Of a stretch of 64,000 nucleotides of DNA, positions 1-64,000 are shown one piece after another. This stretch comes from Rhizaria sp. SCN 62-66 (taxonomy: Eukaryota). The position numbers were made by a program, and so were the translations under genes. Within the stretch, counting starts at the first letter, position 1. Each line of letters opens with the position of its first letter. The stretch lies in NCBI GenBank assembly GCA_001724265.1, contig MEDY01000297.1, positions 1-64,000 of the forward strand, written 5' to 3'. Below the pieces are notes generated by a model. That model saw nothing but the letters and a program-made list of their open reading frames with translations, did not search any database and was not told the origin of the DNA.

Positions 1-95
1 AGGCTGGCCGTGTCGGTCTCCGCCACCGCATCACCAAGGAGGACGCCATGAAGTGGTTCCTCGCCAAGTTCCAGGACTCCCAGATCAAGGATTAA
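1..95 (+). CDS. RPL11: 60S ribosomal protein L11 (uL5), 3' end, partial
   Basis: Frame 3 reads AGRVGLRHRITKEDAMKWFLAKFQDSQIKD*, matching the uL5 C-terminus (HRxTKEDAMKWF). Stop TAA at 93-95. Confidence 0.9.
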   Translation, partial: AGRVGLRHRITKEDAMKWFLAKFQDSQIKD

Positions 96-917
96 GCGCC
101 TCAACTCCGTGACGCTTACTCATAATGATGGCGTCTGAACAGCAACAACAACAGCTGCTGTTGCTGTCCGGGCGTTGTTTCTTCGATCGAAAACGCGCAA
201 AAGGATCTCCATTCTCGTCAATTCTTTTGCAAAATTGGGTGTGAAAATAAAAAAATATCAAATTCAAAACCTGTATTCCTCTCTATTGTATCATCATTCC
301 GTCTTGCGACCCTCAATGAGAGTGCTAGTGAGCTTGCGCTGCTTCGGCCCCAGTCGGCTGGCCGGTGAGCCGAGACCGAGCGGATCGAGGAGAGCGGGGC
401 TGATTTGACATAAGTGTTACACGCGCCAACTCCATTGGAAGCGCGGTTTGGCTGCAGTTTGAAATGACTCGTTGCATATAGTACTTGCTATTTCAATGTT
501 TTGCTCGTTGGCGATTGTCTTGTACGGCGTTTTCCGCTTTGCGAAGCGTGGCAGGTTGGATTCGCTTGCTGTTGCGAATCAGGTTCTTTACTGCTCTGTC
601 CCACACTCTGCTCTTCACGGCAATGCATCTTAGGCCAAATTTTGTTTTTGAATTGCAGCATCACTCACTAAAACACTCTGATTTTTTCTTTCTACCTTCA
701 TATCCCCCATCGTTTCCGCTGCCGAAGTCCGTCGCCTCTCCTCACCTACTCGACAGAGAGCCCAGGTGCACACCGCGCAGCCCTCGCTCGGTTCCCCGCT
801 TACTGTCTGCTCTCTCGCGTCCTTTTCCCCCTGCGCAGCACCTCCCACTGCGTCACCCTCTCCGACACCAGCACCTCCGCGGTTTTTCTTCCCCCTTGCC
901 GCCCTCTCCCGTTTGCG

Positions 918-3900
918 ATGGGTTGCGTCTTTTCCGATCAGCGTGACTTTAAGGTTAGTCCACAGCCTTTTTCACGGTGATAAATTCAAAGAACCCCACA
1001 CTTTCACGTCTTCACTCCTTAGCATTCCGACGTTTTTTTACGCTTCAATGTCTTTGCAAACTCGTATTTCCCCATACCATTCTTATGCCCCTGTTCTATA
1101 CCCATCTTTGCGTCTACGTCTGTTGCCAACCTCATGCTTTCCACGTTGCCTCGCTTCTGCTCGCCTCCACAGGTCAGCGCGTTCCAGCGCACGCGTTTCG
1201 CGTTGGGCATGCGTCCTGAGGACATTGAGCAGCTGCAATCTGCGCTCAAAATCGCGCACTACGAGGCGGATGAGGCGCTCTTCGTCGAGGGCTCGCCGGC
1301 GAGTCACTTCTACATCCTCATCGAGGGCGAGGTCGAGCTCAACCGCCTCAACAAGGAAGGCGTTGAGGAGTTCGTCATGCTGCGCCGCGCTGGCGACTCC
1401 GTGGGCGACTCGGCGCTGTCGCACGACCCCAACGCCAAGTACAGCGTGACAGCGCTCGCGGCAGAGCCCACCTCGGTGCTGGTGGCCTCGCGGGCCGACT
1501 TCGCGTCCTTCTTCGCGCGCAATCGCCCCGAGCTGCGCAAGGAGTGGGAGTCGATGCTCGGCGAGAGCGTCTTCCAGTGGCTGCGGCGCGTCGACTTCAT
1601 GAAGGACATCCAGGACTGGCTGCTGCTGGTGCTCGCGAACCTCTTCACCTACGTCGTCGCAGTCCCCGGGCAGCGCGTGATCAAGCAGGACGTGGCTGAC
1701 TCGCGCTCCATGTTCATCGTCGTCAAGGGCAAGCTGCGTGAGCACCACCGCGAGTCGGACGAGCTCTCGGTTGCGTTGGGCGATATCCGGCCCGGACAGT
1801 ACTTCGGCGAGATGGCCATGATCATCGACATCCCCCGCATGTCCACCGTCGAGGCCGTCGAGCCCACGCTGCTGCTCGAGCTCCCCGTGTCCAGTTTCCA
1901 GGACTTCCTCAACCTCGCGCCCCAGGTCCAGTCCGTGTTTGCCGTGCTTGCCAAGCACCGCATCACACACCAGATCGAGAAGTCGGCTGTGCCCTTCTTC
2001 CGCTCTATTCCCCAGGTACGCATCGCACGCTGTATCACAGACGTTGAGCTGTATCCACAGTGTATATGCATGTTTTTGGGGTAATTATATGATTTTCAGT
2101 TTTATATTGTGTTTATTTGGCGAAATATTTCATTTTTGTATCAAAATACTAACATATATACCATATACCTATATCTTATACTCTGACGCACACACAGGAA
2201 CACATGTCCGAGCTGGCCGACGCCGCTGACCTGGTCCACGCCGAGCCGGGCGAAGTGATCATCCACGAGGGCGAGACGTCGTCGAGCTTCTACCTGATCA
2301 TGTACGGCGAGGCCGATGTCGTGGTCAAGGGCACCACGGTGGCCACGCTCAAGGTTGGCCAGTACTTCGGCGAGGTCGGGCTCGTGTCCGACACGCCCCG
2401 CACGGCCACGGTCGTCGCGCGCAAGAAGTCCGTTCTCTTCGTGTTCGGCCGCGAGGAGTTCGCGTCCTTTTTCAACGGCCACCCGGAGGCCTACGCCGAG
2501 TTCACGGTCAAGCTGCTGCGTGACAAGACTAGCATCGAGCCCATCCTGGCACACCCGGTCACGCGCTCCTTCCTCCGCAGGTTCTGCGAGAAGGAAATGT
2601 CCTCAGAGAACGTCGACTTTTACGGCGTCGTTGAGAGCTTCCGCCGCCACGCCGTCATCCTGCAGTACGTTGACTTACAACCAATAACAAGAAACTACTT
2701 TAAATGAAGATTGATGTTTATCAATGTGAATTTGCGAAATTATATGACGCTTATAGTTTTCGATACTTTTGTAAAATATTTACCTCCGACATTGTAACCT
2801 CACCGATATATCCCCACTTATGTTTTTTTCTTCTTTGTTTCCTCCCTGCGCAGATACGAGTACGAGACGCGCGTGTGGGAGCGCTACGTGCGCCAGCAAG
2901 AGGGCCACCGCCGCTCGCTCTTTGCCTCCGGCGGCTCCTTCAACGCCGGCAGCGGCCACCCCGGCGCGGCTGCGAAGCCTGCGCTTAGACAGTGCGCGGA
3001 CGCCGAGGCCGTGGGGCTCTACAGCGTGGGCCCCGACACCGAGGGCGGCGCCAGCAGCGGCAACGGCAACACGGTGCGGCGGCAGAGCATGGCGACGCTG
3101 ATGGCGCTGGCCGAGCTGGCGGCGGCATCGGCGGCGCACGCTTCACTGGCCATCCCCGACGACGTCACGGGCACGGCCTCGAGCGCTGGCGCCCCTGCAG
3201 GGTTCACGGGGCCCGCCGCCGCCGCGCCTGCGGGCTCGGTCACCGGCTCTGGCTCTGGCTCCGGCTCCGTCATCCACAACATCTACACCGCGAGCGGCAA
3301 CACGAACACAAACACGGCCACGGGCGCGCACGCCAGCAGCGTTACGCCCGCCGGCCTGGGCTACACTTACTCCGGTGCATCCCACCACACCAGCGCCAGC
3401 GGGACCACGGCTAACAGCGGCAACTCCAGCTCGGGCGCCGCGGGCGGGACCTCGGTCTCGGGTTCCGGCCTGAACCTCCCCGCGGGCGCCCTTGGCTCCG
3501 CGTCCGGCGCGCCGTACTACATCGACGACCCCTCGCTGGCAGCCTCAGGTGCGTTCGACCTGCCGCGCCGGCCGCAGAGCACGTCCAAGCTGATGCGCCA
3601 CATCACCGGCGCCGGCGCCAACAGCGGTACGCTCACAGGCAGCGGCGGCAGCACTGTGGGCTCGGCCAGCAACACGCTCGCGGGCCGCAAGGACGGCTCG
3701 CTGTCGATTGTCAACAACAGCTACACTGTCAACACGAGCGGCGTCGCGGGCGCCGCGGGCCCCGGGGGCGCTAGTCCCATCGCGGGCGCCGGCAGCTTCA
3801 ACTCTAACGCCGCCACGGGGAACCCCGCTTTGCGGCTGCCGTCGCGCTCCACGGCGCAATCGCATTCGCTGCGGCCGCTGCAGCCGCAGCTGCCGCTGCC

Positions 3901-5845
3901 CAGCGTCGTCGTCAGCTCTCGCGACTCGCAGTCGCTCTCGTCGCAGTCGTCCGCGTCGTTCAACAACGGCAGCAACCCTGCCGTGAGTCCCGGCGACGTG
4001 CAGCTCACGGACCTCAGTCCCTCGAGCGCCAACGCTGCCCACGGCACTCGTGGGGGCGCTCATGGGGTCGGTCCCTCCGGTTCCCCGGCGCCGCCCGCGC
4101 AGCCGCTGCCGCCGCGCCCGCCCGCGGGCTCGTCGATGACGCTCACGCCCACTTCTGCCTCCCACAACAACAACGCTCACAGGAACAACATGGTGAGCGT
4201 CCAGGACTCTGTCGACTCCGAGGGCGATGTCATTTCCCCCTTGCCCGGCGGCGGCAACGACCTGGCCCGGATCCCGGGCGTCGGCCACGGCGGCGGTGAC
4301 CTCGAGGACGGCGCGCGTGGCGCTCACGGCCAGTTCGACGACGTGCAGGGCCGGCCCCAGGGCTCGAACCGCTCACAGTCGCTGCACGTACACCCGTCGC
4401 TGCTCTCGCACACGCGCAACAACAACAACAACGGCGGCGGCGGCAGTGCGAGCGTCAACGCGGCCCGCAACAGCAGCAGCGGCGGCGCGAACCCCGGGTC
4501 GTTCTCGACGACGACGCCACCGTCGCTGCCGCTGCCGATGCTGCCGCCGCAGCGCCCCGAGCCGGCGATGCCGCGCAAGTCGCTGATGCTGCGCCACATG
4601 ACCTCCCCGTCGAGCGCTAACGGAGGCAACGCCGGACCCACGGGTTCCGGCAGCGCGCGCGGCTCGCCCCCGGCCGCGGGCGCGCACGGCCACTTCCCGC
4701 CCAACGACTCGGCCGCCGCGGCCGCGACCCCCAGCGGCGGCAGCCAGAGCTACAACGCGGCACGGCTGTCGCAGCTGTTGGACCGCGCCGCCTCCGTCCC
4801 GCCCGCCGCGGGCTCCGGCGCCGGCGCCCTGGCTGGCATCGAGCCCCTCGCGGTGGTCCACGAGGGCGCCTCCCCGGTCTCCGGTGGCGGCAACGGCTAC
4901 AGCAACAGCGTCAGCGTCAACGTCAACGTCAACGTGAACGCCGTCCACAGTGCCGCCGCGAGTCCGCTCCACGCCTCGGCCGCGCCCACGCCGTGCTTCG
5001 GCTCCAGCTCCCACGGTACCGGGGGCAACAACGGCACCATCAGCGCGGGCCCCGCGTCCCCGACGGCCGGCGGCGCGACCCGCGGGTTCCGCTTCGACTA
5101 CCGGCTGTACTCGTACTCGCGGGCGATCATGGAGCCCGACGTCTTCACAGGCAAGACGCTGGCCGAGGCCGCGGTCGAGGTTTGGCGCAAGTATGTAGAG
5201 CCCGGCAAGGCCGACTACGAGGTGAACCTTAAGTCGAGCAACGTGAGCGCAGTCAAGACGGCGCTCAAGACGTACTTAGACGGGGATCTAAGCACCAAGA
5301 CGCCCATCGGCGCGGCTCCCGGCTACTATACCACGTATGGCATCACCTCTGACAACAATGACGGCACTGACGCCAAGAGCGACGAGACCAACAGTAGCAA
5401 CAAGCCGAGTAGCTCAGCTGCCTCTGCCGCCGCCCCCTCTGCCTCCGCCGCTTACGACCAGGACGCCGACGACGAGGCCGTGGCGTCTGCGCTGCAGTTC
5501 GACGACGAGGGCTACCCGCTCTTCCCGCCGCCGCCGTCGTTCGTGGGGCTGGACCCGCTGGTGTTCGAGAGCTCGCAGACGGAGATCGTGTTCCTGATGC
5601 GGGACACGCTCGCGCGCTTTAAGGCCGCGCCGCTCTTCTCCGAGATGCTCGCCGCAATCGGCTCCTACGACGTCGCCACGCAGTCCCAGGGCTGGGCGGC
5701 AGACAAGGTCGCGCAGTCGCTGCAGAACACCGGTACTGGCAGCGGCGGCAGCGGCAACAACCATAGCAGCGGCACTGGGAGCAGCAGCGGCAACGGGGCG
5801 GTGACGCCGTCGCACGCCAACATGCGCCGGACGACCATGGGCTAA
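918..5845 (+). CDS. Protein with three cyclic-nucleotide-binding domains and a split RGS domain (~1445 aa)
   Basis: Exons 918-953, 1173-2015, 2198-2664 and 2854-5845 join in frame. N-terminus MGCVFS. cNMP motifs FYILIEGEV, GQYFGEMA..PRMSTV and GQYFGEVG..PRTATV. RGS segments FCEKEMSSENVDFY, WRKYV..YEVNL and VFESSQTEIVFLMRDTLARF. Stop TAA. Confidence 0.85.
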
Positions 5846-7627
5846 GTGTGCTGCTGTGAGTTATCAACTTACAACTGTAAGGGGGTAAGATTTCTTAGAT
5901 ATGATCTAAGAGAGTACTTAGACTGGGTTATGACTGCCCAGAATAACTACTGGTACAATTGAGGTTTTGCAACATGCTTGATGTGAAGTATGTTTGCAAC
6001 ACTAAGTGCGAATTTCTACAATTAAGAGCTTACAAACTTACGATGGATGCATTATTTTGTCTTGTGTCTTCATGGTACTGACCTGATGATCGTAATTGTA
6101 ACTGCTGTTTCTGTTTCTGTCTCCAATTTCTGCTACCTGCCGACACTTTCCTGTGCCCATCAGGCCTCTTGTCTGGGAGGTCTATGTCGTTCTCCATGTT
6201 CATAGTAGCCATTGTCAATCTGGCTGAAAAATCAGATATGTTATATTTGACAGCATCAAATATACAGATCTAAGGAATTAAATTGAAGAGAGATCCTTCA
6301 ACCCGTCCCCCCTCGTCAAAATCCTTCCGGGCATCATGAAGCTGTCAGCAGGTATCTGTTGTTCCTATTCCTCGTTTCTATCTTCCCACGCAAGTCTCTC
6401 TAGCCAGTCAGGTCAGTCGTCTTGGTCTCTTTTGCCTTGCCACGTCACGCTGCTTAGAGCCACTTACACAGTAGTTATAGACTACCCACGGGCTGTTGTC
6501 ACTTTGTTCACTTGTTCAGAGTCACAACTCAGCGTTACTATTACTGAATTCCAAACGACTACGTAGATGTTTATTTCTTTTGACTCTCTTCTTTTTTTCC
6601 TGTGCTGTGTCAGATCTTTGTATTTGACTCCATTTCTTTCCGTTTTACGATAATTACAACAATATACCACGAAGTTTCGTTTCTATTCAATCCCCCGTTG
6701 TCATTGCTTTGCGGTTGCTCGTTCGTTTGCTCACATGATCGTTTGGGTTTTGTTTCTAACGATTTGTCTTTTAAATAGTGAGTCATGCAGAAGTATAAGA
6801 GAGTTATATGTGTGTAATATTGCAGGTTGCTTGATTTATTCTGCTTTTACTCCTGTGTGCGTTCGATGTCTGTTCAATTAGTCTTGTTTTCTTTACCTTG
6901 CTTTTGTACTTTGTTGTTCTACCTGGGTGCTGTCGCGATGATTATTGCTTGCTGCCACTGCTGTTTTTGTGCGAAGTTACTGCCGTAGTTGTGTGCACGC
7001 TGGTGATATGGCGACTGAAATCGCCGTATCACTGCGGTAGGTGCTGCTGGTGCTGTTGCTGCTACTGTTGCAACTGTTGTTAAACAGTTGTAGTGGCAGC
7101 CACAATCACACTATGACTGCCATAGTTGTTATCACAACTGTCGGCAGCGCGTTTTATCCGTATCACACACAACTGTCACTGAAATTGCGATTTCTCACAA
7201 TGAATGGCAGGAGTGCCTTAACTTGCTTTTATGTTTTATGTTAATTTTTTTTCTTCGTTGTATCGTGCTTCTGCTTTGAGTTTTGTTTTAAAAAAATTGT
7301 TTTTGCCGTGGCTTGATATATTTTCACGTTTGGTTACCGCCTTGTTGCGCTCCATACACACCATATCCCACATGACTTCGTTCTTTCGAACGTTTAGTTT
7401 AGTTCGTAGTTGATATGAGCCTGCTTAAAAGCGGGTGATATAACGATTATACTGTATTTTTTTTTGTTATTAACATTATTTTCGGATGTTTATATTTTCA
7501 AAACTAACATATAATATCATTAATATGATTATTATCCCTTTTAAATAAACTTCTCCAACTCATCCCAAAGATCGATCATTGGCTCCGATCCCGCCCTGAC
7601 GCTCAGTAGTAGAAGCGTTGCCCTTGC

Positions 7628-8953
7628 TTACATGTGCTCGGCACTGCCGCTGGTGGCGCGCATGCGGTTGCCGCCGTTGCTGCGGAAGTCGCCGTCGCCG
7701 TCATGCTCGCGGTCGCGGTCGCGGCGGCGCATGGCCATGTCCATGCGCACGTTCTCCAGGCCCTCGACCTGCACGCGCGCGCGGAACTCCTCGCGGCGCT
7801 TCGAGCGCTGCGCGAGCTTCTCCTGTAGGGCCGCAAGGCAAAAGCAAAACGAGCAAATGAGAGAGAGAGAGAGAGAGAGAGAAGTATGAGGATAATCACG
7901 TGATGAAGATTGCTGTAGCTCAATTTTGAAGAACATTGACACAAACATAAATAGCGACATAATACGCGACTGTTAGTATCCGCCGCAGTTATCTATATGC
8001 CGTCAAATCTTCGACGTAAGAATGTAAGAGAGACGTACCTGGTGCTCCTCGAGCTCCTTCTTGACGAGCGACTTGTTGACCTCCATCGCCGTGTCGAGCA
8101 GCGGGAACACGCCCGCGGTCACAGGAACCCAGCCCACGTAGTCAGGCGCCTGGTAGCGCACCATAAACTGGTATGCGCCGTAGTGGTCCAGCGCCTCGGC
8201 CTCGGGGTGCATGACGATGTCGGCGGCCGAGACGTGGTGGAACTTGGCGTCGCGGATCACAGCTAGGATGTCGGCCTTGGTCACCGGGTTCACCACCGCG
8301 AGGGACTCGCTCTTGGCGTTGACGGCCTGGCGGCGGAAGCGCCAGTTGAGGCGCTGGATGACGTTGGCGCCGGCATCAAAGAACGGGTGCTTTGGGCCCG
8401 AAAGCGCCTCCTGCTTGGACGCGGCGTCGGCGTCGGCGTCGGCCGTGGCGAGCGCCTCGACGTCGATGTTGTGGCGCACGAACATCAGCTCGCGGTTCTC
8501 GGGGGTAGCGTAGAGAGCGAGGCCCTTGGGGATGAGGTGGTTGCGGCCAAAGCCGTGCTTGACATGAATCTTGTCGCCAAGCTTACCGAGGCCGGCAACG
8601 TCCTGCAGAGAAGAGAAACGCGATGCGATGCGGGAATGGGGTTGTGTTCGATTGAGGGGAATGATGCGGGGCAAAATGAAGAGAAAATAGGAAAATAAAA
8701 GTATATTTGTGTAGAAGAATGAGTAAAGTAAGTACACCAACGATTTCATGCCGATTTAAGTTAATAGTAGAGCGACACAAAGGTGATAAGCAAGGCTTGC
8801 GTGAGGATGAGGAAAGCCAGAATGCAAGAACGCTTGAGAACGTACCTGGGTGAGGTAGACGGAGAGAGGGGCCTTCTGCGTAGCGGTACGGAGAGGAATA
8901 GAAATGACGCGCGACATAGCCGTCGCAGCGGCACGGCAGTGCGTACGAAGCAT
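7628..8953 (-). CDS. MRPL9: Organellar (probably mitochondrial) ribosomal protein bL9
   Basis: Exons 8953-8846, 8602-8039 and 7822-7628. Arg/Ala-rich transit-like N-terminus [10 protein letters not shown], then the L9 N-domain [34 protein letters not shown]. Stop TAA. Confidence 0.85.
7859..7882. repeat. (GA)n microsatellite in the last bL9 intron
   Basis: Visible gagagaga run of about 12 units. Confidence 0.9.
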
Positions 8954-11084
8954 GGTTGTGTTGTGGGTTGTGGCGAGGAGCGAACGACACCGAGCGGGGA
9001 AGGGCAGAGGCTTAAAAGAGAGACACAAAGGACCTTATCCGCGACGGATGGAGGAAGTTTGAATCAACTACTCAAAAAAGAGCGTGGAAAACAACCCAAC
9101 TCTTTTCACAAACTCTCTATCAACGGAAGTTCCCCGTCACCACAGACATTTTCCCGCGCACCGCGCCCCAAACACACGGGCTCCAACCGGTCCGGCTTAG
9201 CTTTTTTGAGAAGAGTGGCTCCGAGCAGCGCTCGCACCCTCATCTGGTCTCACCTCACAGAGATAAATAAAACTGATCAAATATTTGTGCATTGTGTATT
9301 TCTATATTATTCTGTATCATATATCATTTTCGTGCCGATAATCGATCCACTTCATCATTTACCATCGCAACGTTTCCTGTTTCCCCCTGTTCAGGCCATT
9401 CACAATTCTGTGATCCGCCGCTTCTTCCCCGCGACATGAATACTTGAGCTGTTTCACTATCACTCTCACGATCATGATGTTTCAGCAGTGGCGTTTTGCG
9501 ACGCGAGCTTACAAACTCCGCCCCCTCGTCTGGCTGACTTAAGGTCCTTCAAGCTCAATCGCAAGAGCGAACAGGCAAGCATTGTAAAGGAAACGGCCCC
9601 CATGCTCAAAGCTTGATGCTCTACTTGCGCTCGCTAAATTGCAAGCTGCGACTGCGAAGCTCGCATACGCAAAGGCTCAAGTCGAGTTTCAGGCTGAGAT
9701 TCAGATGGCTTCGCTGGAGCCCTGAAAGCGAGGCGATGCCCAAAGATAACATTGAGGTAACTAGTCAGTCGAAACAGAGTCAGTTCGTGCAAGCGAAGAC
9801 ACACTCAAAAGAGCTTAACGCGCTTCTTCGAAGCGCTCGCAGACTGTATCTCTCCGACCCTGCTGAGACTGACCCGCAGACTGTGCGCTATACGATTATA
9901 ATCGTCGCAATGCTCGTCGCAATGCGTCGTTTCTCATCGCGGCTTCGAGTCATGACGCTACGCTAACAACTCCGCGATCTAGAACGGCAAAAACAGTGAT
10001 GCATGCAGGTTTTACTTCACCGACATTTGGAACGCCAGCCAGATTCAGCAGGCCCTGTCAATCATGCTTAGCGACTGCGGCTCGGCGGGCCACGCAACCA
10101 ATGCTGACGCTGTGGCGGTGGACGAAGGCCTGGTTGGTGGCGATGTGCGACTGTTGATGTGGAAGTTTCGCCGCAATCATGAGATGTTCAAGGAGGGTCG
10201 TATCCTCGTGAGCGACAGCCTCGATGACCCTTTTCGTCCAGCTTCTGTTGCTTCCACGGTGAGTCGCATGGCGGACGATGACTTCGAGCTTTTAGGTTCT
10301 GTCGCCAAGGGTCTGGAGAAGATTTGTATCGACGGTGAGGATTTCTAAATGTCGATCTTTTGCTTTGCAACAGTATTCTGCGTCCTACGACATGTTTGTT
10401 AATCGGAATCACTGATCAATCAATGTGTGGTGAAACAGCTTTTCGCTTTTATATCAAATTTAGTCATCACATGCAGAATAAATTTTTCAAACGTATGACA
10501 AAAAAGGTTACCATTTTCCGATACAACGGGTTTGTATCTCGACATCATATTGTATAGGCATGCATCTCATCTCTATAACATATTTGCGCCAAGGTTCGGG
10601 CATGCGTCTCAAGAGCCGACCGATCTCTGGGAGAGCCGACGTCATTGTGATTAGTCGCCAGCGCGCGGGCCACTATACCTCCATCAATGCGGGCATTGGC
10701 CGCAGTTTGCGAAACAACCCACGCTTTGACACAACTTCATTTCTTTAATTTACCATCAGGCGTTGTCTTGGGGTCGATATCTGTTCCCTCGTTCCACCTC
10801 ACATCCACACTGTGGCCCTCAGCCTCAGCTTCTCACTCGCCTTTGCTCGAACCTTACGCATCCATAATTTGCTTCTGAGCGACAAAATCTCACCTGACCT
10901 TGTGATTTCTTCATTTTAAACCCTGCCACACTGCTTGCATGTGCACTGATGCCGTTATTTGCGCTCTTCCCGCGTCATCTCTCCCCCAGCTTTCTCGACT
11001 TTTCTCTCTCTCCAGCAAGAGTGCACCCACAAGGCCAAGGCACCGCCTGACTGCACGGCTCGATCCGCGTCTGTTGATCGTTTA

Positions 11085-14000
11085 ATGCGCGTCTTTTTAG
11101 CGCCAGCTGCAACAACACCGAGGCTGGGCTCCCCCCGCCTGCTGTTTGCGCTGCTTGTTTCCTTCCTCTTGGCTCTTGCTGCCACTGCGACTGCAACTTC
11201 GCTCACTGCCGACGACAACGATGACTACAAGATCATCAATGCGCACGTGCCCTACTACGAGTCTATCGAGGCCGGCACGTCCGTCAAGGTCCAGGTCGCG
11301 ATCGTCGAGTCCCCCCAGAAGGACAAGGGGCTGAGCTTCATCGTCGCCCCCACCGACGCCTCGGACCCAGAGCTGGAAGGCTTGCTCGACGGCGACACCG
11401 CCACGCACAAGGCCTCCTACGGCTACGGCGCCGACATCATCTACTTTTCCCCGACCGAGATTGCGGGTAAGCAGTTCGGTCAGTTCACCCTCCTCTGCCC
11501 CGCCACCGCGGCCGCCGCCTGCTCCGTGGGCTACCTGGCGACGTTCGAGCAGGCCGTGACGCTGGCCGACGGCCGGTCCGTGTACTCGTACCTGTCCAAG
11601 GGCGAGGTCGACTACTTCACCTTCACGCTCCCCGCGGACGTCGAATCGGCTGTGCTGTCCTTCACGCAGGCCAAGAACTACATCGACATCTACGCAAGCG
11701 CCACGGCCCACCCCACCTCTGAGACGGCGACGTGGAAGTCGCTGCACTCGAACCACCGCGCGCTCACCTTCACGGCCACCGACCTGGGCGCTACCCGCAC
11801 GGTGTACGTTACCGTCGAGGGCGCGGCCACCAACGCCGAGGAGGAGAGCGAGTACTCGATTGTCATCACCGCGGGCGCCACAGCCACCACTCTGCGCGAC
11901 GCCGTGCCGACAGAGGGCAAGATCACTGGCGCCGCCGACTCCGTCGCGGCGTACTACGCCTTCGAGGCCGCCACCGACGGCTGCGGGCTCAGCGTGGTTG
12001 TGACCCCGCGCTCAGGCGCCGTGCCGCTGCTCTACATCAACGACCCTGCGGCCGAGGCCGAGAAGACGCCTGGTACGTTCAAAGGACTTGTAGTCTTAAC
12101 ACAAAAATGGAGATATATCGGTGGTATAATAATATTTAAGACTTATTTTGATTTTTTAAATGTAATATATGGTTTTATATCTATATGTATATTTTCAATA
12201 TGATGAGTTGATATTTTCGCTCTGTGTGTTCTATTTTGTGTGTCATGTAGGTCCCGGTGCCGCTAACCACTCTGCGGTCTCGACTTCTGCCAGTGCCAAC
12301 TACCTCAACCTCAACACGGCCGTCGGCACTTACTATATCGGCGTGCACACCAACGCCACCAAGGACGCCGTCACGGCCGCCGCGGCGGACTTCACCGTGC
12401 TCGCGACCGTGCTGTGCCCGGACTCGAACGTCACGGCCGTGATGCTGACCGAAAGCAGCCCACAGGCCGGCTACGTGGCCACGGGCGCCTGGGCGTACTA
12501 CAAACTTTACGTGCCCGCCACGAACGCGAACAGGTCGGTGGTGATTGCGATCACGGCCAGCTCGGGCGACCCCGACCTCTTCGTCAAGACGGACAAGGAC
12601 GCCGACACCGGCGACGCGGCGCCCACTGCGGGTAACGCGCGCTGGTTCTCGATGGCGCACGGCCGCGACGTCGTGGTGATCGCGCCCAGCGACGCGCACT
12701 ACTGCACCGACTGCAGCTACCAGATCGCCGTCGAGGGGTACTTAGAGTCGGTGTACTTGATCACCGCGTCCAGCAGTGCCACGTACACCCCCCTGTCGCC
12801 CTCCCTCCCGCTCGAGGGCATCGTCGACCGCGACGAGGTCCAGTACTATACGGCCCGCCCCCCTGCCGGCTACACCGACGACTTGGCCTTCATCCTGACC
12901 AATTTGGGCTCCGGCGACCCTGATATCAGTATCCGCACGAGCCCGTTCGACCCCGCACAGTCGCCCCAGCAGCAGGCGCAGTGGCGCGGCGAGGCCACGG
13001 GCAGCGACCAGGTCATCATCGCCGCCGACGACGCGGACCGCTGCGTCAACACGGGCCTCAGCGACGACTCGTGCGCCTACTTCATCGCCATCACGGGGTA
13101 CCGCGCCACCGCCTACTCCCTACTCTTCGCCGTCGACCTGCCCATCATGCTCTCCGACGGCGCCGCGCAGTCCGCCTCGCTCGCTGCAAACAAGACGCGC
13201 GCCTTCATCGTCAAGATCCCCGACCCGGCCGCCCAGCGCGCGGTTTTTTCGGTTCAGGCACTGGGCGGCCGGCTCGAGGCGTACTTCGCGCGCGACGCGC
13301 TGCCCGACCCGGCCGACGACAAGACTTACGAGAGCGCGCAGGTGGGCGCCGACGCCAGCAAGGGCTACACCTTCGAGGTCACCGTGCCTGCGGATGCGCC
13401 CAAGTGCGCCGACGCCGGCGACTGCTATTACTTGGTGCTCGTAAAGGGCGTCTCTGACACGTGGTTCACCGTCACCGCCTCCATCCAGGTACGATATCCA
13501 GATCCACCCATATATGATCACAAAGCAAGGAATAACTCGTATATTTTGATAGATATGTTTTATTTTCACACTTTATTTTGTATTTTATTATACTATGCAA
13601 CTTTTATTGTGTTTCGACATCATCTATGCAATGTATTCTCATGTTTTTATTTTTGTTAACCATTGTTGTATTTTCGCGACTGTGTAGGGCTCCACGGACG
13701 TGTCTGTGGCGCTCCAGGACGGCGTTCCCACCCCGGGCACCCTGGCCGCGGGCAAGCTCGCTTACTACAGCATCCGCGTGACCGAGGCTGGCCGTTCTCT
13801 CGTGGTGATGGTGACACCCACAACTGGCGACCCCGACCTTTATGTGTCGAAGAAGGAGCCCTTCCCCAACTCCACCAACACGGACCCCGCGGAGCAGGCG
13901 CGCGCGTGGGGCGCCGACGCCATCGTCATCGACAACGCGGCCGTGGGGCTCTACTACATCGGCGTTGAGGCCGCGGGCAACGAGGCCGCGGTGTTCACCG

Positions 14001-17000
14001 TCATCGCCGCCTCGTCCAAGCCCCACTCCGGCGACGACGACGACGACGACGAGACCACGGCGCCCATCCAGCTCCTCGACGGCGAGCCCCAGGGCTTTTT
14101 CCTCGCCGCTAACGCATCGCGCAACTTCTTGCTCCACGCACCCGCGTTCGCGACGGCGTATACTGATCTGATGGTGACGTTCTCGCTGTTCCACGGTGAC
14201 GTCGAGTTCATGGCGCGCCACGGCGCCGACGCCCCGCCCACGTCGGTCAACGCGACGACGGCGCAGTGGAGCTCGGCCGCGAGCGAGATGAGCTTCCTGT
14301 GGGTTGCCGCGCCGCAGCCCGGGTACTACCTCATCCGCGTCACCGCACGCGGCGCCTCGAGTGTGCTGTTTAGCATCACGGCCGCGCTAGATAACACCCA
14401 CGTGGTGCTGCAGAACGGCGTCGGCGTGCCCGGCTACCTGGGCACCGACGAGGCGACCTACTACAAGCTCACCATCCCGGCCGACACGGCCGTGGCGGTT
14501 TCGCTTGTGTCGCTGTACGGCGACCCCAACCTCTACGTCAACGACAACGTCACCAAGCCCTACCCCGGACCCACCACCGAGGGCGACACTGAGGTACGTT
14601 CATTTTTACCAAGAGTAAATGTTTTCGAGATGTATTTTTCTGTTTTAATTTATTTTTTTAAATTGTATTGCTGTATGTTTTTTGATCATATCTTGTGTTC
14701 TTTTAACGACGTCGTTTTATATAAGTGCTAATTCCCTCTTTGTTATTTGTCCCCTGCTGACTGACCGCTCACAGGTGTCTGCGCAGTGGAAGAGCGAGAA
14801 CCAGGGCGACGACACGATCATCATCCCCGTCAATGACGCCAAGCGCACCTGCACCGGCGCCGCGGGCTCCGTCACGTGCACCTACTTCATTGCAGTCTAC
14901 TCTCCGCTGGGCGACACCGAGTACTACGTCAGCGCCGTCGCCGCGCGCCCCGCCACCCTCACGGCTGGCGTCGCTGCCTCGGGCGCCGCGGCCGCGAACC
15001 AGATGACGTACTACGCGCTGCCGGTGCAGACCAAGGACCTGCCCTCGCTGTCGATCTCGATCCTGCCGACCGCAGGCAGCCCTTGGTTGTACGTGCGCAC
15101 CGGTGAAGTGCCCACTGAGACGCAGCAGGGCTTTACGTGGGCGCTCGAGGGCGCCGCGGCCACGGGCGGCCGGCTGGAGCTCACCGCGGCGGTGGGACCC
15201 GCAGGCACGCATGGGTGGTGCGACGGCTACAACAAGACCACGGGCGCGGCCGAGGAGTGCGTGTACTACATTGGCGTTGTCTCCAGCACCGAGACCGCGT
15301 TCACGATCACGGCCTCGCTGTCGAGCACCATGACGCAGCTTCGCGAGGGCGCGCCAGTAACGTTGTCGGCGCCCGCCAATGAGTACAAGGACTTCTACCT
15401 GTACGTGCAGCCCGCCGACGGCGCGCCCGCCGGACAGACCTTCTCCAACTCGGATGTCATGATCATCGTGACCCCGTTGTCCGGCTTCCCCGAGACGTAC
15501 GCCGCGTACGGCTACGAGCAGCCGCGCCGCGAGAAGCACGAGTACGAGGCCGCCTCCTGGGGCGTCGACGTGCTCACCATCCGCAACGCCACAGTGGGGC
15601 AGCTCTACATCGCCGTCGGCGGTGGGCTCAGCGAGGCCACGCTCTTCACCATCACGGCGCACGTGCTGCGTGCCGGCGATTCGCAGCGCACCACCACGCT
15701 CGTCGACGGCGTGCCGCAGGTATGTCTCTCTATCTTAACAATTTTAAGTGATATATCACACGGTTAGCGAACCTTTTTTGCAAACATAATTATATATCTA
15801 CCTGTACTACAATGATATTTATCCATATTCATAACTTTTGTTTTTATTGAGTTCTATCTTACTCAATTTTCATTCGCGATGTTTGTTTCTTACTTCTGCT
15901 CACAGGGCGGCGCCGTGCTCGACGGTGGCATGATGTACTTCACCATCAACCCCGCCGCTGCGGCCAAGACGTTCGAGTTTGTGCTCCAGTCCACGGCGGG
16001 CGACGCTGACCTGTACATCAACGCCAACGCGACGCGCCCAACGCTGAACGCCTCCGACTACAGCTCGGCCCACGCGCTGGCCACAGACTCGGTCAAGATC
16101 ACCGATCTCGACGTCGTGTTCAAAGACAAGCCGCGCGTGTTCACGGTCGGCGTCTACGGCTACTACGCGTCCGCGTTCTCGCTCACCGCGGCGTCCGACC
16201 TGGTCATCCAGCGGCTGCAGGCCGGCGCCGCCGTGTACGAGACGGCCGTGGCCGGGGAGAAGAACCACTACCTGATCGAGGTTGACGGCGAGTCCACCGC
16301 CGCCGAGCCCCGCGACCTGGAGTTCTCTATCACCGCTTTCTCGGGCACCGTCGTTATGTACGGCTCGGCCAACAGCAGCAACACGCGTCCTAACGAGGCT
16401 GCGCACGACAAGAAGGCCGTAGGGTACAATTCCAACTCGTTCACCTTCTCTAACGCTTCCAACCAGGTATGTCGCAGAACAAACAAAGCTGTTCTTTCAA
16501 GACCAAGATATCATATTATTTTTATTTCAGAGTCATTTGTATATCATTTTCACTCACAATATTATTTCCTTTGCTATTTTGTTGCATTTGCGTGGTATAT
16601 ACGACCATCTCAGGCGTACTACGTGTCTGTGGAGTGCTCGACCCCGTGCTACTACTCGCTCCTGGCGGGCTTCTCCGGCCGCATCGCACTCACTGACGGT
16701 GTGGCGCAGTCCTCCACGCTGCGCCCCGGCGCGCGCCGCACGTTCCTCCTCACGACGCCCCACCACGGGGACGCCGCCAAGGACGTCACGTTCTCACTGC
16801 TGCCGCTCTCAAGCGCGCCGCTGACGGCCTACATCAAGGTCGGCTCCGCGCCCAGCACAACTGCGCCCGATGCGGACACGCTGGTGATCGCCGAGACGTC
16901 CAGCCAGGCCGCCGCGGTGGTGGACAAAGCGATGCTGTCGCAGACGCGCTGCGGCACGGCCCCCGACTGCCGCGTCTTCATGGTCGTCGTGGCCAGCCCG

Positions 17001-20000
17001 GCCGCGGCGCAGGAGGCCGTCGACGTGACCTTCACGGTGACTGCAGCGACGCAGAGCGCCACGGTCACGCTGCAGGACGGCGTGCCCGTGCGCAGCGCGG
17101 TCACGGCCGCGGCCAACACGGCGTACTTCTCCTTCTACGCCAACCTGCCCAAGGGCGACATCGGCGTCACCGTCACGCCCGTCTCGGCGGGCTCCACCAG
17201 TTTCATGATGGTGTACCTGTCAGCCACGCAGCGCTACCCCAACGCCACCGCCGAGTGGCGCTCGGACTTCTACCAGACGGCGCCGTATGTGCACATCGAT
17301 GACTCGACACCCGGGTACGTGACCGAGGGGCACAACTACTACCTGGCCGTGACGGCGACGAGCGAGGTCGTCTTCACCGTCACGCTGACACTGACGCCAC
17401 TGGACTCGGCCGAGGCACAGTCGGTGCTGCTGTTGCCCGGCCGGCCGCAGTCGAGCCTCGTGCAGGCCGGCGGCTGGCGCTACTACCGCTTCCGCTCCGG
17501 CGCCGACGCCGCCGTGACGTTCACCATCATCCCGTCTTACGGCGACCCCGACCTTTACGCCAACAAGAACGGCACGCGCCCGACTGAGGAGGCCGCGGAC
17601 AAGAAGTCGACGCAGCTGGGCGGCGACCAGATCATCTACACGGCCGCCGACGGGTGCGCCAACTGCTGGTACGACGTCGCCGTCAAGGGCTGGGGCAAGT
17701 CGCTCTTTACGATCGTGGCGCAGACGGCGTCGCAGGTGCTTGAGCTCCAGTCGGGGCTGCCCATCACCAACACGCTCGAGGCCGGCGACAACAAGTACTA
17801 CTACCAGGTTCGCTTAAAACGAGACACTTATCATTTTTTCCAGAATTAGTTTTTATTTCACGATGTTTAGATGCCTATTTTAAATATTCCTTCTTAATTT
17901 TGTCTTGTTTGTGATTTACCTTTGTACTCATTCAATTCATTTCCTTTTCCCCCCCATTGTTTATCGCTCCGCATTTTCAGGTCTACGTGCCCCGCAGCGA
18001 CCATCCGCTGTCGGTCTCGGTGACCCCGGCCTCGGGCAACCCCGACCTGTACGTGTCGCGCACCGTGCAGTCGCCCAACGCGGCGACCTGCGCCAACTGC
18101 GTCGACCCGGTCACCAAGGGCCCCTGCTGCTCGGTCGGCTCCGCCTACGGGGCCGACACCGTCACCGTCGCCAAGCCCGTCGAGAAGTCGACCTACTACA
18201 TCGGCGTCGTCAACGGCGCCGCGGCCACGGCCACCACGTACACGCTTGTGGCTCACACCGGCGCCATCCAGTTGCTGCCCGGCGCGCCCCAGGCCAGCGA
18301 GGTGCTGGCGCGCCAGTCCGTGCTCTACCAGTTCTCCGCTTCGGACCCCGACAAGGCGGACCTGGTCTTCGCGCTGAGCCAAAACAGCAACGAGTACCCC
18401 GCCGTCATGTACATCACGCCGGTCAACTCCTCCGAAATCACCGAGGTCGTCATCCCGTCCGCACAGTCCAACGTCTGGAGCTCCACCAAGTACGTTCACT
18501 CAACCATCTTTTGGGAGTATATGTTCACATTTCGATGCAATTTTGTTTCATCGACATTCCACATCTTTTTATCACACACGTCAATCTTGATTCTCATATC
18601 AACCTTTTTGTTTGTTTTTTCGTTCCTCTTACCTTACAGGCCTGACCAAACTGCGGGCGGCTTCCGCGGCGAGATCAAGATCGACAAGTCCCACCCCAAG
18701 GCGTGCTTCGAGGACTGCACCTACCTGGTCGCCGTCTACGGCTCCTCCCAGGTCGCCTCCACCTCATACACGCTCTCTGTTTCTTCCGCGTCTTCCGTCG
18801 TTACGCTGCTGTCGGGCGTGCCCGTCAACGGCGCCGTGGACAACGCCGCGACGGCGACCGAGACGGCGCGCACGCGGCGCTACCGCGCGTACGTGGACTC
18901 GACGGCCGTGGACGTGTCGATCGACGTCACGGTGCGCTTCGGCAAGGCCGACGTGCTGGTGGCGCGCATCATCGAGGACTTGACCGATGAGAAGGCCGTC
19001 TGGAAGGGTAACCACATCACGATCTCACACACGGACCCTAAGTTCACCACGGGGCTCTTCTTTATCCTCGTGCGCGGCGACGCCTCGGTGGTGGAGTCGA
19101 CCCCGATGACGTCATACTCGATCACGCTGTCGACCGACAACACCCTGCTGCGACTGGGCGAGCCCGCGCGGACCGTGCTGCGCGCCGACGGGACCTACTT
19201 CTTCTTTAACCTTGAGGACGAGAAGGCCGACATCTACCTCGAGGTCACCCCCGACCTCTCTTCTCTGTCCGCAAGTGGTACCACAGTGGGCGAGCTCGTC
19301 CACGCCTCGAGCGCCGCGAGTGTGGGCGTCAGCACGAGCGAGAGCGTGAGCTCTAAGCTCACCTCGCTCGCGCAGACCATCTCAACTGTGACCGCGAGCT
19401 CCGCACTCTCAGCGACCGCTGCAGGCGAGTACACGGTATACGTGTCGACGGACTCGACGTACCGCCACCCGGGGCCGGACACGCCCGCCGATAAGGTGAG
19501 CAAGTTCGCCCTCAAAGATGGCTCTTACACGGCCATCCTGCTCAAGTCGGACCCCAAGTTCTGCGCGCACTGCATGTACTTTGTCTCGGTGGTCGGCACC
19601 GCGGGCGAGGGCGTGCGCGTGACGGCGACCACTCCCACCTCGGTTGACGCGCTCATCGACGGCGTCACTGTGGACGACTCAGTGGCGCTTTACAGCTCGC
19701 TCTACTACTCCATCTCGCTCGCGCAGGCTGAGAGCAAGAATATGACCATCCTCGTCGAGCCCTGCCTGGGCCGCGCCGACCTCTTCGTGTCCTACACCAC
19801 CTACAAGCCCTCCAAGAGCGACGCCAACTACCGCGCCGAGGGCCAGCGCGGGCTTCTCACGCTGCCTATCCCGTCCCGCTCCACCACCGCGGGCGCGCTC
19901 TTCAACGCCTACACGCTCGCCGTCACCGGCGCCGAGCTGCCCAAGGGCGCGCTTAAGCAGCAGGAGATCGTATACCGCGTCACCGCGCTATCTAGCTACA

Positions 20001-21101
20001 AGGGTACGTTTATTATCAAAACTATTTAAAATCAGGGAAATGAATTTTCCCCCACGATTTTTGGGATCTTGGCGTTGTTTTAATGCACTTCCACGAGGAT
20101 AATAATCTATTTATGTCACTGTAATGCTCACACCTCTCTCTATCTTATCTTTGATTCTTTACTGCATATCCGCAGAGCCGCTACCGCACGCGCTGGGCGC
20201 GCTTACTGTTGCGACCCCAGACATGGGCCAGATCACTGTCAGCGTCCCGCTGGCCGAGATCTACGACGCCAAGGACGCCACGGGCACCGGACTGGTCCCC
20301 GCCGCTGGCGTTGAGTACTTCGTCTTCTACAGCGAGCTTGGCAACGGCGTCAACGTCGACGCGCCCTGCGGCATGCTCTACCAGGTACGGCTCATAACAC
20401 AAAACCTTGAAACAAATTAACATGCCTTGAGTATCTTGCATTCATCTCATTTGGATCTCACGAGCTAATCGTTTCCCTTTCGAATCACTCACGTCTTTAT
20501 GTTTGTTTCCCGCTCCCTATTTCAGGAGCGCGCGTCGAGCATCGGCCCCTTCACTACGGCGACGCATCCCAAGATGTTTGACCTCAAAACCAACGCCTTC
20601 ACGGCGACGCTGTCCGCGCTCAAGGATGGACAGGGCTACACGGTCAACGTGATGGCCGTGGTGGCCGACACGGGCGCCATGCACGCGTACACGGCAACCC
20701 CGGGCGTCACGACGCTGGGCTCCGCGCCGGACTCGTACGTCGCGCTCGTGCTCAGCATCACCATCCCCATCGCGATGATCGCGATCATTGTGATCCTCTA
20801 CCTCGTGTACAAGAACCGCAAGATGAGCAAGGAGCTCAATAGCGTCGAGATGCAGGACGTGCCCAAGTCCGCCGTGCTCAAGGCCGTCCGCGGCGTCGGG
20901 AGTAATCCTTCTGGCGCTGCCGCCGGTGCCAGTGCCGCCGGCGCGGCGGGCGTTGGGGTTGACAACGGGCTGCCGGGGCCGAACACCAAGGCCAGCAACA
21001 AGTACAGCAAGCTGCTCACGGAGGACGGCATCGACGACGACATGGGCGACTATGCGCCGCCGATCCAGGTCAAGGGCGGCAAGTTTGACGCTGAGCTTTA
21101 A
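11085..21101 (+). CDS. Giant type I membrane protein with tandem PPC-like beta-sandwich repeats (~2830 aa)
   Basis: Ten exons join in frame: 11085-12072, 12251-13488, 13688-14593, 14775-15719, 15906-16466, 16614-17807, 17981-18489, 18640-20003, 20176-20384, 20526-21101. Signal peptide LLFALLVSFLLALA, recurring GDPDLYV / YYIGV / L.DG.P units, many N-glycosylation sequons, one C-terminal TM helix (VALVLSITIPIAMIAIIVILYLVY) and a short tail. Stop TAA. Confidence 0.85.
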
Positions 21102-21740
21102 GCTACCATCCCATGCTAAGCTACTCTAAGCTCAGCTAAGCTATAGCGAGCCAAGCTCATCGAAGGCTATGTGCCGTCGGTCATACGAGCAAGGTCCATC
21201 GAGGTCTTTCTTCGTGACTCGTCCGACTCTAGATATTTTGTTTTAGGAAAAAGTATGTTTTTTGTTGGTGTATATTGATAAGTGTATAAGATAAAATGTA
21301 ATAGGATGTAGAATACAATATATGTGTACCTGAGCGTTTTACAATTCAGTTCTTTTGTAAGCCTTCTAGGCTTGTTTGCTTTGACATATTTTTTTGACAT
21401 TTTTTTCAAGTTGCGTTGCAGCGAGCACAGCTCGTGTTGGCGAGGAAAAGCGAGAAAGTTACTGACTATCCATCCTCAAATCTCAGACGTGTTGTGAATA
21501 TATAATATTACCCATTTTATTGTATCTGATCCTTTTATGATGTTGCTCGAAACAGCCGTGCTGTTGACATCAACGTGTTATAAAACCGTTTCGTTGTTCA
21601 AGTGAAAACCTCCATGCACTCAGCGCTCTTGGCAAGAATTAGCAACATAAAACATTCGATTACAAGGGTATTACTCGTTTTAAGCCAAAATAACATTGTT
21701 CTCTCACATGATGCTGTGGTTTTGTTTCGAGAACGTCTCC

Positions 21741-22376
21741 ATGAGGCCCTCAACGACCGGCGGCGGGAGCCGCCGCCGCTCCCGCTCCCGCTGCCGCATC
21801 CCCTGCTCTCTCTCGCCGCCGCCGCCCGGCTCAACGCACAACGGCTACCGGCGCACCGACAGCGGCATGCTCTTTGGCGCCCAGTCCTCCACTGTGACCA
21901 ACTCGCATCGCGCGACCGCCCGCCATGCCATCATCATTGACGACCACAAGAACGACACTACCAGCTTAAGTAGTTCAACCAGTAGTAGCTCAAACACTGC
22001 TCGCTCCTCGCGCGCCGCCCCCAGACTTGGCTTCTCTTCCCACCACCACGGCCACCTCGGCGCTGACTCCGGCTCTGGCGGCCGCGGCAGCGGGCTCATC
22101 GGCCGCCTGGACGGCCACGACTGGCCAGCCTCAGCTTCCACTGGCAGTGGCGCTGCCACTGGCGCGAACGCTGGCGCTGGCGCTGGCTCAACGGCTGATT
22201 CCTCTGCGTCCGCCGCCGCCCCCCTGCTCTTCGGCTCAGCCAATGACAACAACAACAATAGCTACACTGGCGACCCTGTTTCTGCTGGCCCCCGGACTGG
22301 GGCGCGGCCGCACGTGCCGCGGCCGGGCTCGGCGGAGCTGCGGAGCCCGAGCCCCAGCCCGCCGAAATACCGCTAA
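21741..22376 (+). CDS. Hypothetical Ser/Gly/Ala-rich protein (orphan ORF or isolated terminal exon)
   Basis: GC-rich coding-like island between AT-rich flanks, open for 211 aa and ending TAAG like other genes here. No recognisable domain. Confidence 0.4.
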   Translation: MRPSTTGGGSRRRSRSRCRIPCSLSPPPPGSTHNGYRRTDSGMLFGAQSSTVTNSHRATARHAIIIDDHKNDTTSLSSSTSSSSNTARSSRAAPRLGFSSHHHGHLGADSGSGGRGSGLIGRLDGHDWPASASTGSGAATGANAGAGAGSTADSSASAAAPLLFGSANDNNNNSYTGDPVSAGPRTGARPHVPRPGSAELRSPSPSPPKYR

Positions 22377-22775
22377 GGATGCATGTACAAGCGTTAAAAA
22401 GAACAGAGTGCAGATGTGAACTTGTCGTGTTAGGAGCGAGTAAACGTAGCGATATATGAAAACTAAATGATCATTGAATACACACAACATTGTTACAAAC
22501 TGATAAGCACAAGATGTCAGTGACATTGAAAGGTAGTTGTTATTCTTTGTATTTCTTTAAAAGCTATTGTGATTCTATTTAATGGACCCATATATCAAAA
22601 CATACACACAAAAACGAACATAAAAATAAATCACACAACGAAGTGCTTAATTACTTGTACACGTCAAAATACCACTATCGACAGATCTGTCACATGCCAC
22701 GTAATACTTGGGACCGAGACTGCGACTACACCCGGGCTTTGCCCCTTGTCTTTGCTCACCACACACCGCACCACA

Positions 22776-25700
22776 TCACTGCGCCGGTCCCTGACTCTGG
22801 CTCTGCGCCTGAGCCGGTACGCGCGGGCGGCCCGACACCACGCCGACGCTGGCGCCACTGCCGCCGCTGCTGCTTGGGTTGTTGTTGTTGTTGTTGCCGC
22901 TGTTGAAGGCAGAGAGTGGGACGGTGGAGACAAGCGAGCCAACGGACGCGAGCGAGGCCGACGACTGCATGCTAGTGCCGCTCGTCTCGGAGTCGTCGTC
23001 GCTGTCGCCCTCGCCGTCGTCGTCCTCGCCGTTATCGCGCGCCCGGCGGCCGCGGTTCGAAGGCGTGGCGGCACCGTCGCCGGCGGTGCTGGTGCCGACG
23101 ACCTGGTCCTGGCTGTGGCGCATCATGGCCGCGAACGCCGCCGGGTGCTCGCGGTCCCACTCTTGCAGCCGCTCACGCACCTCTGCGATCGGCATCGTCG
23201 CCGCAGAGTGCTTGAACTCGTCGCGCAGCTTCTTGTACAGCTCGTGGTGCGCGAGGATGGAGCCGTGTACGCGCTTGCACTGGATCATGTGCAGCTCGGG
23301 CGTCAGGTGGTAGACCTCGATGTGCGCGCCCACCTTGTGGTTCTTGTTCGAGGTCCAGATCAGCGTCACCTGGCACTTACGGTAGCACACGCGGTACCGC
23401 AGCCGCGGCGTGTCCAGCAGCAAATAGTCAAGCCGCATCATCAGGTCGCCCGTCTTCTCGCGGGACGTGAACTGGGTGAACGACGGGGGCGCCTGGAAAA
23501 GAATTACCGAAAGAAGCGCAAATAAGGTTGTAAAAAGAAAAAGTAAAAAGAAAAAGAATGTTGTAGTTGTGAGGAGAGCAATAGTTGTGTTTTAAGACAA
23601 AACAAAAATACAATTTTGTTGTGAAATATATGTAATTTCAGAGATAACTCGTTTGCTGCGTACCTGGCCGCCGCCCTTGTTGTAGAGCAGCATGTTGTTC
23701 ATGCTCTGGCCCGACACCATGTTGATCAGGTCAAACGCGTTCAGCGATCGCGGGCCCGTGCGGTCCGCGTCGGGGTCGGCGTCGCCGCCACTGACCGCAG
23801 CGGCAGCGGCGGCCGCGTTCGGGGACGGCGCGGGGGCGTTGCTATTGCTGTTGTTGGCCGTGTTGCTGGGGGTGACCGCGAGCGGGGCGGGGCTGATGCT
23901 GGCGCTGTGGACGTTGCCGGGGATGGTGGAGCCCGTGGAGAGGAGCTGGGGCAGCTCGGTGACCCCGGAGCCGGGGCCCGTGGGCGTCAGCATGTCCTGC
24001 ATGGGAGGAAACAATAAGACACAGGAAAGAGAGTTTATACCGAGATTATGAGAAGAGGTTACTATAAAACATGCACATCAGCACAACCAAGTCAAAATTA
24101 CAAAGCGAGTTGAGTAAATAGTCCATCATCACTGTTAAAATGCATTTGATTCATTGAAGTTTTGTTTTGGTGATTCTACTTACCTGAAGCGCTGCCATGG
24201 TAGCCACGTCGGGCGTCCTATCGCCGTGCACAGACCCCTTGGACGCCGACACAGAGGCCGCGGTGATGCCCGAGCTGCCCTCGTCGCCCTCAGGCACCAC
24301 CAGCAGCGGCACGATGCCCTTGACCCCGCTGCCGCTGCCGCTGGAGGCGGTACTCGCGGTACTCGCGGCGCCCGCGGTGCCCGTGCTGGCGCTGCTGCCG
24401 GAGCCTGCGCTCACGCTGCCGCCGCTGCTGCCGGAGCCGCTCGCGCCGGACTTAGAGGCTGCGTCTGCGGCGTCGGAGTTTCTGACGGCGTAGAAGGGCC
24501 CTGAGTGCGACGACACGGAGCGCTGGCCTTTCCACTTGCTCGCGCCGGCGCCGCTGCCGCCGCTCTTGCTCTTGGCCTCGGAGTCGGCCTTGGCCTGCGC
24601 CAGAGCCGCCGCCGCCGCAATGTCCTGGTCCGCGATGTAGCTGGGGCGCCGGCGCACGACGTTAGTGCTGCCGGCCACAGCCGCACCGCCTGCACCGGCC
24701 GCAGAGCCGGCGTGGGGGGTGTGCGAGACGGTGATGGTGGGGGCTGGCAGCGGGGAGCCGCCCACCGCCGTGGCAGCCGCGTCGCCGCCTGCGCCCGTGC
24801 CCGCGCCTGCGCCGGCGCTGCTGCTGGCGCTGGTGTGGGCAAAAAGCTCGTCCTCGAGCTGCATGGCGAGTGCGGAGCCGTCGTCGAGCAGTGTGCCCTT
24901 GTAGAACGGGCTCTCCTTGATGTCGGCGATCTTGGCGCGGCGGTCCGGGTCCGGGTCCAGCATGCGGTTGATGAGCGACTGCGCCTCGGGTGACATCCAC
25001 GACGGGTACTGGAAGTCGGCCGAGATGATTTTGCGGAACAGGTCGACCATGACGGCCTCGTCGAAGGGCAGGAAGCCGGCGAGCATGACATACAGGATGA
25101 CGCCCGCGGACCACACGTCAGCGCTCTGGAGACAAACACAAAGGATACAAACAAACAAGTTACATGAGATAAGAAACTCAGCAAGATATATTTGAAGCAG
25201 CATGAATGTGTCAATTGATTTGTTTGATTTTAGCGAAGAAATGAGCGTACCTGTCCCTCGTAGCCCTTCTCCATGAGGACCTCGGGGGCGACGTAGTTAG
25301 GCGTGCCACAAGCCGTGTGGAGCAGCTCCTCGTCGTCGGGGTTCTCGCGCAGCGCGGCAAGGCCGAAGTCGGTGATCTTGAGGTTGCCGCGCGCGTCGAG
25401 CAGCAGGTTCTCGGGCTTGAGGTCGCGGTGGTACACGCCGTGGCTGTGGCAGTGCTCAAGCCCCTCGATCAGCTGGCGGAAGTACGTGCGCGCGGAGTCC
25501 TGGTCAAAGCGGCCGTCGGTGACAATGCGGTCAAAGAGCTCGCCGCCGGTGACGAGGTCGAGAACGAGGAAGATGGTGGTCTTAGAAGATAGGACTTCTA
25601 TGAGGCGGATGCAGGTGGGGTGGTCCAGTAGCTTCATCACACGGATCTGCACAGTGTGGCACAAACACAACATAACGAGGAAAATATTAAGCATGAAAAT

Positions 25701-25954
25701 ACATACGCATGTTCTCTAAAACCTGACTCGATTTTAAAAGTACAAGACTTTGTTTGGGCGAGATATATGTTGCGTACCTCCTTCTTGATCTGGGCGCCCA
25801 TGCGGGCTTGGCGGATGCGTTCTTTGTCCATCATTTTGATCGCGTAGGTATTGTTGTTGGTGATATCACGGCAAAGCTTCACACGTCCATGGCTGCCAAC
25901 GCCGAGAGTGGCGCCGAGCTCGTATTTGCCAACCCGTTTGATTTTGGGAGGCAT
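22776..25954 (-). CDS. SNF1-related Ser/Thr kinase with NAF motif (CIPK/SnRK3-like, ~854 aa)
   Basis: Exons 25954-25778, 25646-25251, 25125-24184, 23996-23664 and 23492-22776. Motifs RVGKYELG, YHRDLKPENLL, DFG, LHTACGTPNYVAPE and regulatory SLNAFDLI. Stop TGA. Confidence 0.9.
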
Positions 25955-26700
25955 CGGGGCGAGGCAGGAGCAAGTCAGCAAGCAGGGGCAGGGGGAATAG
26001 GAGCGGGCTGCGTGGCTTGTTCTGAAGCGGACGCGGGCTGCAATAAGCACGAAAAGATCAACACAAAGAAGAGAGTCGCGTGTGAGGGACCAGTTTTCAC
26101 AGAGATAGTAAGGGGGCGTCATGGGAGACGTCGTTAATGAGGCGAACGAAGACTTCTGTCGGGGCCCATGGTAAGAGAGTGTACAAGAAAATACGGGATG
26201 AATATATCGACAGGCTAAGAAAAGATGACATCAAAGAATAAAACATCGCACTTTCTTTACTTTCTTAAATTGGCCGAAGCTTTGTGCGCGGTATAGGGCG
26301 AGTTATGCGATTTTTTCGCCGCCACCTCAGTCGAAAGTCCTTGGAGTCGGGAGTAATCCTTTTACTCGGGATTATTGGGCTAGAAGAAGAAAATAGTGTA
26401 TTGGTAACTCCAATCAACCAAACTCGAGGGAAACGGATTCCTGTGACGAATCAAATGTCCGTCGTTGACTGTATAGACACAACGTTTTTGAAGATTTAAC
26501 GCATTTGAATGCAGTTTTTTTTACAGCAACCGTAGACTCATAGTTGCATCTTCCGTCGCCTCTTTTCCTACAGCCCTCCTCACTCGCTCAGCAGAGCGAC
26601 CAACGCTTCCCTACAACTCCTCGATTCTGCATCCTCTATCCCATTCGCGGCCCCTTTAACCTCCACATTACGGGAGTGCCCGCAGCCTACACAGCGAGCG

Positions 26701-29700
26701 ATGGCCAGTCGCAACTCTGTGCTTCTGAGCACGCGCAACATGCGTCGCGCCCCCACGACTGGCGGTGGCGGCCCAGGCGCAGGCTCAAGCAGCGCCACTG
26801 GTGCCGGTGCCGGCGCTGACGGCTCGGCGATCTCGGCGTTCGCGTTCTTTGAGGCCCAGGCGGCGGCTCGCGACATCACGGCCGGCAGCTCGCGCCGCGC
26901 AGCGGGTACGTCTCTCCGACAGACACTGCATGCGACTTACAGTTTGTCCAAGACTGGGACGCAATGCGGTGTTCTGCGCTCACTTTATCAAGACTTTCAT
27001 CGATACCTTTGCTCTTGATCTAACTTTCTTACGATATTTTTATGTATCCTATTTTATGCATTCTTGTTTGCTCGCTTGTCCGCTCTTCTCTGCTGCTTAG
27101 CTTCCGCCTCCGCCTCCACTGCCGCGCGCTCCGGCCCTTCCTTCGCATCGCACCAGTCATCCTCCTCGCCCTCGACGGCTCTATCGCTGCAAGAGACGAC
27201 GGCGAAGCAGGGCGCCGTGCGCGTGATTATCCGCGTCCGCCCCGTGCTTCCCAACGACCTCCGCCTCCACTCCCTCGGCAGCAACGCCAACAACAACGCC
27301 AACGGCAACGCCAGCGCGGGGGGCGCCACGGTGTGCGTGCGCGCGATGTCCCACGGCCGTCTGCACCTCGACTTCCCCGCCGCGGCCGCCGCCAACACCG
27401 CGGCCGCCGCCGCGCTCGCCGCCAGCGCCGGCTCCCCGGGCGCCACCGCGGCCGCCGCGGCCGCCGCTGCTGCTGCTGCGGCCGCGGCTGCAGGCCCCGG
27501 CGCGCCCGGGGGCGGGCAGGAGGCGCTGACGATGAGCTTCGACCTGACCGCGGACGGCCACGCGCCACAGGACTCGTTCTTCCAACAGTCTGGCGTCAAG
27601 ACCATGCTGGACGCGACGCTCGACGGGTATGCGGCGACCGTGTTTGCGTACGGCCAGACCGGGTCCGGCAAGACCTTCACCTTGACGGGCACCGACGAGA
27701 AGCTATCGGGGGGCAAAGTACGTGAGATCTCTGCCCTGGAACAAAGCGTCTTACTTGGATCGTATATGTTCAATGTTTCATATCTGCAGCGGATGCGTAT
27801 TTAAAGTAATCTTTCGATGTCTGACAGGGTTGATCTTAAGAAACCATTGCAACAATTTATTTCAACACCATATGAACGAAATTATTTCACGATATATATT
27901 GTTTTACTGCACATTTTCTTTGATCAAATTTCCATTTAGCTGCACTCGACGGTGGACGTGGACTCTGGTCTGGTGCCGCGCTCCTTCGAGTACCTCACGG
28001 CCGAGATCGCACGCCGCGACGCCACGCGGCCTGGCTCGCGCCACGTGCTGCGCGCCTCGTACATGGAGCTCTACAACGAGCAGGTTCGCGACCTGCTGAA
28101 CCCTGCCGCCGCGGACCTGGCGGTGCGCCAGCGAGCGGCCGCGGGCGGGGTCGGGACCTCGTTCTTCGTGCAGGGCCTGACGGTGGTGACGTGCGACTCG
28201 GCCGCTGACCTACACCTGCTCGCGCGCGAGGGGCACAAGAACCGCTCGGTGGCGTCGCACAACATGAATGAACACTCGTCGCGCTCGCACTCGATCCTGA
28301 CTGTCTACGTCGAGTCGCGCTCAGACAGCAACAGTGACGGCATCGACGAAAACGGCGACGAGGACGACGCCGCTGGCGCGGGCTCGAGCGGTAGCAACGG
28401 CAACAAGGCGCAGTGGGTGCGATACGGCAAGATCAGCTTCATCGACCTCGCGGGCTCGGAGACGATGAAGGGCAGCGGCATCGCGGGTGGAGAGCACCTG
28501 AAGGAGATGAACAGCATCAACAAGTCACTCTTCACGCTCGGCATGGTCATCTCTACGCTGGGCGACATCAGTGTCGGCCGGAAGCCCGCTGGGACGTTCA
28601 TTCCGTACCGCAACTCGAAGCTCACGATGCTGCTGGCCGACTCGCTGGGCGGCAACTCCTTGGCGATGATGGTGGCCTGCGTGTCGCCCATCGCGGCCAG
28701 CATCGAGGAGACGCGCCGCACGCTCGTCTACGCGGCGACGACGCGCAGCATTAAGAACCGGCCCGAGGCCGTGGTTGACCCGCGCACGCGCCTGCTGTGG
28801 AAGTTCAGGGAGGAGTGCGCGCGGCTGCGGTCCGAGAACGCCGTGCTGCGCAACCTGCTCACAGACAGCGGCATCGCGCTGCCAAGTACGTGAATAAGCG
28901 GCAAATTGTTCAAGATTTAATTTATACGTTTGTTCCATCGATATTCTGGTGTATGTTTAAAATTCTCGTCAATAATTAACGATCTTTGTGCTTATATAAT
29001 CTCTTTTAATGTGTTCGCTTGCTTTGTTATCGATACGCTTTAGGTTTCCTGAGCGTGACTGGCGCTGCGGCGGCGGAGACCGAGGCGGCACGGCAGCAGA
29101 GCCAGGACGACGACGGCGACGATGAAGCCACTGCGGCGGCCAAGGCCGCTGGCAAGGCCGCTGCCGCTGTTGCCGGCGAAGGCGCGCTCTCAGATGTACG
29201 TCCTAAATATGAGATCGATTATCACAGTGTCGAGTTTTTCTTGTCATAAGTTCTTATTCTTATTGCAGATTGAGGAGTTTTGATCCGAACAATAGCTAGG
29301 TGTTTATAACTCACGTATATATCTTCAATTCACTCTAATTTTGTTTCGCAGTCCCCGTGCCCGCACTGCGGCGGCACCGGCGGCGGCGCCAAGGGCGCGC
29401 TGGTGACCGCGGACGCGCGCGCGCTTATGCAGGACAACGCGGCGCTGCGCAACCGCATCGCAGCGCTGCTGGGCGCGTTCGGCGAGGGCGGCAGCGGCGA
29501 CGGCAGCACCAGTCGCCGCAGCAGCTACAACGGAGATAATGACGCCGATTATGATGATGGGAATGATAATGGTATGAATAACAACTACGGCTACAACAAC
29601 AATGACAACGGCAACAATGGTGGTTATATCCAATATCAGCGGCAGCAGCAGCAGCAGCCGCAGCAGCAGCAGCAGCAACAAAACTTGCTGCCCTACTACC

Positions 29701-31231
29701 CACAGCAGCAGCAACAGCAGCCACAGCACCCACAGCAGCAGTATCAGCAAATGTCGCCGAGTAACAACCAAAACAACAACAACAGCAACTACTACTCTAA
29801 CAACAATAGCGGCGCGCTTGTTGTTGCAACGCCCAACGGTGTACCAGGCTTGAGCATTGACACAAACAATAGCAACTACAACAATAACAACAATGGTTAC
29901 TACGGCAATAACAATGGCTATGCCAACAACAACGGCTACAACAATGGCAACAATGGTTACAACAACGGCAACAACTACAACAACTATAACAGCAATACCT
30001 CGTGGCCGCAGCCGTCTGTTCCTACACCACGCAACACGCACGACGCATACAGGTACGGCTTAACCTATGCGGCGAGAGTTGTGGTTCTGTATAATCATGA
30101 GATTAACATTATTCTATGCATTCCTATGTCTCGTACGCTTGAAGCATCGCTCACTTTTCCTGCACTTTTCGCTATTTTCCTTATTTGTTGTTTCCCCTCC
30201 GCAGCAACAAGAAGGCTCTATCGGACAAGTTCCTGATGCGCCTCACGAACGAGCGGCTGCACAAAGCCCTGGCGCGCATGCAGCTGCGCGAGGCCGAGCT
30301 CAGCGCGCAGGTGCGCACGCTGACGCAGCAGCTGGACGAGATGAGGCGCGCCGAGTACGTGCGGGCGCAGCAGGCGCAGATTGCTGCGCTGGAAGGCAAC
30401 AACTACAGCAACAACTACAACAACAACAACATGGGTTATGGCAACAACGGTGGTTTCAGCAACAACAGCAGTAGAGGCACCGGTAATGAGCCCTTGTGGC
30501 TGTCAGACGGCCCCGAACAGGCTCCCATTCCCCCTTCGCCTTCGGCTGCGGGCTTGATGCAACAGCAACAGCAGCAGCAACAGCCGGCGTTTCAGCAGCA
30601 GCAGATGTCAGTCCCGGCTCAACCGCAGTACGCATACGCCGAGGGGTATCTCGCCGCGAGCAATGCCAACCCACCTTCTGCTATCAGCAACGCAAACGCC
30701 AAGCCCCCCACCAACCCCGGCGCCCGGGCCGCGACCGCTGCCGCTGGCACTGGCGCCGGCGCCGGCATCCTCGCCGTGCCGGCCCCCGCCGCCGCTGGCG
30801 CCGCCGCTAAGGGCAGCACGATTGTCCACAGCCGGTCCGCGTCGCGCTCGTTCTCCGCCGCCGCCAGCGGGCCTTCAGCAGCATCGACAACTTCGGCAGC
30901 AGCAGCGGCGGCGACGCTGGTGACGCCCGCAGTGCCGGCGACGGCAGCGGCGATGTCCCCGCTGCCCTCGCGCGGTGGCAGCGCCAACACGGTTGCGAGC
31001 AGCAGCAGCACCGGCCGGCAGCGGTCCGCGGTCTTTTCGTTCGGCTACAACACGCCCAGCGCGGGCGCGAGCAACGGCACTGGCCTCAACAGCGCGGGCG
31101 CCGGTAACAGCAACAGCGGCGGCAGCGGCGGCGGCGGTGGCGCGGGCTTGAGGGGCAAGGGCGCCTCGGTGGCCGAGTCGCTTGCGCTCGCTGCGGCAGG
31201 CTCGAGCAGCATTAACACAGCCACGAAGTGA
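26701..31231 (+). CDS. Kinesin motor protein, KIF12/kinesin-16-like (~1215 aa)
   Basis: Exons 26701-26905, 27101-27717, 27940-28885, 29044-29195, 29352-30052 and 30205-31231. Motifs FAYGQTGSGKT, NEHSSRSH, DLAGSE and IPYRNSKLTMLLADSLGG, followed by coiled coils. Stop TGA. The subfamily call is from recalled motif similarity. Confidence 0.9.
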
Positions 31232-32496
31232 CGACTCGAAGTTGATTCCACAATACGTATCCATGTCCGCCTTAAGTTTCATTATGTATTCTCTCCGTTT
31301 AGGGTTGTTTCGATTGTGGAGGCAACCAACTTATCTTACTATTTTTTAATAACTGATTTGATTGTTTCGCTTATCTAGTGTATCCTTATCGACAATAGAC
31401 CAGAGAACAGGGTTCTGCTGTTTCAATACATCATTAACAAGAACACCAACACAATGATGATCTAAACGAACGCGTTCCACCTCAAGAGCTCAGGCACCTC
31501 CTCATGAAGCACTCTCAGCAGTGGAGTTGCATGCTATTTCTGACAGCGATTAATGTCATCGTCTAAGCGCAATCGCACTGCACGATGCATTGACCATATG
31601 GTGGGTGTGGAACAAGCGTCTAACCATGCGAACGTGAGTGCTTAGAATGGCACATATGCACTATATACGCTATACCGCGGACTATTTTAAACAAGCTATA
31701 CTACTAAGCTCTTAATTGTGAGTCATCGCCGATACATTGTTTATTCCCAATTTCAAAGCCAGATGTTGCCAAGCCTGAACCATGGGAAGTGATAGTGACG
31801 TGGGCACCAGGTGACCACCAGCGACCGGATGTCCAATGTACTTTTTGAAAACAGCATTTACAAACTTATGTCTAACAATTTCCTCAGTCGACGTTGATTT
31901 TGATTGGGCCCTTATTAATTGTGATCAGATGTCGACAATGATCATGGAGTCAGAGGCTTCTCGGGCTGCGGAGGAGTTCCTGGCAAACTTGCCAGGCTCC
32001 ATGCTTAGTACCAGAGCAAGCACTTAAAGTGGCTCGAGGTTGACTCGGACGTCGCGTTTTTCTGTGTCTGCCGCGGCTTTAGGGCGGACGAAAACAACCC
32101 TGCGAAGATTCGCGTTAACAAGTTATATGATTGGATCAAGGCCAGTCAGGCACACTTACTGCACTTTAAATCATTTCAGTTCGTTATAGATTCAAGTCAC
32201 AACAAGAAGGTAAGTGAGGCCACAAACATTTTTTACTGGTTCAAGCCAATATGCGCTGAGCACTATCACATCCCTGCTGCGACCGCAATATGCTCACGGT
32301 CACTGGTCACTTGAGATTCTGGGGGCGACTCGGGTCAGGCTTGGCATCATTTTTGAACGAGGTGTATCCACTTAAAGAGTTGTTAAAACAAGCTGCTGTA
32401 ATAATAAAACAATTAAAACGGAAATGTTCTATTTAATTGCTTATGGAAAATTTGCGGAACGTTTCTTTACACGCTTTCTCATTTGTTTTGTAGGTG

Positions 32497-33752
32497 ATGT
32501 CCGCTCCGTCCTGGCTCAACGAGTCCCACGTTGCACTTATCACAGGCGCTACTGGCACTATCGGTTGCGAGATTGCGCTCGGGCTTGCTAAGACCAAGGC
32601 CACGGTGATTCTCGCCGTCCGCGACGTCGAGAAGGTTCGTATTTCTTGTCCCATCCCCGCTCGTCACTTCTGCCTTCTCTGACCTCTTGCTCACCCATCA
32701 CCTCTTTCTCTCTCTGCAATACACGTTCTTGCCCTCATTTGCTCCCCGCCCCAAGGGCGAGAAGCTCGCTGCGTCTCTTACGGAGCGTACCGGCAATGCC
32801 AACATCTCGGTGGAGTCTTGCGACTTCGACCGCCTCCAATCTGCCTACGCGCTGGCCGAGCGTGTGTCGACCAAGCACGGGGGCGTGCTCCACCTCCTCG
32901 TCAACTGCGTCTCCACCGTTCCCAAGAAGAAGCTGCTCACCAGCGACGGTATCGAGAGCCAGTTTGCGGTCAACGTGTTGAGTTACTTCGCCCTCACCGC
33001 GGCCCTCCAGCCCCTTCTCAAGGCCGCTGCCAAGGCCAGCTCCGACGCCGACAAAGGAACCGTGGTCGCCTCCGCTAGTAGCGCCAGCATTGGCCCTGGC
33101 TCCGGTGCCAAGGCGGCAGCGACTGCCCACAGCGCGGAGGCTGTTGAGGTGGGCGCGGGCGCGCGCGTGGTGAACGTGGCGGCGTTCCTGGCCGGCGAGG
33201 TGGACCTCAAGGACACCGAGTTCACAGCCCGGCCCTACGACGCGCAGCGCGGGTTCAAGCAGACCAAGGCGTTCGTGCGCATGATCACCGCTGAGGCCGC
33301 AAAGCGGTACAGGGGCGACGGCATCGCGGTTAACTGCTGCCACCCGGGCGTGGTGACTTCGCCCGTCCTCGCCGGGCTCGGTACGGAAACGAAACTAACA
33401 TCATTATAATATATCGCCGAAATACCGGACTTCAAGTTTATGAATAACATTTTGGACTATCGAAAATATCTTTCTATGTGAAAATAAGTTTGAATTTATT
33501 GTGCTAACACATGCTTCCCCAAATTCGTTGTTTTTATTATCCCTCGCAGGGTACCCGCGGGGCACTCAGTCCGCGGACCAGGCCGCGCAGACACCCCTGT
33601 TCCTGTGTCTGTCGCCCACGGTCGTCGGCGAGACGGGCCGCTACTTCCGCGACTGCAAGGTGGCTGAGGACGAGTTCGGCAGTGACGGCGGCAAGTGCGC
33701 GGCGCTGTGGCAGGCGTGCGAGAGCAAGATCGGCGCCGTCGTCAAGGTCTAA
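32497..33752 (+). CDS. Short-chain dehydrogenase/reductase, retinol-dehydrogenase-like
   Basis: Exons 32497-32634, 32756-33380 and 33550-33752. Motifs ALITGATGTIG, DGIESQFAVN, HPGVVTS and GRYF. Stop TAA. Confidence 0.85.
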
Positions 33753-34094
33753 GGACGCTATCAAAACACAAGAACACAAGCTAACAGTTCGCGGCGAGCA
33801 GTTCGCCTTGATAAAGAAAAAGTAGAGATAAAAGGAAAATCGATGTGTTTGATTGAAAAACAAGAGGAAGGGACGAATGCACTGCAATACAAGAGTCTAG
33901 AATACACTTGATTCTACAACTTATGTCAAGCAGGATTTGAAACGAAGGTGATACGCAGGATAAATTAATAAAATGTGAAACTGTTTTATTTGTTCATTTA
34001 CGAATATCTAATGTAACGATGCCTTACTATTGATTATATTAAACTCGATCGGACGTCATATTTAGTACTTTGCATTTGCAAAGCAGTGCGTGCA

Positions 34095-37000
34095 TCACAG
34101 CAAGTTGCACTTGCCCTTGTGATAGCACGTCTCGGCCATGTGCCCGCAGTGCGAGTTAACCGTGCGGCCGCCGACAACGCGAATCACCCAGTCAAACAGG
34201 CTCTCGCCGCGCTCGGGCTCGCCGTGGAAGCGCCGCAGTGGTGGCCACACCGTGCCAGTCGCCAGAGCAGAGCCGTTGTAGGCACGGGCGAACGCAGCGC
34301 GGGCCAGCGCCTCTGCGGGGCTCACCGCGGCCGTTGCCGTGGTTGCCGCGACGGTCAGAGCGCCGGGCTGAAGAGGCTTGGTGACTGCGGGTTGAGAGGG
34401 CGAAAGTACGTCGTCATCGTCGTCGCCTCCGACGACAATCGCAGTTTCCGTAGTCGTGCGAGAGACCTTAGCATTGCCGCTGTCAGTCATCGCATCAGTC
34501 TTCGTCTCAGCCTCCGTCTTGGTTGCCATAGCAACAAGAGCAGTCTCTGTCTCGTTCTTAATCTCAGTCTTGATCTCAGATTCGGCTTCAGGCTTGACCT
34601 CAGCGATGCCACTGTCAGGGTTGACGGAGGAGGACGTCTTCGCATTGTTGAGCGAAAGTGCGCCGAGACTGACGGGCGACACCATCTGCAGCTTCTGCTG
34701 CTGCTGCTGACCCTGTCCCAGCTGTTGCTGAGGCTGTGGCTTAGGGGCAAAGAACGACAGGATACTTGGCTGTACAGACGCGCGTGCGGGCTTGGCCTTC
34801 GCAGCCGCGGCGGCAGGACTTGCACTGGAGCTAGCAGAGCTCGCAGCAGAGACAGGAGCAGGGCTAGGCAACTTGACAACAGTGTTCGAATTAATGCTCG
34901 AAGCAGCACCGCCATCAACATCTGAAGAGGCGATCACAGCAGGAGCGCCAACCGCGGGACTGTTACGCTTTGGCTGCTGCTGCTGCTGCTGCTGTTGTGC
35001 ATCGCTGTCATTAATCGCAGCAGGTGTCTCTTGCTCTTGTTTAACCGCGTTATCGCTCAGGTCTAAGGGCCGCTTAATCCCGCGGCTCTCAGATAATGCA
35101 CTGAGACCGCTGCTAGGAGTCACGGCACTGATCCCGGATAAACTGTCAGCACGCTGTGGCGTCACTGTCACGCCAAACTTGGCCAAGCTACTCGCACTAG
35201 TCCCCGCAGAGCTGCTGCTCTTATTCGCACCATCAGGAGCCAAGTCCTCGGCGACGGAGCTGGGACTCGCCATGTTAGCGTCGCTGTTGTTGCTGCTCGC
35301 TAAGGGCGCAATGCCCTTCTTGCTTTGCGGCGTATCCGCGCCCCACCAGTGCGCGGCGCCTTGGCCCAGCGTGCCGTAACTCTGCCCGTGCGCGCCGCCG
35401 CCGCCGCTGCCGTCTCCGATAACAGTGACCTGCTTGCTGGCGGCGACATGTGCGCAGTACTGGTGCACGAGCAGCCAGAGCCCGCGCACAGTGAGGCCCG
35501 CCGCGCGGACCACGGCGACAAAGCGCGGCGCCGCCTCGGCCTGCGCCACGGCGAACGTGTGGTAGAGCAGCGAGCGGTCGCAGAGCCCCGCGGCGACCCA
35601 CTGCAGCGCGAGCTTGAGCGCCACGTCGCCGCCGAACGCGCCACAGCCCCAGTTGCCGGTGGAGATACACGAGTAGAGCGTGGAGTGCGTGAAGGGCGGG
35701 GGCAGCGGGAACGGAGGCGCCCCGGAGACAGCAATCGAGCTAGAGCTACTGTCACTCATTGGAGCCGCCGCAATCGCCCCAGAACTGCTGCTGCTGCTGC
35801 TACTGCTTCGAGCTGCATCGTTGCTGCTGGACGCGAGCACAAAGGGCGCAGTGAGCTGCTCTAGCGGCGCGGGCGCGAGCGTCTGCACCGGGAACGAGAA
35901 GGCCGCCAGCGCCTTGAGCAGCTCGCGGCGCACGGCGGAGAAGGTGAACTGCGCCTGCGGGCTGTGGAAGGCGAGCGCGTCGACGGCCACGATAGCGTTG
36001 GCGACGCGGCCGAAGGCGTCGTACGGCGTGGGGTCCACGTACGGTCCCGCGAAGGCGAAGGAGCGCGAGTAGCCGGTGTAGCTGGAGAAGCGCTCGGCGC
36101 CGACGATGTAGACGACTTCCTTGGGGTCGAGCCGCTCGGCGACCGCAAGCGTGACCAGGCACTCGGGCTTAATCAGGAACAGGATCTCTTCCTGGACGGC
36201 GCCGGAGCGGAGCACGCCGCCACCGAGGAACTTGTTCGCGAAGTCGGCGTGGATGGTCTGCACCGGCGTCGCAGAGGCGAGCGAGATCGCACGAGGAGCA
36301 GCGCTAGATGCTTGGCTGCCGTTCGCGTTGTCGGTGCTGTCTGCGCTGTTTTCGTCGACATCGTCTAAGCCGTCGCTGTCACCATAGTCATCGTCAGAGT
36401 CATCATCGTCATAGAACGCACTGGCGCTGGCACTACTGCCGCGGCTATCACTGTTCGCGCGCGAGCGACGGCGCCTCGCGGGGCGCGGCGCGCGCGACAG
36501 CATGGTGGCCAGCACCGTAGCCGCGGCGTCGGAGCTGTACGTCGCGCCCATGAACTCCACGGGTGCAGTCAGCACGGGGGCGTCTGTGGTGCGCGCGAAG
36601 TGGGACTGCGGTGCAGTCGTCGCGCTCACCGTTGCGCTCGCAGGTGCATCGACGACAGCATCAGAACGAGAGCTAGAGCTAGAGTCGGAGCAAGAAATAG
36701 CGTTATGCTGTGCAGATGTAAGTGCCCCCTTAGAGGGGATCGTGATCGGGGCCGGTACAACGTCTTCAATGCCACCGCCGTCGACAAAGCTGATGGGCGG
36801 CAGCAGAGCGTTGGCGTTGCGGTGAGGCAAGAACTGGCCGTGCAACAACAGGTCAGGCGTCGGCACTACAGCTGCTGTTTCCGTTGTAGTCGCAGCAGAA
36901 GTCGTGGCATCACCGCCGTTGACTGCAGACAGTGCAATGTACTCTGCAAGTGACCGTGACACAGTGAACCCGTCGCCCTGGAGCGAGCCGCGCGCGGCGG

Positions 37001-40000
37001 GCGCTAAGGGGGTACTTGCACTTGCGCCGGCCGGCATGGTGGAGTGGGTGCGAACAAGCCCCGTCACGGCGGCAGCCTTGGCGGCCCGGACGGCGCCGGT
37101 CTCGGGCGGACTCACGCAGTACAGCGCGGTCAAGATCGTGGGGCCGGAGTCACGGCCGCTCACGGTCTTAGACGCAGACGACGACAGCGACGAAGACGCA
37201 GGCGAGACACTGTCGACATTGTCAGGCATCGGTACAGAGCTATCAGACATGACAACTGCGTTGCTCGAGTCCGCGCCAGCAGTGCCAGCGCTCGGATTCA
37301 CAGCGGTGTCTGAAGTGACCGTAAGAACGTGGCGGTACACACTGATAATGCCTCGCAGGTTACGCGCGCGCTTCCGCAGCGCACTCTGACTCTGCGCACC
37401 TGCAGTCGCGTTCACAGCGGCCGTAGCGGCGGCGACGGCGGCCCTCATGCGGTCGCGCATTGTGAGGAAATACTGGAACACACAGTCGAGCTTGGCGACC
37501 TGGCAGCCGATCACGCCCCAGTCCCCCGCCTCCCGACCGTAAGCGGCCCCCGCATCGCCACTATGGGCGGACGCAATGCGCCTGTTGTGGATGCGGCTGT
37601 AAAGCTCGAGAAAGCACAAGTGCGGGTAATATCCAGCTTTGTTTGCGTTTGTGCTGTTGCTGCTGCCGCCTTTACTCTTGCCAGCATTCGAGCTTGAGAT
37701 GGGGCTATTGCTCGCCGCGTTGTTCGGCAGTGGCTTCTTCATGTAGATAGATCCCGGCGACTTGGAGACTGCAGTGTCAGGACTGTTTGCGGTCGCGCCC
37801 GCGTTGGCGGGGTTGACAGCGACAGGCCTCGTTTGCACAGTGTGCACAGTGATCGGCTGTCCGACGAGCCCAAACAGCGCGCACGCGAGCAGAGAGGCGA
37901 CGAATTGCCGCGGTAGGTGCAGTGCGGCGCCGGCGTCCAGGTCAACGAAGCCGCCGCTGGCCCGCGGGTCAGGGTCGAACCGCGGGTTGTTGCGGCGCCG
38001 GCGACTGTGTCCGGAACCATGACCGTGAGCTGCAGTGAGACGGCGGCCGTGGGTAACGTTGTACAGAGACGTCACGCCTCCCTCGTCCTCGTCATCATCA
38101 TCACTGCTGTTTTCACCGATGGCTGCACCACTGGCAGCCTTTCCAGCAGTCTTCTTCGCTTCCCTCGCGACAGCGGCGGCCGCGGCGGCCCTGTCGCTGG
38201 CTGCGGCTGCGCGGCCCTCCTTGGCGCGCAGCGTTGGGAGCAGGCAGTCGCCGTAGCGCGCCGCCAGCGCCGCCAGCGGGGGCAGCCGCGCGCGCGAGAC
38301 GCGGCCGCGTAGCGCGCTGAGCGCGGCGGCGGTCAGGGACTGCGGGGGCAGGTAGCGGCTGTGGGAAACCAGCAGGGGGCTGGGACCCGAGTGCGACTGA
38401 GACTGGGACTGGGATTGCGACTGGGCGGTAGGATTCGCAGTCGTCGTCGCGCTGGCGCCAACAGCCAACGACTGCGTCTGCTCATAGTCACTGTCGTCGC
38501 TGCTATCATCGTCATCCTCGGTTTCATTCTCGCTCACACTCGCACTGGCACTGGCGATGGCACTGACACTGGCACGATTAGCGTCTGCATTAGTCATATT
38601 CGTGTCATCATCACCACGAGCATCTGCAATGACAGGAGCAGCAGCAACAGCAGGACTCCGACGACCGGGTTGACTTGAGTCAACCTTGCTCCCGCCACCA
38701 CTTACATCCTTGCGCGGGGTCCTTAGATCCCTGCACGCGCCGCCACTCGCGCGCTTCCAAGCCCAGCCGCCCTTAACGGCGGCCCCAGCACGGCAGCGCG
38801 AGTCTGCGCCCAGCCCTGCGGCGGCAGTAGCGCCAGGTAGCGCCGCAGGCCGCGCGCGGAGGCCAGGACCTCGGCGTAGGGCCGCGCGGGGGCCGAGCGG
38901 GCGAGCTGGCGCCAGTGCAGCAGCGACGGGGGCTCCGGGCTCGACGCGGCGCTGGCGGTCGCACTGGCGCTGCTGCTGCTGCTGCTGCTGCTGGTACCGG
39001 CAGTCGAACCAGAGAGACTAGAGCTCGAACGAGAGGTATCTTTGTCCGCAGTGGTGTTATTGGGCGCTGAGGTGTACTCAGTGTAATAAAGAGGCCTCAC
39101 GCCCGTGCTGCCGTTGTTGTACGAACTCCGACCGCTATAGCCGCCATACGCGTTGCCGCTGCCGCTGCTGTTGCTGTTCAGCGCGGCCGACTCAGCGGCG
39201 CTGAGCGGGTCGGGCTCGGCGCCGCCCTGCGGCAGATGCGGCGCTTGCGACGGCAACGCGTCGACGGGCTGCGAGAAGAGCACGCCCAGCAGCGCGTCGG
39301 GCGGGTTGCACAGGCTGGCGATGAAGGACGACGGGTGCTGGGCCAGGTACAGCAACGCACGCGCACTAGAGCTCGCTGCACTGGAGCTCGCACTTGCACT
39401 TGAACTCGAACTGGCGCTAACGCTAGAGCTTGCGTTGTTGTTGCTGTTGATGGTGGGGAATTGTACGTAGGGCGGCTGTAAGTACCCTGCTCGTGCCAGT
39501 GTAGGGTCGTTCGCGGCCGCGGCCTCGCAGGCCCTTACATGCGCGAGGTAGCTCTGGCGTGTAAGGGCCAGCACCGACGCTGGCACGGCACCGGTGTTTG
39601 GAATGCGCCGTGCGTGCCCGGCATAATTGCCGTCAGCGTTGCCGTTGTTGTTGTAGTTTTGCGTGTTTGTTGTCGTGGTCAGCAGCGACTGCGGCACGAT
39701 TGCCCACCCGCAGTGCACGTACAGAAGCGCCATCGCCACGCTGTTCGGCGACAGCAGACAGTACCCCGCACCCGCTCCCGCAGCAGCAGCACTCGCGGAC
39801 GCACTTGCACTTGCGCTAGAGGAAGTGGCCGCGGTGTAGGTGGAGAAGCGCCGCGGGTTGGCCAGGAACGCGCTGACCTGCAGCATGCGGTGCCAACGCC
39901 ACGCGAGCGCGGGGTGGTGTGGCAGCAGCAAGTACGACGAGGGGATGAAGCCGCGCGGGTTGCCGTAATAATACGGACGACGGCGACGATTGGAGTGCTG

Positions 40001-40862
40001 CTGCTGAGGTTGAGGAGACTGCGACTAGGTCTGGATCTGATTCTGTGGGAGCTTAGGGGGAGTCTTCTGAGCCTGTTGAGGCTGAGGCTGGGGCTGAGAC
40101 TGAGGATGAGGCTGAGTATAAGCCTGGGGCTAGGTCTGAGCCTGGGGCTGAGGCTGGGTTTGGGCTTGGTTCTGAGCTGCCTGCAGTAGGTTGTTAAAGT
40201 GACTCGTGACGCTCAAGCTGCTCGTATTGATCGGCGCGCTGGAAGTACTGCTACGAGCGGCTGCGCTTGAATTCGCACTCACATTCGAGTTACTTGCGCC
40301 CGCAATCGCGCTCACGTCGTTGGTCGAGCTCGAGCTAGCGCTGCCGTTATGGGCGACCGCGCCCTCAACAATGTCGTTGTTCTTGCGGCCCTCCTTTGCG
40401 AGGTACACGGGGACGTAGGTGCATGTGGGCCGCACACGCAGCAGCTGCGAGCGCGCGAAGTGGAACGCGCCGTCGCAGAGCACCGCGGCAATGCCTTGGC
40501 CCCTGTGAAAGGTCGTTCAGTACAGTGCAAGTATAACAAGATGGCGCGTGTGAGCTCGAGATAGCTACGATGTATCCCGAACTAAGATGCTGAATGTTCT
40601 TGTCAAGGCCAACGTACCGGTGGGACTTGGGAACAAAGGTGTGAATAATGTCGAGCACAACGTCGCCGTTGGGTGTCGAGACGAGGTTATACTGCAACAG
40701 CGCCGTTGCCGAAGAGGAAGACTGTGGCTGCCGCGCGCTAGCTGCTGTCGCTGCGGTGAGTGAGATGCGGAACTCGCCGCTCTGCTGGTCCACCGCGGGC
40801 ACATGGCGCACGTCGCGCCAGGTGTACGGCGCCGGCGCAGCACGCGGGGCCGTGGAAGACAT
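34095..40862 (-). CDS. PARG: Poly(ADP-ribose) glycohydrolase with an N-terminal NATD1/YjdJ-like GNAT domain; two in-frame TAGs and one apparent frameshift near 38730
   Basis: Exon 40862-40618, intron 40617-40503, then continuous coding sequence. GNAT motif HTFVPKSHRGQGIA..VRPTCTYV. PARG motifs VASLLACALFG, AKLDCVFQYF, catalytic DFANKFLGGG..VQEEILF..PEC and TGNWGCGAFGGD. TAGs at 40130-40132 and 40025-40027. Stop TGA. The PARG core (34095-38597) is secure; the fusion is less certain. Confidence 0.75.
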
Positions 40863-41354
40863 CTCGTAGATTCAACACAACGACACGCAAGGCGCGCTTT
40901 GCTTAACTGTCTTTCTGGACAGCAAGTAGCAAGACATGAGAAAGACTTGGTGAGATGTTAGTAAGTGATACAAGTAGGAAACTACGGATTTAATTTGTAA
41001 CTAGTGTGATATACCCACTGACGGATGTTTTATGGCAGATATAGCACCCCCGATTCGACATCACTTGAGGGCGGGCGATCCAATCGCCCTGAAAAGTATT
41101 TGTGGTCGAAACGTTTTTCGGCCCTTACCAAATTGTATTTACGCTTCGACAAACAAGAAGAGAGCGCGGGACGGGAATCGATTGATACACGTGAGTCTGA
41201 CCGTCAGTAGCATATTCATTCACATATCGCGTTTAAATTGCGATTCAATACTTCCACACTACATATATTCTCTATAAGCGGTCAAAATTTCCTCTAACAA
41301 TCCCGCCTTCGCCCCACCCCTTGCTCCCCTCGCACCCCACGCCTAGCGCTCGTC

Positions 41355-43738
41355 ATGTGGGGCTCTTCCGAGGCTCTCACGGCGCTCAAGTCGAAGCTGT
41401 CTTCGACGCCCGCCACCACCGACGTCAGCCGCACCCGCGTCGCGAACACATTTAACCTGCAGCACCGCGCTCAGGAGGAAGAGGCCGCCGCCGCCGCCGC
41501 CGCTGCGGATAGTACGGCTGTGGCCTCCTCGTCCGTCGTCTCGCGCTCCGCCAGCAACAAGGCCGCCGCGGCAGCCGGCGTCGACGCCACCGGCGCTGCC
41601 GGCGCCGAGGGCGCGACGCCCCTGCTGGCCGTGGCCGTCCCGATCATCCAGACCGTCGGCGACGCCGCCCCTCACCCCACCTCAGAGACCGCCAACGCCA
41701 CCGGCGGCGCCAGTGCGATCTTGAACGGCTGCACCGTGCGGTCCGTGGTGCTGGACGCGGGCTCCTTCCTGGGCAGCGCGCGCGTGGAGCGGCTGGGCCC
41801 TGACGTGAACTACTACACGATCGACGAGGTCGTGACCGAGATCAAGGATCCGCGCTCTAAGGCCCTCTACGACGCGTTCCCGTACCCGATCCGCATCGCA
41901 CCCGTGTTCCTTTCGTCCCTCCGCGCGGTGTCCGAGGCCAGCAAGGCCACGGGCGACTACTACGCGCTCTCGGCTGTGGACCGCAAGGTGATGGCGCTGG
42001 CGTACCAGCTCGAGGTCGCGGCCCATGGCATGGCCAACCTCAACCAGCACGCCGCCTCGGCCGCCGCCGCCGGGACTAAGCCCGCGCGCCGCCTCAACAA
42101 GCCCAAGGCTAAGGACAACGCCACCACCAAGAGCGGGGCGAGTGCCGAGAACGATGACGACGAGGAGGACGCGGAGGTGGTTGCCTACGCGCGGCTCTGC
42201 GACGACGTCTCCGTCGCCCCCTTCGACGCCTCCCTGTTCGTGACGGCGACGGCCGAGGACTACTGGAGCTTCGCAGGGGTCGATGCCGCCGCCGCCGCCG
42301 CCGAGGAGGCCACCGCGCTCGCTACCGCCACCGCCACTGCCGCTGCCGCCGCGACTGCCGCCGCCGCTGCCGCTGCCGCTGCTGCCGCCCCTGCTGCCGA
42401 GAAGGCCTCCACTCCCGCGAACAGTCACAGTAACGCCGCCCATAGTACCGAGGCGGGCGCCGACGACGGCGAGTGGACCGCTGCTCCTTCCAAGAAGGCC
42501 GCCCCCAAGAAGGACGCCAACGGCAATGGCAACACCGCCAAGAACGCCGCCAAGCCCCAGGCCATCCCGGGCTTCGGCTCGGGCGACTGGGTCACTCCGC
42601 AGATGCTCGGCGTCAAGGCTAAGTACGTCCACATATAGCGCAGCTTTCATGCATTATTATTTCGCTTTAGTTCTATGTAATTCTGTAGTAATTTTCGTAT
42701 ATCACGATTTGTGTTTCTCTAAGCTCACATGTTTCACTTGTTCCGCTAACTTTGTGCTGTTGCGCTCTCCCTAGGCCCAAGGCCCCCGCCGCTCCTGCCG
42801 CCGCCGCTGCGGCGCCCGAGGAGGCCGGCGAAGGCAAGAAGAAGGGCAAGAAGGGCAAGAAGGCCGCCCTGCCCGCCGCCGCCAGCGCCGCCGCCGTGGC
42901 CGCCGCCGCCGCCGCCGCCGACGCCGCCGTGTCCGGCCAGGCCAGCGCCGCTGCAACTGCGGCTGTGGGCCCTGCCCCGGCCTCTGCTGCCACCGCCGCC
43001 GCCGCTGCTGCCGCTGCGACCCCCACCGATTCCGCCTCTGCGACCGCCAAGACTTCGCTCTCCGCCAGCGCTGCTCCCTACACTGCGTCTGCGTCTGCGG
43101 CCCAGCTGGCGACGGAGGCGTTCTTCTCGGGCGGCGCCGCGGGCTCCGACTCGCTCCCCGCGCACGTGTCTGCGAAGCTCCCGCGCTCGCGCTCGACGGT
43201 GGCATGCTTGACGCACGACCTCTCGATTCAGAACTCGCTGCTCCACTGCGGGCTGCGTGTGCTGACGGGGCAGGCCGCGCTGGCCGTGCAGCAGGAGCGT
43301 CGCTTTGTGCTGCGCTGCTCGTCGTGCTTCACCGTGTGCGGCGACATGGGCCGCCAGTTCTGCCCCAGCTGTGGTGGCCACACGCTCTACCGCGCCTCGG
43401 TGCACACCAACGCGCGTGGCGAGGAGAGCTACCGCTGGCGCGAGGGCTTCCGCCAGATGTCGACCAAGCGCGGCACGCGGTACGCGATCCCGACAATGCT
43501 GGGCGGGAACATTGGCAAGCGGCAGGACCTGAAGCTGCGCGAGGACATGATGCCGATGCGGCGCCGCAGGGACGTCAAGGCCGAGGAAGCGGACCGCCTG
43601 GGCGTGCTGGCCTCCACCGAGGGCGGCTTCGAGGGCGTCGGCGCGCACTTCGGCTACGTGCGCAACGAGCGTAGGGCCGAGGCCGTCGTCGGCTACGGCA
43701 GGAAGAACCCCAACCAGGTCCGCAAGTTCAAGGGCTAA
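41355..43738 (+). CDS. NOB1: 20S pre-rRNA endonuclease NOB1
   Basis: Exons 41355-42622 and 42775-43738. PIN domain VVLDAGSFL, VVTEIKD, TGDYYALSAVD; WVTP; VACLTHDLSIQN; Zn ribbon LRCSSCF..FCPSCG; GRKNPN. Stop TAA. Confidence 0.92.
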
Positions 43739-44275
43739 GCGAAGCTAAGAAAATCAGCTCTTGGGCTGACGGTTCTGCTTATTTGTTATATGCTTAGGGA
43801 GATAGATTATTTGTTGTTCCGTGATTTTGTATGAGACTTTGTTAATCAAGAAAGAAATACATCTTATGTTGTTGTCTATTTTCTCTTCGTCAACGATCTG
43901 GATGAGCTTCAAGTGCTTTTGTGTTTGTTTGGGTCGGTCGATTTCGCTATTTTTGAGAACCACTGTTGCTCGGCGAAGCGGCGGTTGGCTCGATGGTGAG
44001 GTAACGGATTGATTTGGGACCCTCTAGAACTCGCGTTATGCTCGTTCAATTGATATGCTGGTGCTTTGTTATATAGCCAAACGATAGTATTGCGCTAGTT
44101 CTTGATATAAAATTCCCTGAATGCGTGATTATCCCTTCAAAATCGCATCCTCTAGTCCTCACTTGACTTACTGTCTGCTCCCTCACTCGCCCCTCCTGCT
44201 TTCCCCTGCACACCCATGTAAACCGATTCTTACTACTTTTCTAGCGCTTGTAAGCGTAGATTAATTGCGCCCAGC

Positions 44276-46103
44276 ATGGCTGACGAAGGAGGCTTCGTGA
44301 GCTTCAAGGGCGTCATGCTCTGCAGCCGGCCCCCTGTCGTGGCCGCGCCCCCCCCCCGCATTGAGTAAGTTATATAACATTCTATTCTCTAGCGTCTCTA
44401 TACACTCACTGTATAGGGTCCTTTTATGCTAGTCATATATAACACGCTGCTTAATATTTATAACCTGACATGTACTCAAGAATGTCACGATGTGACCGCT
44501 CTAGACCTCGACATATCCCCAACTCACTTTCCCTTAACTGCTTCGCCGCCTTTCTGGTTCTCTCCTCTTCAGCGAGGGCATGGTCAAGATGCTGAACCGC
44601 CCCGCGTTCGTCTCGACGATCCAGGTTGAGTCCGCGCCCGGGCTTGCCCCCGTGCGGTCCCAGGCGCGTCCGCAGCCGACGTCAAAACCCAAGGGCAGCG
44701 ACGTGACCTACCGCCACAAGCAGTGGTTGGCCAAGCTGCAGACCGAGCAGTCGGCGCTCAACGACATGCTTCAGGCGCGTGCGGATAAGCTGGAGGAGAC
44801 GAAGCGCAAGCTTGCGGCCAAGGCCACCGCTGAGCGCAGCGCCATCCGCACGATCAACGCCGACGACACGCTGACCGACGAGCAGCGGACCGTGATGCTC
44901 GCCGCCGTCGTGGACCCCAAGAACAAGGCCAATGACCCCGCCGTCGCTGCCACGATGCGCTCCCCCGTCGGCGTCGCCGCGACCGAGGGCGCCAGCACCA
45001 CATACGAGCCCACCTCGGCGCCTCCGCCGTCCAATAGCAACAAGCAGCCCCCCACGGCCACGTCGAGCAGCTCCAGCTCTGCAGCCAGCGTGGTCGCCGC
45101 CGCGTCAGCGGCCGCGTCTGCCGCCCCGCGGCAGTGGGTGCGCCGTGCACGCGCCGCGAAGCCCGCCTGGGCGCAGACTGAGGCCGAGAGTGAAGAGGCG
45201 CAGGACGCCGAGGCCGACGAACTGCTGTCCTTCGCCGCGGGGCTGGACTACGACCGCTACCTCGAGGACGTTGAGGTCCGCGAGGCGCTGAACGTACGGA
45301 TTACTATCACATAACAAATATCTTCGATAATATCAATTAAGACTTACTTTGTTCATGACTTGCAAGGAACTTGATCTCACTTCATTCTTCTCTTTTCCTT
45401 CTGGCACTATCGCTCTTCTTCCTGCTTTCGCTTTGCTTGCATACAGTTTGTGAAGCGCAAGGTGCGCAACGTGGAGCTCGAGCGCGAGCGCGCGCGTCTG
45501 TCCGCTGACGCCGCCCGCCGCAAGGCGCAGGCGCAGGCGCGCGGTGAAGTCGGCGCCGACGACGACCAGTTCGAGTGGGTCGAGCTCGACGCCGACGGGC
45601 TCACCGCAGAGGAGGCGATGCTCAAGCGCAGGGCCGACATGCTCTCGCGCATCAACAGTGGCAACGGCGGTGTCAATGGCAACGCGGCGTAGCTGGAGGC
45701 CGGCTGGAACAACAGCACGCGCACTGACGGGTACAACGGCGCCGGTGCGCGGACGCCGGTTGTCGGCGACATCAAGTCAGGCCGCCCCGGGATCGGCAAG
45801 GTGCACTCTGACGCCTCGATCAAGGCCGTCGCCGACCGCCTTGCGCTTGCACAAACCACTGCGAGCAGCAGCAGCAGCAGCAGCAGCGCGAACGGCAGCG
45901 GCGGGATGGGGGCCGCGATCGTGCCGCCCAAGGTCGTGGTCATCTCCCCGACCGACGGGACCGTGATGAACGCCTCCGCCGCCGGCACCGAAGGCGGCGG
46001 CAGCAACGACAGCAGCGTGAGCGGCGGGGCGCAGGCCCGGAAGGCGGCGCGCGAGCAGCGGGTGTCGGGACTGCCGTACCTGTACCGCAACCCGGCCATT
46101 TAA
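44276..46103 (+). CDS. Hypothetical coiled-coil protein (~488 aa) with one in-frame TAG
   Basis: Exons 44276-44364, 44573-45293 and 45447-46103. Starts FKGVMLCSRP, contains KPAWAQTE and LLSFAAGLDYDRYLEDVEVR, ends LPYLYRNPAI-TAA. TAG at 45690-45692 lies mid-exon. Confidence 0.75.
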
Positions 46104-46894
46104 GGGCTGCCGCGGTCTAAGTACCTCCATGCAAGTGCAGTCAACGCAGGAAGCAAGCAAGTCGTTCGTGTGACGCTGCTGTGTGGGCTGCAAGCTGCTG
46201 TTTCTTTGTTTCATGCCGTTTCTACGTTAGTTTAGTATTGTGTTGCTTTGTCTGTTTGTTTCAAGTTATTTTATTGAAAGTGGTCGTGTTATAATTGCTG
46301 TCAAGAGCCTCCGTTATGTTATATTGAGTTAGTTTGTGTGTCATAATGCAGTGTGTCGTCCCTCACGAGTTCGTGGGTACGAGTGGGGACTTGTCGTCCG
46401 CACTGCGCCGCATTTGTTTACTTATAGAAAAGAACAGAATACATCTAATAAACGTAATATCTATGCATATTGGATATCATTCGTCTGCAGCTGGTTTCGT
46501 ACCAACTCGCCCTCAAACGCCTCAATCGTTTTGTTTCCACCACAAACCACGTTTCTGATTAAAAGGATTACTTCGTTGACTACTGGTGACGAGACCAACG
46601 CCCAAGGTGGGTTGCTGATTCGGTGGTTTAATGGGAGATATAATTCGTTGGTTTGTTCTGCGACAATGTGATTTGTCATTTAAGTTGAGTTTTCTACGTA
46701 TCTCTTACATTACACACTCGGCTTGGAGTAAATTAGCTCTCTCCCAGCCATTCCCTAGTTCGGTGATCAACGCAGTGTCCTCTCACACCCTAACCCCGCC
46801 TCCCACGCCCTTCCTGCGCTCACACCATCGCTCTCTCTTTCAATCCTCCCACCCCCGTTTCGCTCATTTGCCGCCCTACGCCGTAGCTCTGCCT

Positions 46895-47494
46895 ATGGAG
46901 CCTGACTACAACATGGACGGCAATATGAACGCCCCCGCGGCCGCAGCCGCGCCCGTCGCCGCCCCCGCGGAGAAGACGAGTCACCCCGTCGCGGTGTTTT
47001 TCCACCTCTTCTTCAAGGGCATCGCCATCTTCTGCTTCACCATCCTACGTCTCTTCACCGACTCGTTCATCGTGACTTTTATCCTCTGCATCCTCTCTCT
47101 CGCCTTCGACTTCTGGGTGGTCAAGAACATTACCGGCCGCCTTCTCGTCGGGCTGCGGTGGTGGAACGAGATCCTCGAAGACGGCTCCAACAAGTGGGTC
47201 TTCGAGTCTCGCTCCGACGGCAAGGTCGTCTCGCGCTACGACTCGCTCATCTTCTGGGGCGGCATCTACCTTACCCCGCCCGCGTGGGTCGTCCTGGGCC
47301 TCCTCTTCTCGGGCTTCTCCGTCCAGTGGCTCATCATCGTCATCGTCGCTCTCGTGCTGTCGGTCGCCAACCTCGCGGGCTACTGGAAGTGCCAGAAGGA
47401 CGCCTCCGTTAAGCTCAAGCGCTTCCTCGCCACCACCGTCGTCACCGCGGCCGTCAACAACATGAACCAGCCCCAGGGCGGCAACAACGCCTAA
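46895..47494 (+). CDS. TVP23: Golgi membrane protein TVP23 (DUF846)
   Basis: Intronless. Motifs HPVAVFFHLFFK and DFWVVKNITGRLLVGLRWWN..WVFES. Stop TAA. Confidence 0.93.
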   Translation: MEPDYNMDGNMNAPAAAAAPVAAPAEKTSHPVAVFFHLFFKGIAIFCFTILRLFTDSFIVTFILCILSLAFDFWVVKNITGRLLVGLRWWNEILEDGSNKWVFESRSDGKVVSRYDSLIFWGGIYLTPPAWVVLGLLFSGFSVQWLIIVIVALVLSVANLAGYWKCQKDASVKLKRFLATTVVTAAVNNMNQPQGGNNA

Positions 47495-48173
47495 GTAAAA
47501 CAACAAGCAACAAAGAATGCATCATAGTCTTAACGGCTACGAGAAGAGTCATCAGCTTCCTTGCGGAGTAAGATTGGCTACGTTGAACTCTTTGCTTGTG
47601 TCGCGTTTGTATGAACAATGCGATGTTGTATTATTATTGTTTTGGTTATCTAGCATTTTATTTTATGTATTTGTATTTGCAGATCCCTGACACTGTCTCT
47701 CCAGTCACTCCAATTCACTCGCATTGATGCCTGTTGCGAGTTATGTTGACTGATAGTGCTCTCGTGTTTGATGCATCTTTGGAGTATTTCTAGTATATTA
47801 TATGTCGATAAGTATTGTTTAGGTTCAATACACTCAAGATTACCTCGATCGTCATATACGAGTCTGGTTTGTTCGAGAAAGTGTATTAACGCAGAGCCGC
47901 TACTCTTTAAATCTGGAAGTGTTCTTCAAAATCCTGCACGGCACAGCTACCTAGCATGAATGCAGTGGCCGTGACCTATATTTGGCCTTATTAAGCGCCG
48001 TTGCGCTCACTTAACATGCAAGCCGGCCCACAGCAAGTCAAACTGTCATTCAGTCACGCACGCATGATAGGGGCGCATCATTGACAACGCATCTCACAGT
48101 CGAGTGGTATCACACTCGCACTCGTGTACCATAGTCCCTGTGCCTTGCTGCCCGCATTATTCGATAGCCCGCC

Positions 48174-48718
48174 TCAGTTGGCGTTGGCACTGTTGTCCTC
48201 GTCCTCGTACTCGACGAAGTCCTCGGGGTCGTAGACTACTTGGATGCGCAGCGAGCAGCTGGGGCAGGTCGCGATGTCCTCGCCGTTCTTCAGGTCCTTG
48301 AGCGTGATGTAAAACTTGTCGCCGCAGGGGCACGGGTAGAAGTACGCCTCCTAGAGTGGAAAGCAGAGTCGCAGCGAGGGGCGAGAGAGTAAAGACCGAC
48401 GAGAAGGGGTGAGCAACAGAGAAGACAGTAATGACAACTCAAGACACTATACGACGATATACCGCAGTAAAACTAAGATAAAGCATCGAAAAATGTGTAG
48501 AGTGTCCGAAAAGCATAGTTTTATATCGACAACAAAGAGTTGACCTGACAAACTGCTCCGTTTTGCGTGGGTTGCCGTACCTGGTCCTCGTCGAACTCCA
48601 TGTCTTCGATCTCAACGCGGTCGTAGACGCCCGTGTCATCGTCGTTGGCGAGGCCGAGGAGCTCAATCGGGATAATCTCCACGCCGTCCTTCGTCTTCTT
48701 GGGCTCGGGGGCGGACAT
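48174..48718 (-). CDS. DPH3: Diphthamide biosynthesis protein 3 / KTI11 (CSL zinc finger)
   Basis: Exons 48718-48581 and 48350-48174 give [45 protein letters not shown]. Stop TGA. Exon 2 is missing from the ORF track. Confidence 0.93.
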
Positions 48719-49281
48719 TGGGGCTGGGGGCAAGCGCGGCGCAGCAGAGGAGGGGTCGCGGGGTGGGAGTGGTGGGGGCTGTGTGCGTAGCGCGGGGAAT
48801 TATGTGCAGCGCACGGGTATGACCGTGGATAGGGTTATTACAAGAAAGCAGATGAGCTCACTGTGCAAAAAGTATTGCTTCAAAATTGTGCATCTAGTGG
48901 ACGTCTTGGTATGGTACTGAGCTTGCTTTTGCTTAACCGCTAAGAGCCCCTCAGTCTCACCGCGGCCAAGTCTGCAGACCAGCTGTGGTGGGACGCTTTC
49001 CGAGCTAATTCTGGGTTCTAACATTGCTTAACAGCGTAGTTGCACAAATAATTGATTTTAAAGTTCTTTTAACTAGTAGTTTCTAAGCTTGCACACTCTA
49101 ACCCTGAGTATGTTCTGTTATATTTCCGGCTTTGTCGCACCCCGGCGCCAACGGCTAGATCTCACCATGCATTCTTCTTCCCTCTTCTCTACAGCTTGTA
49201 TTTATTATTGAGTCCACAAGCTCGATCTGTATCAAGTTTATACAACTCTTGTATTTGTGCTTTTGGTATTGAAATACCCTT

Positions 49282-52200
49282 ATGTCGCGTTCACGCGGTT
49301 CCACAGCTGTTGCTGCAGCACGCAGCAGCAGCAACAGCAACAGCAACAGCAGCTCTCTGAAAGAAGCTGAGGCTGCCGATGCGGCGCCCATAGCAGCGAC
49401 TGCGCCCGCGTTCACCCGTGCGCTGTCGCTGGTCCCCGCCTCCGCGGCCCATGGACGGTACTTCGGCCCCCGCGGGCTGCTGCTGGCCGCCACAGAGGCC
49501 TTGCTCACGGTCGCGTTGCTGCCCCACCAGCGGCAGGGGCTGGGCTGGCTCTGGCACCGGGAGCGCTGCTGCGCCTCCGCCGTTACCACAGCGCCTGCTA
49601 CATCAACAGCAGCGGCAGCAGCGACTGCGGCAGGCTTGCTGTTGCGCGCCGCGCCGGCGCCGCCGCTGTCGGTGCGCGGGGGGATCCTGGCCGACGACTG
49701 TGGGCTGGGCAAGACGCTGCAGGTCATTGCGCTGGCGGTAAGCGACAGGATCCACTTACACGGGCTGAGTGTCCCCTCAGACGCTGAGAGCCGAAGCGCC
49801 GCCGCGGAGGCCAGTGCAAGCCCAGAAGGAGACCGGAGTCCGAACACCTCCGATGCCGATGACGATGCTACGAGGACTGTGTTAAGCGAAAACGTGCTTC
49901 TAAGTGCTCTAAAAGGCGGTGCGCGCGTGTCTCCCGCGTGGTTTCCGCCCGACAATGTAAGTGCGGCAGGTGCAAGTGTAAGTGCCCCGAAGGCGGGCAC
50001 GCTGATCGTGGTGCCACCGGTGCTGTTAGCCCAGTGGCGCGCCGAGATCGCCAGGTTCGTGCGGCCAACGCTGCCGACGGTAGCTACTGAGAGCAGCAGC
50101 GCTCCTGTCAGCAACAGCGCTACGAAGGCTGAAGCGATGACAAACACTCAAGCGAAAACTAAGGTTGGCTCAAAGGCTAAGGCGAAGACTCCGACCTCGG
50201 CTAAGCGCAACGCTCGTGTTCTTGTTGATTCTGACAGTGACAATACCAGCAGCAGCAGCAGCAGCAGCAGCAGTAGCGGCGACAGCGACAGCGACGAGAC
50301 CGCTGACAGCGACTCAGACAGCGGAAGCGAGAGTAGCAGCGGCCACAGCGAGGGCGAGAGTGGCAGTGACAGCCGTCGCCGCAGCAAGAAAACCACCACA
50401 AAGAAAAGCTCTGGCAACAAGCTTGATTCTCGCAAACGATCCTATAGCAACGATGCGGGGGCTGCTCCACCGCCGCAGCCGCTGCGCCGCGGGCCTGTGG
50501 TTCAGTCCTTCCTGGAGGCGGTGCGCCGCGATGGCAGCGCGGTGCAGTGCAAGCTGACCGTGAGCACGACGCTCGACCTGACTGACCCGGACCAGGCCGC
50601 AGCCACCGACAAAAGCAATGGGGATGATGAGGGCAGCATCGTTAGCACTGATAGTGTCAGTGCAGACGAGGCTGATGTTGTTGCTGGAGGCGATTGGCGG
50701 CCTATTTGCGTCGCAACAACGAAAGTGAGTGCGACTTCAAAAGACGCATATCCTGAGACTGTCACTAAAACAGAGACTAAGACAAAGACAAAGGTTGTTA
50801 GGCCAAAGGATGGCAGCATTGAGCAGCAGCATCAGTGGTGCATGGAGGCTATCCTCGCGCAAAGCGGCTTAACTCCAGCTCTGGATGGCATTACTTCTGC
50901 ACCGGTTGCAGCTGCAGCCTTCTTTGACTTGCACCCAGTCTCAAACAATAACAGCATGAACTACAGCAGCATCATCACCGATTGCGAGCTTGACAGTAGA
51001 AAGCTTGCTACCAACTTAGATTGCGATAAGTCGAAATATCCTGTCACAGTCACCGTTCCCGGCCAAGCGGATGCCAGTAACACTGCCAATGCTGATCTCA
51101 CCGCCAAGGCTCGGAGCGATATTGCCGACTTCGCTGCTCGTGCCGCTGCTGTGGCCGCTGCCGACGCCAAAGCAAAGCGGCTTAACTTGCCCGTGCCCCC
51201 GATTGCGACTGCAACAGTGCGCGCGCTATTTCTGCGCGGCTCAAGCGCCAACAGCAGCAAGAGCAAGAACAACAAGAGTGTGAAGAGCGGAAACAGCCGC
51301 GTAAACGTCAAAGGCAAAGTCAGCAACAAAGCAAAGAGCAGGGCGATCGATGACGGCGAGGACAACAGCTGCGACATCATCGGCAACAGCGACGACTTCG
51401 ACGACAACGATGACGGCTAGAACAACGACTACGAAGACTGCGCTGCGCTCACGGCCGGGGACCTCGCCACATACGACATCGTGGTTGTATCTTACCAAAC
51501 CGTTCTCGCCGCACACAAGCTCTGGCTTTCACAGTCACAGTCTTTGCCGTCGCAACTGCAGTCTCAACAGCAACAGCAGCAGCAGCCGCCAGCGCTGTTC
51601 GGCGCGGCGTGGACGCGCGTGGTGCTCGACGAGGCGCATGTCACGCGCGCGGGCGGGGCCGTTGCGGACGCCGTGGCGGCGCTGCGAGTGCGGGCGGCCA
51701 GGAGCAAAGCTGCCGGTGCCGGCGCCAGTGCGAATCAGCAGACTAAGAGTGTCGCAATCAGTGTCGTTGACAATATTGTTGCTGCGACCGTCGCTGCGGC
51801 GTACAACAACGCGCGCGGTCACCCAACCGCTCTCATCGCTGCCCGCGGTCACTCCACGTCTGCCTTCACAGGTCAGCCGGTGCCGCAGCCTCCGCGCTTG
51901 CCGCTGCGGCCCGGCGGGCGGTGGGCGGTGACGGCCACGCCGTACAACAACGGCCTCGCGGACATGTACTTCCTGCTCGACTTCCTGCGCGTGCCCGTGC
52001 TTACGGTCGGCGGCGGCGGGCTCGCGATGGGACAGCTGTACTGCAAGCGCGAGCGGCAGCAACAACGCCAGCTTGAGAACGAGCGGGAGCGCGCGCAAGC
52101 GAGTTCCTCTGCCAAGGCGGGCTGGCTTAAGCACGAGCAGACGAGCGAGAACGACCGCGTCGCGTTCAAAGGCGGCTATGCGTCAACAGCGAGCAAGGCG

Positions 52201-54789
52201 ATGAGTGCGCCGAAGGCAAAGGCAAGTGACAAGATCGCTCTGGCGTGGCACTTGCTGACGTCATCGCCCATTCCCGACCGCGGTCTGTCGCAGCTGGCGC
52301 AGGAGCACGACTGGGAGAGCGTCACGGAGCACAACTACTTTGCAACGCTCGCGAAGAACACGCAGATCTCAGCTCAGGGTGCTGATGCGAGCGCGATCTC
52401 TGGCGGTTTAACTACCCCCTTAGTGGTCGACGTGCCCGAGCTGCGCAGCGTGCTGACAAGGCTCGCCGAGTGCGCCGACTGGGCGGCCGCCGTGGCGCCT
52501 GCTTGGCGGCGCGCTGAGCGGCTGCAGCTACAGCAACAGCGGCAACTGCAGCAACGGAGTGAAAGTGCAAAGAATGCAACTGTTGTTGCGGACAACAGTA
52601 GTGGCAGCAGCGCAGCAGCGAACGCCAATGATGGCGTGAGCAGTATCGATGCACTGACTGCGAGTCTCAATGCTTTGTCGCTTAAAAAAGACGAGCAACC
52701 TCCGCAAAGCAGCAACAGCAACACTGACGGCACCGATGTTAAAGCCACGAATCCCATTCCAGCTCTAAGGGCAGTCCCAGCTGCAGCCGTAGCCACAGCA
52801 GTCACCGATCTAGTTACAGCTTCACCTACTCTACCCCACTCCGAGGTCGATCGTTTGCTCTCCAACCACCGACAAGCCACCGCGGCGCAGCTGCGGCCGC
52901 TGCCGCCGACGCAGCGCGCCGCCGCCCGCGCCGCTACCGTGCTGGGGGAGTTTTTCGGCCCCCTGCTTCTGCGTCGCACCAAGGAGAAGGACCTGCAGCG
53001 GCCGCCGGCCCGCCTGGTGACCGTGAGCGTGCGCGGCAGCAGAGCGGAGCGCGCGCTGATGCGCGTAGTCGAGCAGACGTAGTACGAGAACGGCCAGAAG
53101 CAGCTGGCGGCGGCGAGCAAAAGCAGGGGCAATACTAAGAGCAACGGCAGCGCTGCTGGCGGAGTCAGTGTGGGGCTGAGGCTGTCGATGCTGCTGCGTC
53201 GCGTGGCAGCGCACCCTTGGCTGGCTCCGAGCGAGGCCATCGAAGGTGTGATGGCGGTGATTCGCAAGCACAACAGCAAGAACAAGAAGAGCACTGACAC
53301 CAATAAGACTCAAATTGATGTTAACCAGGAGAGCAGTGCAAGCCCCGCGACTAAAGATGCTGCTACTGTTGATTTGACACTTGACGACTTGACGAAACAG
53401 CTTGCTGCACTCTCCGTTAACTCTGTCGAGGCTAAGCCTCCAACTGATGCAGAGACTAAGCCTCCCGTAGCGGTTGGTAGCGGCCGCATCCCACGCAAAG
53501 CCAAAGAGATCGTGGCAGTGCCTGTACCTGAGCTTCCTCCTGTAGCTGTGGCAACAGCTGCCACTGCTGCTACTGCTCCACAGAAGAATGTTAACACTTC
53601 TTCGAAGACCGGTACAACTACCAGCGCAGGCGCAAACACGTCTCTGTCGCAGTCAGACTTGACGTCAGAGTCTCTGTCGCAGTCGCGGTCTACGTCCTCT
53701 CTGTGCCTCCCTGCGTTCTCGACCAAGACCCTGTCCCTGCTGCTGCTGCTCCAGTCCATCGCGCGCCGCGACCGCGGGGCCAAGGTCGTGGTCTTCTCGC
53801 ACTGGACCGCCGTGCTTACAGCGGTGGAGCAGGCGCTTGCCGTGGGCTACGAGGGCAGCGAGCAGGCCAGGAGGGTCTTCGGCGTGGGCGCGGGAGACTG
53901 TGGGCAGGGTGAGCAGTATAGGGAGCGTGAGCAGGGGAAGTCCGCGCTGACGAGTGACTGTGCGCACATGCAGGGGGAATGCGGGCCTGAGTGCGATGAT
54001 GACTGCAACGGTAGCTGCAACTCTAACTCCAGCAAGACTAACGCTAAGAACTCAAAGACAAAGACTGGCAAATGCAAGATCTCTAACGATGATAACTTCG
54101 TTGAGGACGATATAAGTGGCTTCAGCGACATCGACTACAGTAGTGACAGCGATGACGCCGATAACGATGACATTGCCTCCGATACCGTAAGCTCTCGCGC
54201 GAGCTCCAGCAAGAAGAAGACTGCACCGAAGGCTACTGCGACCGCCGCCGCGTCGGCGGCAAAGAAAGAGCAGCAGCAGCGGCGCCAACAGCGGCGGCTG
54301 CAACGCCTGCGCTCTCGCATGTGGTTCACAGCCGCATCTGCCACTAGCACAGCGCCGCTCGACGCAGACAATGACTGCCGAGGCAATAGTGCTACCAACG
54401 GAGTGCGTAACGTGTTTCGCATAGACGGCAGCATGAGCAAGGCCGCTGTCGAGCTCGAGCTCGCCCGCTTTAAGGCCTACAACCACGCCAACCACGCTGA
54501 CGCGGGCGGAGGCGGCAGCAACAGCTCCGCGGTGCTGCTGGTATCGCTCGCAATGGCCGGCGTGGGGCTGAACCTGGTCGAGGCCAGCCACGCAGTGCTG
54601 CTGGAGCCCGCGTGGAACCCTGCCGCGGAGAAGCAGGCCGTGGACCGGGTCAACCGCGTCGGCCAACGGCGCGAAGTGACAGTGTGGCAGCTACGGGCCG
54701 TGCCCGGGGACCTGGCCGCCGTGGAAAGGCAGGGCGGGAAGCGCGGCGCGGCAGCCAGGGCAGTCAAGGCGGCGGTGGGGGGGCAGTGA
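49282..54789 (+). CDS. SNF2-family helicase, Rad5/Rad16/TTF2-like (~1835 aa), with two in-frame TAGs
   Basis: Three same-frame ORFs separated only by TAG at 51418-51420 and 53080-53082. Motifs in order: LLPHQ, GGILADDCGLGKT, TLIVVP, YDIVVVSY, VVLDEAH, TATPYNN, LLRRTK, HPWL, KVVVFSHW, RIDGSM, GVGLNL, WNPAAEKQAVDRVNRVGQ. Stop TGA. Confidence 0.88.
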
Positions 54790-55135
54790 ACGCAGGCAAC
54801 AGAGCAAAGTGTTGTAGGATCAACACATGACACACTTGCTCGATAAAATTATATTTAGGGCCAGTAGTATTTAGAAAATAATTGTTTGTATTATCGTCAG
54901 ATTTGCTGCTCACTTTAGCGCATACGTACTGCGCTTGGAGTGCTGTTTGCATAACTGTCGCGACGTATGCTTGCTTAAATGTGTTTTTGTATTTCTTGCG
55001 TACTTGTGATATACTGACATATATGACATCATATGATACAGCAAAACTAATTAACAACTTGAGCACGGCTGTTGCTATCGAATTCTAAGTGTTACATGTC
55101 CGGGGTGTACAAATGAATTGCCACTTGTAGCGACG

Positions 55136-57529
55136 TTACACAGCCTTGGTAGCCTTGTCGAAGTCCGCGGCGGAGACCTTGGAGAGACTGGCGACGGAGC
55201 CGAAGAGCCAGCTGGTGAAGTCGGGCACGGTCGCGATGGCCATCTTCTCGTCTGGCGAGTGGGCGCCCACGACTGTGAGCGTGGACGGAAGAGGAGGCAA
55301 AACATACGAAACGTAAACAAAAGAAATGATGAAAAAATGGCACAATTAACACAAATAAACGTAGAAAATGTTTTTTTTTTGCATATGAATTAACATTTCG
55401 TATTGAAAATAACATCATATTTCATTTTCTTGGTGATTAGATGATCAAGTCAATGCATTCGCTAGCGGCACGTACTGAGGGGGCCGATGGAGACGGCGTG
55501 GATGTCGGGGTAGACGCTCTTGATGGGTCCGCACTCAAGCCCGGCGTGCACGGAGTACACCTGCGGCGCCGGCAGCGCGGGGAAGAGCTCCTTGTGCGAT
55601 GACAGCACCGAGGCCAGCAGCGGCGACGACATCGCGGGCTCCCACCCGTTGAAGTACGCGAAGGGCTTGGAGATCTTGGCGCCGGCCAGCGTGGCAAGCG
55701 CGCGGAGGCGGCGCGCAGTCTCGTGCAGCTGGAAGTCGGAGAAGGAGCGGTAGAAGCAGTGGATCATGAAGTAGTCGCCCTCGGGGTCCGCCTCGTCGGT
55801 GGTGCCATGGCGGCTCGCGGCCGCAGCCTCCTCGGCGGCGGCGGCCGCGGCGGCCGCGGCGGGCGTGGGGGTAAGGAGGACGATGGAGAGCGCGTTGGAG
55901 GTGTCGACGTCGCCGGCAACCTCAGGGGAGTAGCGGATCACGCCGTGGGGGATGCTCTGCACCAGCGCGGCAGCGCGCGCCGTGCACTCGGTCGTCAGCG
56001 GGCACAGCAGACCCGCAGACTCGGCCGCAGTAGGAGGCGCAGCGGCGGCGGCAGCGGCCACGGGCTCGAGCGGCGCGGCAGTAAGCTGCAGCGTCATGCC
56101 ACAGAGCGCGCGAGCCTTGGCGGGCTCCGACGCGAGGGCCTTGGCCTCCATGCCCGCGGTCGACTGGGCCCCGTAGAGCCCCGCCGAGGCCTCGCCCAGC
56201 TTCGCCTTGGCCTCAGGCAGCAGCGACTCGGTCACAATGCCCGTGAAGAGCGCCGCCGCGGCCGCGGCCACGGACGCGGCGGCCGCGGCGGGCACCACGA
56301 GCGTTGCCGTGGCGTCGCGCGGGATCGCGTTGGGCGCGTTGCCGCCGCTGAAGCTCGCCAGGCCGAGCCCGTTGCCGCTGGCGCCGCTGCTAACGCTCGC
56401 GGTGTAGGCCTCGGTGGCCTCGCCGATGAGGCGGGCCATGACCTGGATGGCGTTGGCGCGCGCGGAGGCGGCGTCGACGCCGGTGTGGCCGCCCGCGAAG
56501 CCCGAGAGCGCGAGCGTAAGCGCGACCGCGTCCGTCTCAGCCGCCGCTGCCGGCACCGCGAAGGCGGCCGTGGCGGCGGCCGTGGCGGTGGCGGCCGTGG
56601 TGTGCGCGTCGACGGTGACGGCACCGAGCTTGCCGGCGGCGGCGGCGGTCTTATAGGTGGTAGCGACGCGGGCGAGGGGCATGAAAAGCTTGCTCTCCAT
56701 GCCGCCCGCGCAGCCGACGCACACGCAGTGGTCCTCTTCGCTGTCGACGTTGAGCAGCGCCTGCGCGGTGAGGAAGGGCGCGGGCGCAAGGTTGAGCGCG
56801 CCGCCCATCGTCGTCTCCTCCTCGACAGTGAAGAGGCACTCGAGGGGGCCGTGGGCGACCACAGACGCGTCGGCCTCGAGCAGCGCCAGCGCGGCCGCCA
56901 CGCCGATGCCGTCGTCGGCACCCAGCGTGGTGCCCGCGGCCTGGACCCACTGGCCGTCGGCCGTCACGTCGGCGAGGATTGGGTCCGTGTCGAAGCAGTG
57001 GGTCGAGTCCATGGTCTTGCTAGTCACCATGTCGATGTGGCTCTGCACCGCGATGCGCACAGACGACTCGAAGCCCGGCGATGCGGGCTTGCGGACAAGG
57101 ATGTTGCCCGCGGCGTCGACGCTGAAGGGCAGGCTCAGCGCGGTCGCGACCTCCTCGATCTGGGGCGATGTGAAACAAGCGATAGTGAAGAGAAGAAGCA
57201 TGAAGTGTTGTTAAGATATGTTTCTGTGATGAAAGAAGCGCTTAAGACTAAGCCTATATACTATATTATGAACCTGGTGTGATCTAAAGTGCGCGATCGT
57301 GTGCAGCGCTAGATGCAGCATTAGCATAGTTTGCGGTGCGTTTACGTACCTTCTTGCGCATGGCGTCCTCCTTGTGCGAGGGACGGGGCGTGTCGAAGCA
57401 GAGGAACATGTACTTCCACACGTTGTACAGCGGGGTGCCCTCCTGTGCCGCGGGCACAATACGCGAGAACACGCCCTGGGAGCGGGCCGTCAGCAGCGAA
57501 GACGCGGACAACGCCGGGATAGACGACAT
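55136..57529 (-). CDS. pepD: M20 family aminoacyl-histidine dipeptidase, PepD-like
   Basis: Exons 57529-57350, 57159-55476 and 55272-55136. Motifs PRPSHKE, QSHIDMV, GTTLGADDGIG, EEETTMGGA, NVDSEED, HAGLECG and SIGP..GAHSPDE. Stop TAA. Confidence 0.88.
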
Positions 57530-58037
57530 CTAAGAGAGAGCATCGAGAGTGATGGGGACAGGAGATGAGGTAAGCATTCAAGACACGCCTACAGGTAGAT
57601 ATATAGCAAATCTTGCAGGCGCAATTTTGTGATAGTAACTTTTAGCAGACTTATAATCTTGATGTCGCTAGAATATGCGCAGCTACGATCAGAATAGTGA
57701 GATTACACCTTGGCAAGTAAGCCGGCGGAGACTCGGCAGATGCGCAGTCGGCGACATGATGTCGGACTTGACTTTAAAAACATCTGAAAAGTGTTGCTAT
57801 ACTCCGTTAACAGGGCCAGTGCCGCATTATCATAATTTTTCTTGGGGCTTATATATTATACCCGATTTATACTTTCTCCAGATCTCATATAGTGCCTTAG
57901 GCAGACCTTGCCGTAGACACTGCCGACAGTCGCAATAACGGGTGTCTGAAGTTCGTGGTGTGCGCAGGTCGGCGACCATAGTAGCAACCTCAACGCTCGT
58001 CTCGTCTTACCGCGTCACTACTTAACGTGTTGGTGAA

Positions 58038-60050
58038 ATGCGCCCGCTGCTGCAGCCCGGCTCGGCGCTCGCCAAGCGCCTCCGCACCCTCCACAAGGCC
58101 AAGGGTCGCCAGGCACAAAGTACGCACGCAAACCAAGCGAAAACGTTCCCTGATGATCGATCTAAATCACAACCTCTTGCTGTTACACTGCTTTCATATT
58201 ATTTACAACATTAACTTGTATTTGCCTGTTCACTCCTGACGTGTCTTCTAACTTTCATGACTGCCTACGCATTCTGCTCCGATTGCTGCTCTGTTCTTAC
58301 GACTGCTGCTGCTGCGTGTTTGCAGGCAGCTTCCTCGTCGAGGGCCGCAAGACCATCGAGCACTTTATGTCCCGCCGCGGCGCTCCGCGCACGCTGCTGC
58401 TGGGCCAGGAGCAGCTTGCTGTGCTGGCCGCCGCCGCCTTTCCAGAGCACTCGCCCCCAAGCAGCCATAACTACAACAACGACAACCACCGGGAAAACAG
58501 TGCGACTGCGACGAGCGCGAGTGACCGCGCGCCCCCGCCGTCGCTCTCGGCCTCGGTCTTGGCCGCGTCGGCGCCCGTCAAGCAGCTGTGGCGCGCGGCG
58601 CTGCCCGGGGCCGTGGTCGCCTCGAGCCAGGCGCTCGAGCGGTGCTCGCATGCGCAGACCGCCTCGGGGTTTCTCGCGGAGTTCGCCCTCCTGCCCACGG
58701 TCACGCGCGTGTACGCAGTCGCGGGCCGCAGCCACACCAGCAGCAGCAGCGACGACGGCTGTGGCCCTAGAGGCGGTGACAGCGAGTACGCCGATGCGAA
58801 CGACGGCGACGATACCACTGTCAACACCGTGAGCAGCCGGGGCGATGGTGACTTCGTGCCCACATACGCGCTCCCGTTTCCCCCTCTTGCAGCAGTTTCT
58901 CCTGTCAACAATTGCGAAACCAAACTCAAGCTCGACAAGAGCTCTCAGGACGTTATCCCAGTCCCCACCGACCCCACCACAGCGACATCCACAGCAGACG
59001 CAGCGTCGCCGCCGCCGCGGTGGGACTGGGCGGCGGGCGGGCTCGTGCTAGCGGGTGTGGCGGACCCCGGCAACGCGGGCACGCTTATCCGCACCGCGGT
59101 TGCGCTGGGCAGGCCACAGGTACGCCAGCGAAGACGCACACACACACACACACAATATCCCGCACTGTCATGTCACTGTACTTAATTTGTTTCTGTTTTT
59201 GCCTCTCGTACGAGCCATCGTCTTATTTTGATTGCGTTTTCTCGTTGCTCATATTGATCTCATTGTGATCTGTTCCTGCTGCCATCGCCTTCATATGTTC
59301 CCATCTGTTCTCATGTGTTCTCTCGCGCGTGTGCCCGTGCAGGTGCTGCTGCTGGACTGCGTGGACGTCTACAACAGCAAGGTCGTTCAGTCCACTGTGG
59401 GCGCCCTCGCCGACGCCGTCGTCGTCGAAGGCAGTGTAAAGGGCTTCGTGGGGTACTTAGACGGCCTCAGTCGCGGGAACAAGAACAGCAGCGAAGACAA
59501 CACTCTGCAAAGCGGCGAGAGTGAAAACGCCGACTCAGCGATGACCGATGCTGAGCAGCCCAGAGCTGCCTGTGCTGGCGCTGGCGAGCGCGTGCGTGCC
59601 CCGCTCGCGCCCTATGTGGTTTCGCTGGTGCCCGACGCCGCGGTCGACCTCACCGCGCTGCCCCCCGTGCTCGCCGCACACCACAGCGCACGCAACAGCG
59701 CACGCAACAGCGCCGGCGACAGCGTAGGCAACGGCAGTCGCGAGAGCGAGCGCAGCGCGGCGGTGCGGCGGCCGTGGGTTGTGGTGGGGTCCGAGGCGCA
59801 CGGCGTGCCGCTGGCGCTGCAGCGCGCGGGCACGGCGTGTGCACGCATCACCATGGCCAGCCCGGACTCGCACCACAACGGCGCGCCTGCCGCTGCCACT
59901 GCCACTGGCACCGCGAGTGCGAGTCTGAATGCGACTGGCCTCGGTCTGGCGGGGGCGGTGGGCTCGCTCAACGCGTCAGTGGCCGGGGCCATCGCCTGCT
60001 ACATCGTCGCGCGGGCCGAGGCGGGCCACGCGGGCGCGCGCGTCGTGTGA
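58038..60050 (+). CDS. SpoU/TrmH-family RNA 2'-O-methyltransferase
   Basis: Exons 58038-58119, 58326-59119 and 59343-60050. Motifs FLVEG, DPGNAGTLIRTA, DVYNSKVVQSTVGA, VVGSEAHGV and SLNASVAGAI. Stop TGA. Confidence 0.88.
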
Positions 60051-60882
60051 TGCTCGCGCGGATGGAGCGGAACTATTCGCTAAGATCATTAGTCACATGG
60101 TATTGCAAATGTCTATGAAGCGAGTTGTCATTAGCACGGATGTGCACGCCTCGTTGGCACGAATGGCGCTCAAATGCGGCGACGGTGAGACTGTGGAGGA
60201 AGTGAATGTTGCGGGTATTTATTCAGATGAAGATTTTCGTGATGCTAGTCTTTGTGCTAGAAGATTCAAAACGACGATTTACCCATCTTAAGAGGTCATC
60301 GTTCATCAAATATTTTTGACTCACCTCACTTAATTCCTGTACGTAGTACGTACAGTACATACAATTTTCAATGTTTACATGACTTGCCTACAGGCAACCA
60401 CTGCTCACCTAAGCTTCATTCACTCGAGTAAACTCGATCCAGGATATTTATCCAAATCTAGCCATGTCGCTCCTCATTTTGTGAATTGATAACATAACTG
60501 CACCATTTGATTGTGTGATGTAGGACAAAGGAACACACGGGAGCGAGACAATTAGCTTAAAAGGATTACTACCAGTGTGTGCGAGCCACAGCAGCCCTGT
60601 CTGTATCGGGTGTCTCTGTTGAACATCGTGTATCTTTCGCTTCTAATCGTCAAATGGGAAATAAATATTGGAAGTTGATTTTAGCCGCTAATTTGATACT
60701 GTTTTGTTTTTATATCAAACGAAAAACTGCCTCTCTGGTCTAAAAATCTCGCACTGCAATCCACTCACTCACCGTCCGTCTCGAGCTATCTTCTCCCGCG
60801 CTCTATACCACTATCATATCGCTTTGCATTTCTTTTAAATCGTGGTTTTTGGTGTATTCCTGTGTGGATTTCTGCAGACTAT

Positions 60883-63510
60883 ATGTCTAGTGAAACAGAC
60901 AAGTCTTCTCTACTCGAGCCACACCAGCTCGAAATCCCTACGCACTCAGCGGACAGCGAAACGTGCGACGTCCAGCCCGCGCTCGCCTCTGCCTCCACCG
61001 AGAACAGCGCCGACGCGGACACAGACCCCGACACTGATGTGTCCGTCGTGCCCGCCTCAGCCTCGACCTTGTTTCCGCCGCGCGCGTACGCGGCCGTGGT
61101 GCCGCGCCTACGCTTCCCGCGCTACGTGCACGGGCTCTTCTTCGCCGCGCACCTCGACGACCCGCCCGCGGCGTACCTCTCGCTGTGGCCGCACCGCCTC
61201 ACGCTGCTGCACTTCGCGCTTGCGGGGCTCGACGCGTTGGGCCAGCTTGACCTCCATGTGCCTCCCGGCAGCGCGCGCAGGGCTGAGATCGTCGAGTGGG
61301 TCTACAAACTGCAGGCCGGCGCAGCCAGCAGTGGCAGCAGCGGCGACGGCGGCTGCAGCAGCCACAGCGGGAGCAGCGGCGCTGAGGGCACCGTTGCCGA
61401 CAAGACGACTGGTAACTCTTGCATTGCTAGCGGCATGCTTGGCGACGGCATCAGCGCTGGCAGCAACGGCAACGCTCACAGTGCGTACACTGACAGCGTA
61501 GCTAGCCCGGTGACTGTGAGCCCATACGAACGCTTCCGCGCACTCGGCGGCTTTCGGGGCGCTCCGCTGATGCAGGGCGTTTACGGCAACAGCTCTAGCA
61601 CCCCAACCAATGCTGCCGCTATCCCACAACCGCAGCCGCAGCCGCAACCCCCCTGCGCACAGGCGTCGTCGTAGTCCGCCGGCTCGCCGTGCTGCCCACC
61701 GCCGCCGTCACCGTCTGCGCTGTACCTGGACGTGTCGACGCTGCCGTCGACATACAGCGCGCTCTGCGTGCTCAGCATCCTGGGTGACCCGCTCGACCGC
61801 GTGCGCCGCGCGCCGCTGGCCGCGCTGCTCCGCGCCTGCATACTGCGCAGCCGCAGCGGGGCCCGCGCCAGCGCTGGCGCGGTCGCCGATCCGAACTCGA
61901 TGGTTAGCAGGAGCAGTGGTGCGAGAGTTAGCGTGGAGAGCGCTGCTGACTCTGGTGACGCCGCGCAGTATGATTGCGACGCCGACGTAGACGCCGACGC
62001 AGACTACACCGACTTCAGCGACAGTGGCAGTGGCAGTGACAGTTGCAGCGACGGCGGCGGCGACAGCGATAATGTCCGTGATAATGAGGGCTCGAGTGCT
62101 CAGATGAATGATACCAAGACGAAGAGTCCCCGTGCTTCAAAGTCGACCTCTGAAAAGACCCCTGCGCCAGTGCAAGTGTTCAGCTCGCCGCTGCACGAAG
62201 AGGCGGACGTGCGGTTTGTCTACTGCGTGTGTGCGATTGCGCAGCTCGCAGACGCCGCCGCGCAGCGCAGCATCGCGCGCGACGCGGCACTGCGCGCCGC
62301 GACTGCAGCACAAAGTCCATAGCAGCGCGCAAGCGCGAGTACTATTACTAATGGTAGTGACGGTGACTATGCCAGCGGCGTGTCAGTGTGGGCCTCGGTG
62401 CCACTGCGCCCCCTCGCGGCTTATATTCGGTCGCTGCAGACCAGGGACGGCGGGCTCGCGCTTCTGCCTGCTGACAACGACAATAGTAGCGGCCACAGCA
62501 GTGACCGCTCCAACGACACATATGGATTTGATTCCCTCGCTGCTGTTGGGAAGCAGTTTTACGACTGCGACGTTGATGATGACACTAACAGTGCGAACGG
62601 CGGTCGTCGCGACTGCTGCTGGCAATCTCCACTTCCCTCCGCCGCTCACTCTGCTGCTGCTGCAACTTTCCACAGTACGACATACACGTGCACCGTGCCT
62701 CTCGGCCTGTACCAGCGGCTGCCGCGCCCGCTGCTGGCGCCCGTCAGCCTCGAGGGCCACGGCGGCTCTACCTACACTGGGCTCGCCGCGCTCACGCTGC
62801 TCGGGATGCGCGCGCGTGCACTGCGGCGGGGCGGGAAGCGGCGCACGCAGAGGCGGACGCCGCAGCAGCGCGAGCAAGCGGATGAACAGCCGCGGCCCCG
62901 CGCTGCGTCCGCCGGCCGCAGCACCGTCTCGCTGCCGCGCGGCCTGCTGCCCGCGGCGGCGGCACGCGCGGCGCTGCGGTGGGCGAGTCTGCGGCAGGGC
63001 GATGGCTTCAGCGGGCGCGTGGGCAAGGCGCCCGACAGCTGCTATGCCTTCTGGGTCGGCGCGTCGCTGCACCTGCTCGCGGGCACCGACGCCGCGGGCC
63101 GGCCGCGGCTGCGCACGCAGCGCACAGCTGGCAATCGCGCGTTTGTGGTGCGCGCGTGTGAGGGTGCGCGGGCGGGGTTCGGCCGCGACGCCGAGTCGGG
63201 CGCCGAGGTGTACCACAGCCACTACGCCGTCGCGGGGCTGGCGCTGATGCAGGCCGAGGACGGGCGCGACGCCAACAACGAGTGCGCGCACGGCTGCGAC
63301 GACGAACCGTGCGCGCGGTGCGAAAGCGGCTGTGAACAGGACGACGACGGCGACGGTGACGAAGAGGACGAGGACGAGCACCGGGCGGCGCACTGGCGTC
63401 TGGCCCCGATCGACCCCGTGCTGGGCATCTCGCGCCGCGCCGCGGGCACCGAGGGCGTCGCCTACCCGGGGCTGCTGCCGCGGGGCGACATCGAGCTCCA
63501 GTTTGAGTGA
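60883..63510 (+). CDS. PGGT1B: Geranylgeranyltransferase type I beta subunit (~875 aa), with two in-frame TAGs
   Basis: Single frame with TAG at 61672-61674 and 62320-62322. Motifs RLTLLHFALAGLDAL, IVEWVYKLQ, GGFRG, TYSALCVLSILGD, DVRFVYC, EGHGGSTY, GFSGRVGKAPDSCYAFWVG and YHSHY. Stop TGA. Confidence 0.85.
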
Positions 63511-64000
63511 CTGCGACTGCGGCCAGAGCCGAGAGTGTCAGAGGGACCTGAGATTGTGAGTAGAGTTTAATCATGTTGAGTGTAGAAGCTTAACATTCAG
63601 ACGTAGTCATGGCGATACGAATACATGGCAACACTCTACTTTTGTAAGATTGCAACTTGCGCGCTGCAATTTTTCCCCTTCATAATGAAAACTCTGTATA
63701 TCAGCTGGGTATTTACTTCGACATCCTCCTCTTCCGCACCGTGACAACTATCGTCAAGACTCTCAGCATAATTCTCATGTGCATCTACCTTTCATGGCTG
63801 CACTTGCGTCTTGCAAACCTGTGCAAGTTTTACCTGATAAACCCGAGTGACAGTCATTTCAAGTGCTGCGCGATCATATGTTTCCGCACGCGCATCTGTG
63901 TGTGCGCGCTACACCGCTACACCGCGACGCGACGCGCCAGGTTACGCTGCGCTTGTCATGTGTCACAGACCTACCTATGTGGCGCAAATTGGCAAACAGT

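Follow-up and report, generated by a model that had tools for sequence, protein, structure and literature searches.

We show here that a GC-rich microbial eukaryote from wastewater bioreactors appears to translate TAG as an amino acid, while TAA and TGA still terminate its genes. Within the window, by which we mean the whole 64-kb stretch of DNA that was analysed, TAGs occur inside otherwise intact genes, conserved domains downstream of these codons require translation to proceed past them, and not a single gene ends in TAG. It is likely that UAG specifies an amino acid on the cytosolic ribosomes and that UAA and UGA are the sole terminators. A previous sequence-only reading had listed seven in-frame TAGs in four genes on both strands, and all seven are indeed TAG in the frames proposed. 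The TAG-bearing genes, and one neighbouring ORF, are as follows; lengths in amino acids refer to ORFs joined with TAG read as sense, and 'scan' denotes recovery in the survey of stop triplets described below.

34095 to 39056, minus strand: PARG ORF, given for context and outside the TAG-bearing set (PF05028, 2.2e-58); ends in TGA; about 1,500 codons without TAG
38723 to 40516, minus strand: GNAT ORF (597 aa), with an Acetyltransf_CG fragment at its start (PF14542, 6.3e-8) and a lengthy tail of low complexity; stop codon TAA
40130 to 40132, minus strand: TAG at residue 129 of the GNAT ORF, where a dipeptide repeat, (xQ)n, calls for Q; scan
40025 to 40027, minus strand: TAG at residue 164 of the GNAT ORF, again where an (xQ)n repeat calls for Q; scan
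44538 to 46103, plus strand: two-exon coiled-coil gene, with a GTACGG donor near 45297 and TAA at 46101; its joined ORF spans 45375 to 46103 (242 aa)
45690 to 45692, plus strand: TAG in exon 2 of the coiled-coil gene; scan; also in the X2 contig
49273 to 54789, plus strand: intron-less SNF2 ATPase ORF, RAD5/RAD16-like (1,838 aa; PF00176, 8.9e-27; PF00271, 3.1e-8); ends in TGA
51418 to 51420, plus strand: first SNF2 TAG, ORF residue 716, within an acidic insertion some 20 residues upstream of the conserved block 'YDIVVVSYQTV'; scan; also in the X2 contig and L001
53080 to 53082, plus strand: second SNF2 TAG, ORF residue 1270, flanked by the LLRRTK block and the Helicase_C lobe; scan; also in the X2 contig and L001
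60697 to 63510, plus strand: geranylgeranyltransferase type-I (GGTase-I) beta subunit ORF (937 aa; PF00432, 2.2e-44), whose start is probably near 60883; stop codon TGA
61672 to 61674, plus strand: first GGTase-I beta TAG, ORF residue 326, within an insertion of low complexity; scan
62320 to 62322, plus strand: second GGTase-I beta TAG, ORF residue 542, with homology on either side; scan

Every stop triplet in the six frames of the whole window was subjected to an unbiased scan for coding potential. A triplet passed when neither of the remaining two stops occurred within 100 codons on either side and its own frame outscored the other five, in both flanks, by a margin of more than 5. Seven of the 49 TAG sites passed, and these were exactly the seven originally listed, with a minimum 60-nt GC nearby of 0.48–0.63. 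Three of 21 TAA sites and one of 197 TGA sites also passed, all four of which lie inside frame-keeping AT-rich introns (minimum GC 0.22–0.35); the number of in-frame TAA or TGA triplets in exon-like sequence, over the six frames of the window, was zero, consistent with the earlier assertion that neither codon shows comparable read-through. The GC content over the 150 nt on both sides of each TAG is 0.55–0.71. In the 150 nt 3' of the TAGs it is 0.56–0.75, and in the 150 nt 3' of 11 real gene ends 0.32–0.53. At all seven TAGs the coding frame remains the best of six over the 100 codons downstream. ORF lengths alone, compared for three read-through codes, are not informative in such GC-rich sequence.

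Homology runs colinearly in one frame across four of the seven TAGs, those of SNF2 and GGTase-I beta, while at the other three coding potential alone continues. In SNF2 the SNF2-related domain (PF00176) precedes the first TAG and Helicase_C (PF00271) follows the second, and the catalytic motifs downstream of the TAGs are intact. Alignment with RAD5 (6l8n_A) places segments 160–191 and 501–545 between the two TAGs and segments 767–803 and 1038–1088 after the second, in colinear order, although only 1038–1088 is individually significant, the other three being weak. Similarly, rat GGTase-I beta (1n4p_B) aligns in five colinear segments (136–213, 320–394, 498–517, 683–704 and 760–853) that fall before, between and after the TAGs, and the prenyltransferase repeats 3' of these codons are intact. 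The GNAT ORF differs. The sequence-only reading had treated 'GNAT-PARG' as a single reading frame, for which we find no support, as the PARG domain occupies a different frame and ORF from that carrying the TAGs at 40025 and 40130. These two TAGs thus precede some 430 coding-like codons with no further family motif, and the proposal that each frame reaches additional family motifs holds for SNF2 and GGTase-I beta but not for the GNAT ORF. The coiled-coil gene has no significant Pfam family, with one weak match below the cut-off. The TAGs found so far occupy poorly conserved, low-complexity parts of the four genes.

The modelled gene ends in the window, a small sample (n=15), comprise eight TAA, seven TGA and no TAG. 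The TAA of the GNAT ORF becomes a sixteenth terminator if this ORF is counted as a separate gene, which agrees with the earlier tally of nine TAA and seven TGA in 16 genes. An ORF of 94 aa that runs into a TAG at 6564 was not accepted as a gene, its GC content being 0.48 and flat across codon positions.

It could be argued that, across the genome, TAG is still a terminator, albeit a leaky or ambiguous one, through near-cognate read-through or a context-dependent meaning that is tolerated in a few weakly expressed genes. Consistent with this argument in-frame UAG is very rare (seven in ~14,100 exon codons, or ~0.5 per 1,000), is absent from 5,033 confidently coding codons in nine exon segments of seven other genes, and occurs in unconserved segments only; ambiguous codes known in other eukaryotes provide a precedent. 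It should be emphasized, however, that none of the 15 modelled genes terminates in TAG, and that full-length SNF2 and GGTase-I beta would each need two read-through events. The bases that follow the seven TAGs (T, C, C, A, T, T, C) reveal no common downstream motif, and a shared stimulatory 3' context, as in programmed stop-codon read-through, is absent among them; G follows 8 of the 15 terminators versus none of the seven TAGs (hypergeometric p ~0.02). Leaky termination is, in our view, unlikely. Loss of the TAGs from the mRNA, through splicing of a second, atypical class of short introns rich in GC or through editing of the RNA, is very unlikely. Frame-keeping GT..YAG combinations can be found at every site (1 to 53 per site), a 54-nt candidate at 53080 ends on the TAG itself, and among the RNA contigs listed none is seen to cross a TAG or an intron; contigs from a polyA library, in which DNA carry-over is possible, cover 52835–53083 and 53911–54187 in SNF2, either side of the second TAG, and 63181–63500 in GGTase-I beta. 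The candidate introns, however, all have a GC content of at least 0.50, whereas the 20 verified introns are readily recognised, being 125–222 nt in length with a GC content of 0.26–0.44 and GTACGT-type donors. No frame-keeping GT..YAG candidate with GC below 0.50 spans a TAG at any of the seven sites, which bears out the original observation that the frames continue through GC-rich sequence devoid of intron signals. The candidate at 53080 would, in addition, excise a RAD5-aligned segment, and seven such introns would all have to preserve the frame.

The seven TAGs all lie to the right of 38.7 kb, within one 24-kb part of the window (post-hoc P ~0.002), and UAG usage is thus very uneven. Such clustering might be displayed by recent pseudogenes or dead alleles that had acquired nonsense mutations of the CAG-to-TAG type, a possibility also favoured by TAG being the likeliest nonsense product in these genes (share 0.60–0.64) and by the two TAGs that visibly derive from the Q position of CAG-rich repeats. 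Against this explanation, which we regard as quite unlikely, the four genes display none of the signs of pseudogenes, be they frameshifts, mixed stop types or lost motifs: seven nonsense codons would have accumulated with zero frameshifts in ~3,500 codons, all seven stops are TAG, and the SNF2 catalytic motifs and prenyltransferase repeats that follow them have been retained. Random nonsense mutation would yield TAG in seven of seven cases with P 0.027–0.045, which is not decisive alone, and the lack of TAG terminators would then be a second coincidence. Comparison with strain X4 (~98% identical) also argues against decay, as among the 40 of 208 differences listed the coding indels are multiples of three (6 nt in SNF2; +3 nt at 62585 in GGTase-I beta, 3' of both TAGs), one-nucleotide indels are found outside coding sequence only, and the three differences in SNF2 all affect third codon positions. 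The chance that the TAGs are sequencing or assembly errors is negligible, even though the window derives from a metagenome assembly of low depth (~6x in the runs examined). A near-identical contig in runs X2 and X3, whose tables are identical and which are probably one data set, shows 0 differences from the window over 43501–47747 and 50304–53791, and a JGI metagenome contig (L001), which has one mismatch in 2,968 nt, contains both SNF2 TAGs. Thus, the TAGs at 45690, 51418 and 53080 recur in other assemblies and are not assembly errors; among the contigs listed none spans 40025, 40130, 61672 or 62320. L001 was the single near-identical match in the metagenome contigs, genome contigs searched with SNF2 and GGTase-I beta returned no match, and neither did viral contigs. 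A protein search around the TAG at 53080 found nothing beyond the two fragments of the window itself. As only near-identical or self matches were found, no relative reveals the codon that replaces TAG.

If UAG has been reassigned, glutamine is rather probably the residue inserted, judging from the sequence context. The TAGs at 40130 and 40025 occupy the Q slot of their (xQ)n repeats, and a naive-Bayes model of the context ranks Q first, followed by S (−7.9 nats), K (−8.0), E (−9.1), L (−10.1), Y (−10.2) and W (−11.1); when a composition prior is applied, A and S do as well as Q. None of the seven TAGs falls on a conserved alignment column. The earlier suggestion of glutamine is thus favoured by the context ranking and the two repeats, but is not anchored by a TAG at a conserved position. 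A hint of leucine, according to which SNF2 residue 1270 would immediately precede the Y of an 'E..lY' helicase motif, was dropped, as the RAD5 alignment leaves this position uncovered. The RAD5 motif, which we take to be 'ERALM', lies upstream of residue 1270 by manual alignment, and the second SNF2 TAG is thus on a variable position. With NCBI translation table 15 (TAG = Q) the four genes are all open and need no further change, an open frame alone not being proof of use. The proposed mechanism would be a stop-to-sense reassignment of UAG only, of the table 15 type should glutamine be inserted, in which UAG would serve as a rare sense codon read by a predicted tRNA with anticodon CUA, most likely of the Gln type, and a putative eRF1 would lack efficient recognition of UAG. 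The 64-kb window contains no tRNA genes, as judged by ARAGORN and Rfam, and no eRF1 gene.

The organism is mitochondriate and intron-bearing, and is without a close sequenced relative. The best non-self matches of its kinesin motor share 44–46% identity and derive from an aphelid, oomycetes, chytrids and animals, while those of the PARG core share 41–55% and include metagenome proteins, Acanthamoeba and Klebsormidium. In a quick PARG tree, built from 35 rows hand-picked from 120 listed matches, the query stands alone on a branch of 2.45. No rhizarian affinity was seen in the kinesin matches, the PARG matches or the PARG tree, which together constitute a weak test, and a protein-atlas search with TVP23 identified the family only, with no closer placement. 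The claim that an organellar bL9 is encoded was upheld, bacterial and mitochondrial L9 ranking above chloroplast L9 among its PDB matches.

Reassignment of UAG alone is already known in several lineages, of which the present organism is probably a further case. In the fornicate Iotanema spirale, according to two reports, UAG specifies Gln and the stops are UAA and UGA (PMC5304391; PMC11687900). Similar to Iotanema, the organism described here appears to have reassigned UAG alone and kept UAA as a stop, with Gln, the Iotanema residue, also favoured here, and the mechanism implied is likewise a CUA-anticodon tRNA unable to read UAA. In contrast with Iotanema, it is GC-rich with AT-rich introns of 125–222 nt, and its seven UAGs in ~14,100 codons include none at conserved positions. 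We take the organellar bL9 of the present organism to argue against a fornicate. In the rhizarian exLh (Sainouroidea; PMC5304391), UAG encodes Leu, 71 genes contain 384 UAGs, the majority at positions where Leu is conserved, terminators are exclusively UAA (56) and UGA (15), and UAG is scarcer in highly expressed genes. Here too only UAG occurs in frame, and the expression-linked scarcity parallels the uneven use of UAG that we observe. The difference is that the ~16 genes of the window hold just seven UAGs, none on a conserved column, and that the context model puts Leu 10 nats below Gln. PMC11687900 reports that UAG is read as Gln or Leu in phyllopharyngean ciliates and Protocruzia tuzeti and as Ser in Scotinosphaera. 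These codes share with the present one the decoupling of UAG from UAA, which has arisen repeatedly and independently. With respect to Scotinosphaera, however, no chlorophyte is among the named best matches of kinesin and PARG, and Ser is not favoured by the context here. A contig of 64 kb and 60% GC, with ~16 genes and long AT-rich introns, is presumably not ciliate-like. Supplementary files aside, literature searches found no report of UAG reassignment in this organism or in a wastewater eukaryote.

Nuclear codes that split UAG from UAA are few, a rhizarian, Iotanema, Scotinosphaera, Protocruzia and some phyllopharyngean ciliates being those named in the reports cited above. A GC-rich, mitochondriate and intron-bearing case would provide an independent data point on the decoupling of the two codons. 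We tentatively suggest, as a possibility somewhat short of even, that the organism represents an independent, UAG-only reassignment at an early stage in a deep, unsampled eukaryotic lineage, in which UAG has been lost as a terminator and is returning as a rare sense codon (~0.5 per 1,000), mostly by CAG-to-TAG changes in low-complexity regions free of constraint, within genes of weak bias. As UAG is so rare here, the genome could reveal what early reassignment looks like and, if this early-stage reading is true, would offer a natural example of codon capture while it is under way. In this organism genes are broken at TAG by standard callers, and the protein database has the SNF2 gene as two fragments of 533 aa.

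Reading UAG as a sense codon, with UAA and UGA kept as stops, is the best explanation for this stretch of DNA, and we regard it as likely to be correct. The window has an overall GC content of about 60%, with GC-rich exons (GC3 0.7-0.9) separated by AT-rich spacers, and its Pfam matches describe an ordinary eukaryotic gene complement.

Genes of the window (Pfam matches unless stated otherwise) and their in-frame TAGs
cNMP-binding/RGS protein
organellar bL9
11083-21101, + strand, giant PPC/UPF0669-repeat membrane protein gene
Ser/Thr kinase
KIF12-like kinesin
SDR
34095-39056, - strand, PARG
38723-40516, - strand, GNAT fragment (TAGs at 40025 and 40130)
44538-46103, + strand, hypothetical two-exon gene, not a Pfam match (TAG at 45690)
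NOB1
TVP23
48174-48720, - strand, small two-exon gene ending in TGA, too short for ORF lists; by eye, presumably a DPH3/KTI11-like CSL zinc finger
49273-54789, + strand, SNF2 ATPase (TAGs at 51418 and 53080)
55136-57349, - strand, PepD-like M20 dipeptidase
SpoU methylase
60697-63510, + strand, GGTase-I beta (TAGs at 61672 and 62320)

To keep the choice of sites objective, all stop triplets (TAA, TAG, TGA) of the 64-kb window were scanned in each of the six frames. The codon table used for this was trained on seven other genes, of which nine confidently coding exon segments supplied 5033 codons, all of them other than TAG. A site passed if the other two stops were absent from both 100-codon flanks and if, on each side, the tested frame outscored the other five. 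Seven of 49 TAG sites passed (lowest nearby 60-nt GC 0.48-0.63), and these are exactly the seven picked out by the sequence-only reading, all in frame and in surroundings of GC 0.55-0.71; the remaining TAGs within long ORFs are intronic or in untranslated parts. The earlier statement that TAA and TGA are not comparably read through also holds, as the passing TAA (3/21) and TGA (1/197) sites all lie within three AT-rich, frame-keeping introns:

20385-20525
23493-23663
26906-27100

The 20 verified introns resemble one another closely (125-222 nt, GC 0.26-0.44), with GTACGT-type donors (GTACGT, GTACGG or GTATGT) and YAG acceptors, as at 27718-27939, 42623-42774 and 20385-20525. Several of them span a multiple of 3 nt and preserve the frame on either side, which a naive ORF scan can mistake for read-through of TAA or TGA.

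When TAG is read through, the flanking ORFs join into single frames of 1838 (SNF2), 937 (GGTase-I beta), 597 (GNAT ORF) and 242 codons (hypothetical gene). In SNF2 the SNF2-related domain begins 5' of the first TAG and Helicase_C lies 3' of the second, while comparison with RAD5 (6l8n) gave four colinear segments, two between the TAGs and two beyond the second; the last of the four, 1038-1088, is the only one to reach significance by itself, and the rest are weak. By eye, SNF2 retains complete DEAH and QxxDRxxRxGQ motifs. Five ordered segments of GGTase-I beta match the rat enzyme before, between and after both TAGs. Translation must therefore continue past the TAGs in these two genes, and for them the claim that the frame reaches further family motifs stands. 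It fails for the GNAT ORF and the hypothetical gene, in which no family motif was found downstream of the TAGs; in both, the frame still outscores the other five over the 100 codons that follow each TAG. GC after the TAGs is 0.56-0.75, in contrast with 0.32-0.53 after genuine stops (n=11).

As had been claimed, none of the modelled genes ends in TAG: with spliced models made for bL9, SDR and PepD, the 15 genes use TAA (8) or TGA (7), and the TAA of the GNAT ORF is a possible sixteenth terminator. If TAG made up one fifth of terminators, an assumed typical value, P for 0/15 would be ~0.035. The next base is G after 8 of the 15 terminators but after none of the seven in-frame TAGs (p ~0.02).

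It could be argued that the TAGs are sequencing or assembly errors. At three of the seven sites such errors are excluded, since the near-identical contig from two other runs carries 45690, 51418 and 53080 with no differences, and a 2968-nt JGI contig has both SNF2 TAGs with one mismatch over its length. Sites 40025, 40130, 61672 and 62320 are spanned by none of the contigs displayed. The contig tables and depths of the two runs are identical here despite different studies and years; they probably represent a single data set, and their agreement should count as one confirmation rather than two. Splicing out of the TAGs within introns is countered by the finding, in agreement with the sequence-only reading, that all frame-keeping GT..YAG candidates at the TAG sites have a GC of at least 0.50.

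Were the TAG-bearing genes pseudogenes, random nonsense mutation would yield TAG in 60-64% of cases, and seven out of seven would have P 0.027-0.045, a modest argument against decay. However, ~3500 codons of these genes contain no frameshift and retain intact motifs. Comparison with a ~98% identical strain points the same way, as, among the differences listed, coding indels are of 6 nt and 3 nt and 1-nt indels are exclusively noncoding. Bypass of the TAGs through stop-codon read-through signals is not favoured by their downstream contexts, which have nothing in common.

With UAG as a sense codon, the residue inserted is likely, though unproven, to be Gln, judging from local context. Strict (xQ)n repeats contain two of the seven TAGs, each in the place of a Q, and TAG is there one transition away from the dominant CAG. 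A crude context model ranks Q top; of the residues that a single substitution separates from TAG, S is at -7.9 nats and L at -10.1 nats relative to Q. Adding a composition prior brings A, S and Q to within 2.6 nats of each other. As none of the seven sites falls in a conserved alignment column, and the prior blurs these three residues, Gln is a preference, not a result.

UAG-only codes are already known elsewhere, and this organism is probably a further case. Published accounts (PMC11687900, PMC5304391) list UAG as Leu in the rhizarian exLh, Gln in Iotanema and Protocruzia, Ser in Scotinosphaera, and Gln or Leu in phyllopharyngean ciliates, so the precedents invoked earlier (Iotanema, a rhizarian, ciliates) are in print. 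According to the same accounts, exLh terminates with UAA (56) and UGA (15) and uses UAG less frequently in highly expressed genes, both of which parallel the window. No such code was found reported for a wastewater eukaryote or anything matching this organism, and the main text of a WWTP eukaryote paper contains neither 'genetic code' nor 'stop codon'.

Metagenome runs from bioreactors, wastewater and activated sludge contain near-identical sequence, and one polyA metatranscriptome contains parts of the window. The best non-self matches of the kinesin motor (44-46% identical) and PARG core (41-55%) are scattered among aphelid, oomycete, chytrid, animal, amoebozoan and plant sequences, and in a quick PARG tree of 35 hand-picked rows the query stands alone on a very long branch. 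The organellar bL9 proposed earlier has its Pfam match and resembles bacterial and mitochondrial L9, which argues for a translating mitochondrion, a poor fit for a fornicate. Gene density, GC content and intron type are, to our eye, not ciliate-like.

TAG use within the window is lopsided: the ~8300 exon codons up to 38.7 kb include none, and the seven are confined to 38.7-63.5 kb, the right-hand 24 kb (post-hoc P ~0.002); confinement to four or fewer genes is not unusual (P 0.20). The giant gene (at least 10 exons, ~2800 codons) has no in-frame TAG; its product has a signal peptide, a C-terminal transmembrane tail and numerous PPC/UPF0669-like repeats. GC3 is lower (0.70-0.75) in all TAG-bearing ORFs (GNAT, SNF2, GGTase) except that of the hypothetical gene (0.86), and PARG, at 0.72, has no TAG. 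Gln-Thr (CAG ACC/ACG) directly precedes 40025, 40130 and 53080, which may reflect chance, given Q-rich repeats, or a context preference. PepD is a bacterial-type beta-Ala-His dipeptidase (TIGR01893, 8e-85) yet has eukaryotic introns; its terminator is the TAA at 55136, and the TAG at 55462 belongs to the last intron. The GNAT ORF (TAA at 38723) and the PARG ORF (opening at 39056) overlap by ~330 nt in different frames of the - strand; no AT-rich intron separates them, and coding potential moves from one frame to the other near 38880-38760. The arrangement could be a frameshift, an atypical junction or two genes with ~120 nt between them.

What the first reader, a model, noticed from the sequence alone, without database searches (positions are those of the whole stretch)
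40025..40175. Two TAGs occupy Gln slots of a Q-X repeat, which points to the amino acid
The minus strand reads QNQAQTQPQPQAQT*PQAYTQPHPQSQPQPQPQQAQKTPPKLPQNQIQT*SQSPQPQQQH. QAQT*PQ parallels the adjacent QAQTQPQ, and QNQIQT*SQ parallels QNQAQTQPQ. TAG therefore alternates with CAG/CAA like a synonymous Gln codon. This is the best internal evidence for Gln over Leu, Tyr or pyrrolysine.
Basis: seen in the sequence. Interest (0 to 1): 0.85.

Follow-up and report, generated by a model that had tools for sequence, protein, structure and literature searches.

The report
In-frame TAG codons read as sense
An uncultured, GC-rich eukaryote from wastewater appears to translate the stop codon TAG as an amino acid, most likely glutamine, while still ending its genes with TAA and TGA; this code variant is rare but already known.

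Summary
Two in-frame TAGs (40132-40130 and 40027-40025, minus strand) sit in a 60-codon Q/P-rich tract, each with Gln two residues either side.

The window is eukaryotic nuclear DNA from a wastewater or bioreactor metagenome, with GC-rich exons and AT-rich introns whose donors read GTACG.

TAG is a sense codon here. Seven mid-exon TAGs interrupt five genes. Two of them split one SNF2 ATPase, and two split one prenyltransferase domain, into pieces that match the Pfam profile in order. None of my 17 gene-end calls is TAG (9 TAA, 8 TGA). No GTACG donor lies upstream of a TAG in a position to remove it.

The amino acid is less certain. Positions flanked by Gln at -2 and +2 hold Gln in 48 of 71 cases window-wide, which favours Gln. 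But CAG to TAG is a single transition, so any new TAG in such a tract lands in a Gln slot whatever it encodes. The other five TAGs do not discriminate. I found no conserved-column, tRNA or ortholog evidence.

Verdict: a UAG-only reassignment, probably to Gln, and a new member of a known kind.

The parts
40618..40862 (-). Exon 1 of the focal gene. It starts at ATG 40862 and has 245 nt, ending in phase 2 (..CAC CG|).
   Evidence: Sequence read. Coding score is +23 bits in this frame against -58 and -52 in the other two. The run-on ORF from this ATG is on record from 4 contigs. Exon 1 alone has no Pfam or PDB match.
40503..40617 (-). Spliceosomal intron of 115 nt, GTACGT..CAG.
   Evidence: The donor GTACGT matches the donor seen at 8 of the 11 exon gaps I inspected. 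Removing the intron joins ..KSHR to GQGIA.., and the frame fits. The splice is inferred and was not seen in RNA.
38723..40502 (-). Exon 2. It holds the end of the Acetyltransf_CG domain, an S/N-rich stretch, the Q/P tract with the two TAGs, and a 433-codon tail of unknown function, and ends with stop TAA at 38725-38723.
   Evidence: Pfam PF14542 scores 33.1 bits (cutoff 30) on the first ~40 residues. PDB 1xmt/2evn residues 50-80 align to the start of exon 2, weakly (E 0.33). The frame is open apart from the 2 TAGs. Coding score from ATG 39886 to the end is +108 bits against -318 and -166.
39995..40174 (-). Q/P-rich tract of 60 codons: 24 Gln, 13 Pro, 2 TAG.
40077..40156 (.). 18-nt tandem array (period also 6) underlying the tract. 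It contains TAG1.
40130..40132 (-). In-frame TAG 1 (QAQT#PQ).
40025..40027 (-). In-frame TAG 2 (QIQT#SQ).
49282..54789 (+). SNF2-family ATPase gene, with in-frame TAGs at 51418 and 53080 and stop TGA.
   Evidence: Three pieces cut at the TAGs match SNF2-rel_dom profile positions 1-93, then 155-183, then Helicase_C. Public gene callers cut it into exactly these three proteins.
60883..63510 (+). Prenyltransferase beta-subunit-like gene, with in-frame TAGs at 61672 and 62320 and stop TGA.
   Evidence: The three pieces match Pfam PF00432 profile positions 5-66, 75-117 and 173-303, in order.
45690..45692 (+). In-frame TAG in a low-complexity exon of an unnamed gene (44562-46103).
   Evidence: Coding score is 28 bits upstream and 24 bits downstream.

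Best explanation
The organism reads UAG as a sense codon and keeps UAA and UGA as its only stops. The two TAGs in the Q/P tract are therefore translated. They sit in a disordered linker between a small GNAT (Acetyltransf_CG) domain and a long C-terminal tail, inside one protein of about 674 residues.

The encoded residue is most likely glutamine. The likely mechanism is a tRNA with anticodon CUA derived from tRNA-Gln(CUG), together with an eRF1 that no longer recognises UAG. New TAGs would then arise neutrally from CAG by C>T transition, which would explain why they turn up in Gln slots.

Shown here: TAG interrupts otherwise intact conserved genes and never ends one. Inferred: Gln as the residue, the tRNA and eRF1 mechanism, and the splice joining exon 1 to exon 2.
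For: 1. Seven mid-exon TAGs occur among 14,078 sense codons in five genes.
2. The SNF2 and prenyltransferase domains are each split by two TAGs into pieces that match the Pfam profile in order and in one frame.
3. None of my 17 gene-end calls is TAG (9 TAA, 8 TGA), although GC3 is about 0.87. The related contig L002 also ends its two genes with TAA and TGA.
4. All 7 interruptions are TAG. No TAA or TGA is flanked by coding signal in a sense frame.
5. Local GC around the TAGs is 0.56-0.78 and no GTACG donor lies in a position to remove them.
6. The SNF2 fragments ending at the TAGs recur on 4-7 contigs.
7. For Gln: both focal TAGs have Gln at -2 and +2. Such positions hold Gln 48 times in 71 window-wide, Leu 1, Tyr 2, Lys 1 and Glu 0.
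8. Four of 7 TAGs have a Gln within 2 residues, against 34% of Gln codons and 5-21% of other residues.
9. The neighbour-composition score puts Gln first by 5.5 nats. That margin was reached by 165 of 400 random sets of true Gln sites and by at most 8 of 400 sets for any other residue.
10. Precedent: UAG-only reassignment to Gln is reported in Iotanema spirale (PMC5304391, abstract and section 7 read) and in Hartmannula and Trochilia (PMC11687900, abstract read).
Against: - No TAG falls in a Pfam-matched stretch. All 7 lie in low-complexity or insertion regions, so there is no direct residue evidence.
- The Gln signal comes only from the two focal sites, which lie in one tract. The other 5 TAGs rank N, G and S first and Gln at -3.4.
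- The mutation CAG>TAG predicts the Gln-slot position under any meaning of TAG.
- The same slots also hold Tyr and His.
- For the focal gene alone, codon statistics between TAG2 and the first downstream ATG are neutral (-2.5 against -2.9 bits).
- The closest solved structure of this family (At1g77540, 103 aa) is a short stand-alone protein, so a short GNAT protein ending at TAG1 is conceivable.
- No tRNA was found in the window.
- UAG = Leu also has precedents (PMC5304391 and PMC11687900, abstracts).
Confidence: 0.65

Rival explanations
1. TAG is a sense codon but encodes another residue (Leu, Glu, Tyr, Lys, Ser or Trp, all of whose tRNA anticodons are one change from CUA). On this reading the two focal TAGs are tolerated Gln-to-X substitutions in a disordered linker.
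For: - UAG = Leu is documented in a sainouroid rhizarian and in a phyllopharyngean ciliate clade (PMC5304391 and PMC11687900, abstracts).
- Gln slots of this tract already tolerate Tyr and His.
- The 5 non-focal TAGs do not separate Ser, Tyr, Lys, Gln and Glu (-1.5 to -3.4 nats).
Against: - Window-wide, Q_x_Q slots hold Gln 48 of 71 times against 0-2 for each alternative.
- Leu ranks near the bottom both with all 7 sites (-10.8) and with the 5 non-focal sites (-5.9).
Confidence: 0.25
2. TAG is sense elsewhere but acts as a stop here (a context-dependent code), or the GNAT gene simply ends at TAG1 and the ORF from ATG 39886 is a separate gene that happens to be in the same frame.
For: - The closest solved structure of this family is a ~100-aa stand-alone protein.
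- Codon score between TAG2 and ATG 39886 is neutral.
- Other frames of this T-poor tract are also free of stops.
- No homolog shows the fused architecture.
Against: - This would be the only TAG terminator among my 17 gene-end calls.
- The supposed spacer of 243 nt at 61% GC would be shorter and more GC-rich than the other spacers measured: 18 of 19 are 342-1321 nt at 36-53% GC.
- The Q/P repeat keeps its frame and period across both TAGs.
- GC3 is 0.84 at 40000-39851.
Confidence: 0.07
3. The TAGs are artefacts or decay: assembly errors, nonsense mutations in pseudogenes, or codons inside unrecognised introns.
For: - The tract is repetitive, and contigs of run X3 break at 40096-40175.
Against: - All 7 interruptions are TAG, and there are no frameshifts in 5.5-kb and 2.6-kb ORFs.
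- The same fragment ends recur on 4-7 contigs.
- A contig of run X4 spans 39966-41423 without gaps.
- No GTACG donor lies within 400 nt upstream of 6 of the 7 TAGs, and the seventh donor belongs to a known intron.
- GC at the TAGs is exon-like.
Confidence: 0.03

Closest known systems
Iotanema spirale nuclear code (UAG = Gln; UAA and UGA stop), Panek et al. 2017, PMC5304391
   Same: In-frame UAG in conserved genes, UAG never used as a terminator, and UAA and UGA kept as stops with UAA common (9 of my 17 gene-end calls here).
   Different: In Iotanema, Gln was shown at 22 of 28 hyperconserved positions (section 7 read). Here no TAG lies at a conserved position. This organism is GC-rich and intron-rich, and its kinesin tree does not place it with any named group. 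TAG is very rare here (7 in 14,078 codons).
Phyllopharyngean ciliates Hartmannula sinica and Trochilia petrani (UAG = Gln) and an uncultured clade (UAG = Leu), McGowan et al. 2024, PMC11687900 (abstract read)
   Same: UAG-only reassignment found by mining metagenome and genome data, with UAA kept as a stop.
   Different: The window's kinesin falls outside the ciliate clade in the single-gene tree. No suppressor tRNA was recovered here.
Rhizarian exLh (Sainouroidea), UAG = Leu, PMC5304391 (abstract read)
   Same: UAG alone is reassigned in a non-ciliate protist.
   Different: Leu fits the contexts here poorly.
UAR = Gln codes (many ciliates, hexamitin diplomonads, some green algae, aphelids); the list beyond the abstracts read is recalled
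   Same: Stop-to-Gln capture. Q-rich-motif proteins are greatly expanded in ciliates with reassigned TAA/TAG Gln codons (PMC10942620, abstract read).
   Different: TAA is a working terminator here (9 of my 17 gene-end calls) and is never in frame in a sense exon.
Acetyltransf_CG / At1g77540-type minimal GNAT (PF14542; PDB 1xmt, 2evn)
   Same: The domain spans the exon 1/exon 2 junction.
   Different: The solved protein is 103 aa. This gene carries an extra ~570 residues of low-complexity and unassigned sequence.

Membership tests
UAG-only stop-to-sense nuclear code (UAA and UGA remain stops) | In-frame UAG inside genes whose conserved domains continue on both sides. | tested here: met
   The SNF2 and prenyltransferase pieces match their profiles in order across 4 TAGs. 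There are 7 mid-exon TAGs in all.
UAG-only stop-to-sense nuclear code (UAA and UGA remain stops) | UAG is not used to end genes. | tested here: met
   None of 17 gene ends is TAG (9 TAA, 8 TGA). These are my own calls from ORF ends and the drop in codon score and were not checked against transcripts.
UAG-only stop-to-sense nuclear code (UAA and UGA remain stops) | UAA and UGA are absent from sense exons. | tested here: met
   The few TAA/TGA with coding-like flanks lie in antisense frames or in an AT-rich intron. This covers only the 64-kb window.
UAG = Gln specifically | UAG aligns with conserved Gln columns of homologs. | tested here: inconclusive
   No TAG lies in a Pfam-matched stretch. 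PDB homologs do not align around 53080. A search of 1.84 billion representative proteins found no relative covering a TAG.
UAG = Gln specifically | A tRNA with anticodon CUA and Gln identity. | tested here: inconclusive
   ARAGORN and Rfam found no tRNA in the window. The rest of the genome is not held.
UAG = Gln specifically | Altered eRF1 stop-codon recognition motifs. | not testable with these tools
   eRF1 is not in the window and no genome is held.
Ambiguous stop/sense codes (Condylostoma or karyorelict type) | The same codon is both sense within genes and the terminator at gene ends. | tested here: not met
   TAG ends none of my 17 gene-end calls. The sample is small.
Acetyltransf_CG (PF14542) for the focal gene | The domain match is above Pfam's gathering score. 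| tested here: met
   33.1 and 32.3 bits against a cutoff of 30, covering only profile positions 36-75 of 80 in exon 2. Exon 1 alone gives no hit.

The most novel reading that the evidence does not exclude
An uncultured GC-rich eukaryote, recurring in wastewater and bioreactor metagenomes and with no named close relative, has reassigned UAG alone and kept UAA and UGA as stops. This would be an independent event outside the ciliates, fornicates and sainouroid rhizarians. It may be caught at an early stage: TAG is rare (0.05% of codons), is confined to disordered or insertion regions, and arises from CAG in Gln-rich tracts.
Probability: 0.55. Interest if true: 0.7.

Novelty: new member of a known kind. 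Interest (0 to 1): 0.55.

Why it matters
Cases where UAG changes meaning without UAA are few. The papers I read report one rhizarian, one fornicate and three ciliate events. They bear on whether the two codons can be separated mechanistically by eRF1 and the tRNAs.

A further, apparently unrelated lineage would add a data point, and it would be one where the reassigned codon is still rare and restricted to unconstrained sequence, which is how codon capture is expected to begin.

There is also a practical consequence. Standard gene callers cut this organism's genes at every TAG: the SNF2 gene is on record as three separate proteins. Eukaryotic bins from such samples will therefore be mis-annotated unless the code is recognised.

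Tried and rejected
**Searches for relatives of the focal protein**
- Word-indexed protein search, whole protein and residues 165-300: nothing at E<=0.001, with the candidate lists saturated.
- Viral contigs with the focal protein and the kinesin: nothing.
- Genome contigs with the focal protein: nothing.
- Genome contigs with a kinesin alignment: only L006, an unrelated kinesin contig at 38% identity.

**More sequence from the organism or its relatives**
- Metagenome contigs: L001 is identical to 43060-47619. L002 is a related species (about 83% nt identity) with no in-frame TAG. L003-L005 are distant.
- No whole genome is held.

**Reads and contigs**
- Differences at the TAG sites were not among the rows listed.
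- No spliced RNA contig was listed.
- A poly(A)-library contig identical to 39095-39392 exists but cannot show translation.

**Other searches**
- The HMMER search of 1.84 billion representatives with SNF2 residues 640-1838 returned the window's own three fragments plus one 263-aa relative of the C-terminus. Nothing crossed a TAG.
- The cluster look-up found no strain variant with a sense codon at a TAG.
- PDB alignment around TAG 53080: that region did not align.

**Taxonomy**
- The Atlas gave only generic TVP23 clusters.
- The kinesin tree places the window with three unnamed metagenome proteins, outside the opisthokont, ciliate and oomycete clades. It is a single gene, so this is not a placement.
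- Literature searches for a wastewater eukaryote with a variant code and for GTACGT donors turned up nothing relevant in the listings.

**Hypotheses rejected**
- A hidden intron.
- TAA also reassigned: it ends 9 of my 17 gene-end calls.
- Pyrrolysine: no support, and untestable here.

Full report
**What is at the coordinates.** The minus strand between 40174 and 39995 encodes a 60-codon tract, QNQAQTQPQPQAQT#PQAYTQPHPQSQPQPQPQQAQKTPPKLPQNQIQT#SQSPQPQQQH. The two # are TAG at 40132-40130 and 40027-40025. The tract holds 20 CAG, 4 CAA and 13 Pro codons. An 18-nt tandem array (40077-40156; 4.4 copies, 75% matches) underlies its first half and contains TAG1. Fourteen positions in the tract have Gln at both -2 and +2, and their occupants are 10 Gln, the 2 TAGs, one Tyr (TAT) and one His (CAT). 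The only discrepancies are a one-base offset at 40175 and the quoted peptide running 30 nt past the stated start.

**What the window is.** It is eukaryotic nuclear DNA.
- Pfam finds an SNF2 ATPase, a kinesin, PARG, NOB1, TVP23, a prenyltransferase beta subunit, a protein kinase, cNMP-binding/RGS domains and a mitochondrial-type L9.
- Exons have GC3 of about 0.87.
- Introns are 115-240 nt and AT-rich. Eight of the 11 exon gaps I inspected show a GTACG donor.
- Spacers between genes are 36-53% GC in 18 of 19 cases.
- The stretch is held by wastewater, bioreactor and activated-sludge metagenomes from several studies. The public record of its proteins gives a 103,729-nt contig.
- No whole genome is held.

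**The focal gene.** Its parts are:
- exon 1, from ATG 40862 to 40618;
- a 115-nt GTACGT..CAG intron, 40617-40503;
- exon 2, from 40502 to the TAA at 38725-38723.

The start of exon 2 matches Pfam Acetyltransf_CG profile positions 36-75 of 80 (33.1 bits, cutoff 30). It also aligns weakly (E 0.33) with residues 50-80 of the 103-aa At1g77540 structure. The first half of the domain must therefore lie in exon 1, which alone gives no hit. The splice is inferred, not seen in RNA. After the domain come an S/N-rich stretch, the Q/P tract and 433 further codons with no family assignment. That tail has a clear coding signal from ATG 39886 to the end (+108 bits against -318 and -166 in the other frames) and GC3 of 0.74-0.78.

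**Is TAG translated?** The tract alone cannot settle this. Codon statistics are only mildly positive between the TAGs (+4.5 bits) and neutral from TAG2 to the first downstream ATG (-2.5 against -2.9). The closest solved structure of this GNAT family is a ~100-aa protein.

The rest of the window decides it. A codon-usage scan finds seven TAGs in the interior of high-scoring sense exons: 40132, 40027, 45690, 51418, 53080, 61672 and 62320. The other in-frame TAGs lie at intron ends or inside introns.

When the SNF2 gene is cut at its two TAGs, the pieces match SNF2-rel_dom profile positions 1-93, then 155-183, then Helicase_C. When the prenyltransferase gene is cut at its two TAGs, the pieces match PF00432 positions 5-66, 75-117 and 173-303. 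Each is a single domain or a single two-lobed enzyme, in one frame and in order, so a working protein requires reading through TAG.

Further support:
- Public gene calls made with the standard code hold the SNF2 gene as three proteins that end exactly at the TAGs, seen on 4-7 contigs. That argues against assembly error.
- None of my 17 gene-end calls is TAG; 9 are TAA and 8 are TGA. The one candidate, TAG 55464, lies in an intron of a PepD-like gene whose last exon ends in TAA.
- No TAA or TGA has coding signal on both sides in a sense frame.
- Hidden introns are excluded. No GTACG donor lies within 400 nt upstream of 6 of the 7 TAGs, the seventh donor belongs to a known intron, and GC around the TAGs (0.56-0.78) is exon-like.

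If TAG is a sense codon, the focal reading frame has no stop before 38725, so the two focal TAGs are translated. The alternative, in which the GNAT gene ends at TAG1 and a separate gene starts at ATG 39886, needs a 243-nt spacer at 61% GC. That is shorter and more GC-rich than 18 of the 19 spacers measured.

In favour of Gln:
- Window-wide, positions with Gln at -2 and +2 hold Gln 48 times in 71. Arg occurs 7 times, Pro 4, Ala 3, Tyr 2, Leu, Lys, His, Trp, Val, Ser and Asp once each, and Glu never.
- Four of 7 TAGs have a Gln within two residues. The figure is 34% for Gln codons and 5-21% for every other residue.
- A neighbour-composition score over +-5 residues ranks Gln first by 5.5 nats, with Leu at -10.8. 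That margin was reached by 165 of 400 random sets of seven true Gln sites and by at most 8 of 400 sets for any other residue.

Against over-reading this:
- The signal comes entirely from the two focal sites, which share one tract. The other five TAGs rank N, G and S first, with Gln at -3.4 and Leu at -5.9.
- CAG>TAG is a single transition. Any new TAG in a CAG-rich repeat will sit in a Gln slot whether it is synonymous, a tolerated substitution or a nonsense mutation.
- The same slots already carry Tyr and His.
- None of the 7 TAGs lies in a Pfam-matched stretch.
- PDB homologs do not align around 53080.
- The exhaustive HMMER search found no relative crossing a TAG.
- The one related contig, L002 (about 83% nt identity), has no in-frame TAG.
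- The window has no tRNA or other Rfam hit.

Published UAG-only reassignments go to Gln (Iotanema, Hartmannula, Trochilia) and to Leu (a sainouroid rhizarian and a ciliate clade) (PMC5304391, abstract and section 7; PMC11687900, abstract). Leu is therefore a real rival, although the contexts here fit it poorly. I put Gln at about 0.7 given that TAG is sense.

**Who is it?** This is unresolved. The kinesin (KIF12-like) is at most 48% identical to named proteins from blastoclads, chytrids, oomycetes and animals, except Ixodes (37%). It is 51-68% identical to three unnamed metagenome proteins. In a single-gene tree it groups with those three (100/100) on a long branch outside the opisthokont (98/98), ciliate and oomycete clades. 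This does not place the organism. It shows only that no named close relative appeared.

**Comparison with known systems.** The pattern matches the Iotanema-type code (UAG sense, UAA and UGA stops, UAA frequent as a terminator). It differs from the common UAR = Gln codes, because TAA ends 9 of my 17 gene-end calls. It also differs from the ambiguous stop/sense codes, because TAG ends none. TAG is very rare (7 of 14,078 sense codons, against 32 CAA in 8,404 training codons) and is confined to low-complexity or insertion sequence. That would fit a young or weakly decoded codon, but this is inference.

**Verdict.** The reading 'TAG is translated' is strongly supported by neighbouring genes. 'TAG = Gln' is the best guess, and this tract is indeed the main internal evidence for it, but that evidence is confounded by mutational origin and is not proof. 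This is a new member of a known kind: a UAG-only reassignment in a lineage I could not place.

Limits: everything rests on one 64-kb window.

Noticed in passing
window 38598-38722: Only 125 nt at 58% GC separate the focal gene's TAA from the ATG of the PARG gene on the same strand. The other 18 spacers measured are 342-1321 nt at 36-53% GC. A second in-frame TAA follows 6 codons after the first. I found no GTACG-type donor that would join the two genes.
   Followed up: partly
window, introns e.g. 12075-12250, 13489-13687, 14594-14775, 40503-40617, 48351-48581: Exons (GC3 about 0.87) and introns (about 31-50% GC) differ sharply in composition. The donor is unusually uniform: GTACG at 8 of the 11 exon gaps inspected.
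   Followed up: partly
window 48351-48581 vs L002 1720-1722: A 231-nt intron in the DPH3-like (CSL zinc-finger) gene is present in the window but absent from the related species' contig L002, where the two exons are contiguous.
   Followed up: partly
window 11202-21089 (+): A very large multi-exon gene made of repeated modules, with weak matches to the bacterial pre-peptidase C-terminal (PPC) domain and to UPF0669/C6orf120. It is probably a secreted or surface protein.
   Followed up: no
window 51418, 53080, 61672, 62320, 45690, 40132, 40027: All seven sense TAGs lie in low-complexity or insertion sequence and none in a Pfam-matched stretch. TAG is about 8 times rarer than CAA.
   Followed up: partly
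window 27022-31231 (+) and proteins P0006-P0008: The KIF12-like kinesin groups only with three unnamed metagenome proteins (51-68% identity) on a long branch away from named eukaryotes, which suggests an unsampled lineage with several members in public metagenomes.
   Followed up: partly
L006 (2787 nt, record titled as a Candidatus Paceibacterota MAG): A eukaryotic kinesin-2-like gene on a short contig binned into a bacterial MAG. Its end translates as a short G/F/W/V repeat that looks like a G/T-rich telomere-type repeat. This was not checked at the DNA level and is unrelated to the window's organism.
   Followed up: no
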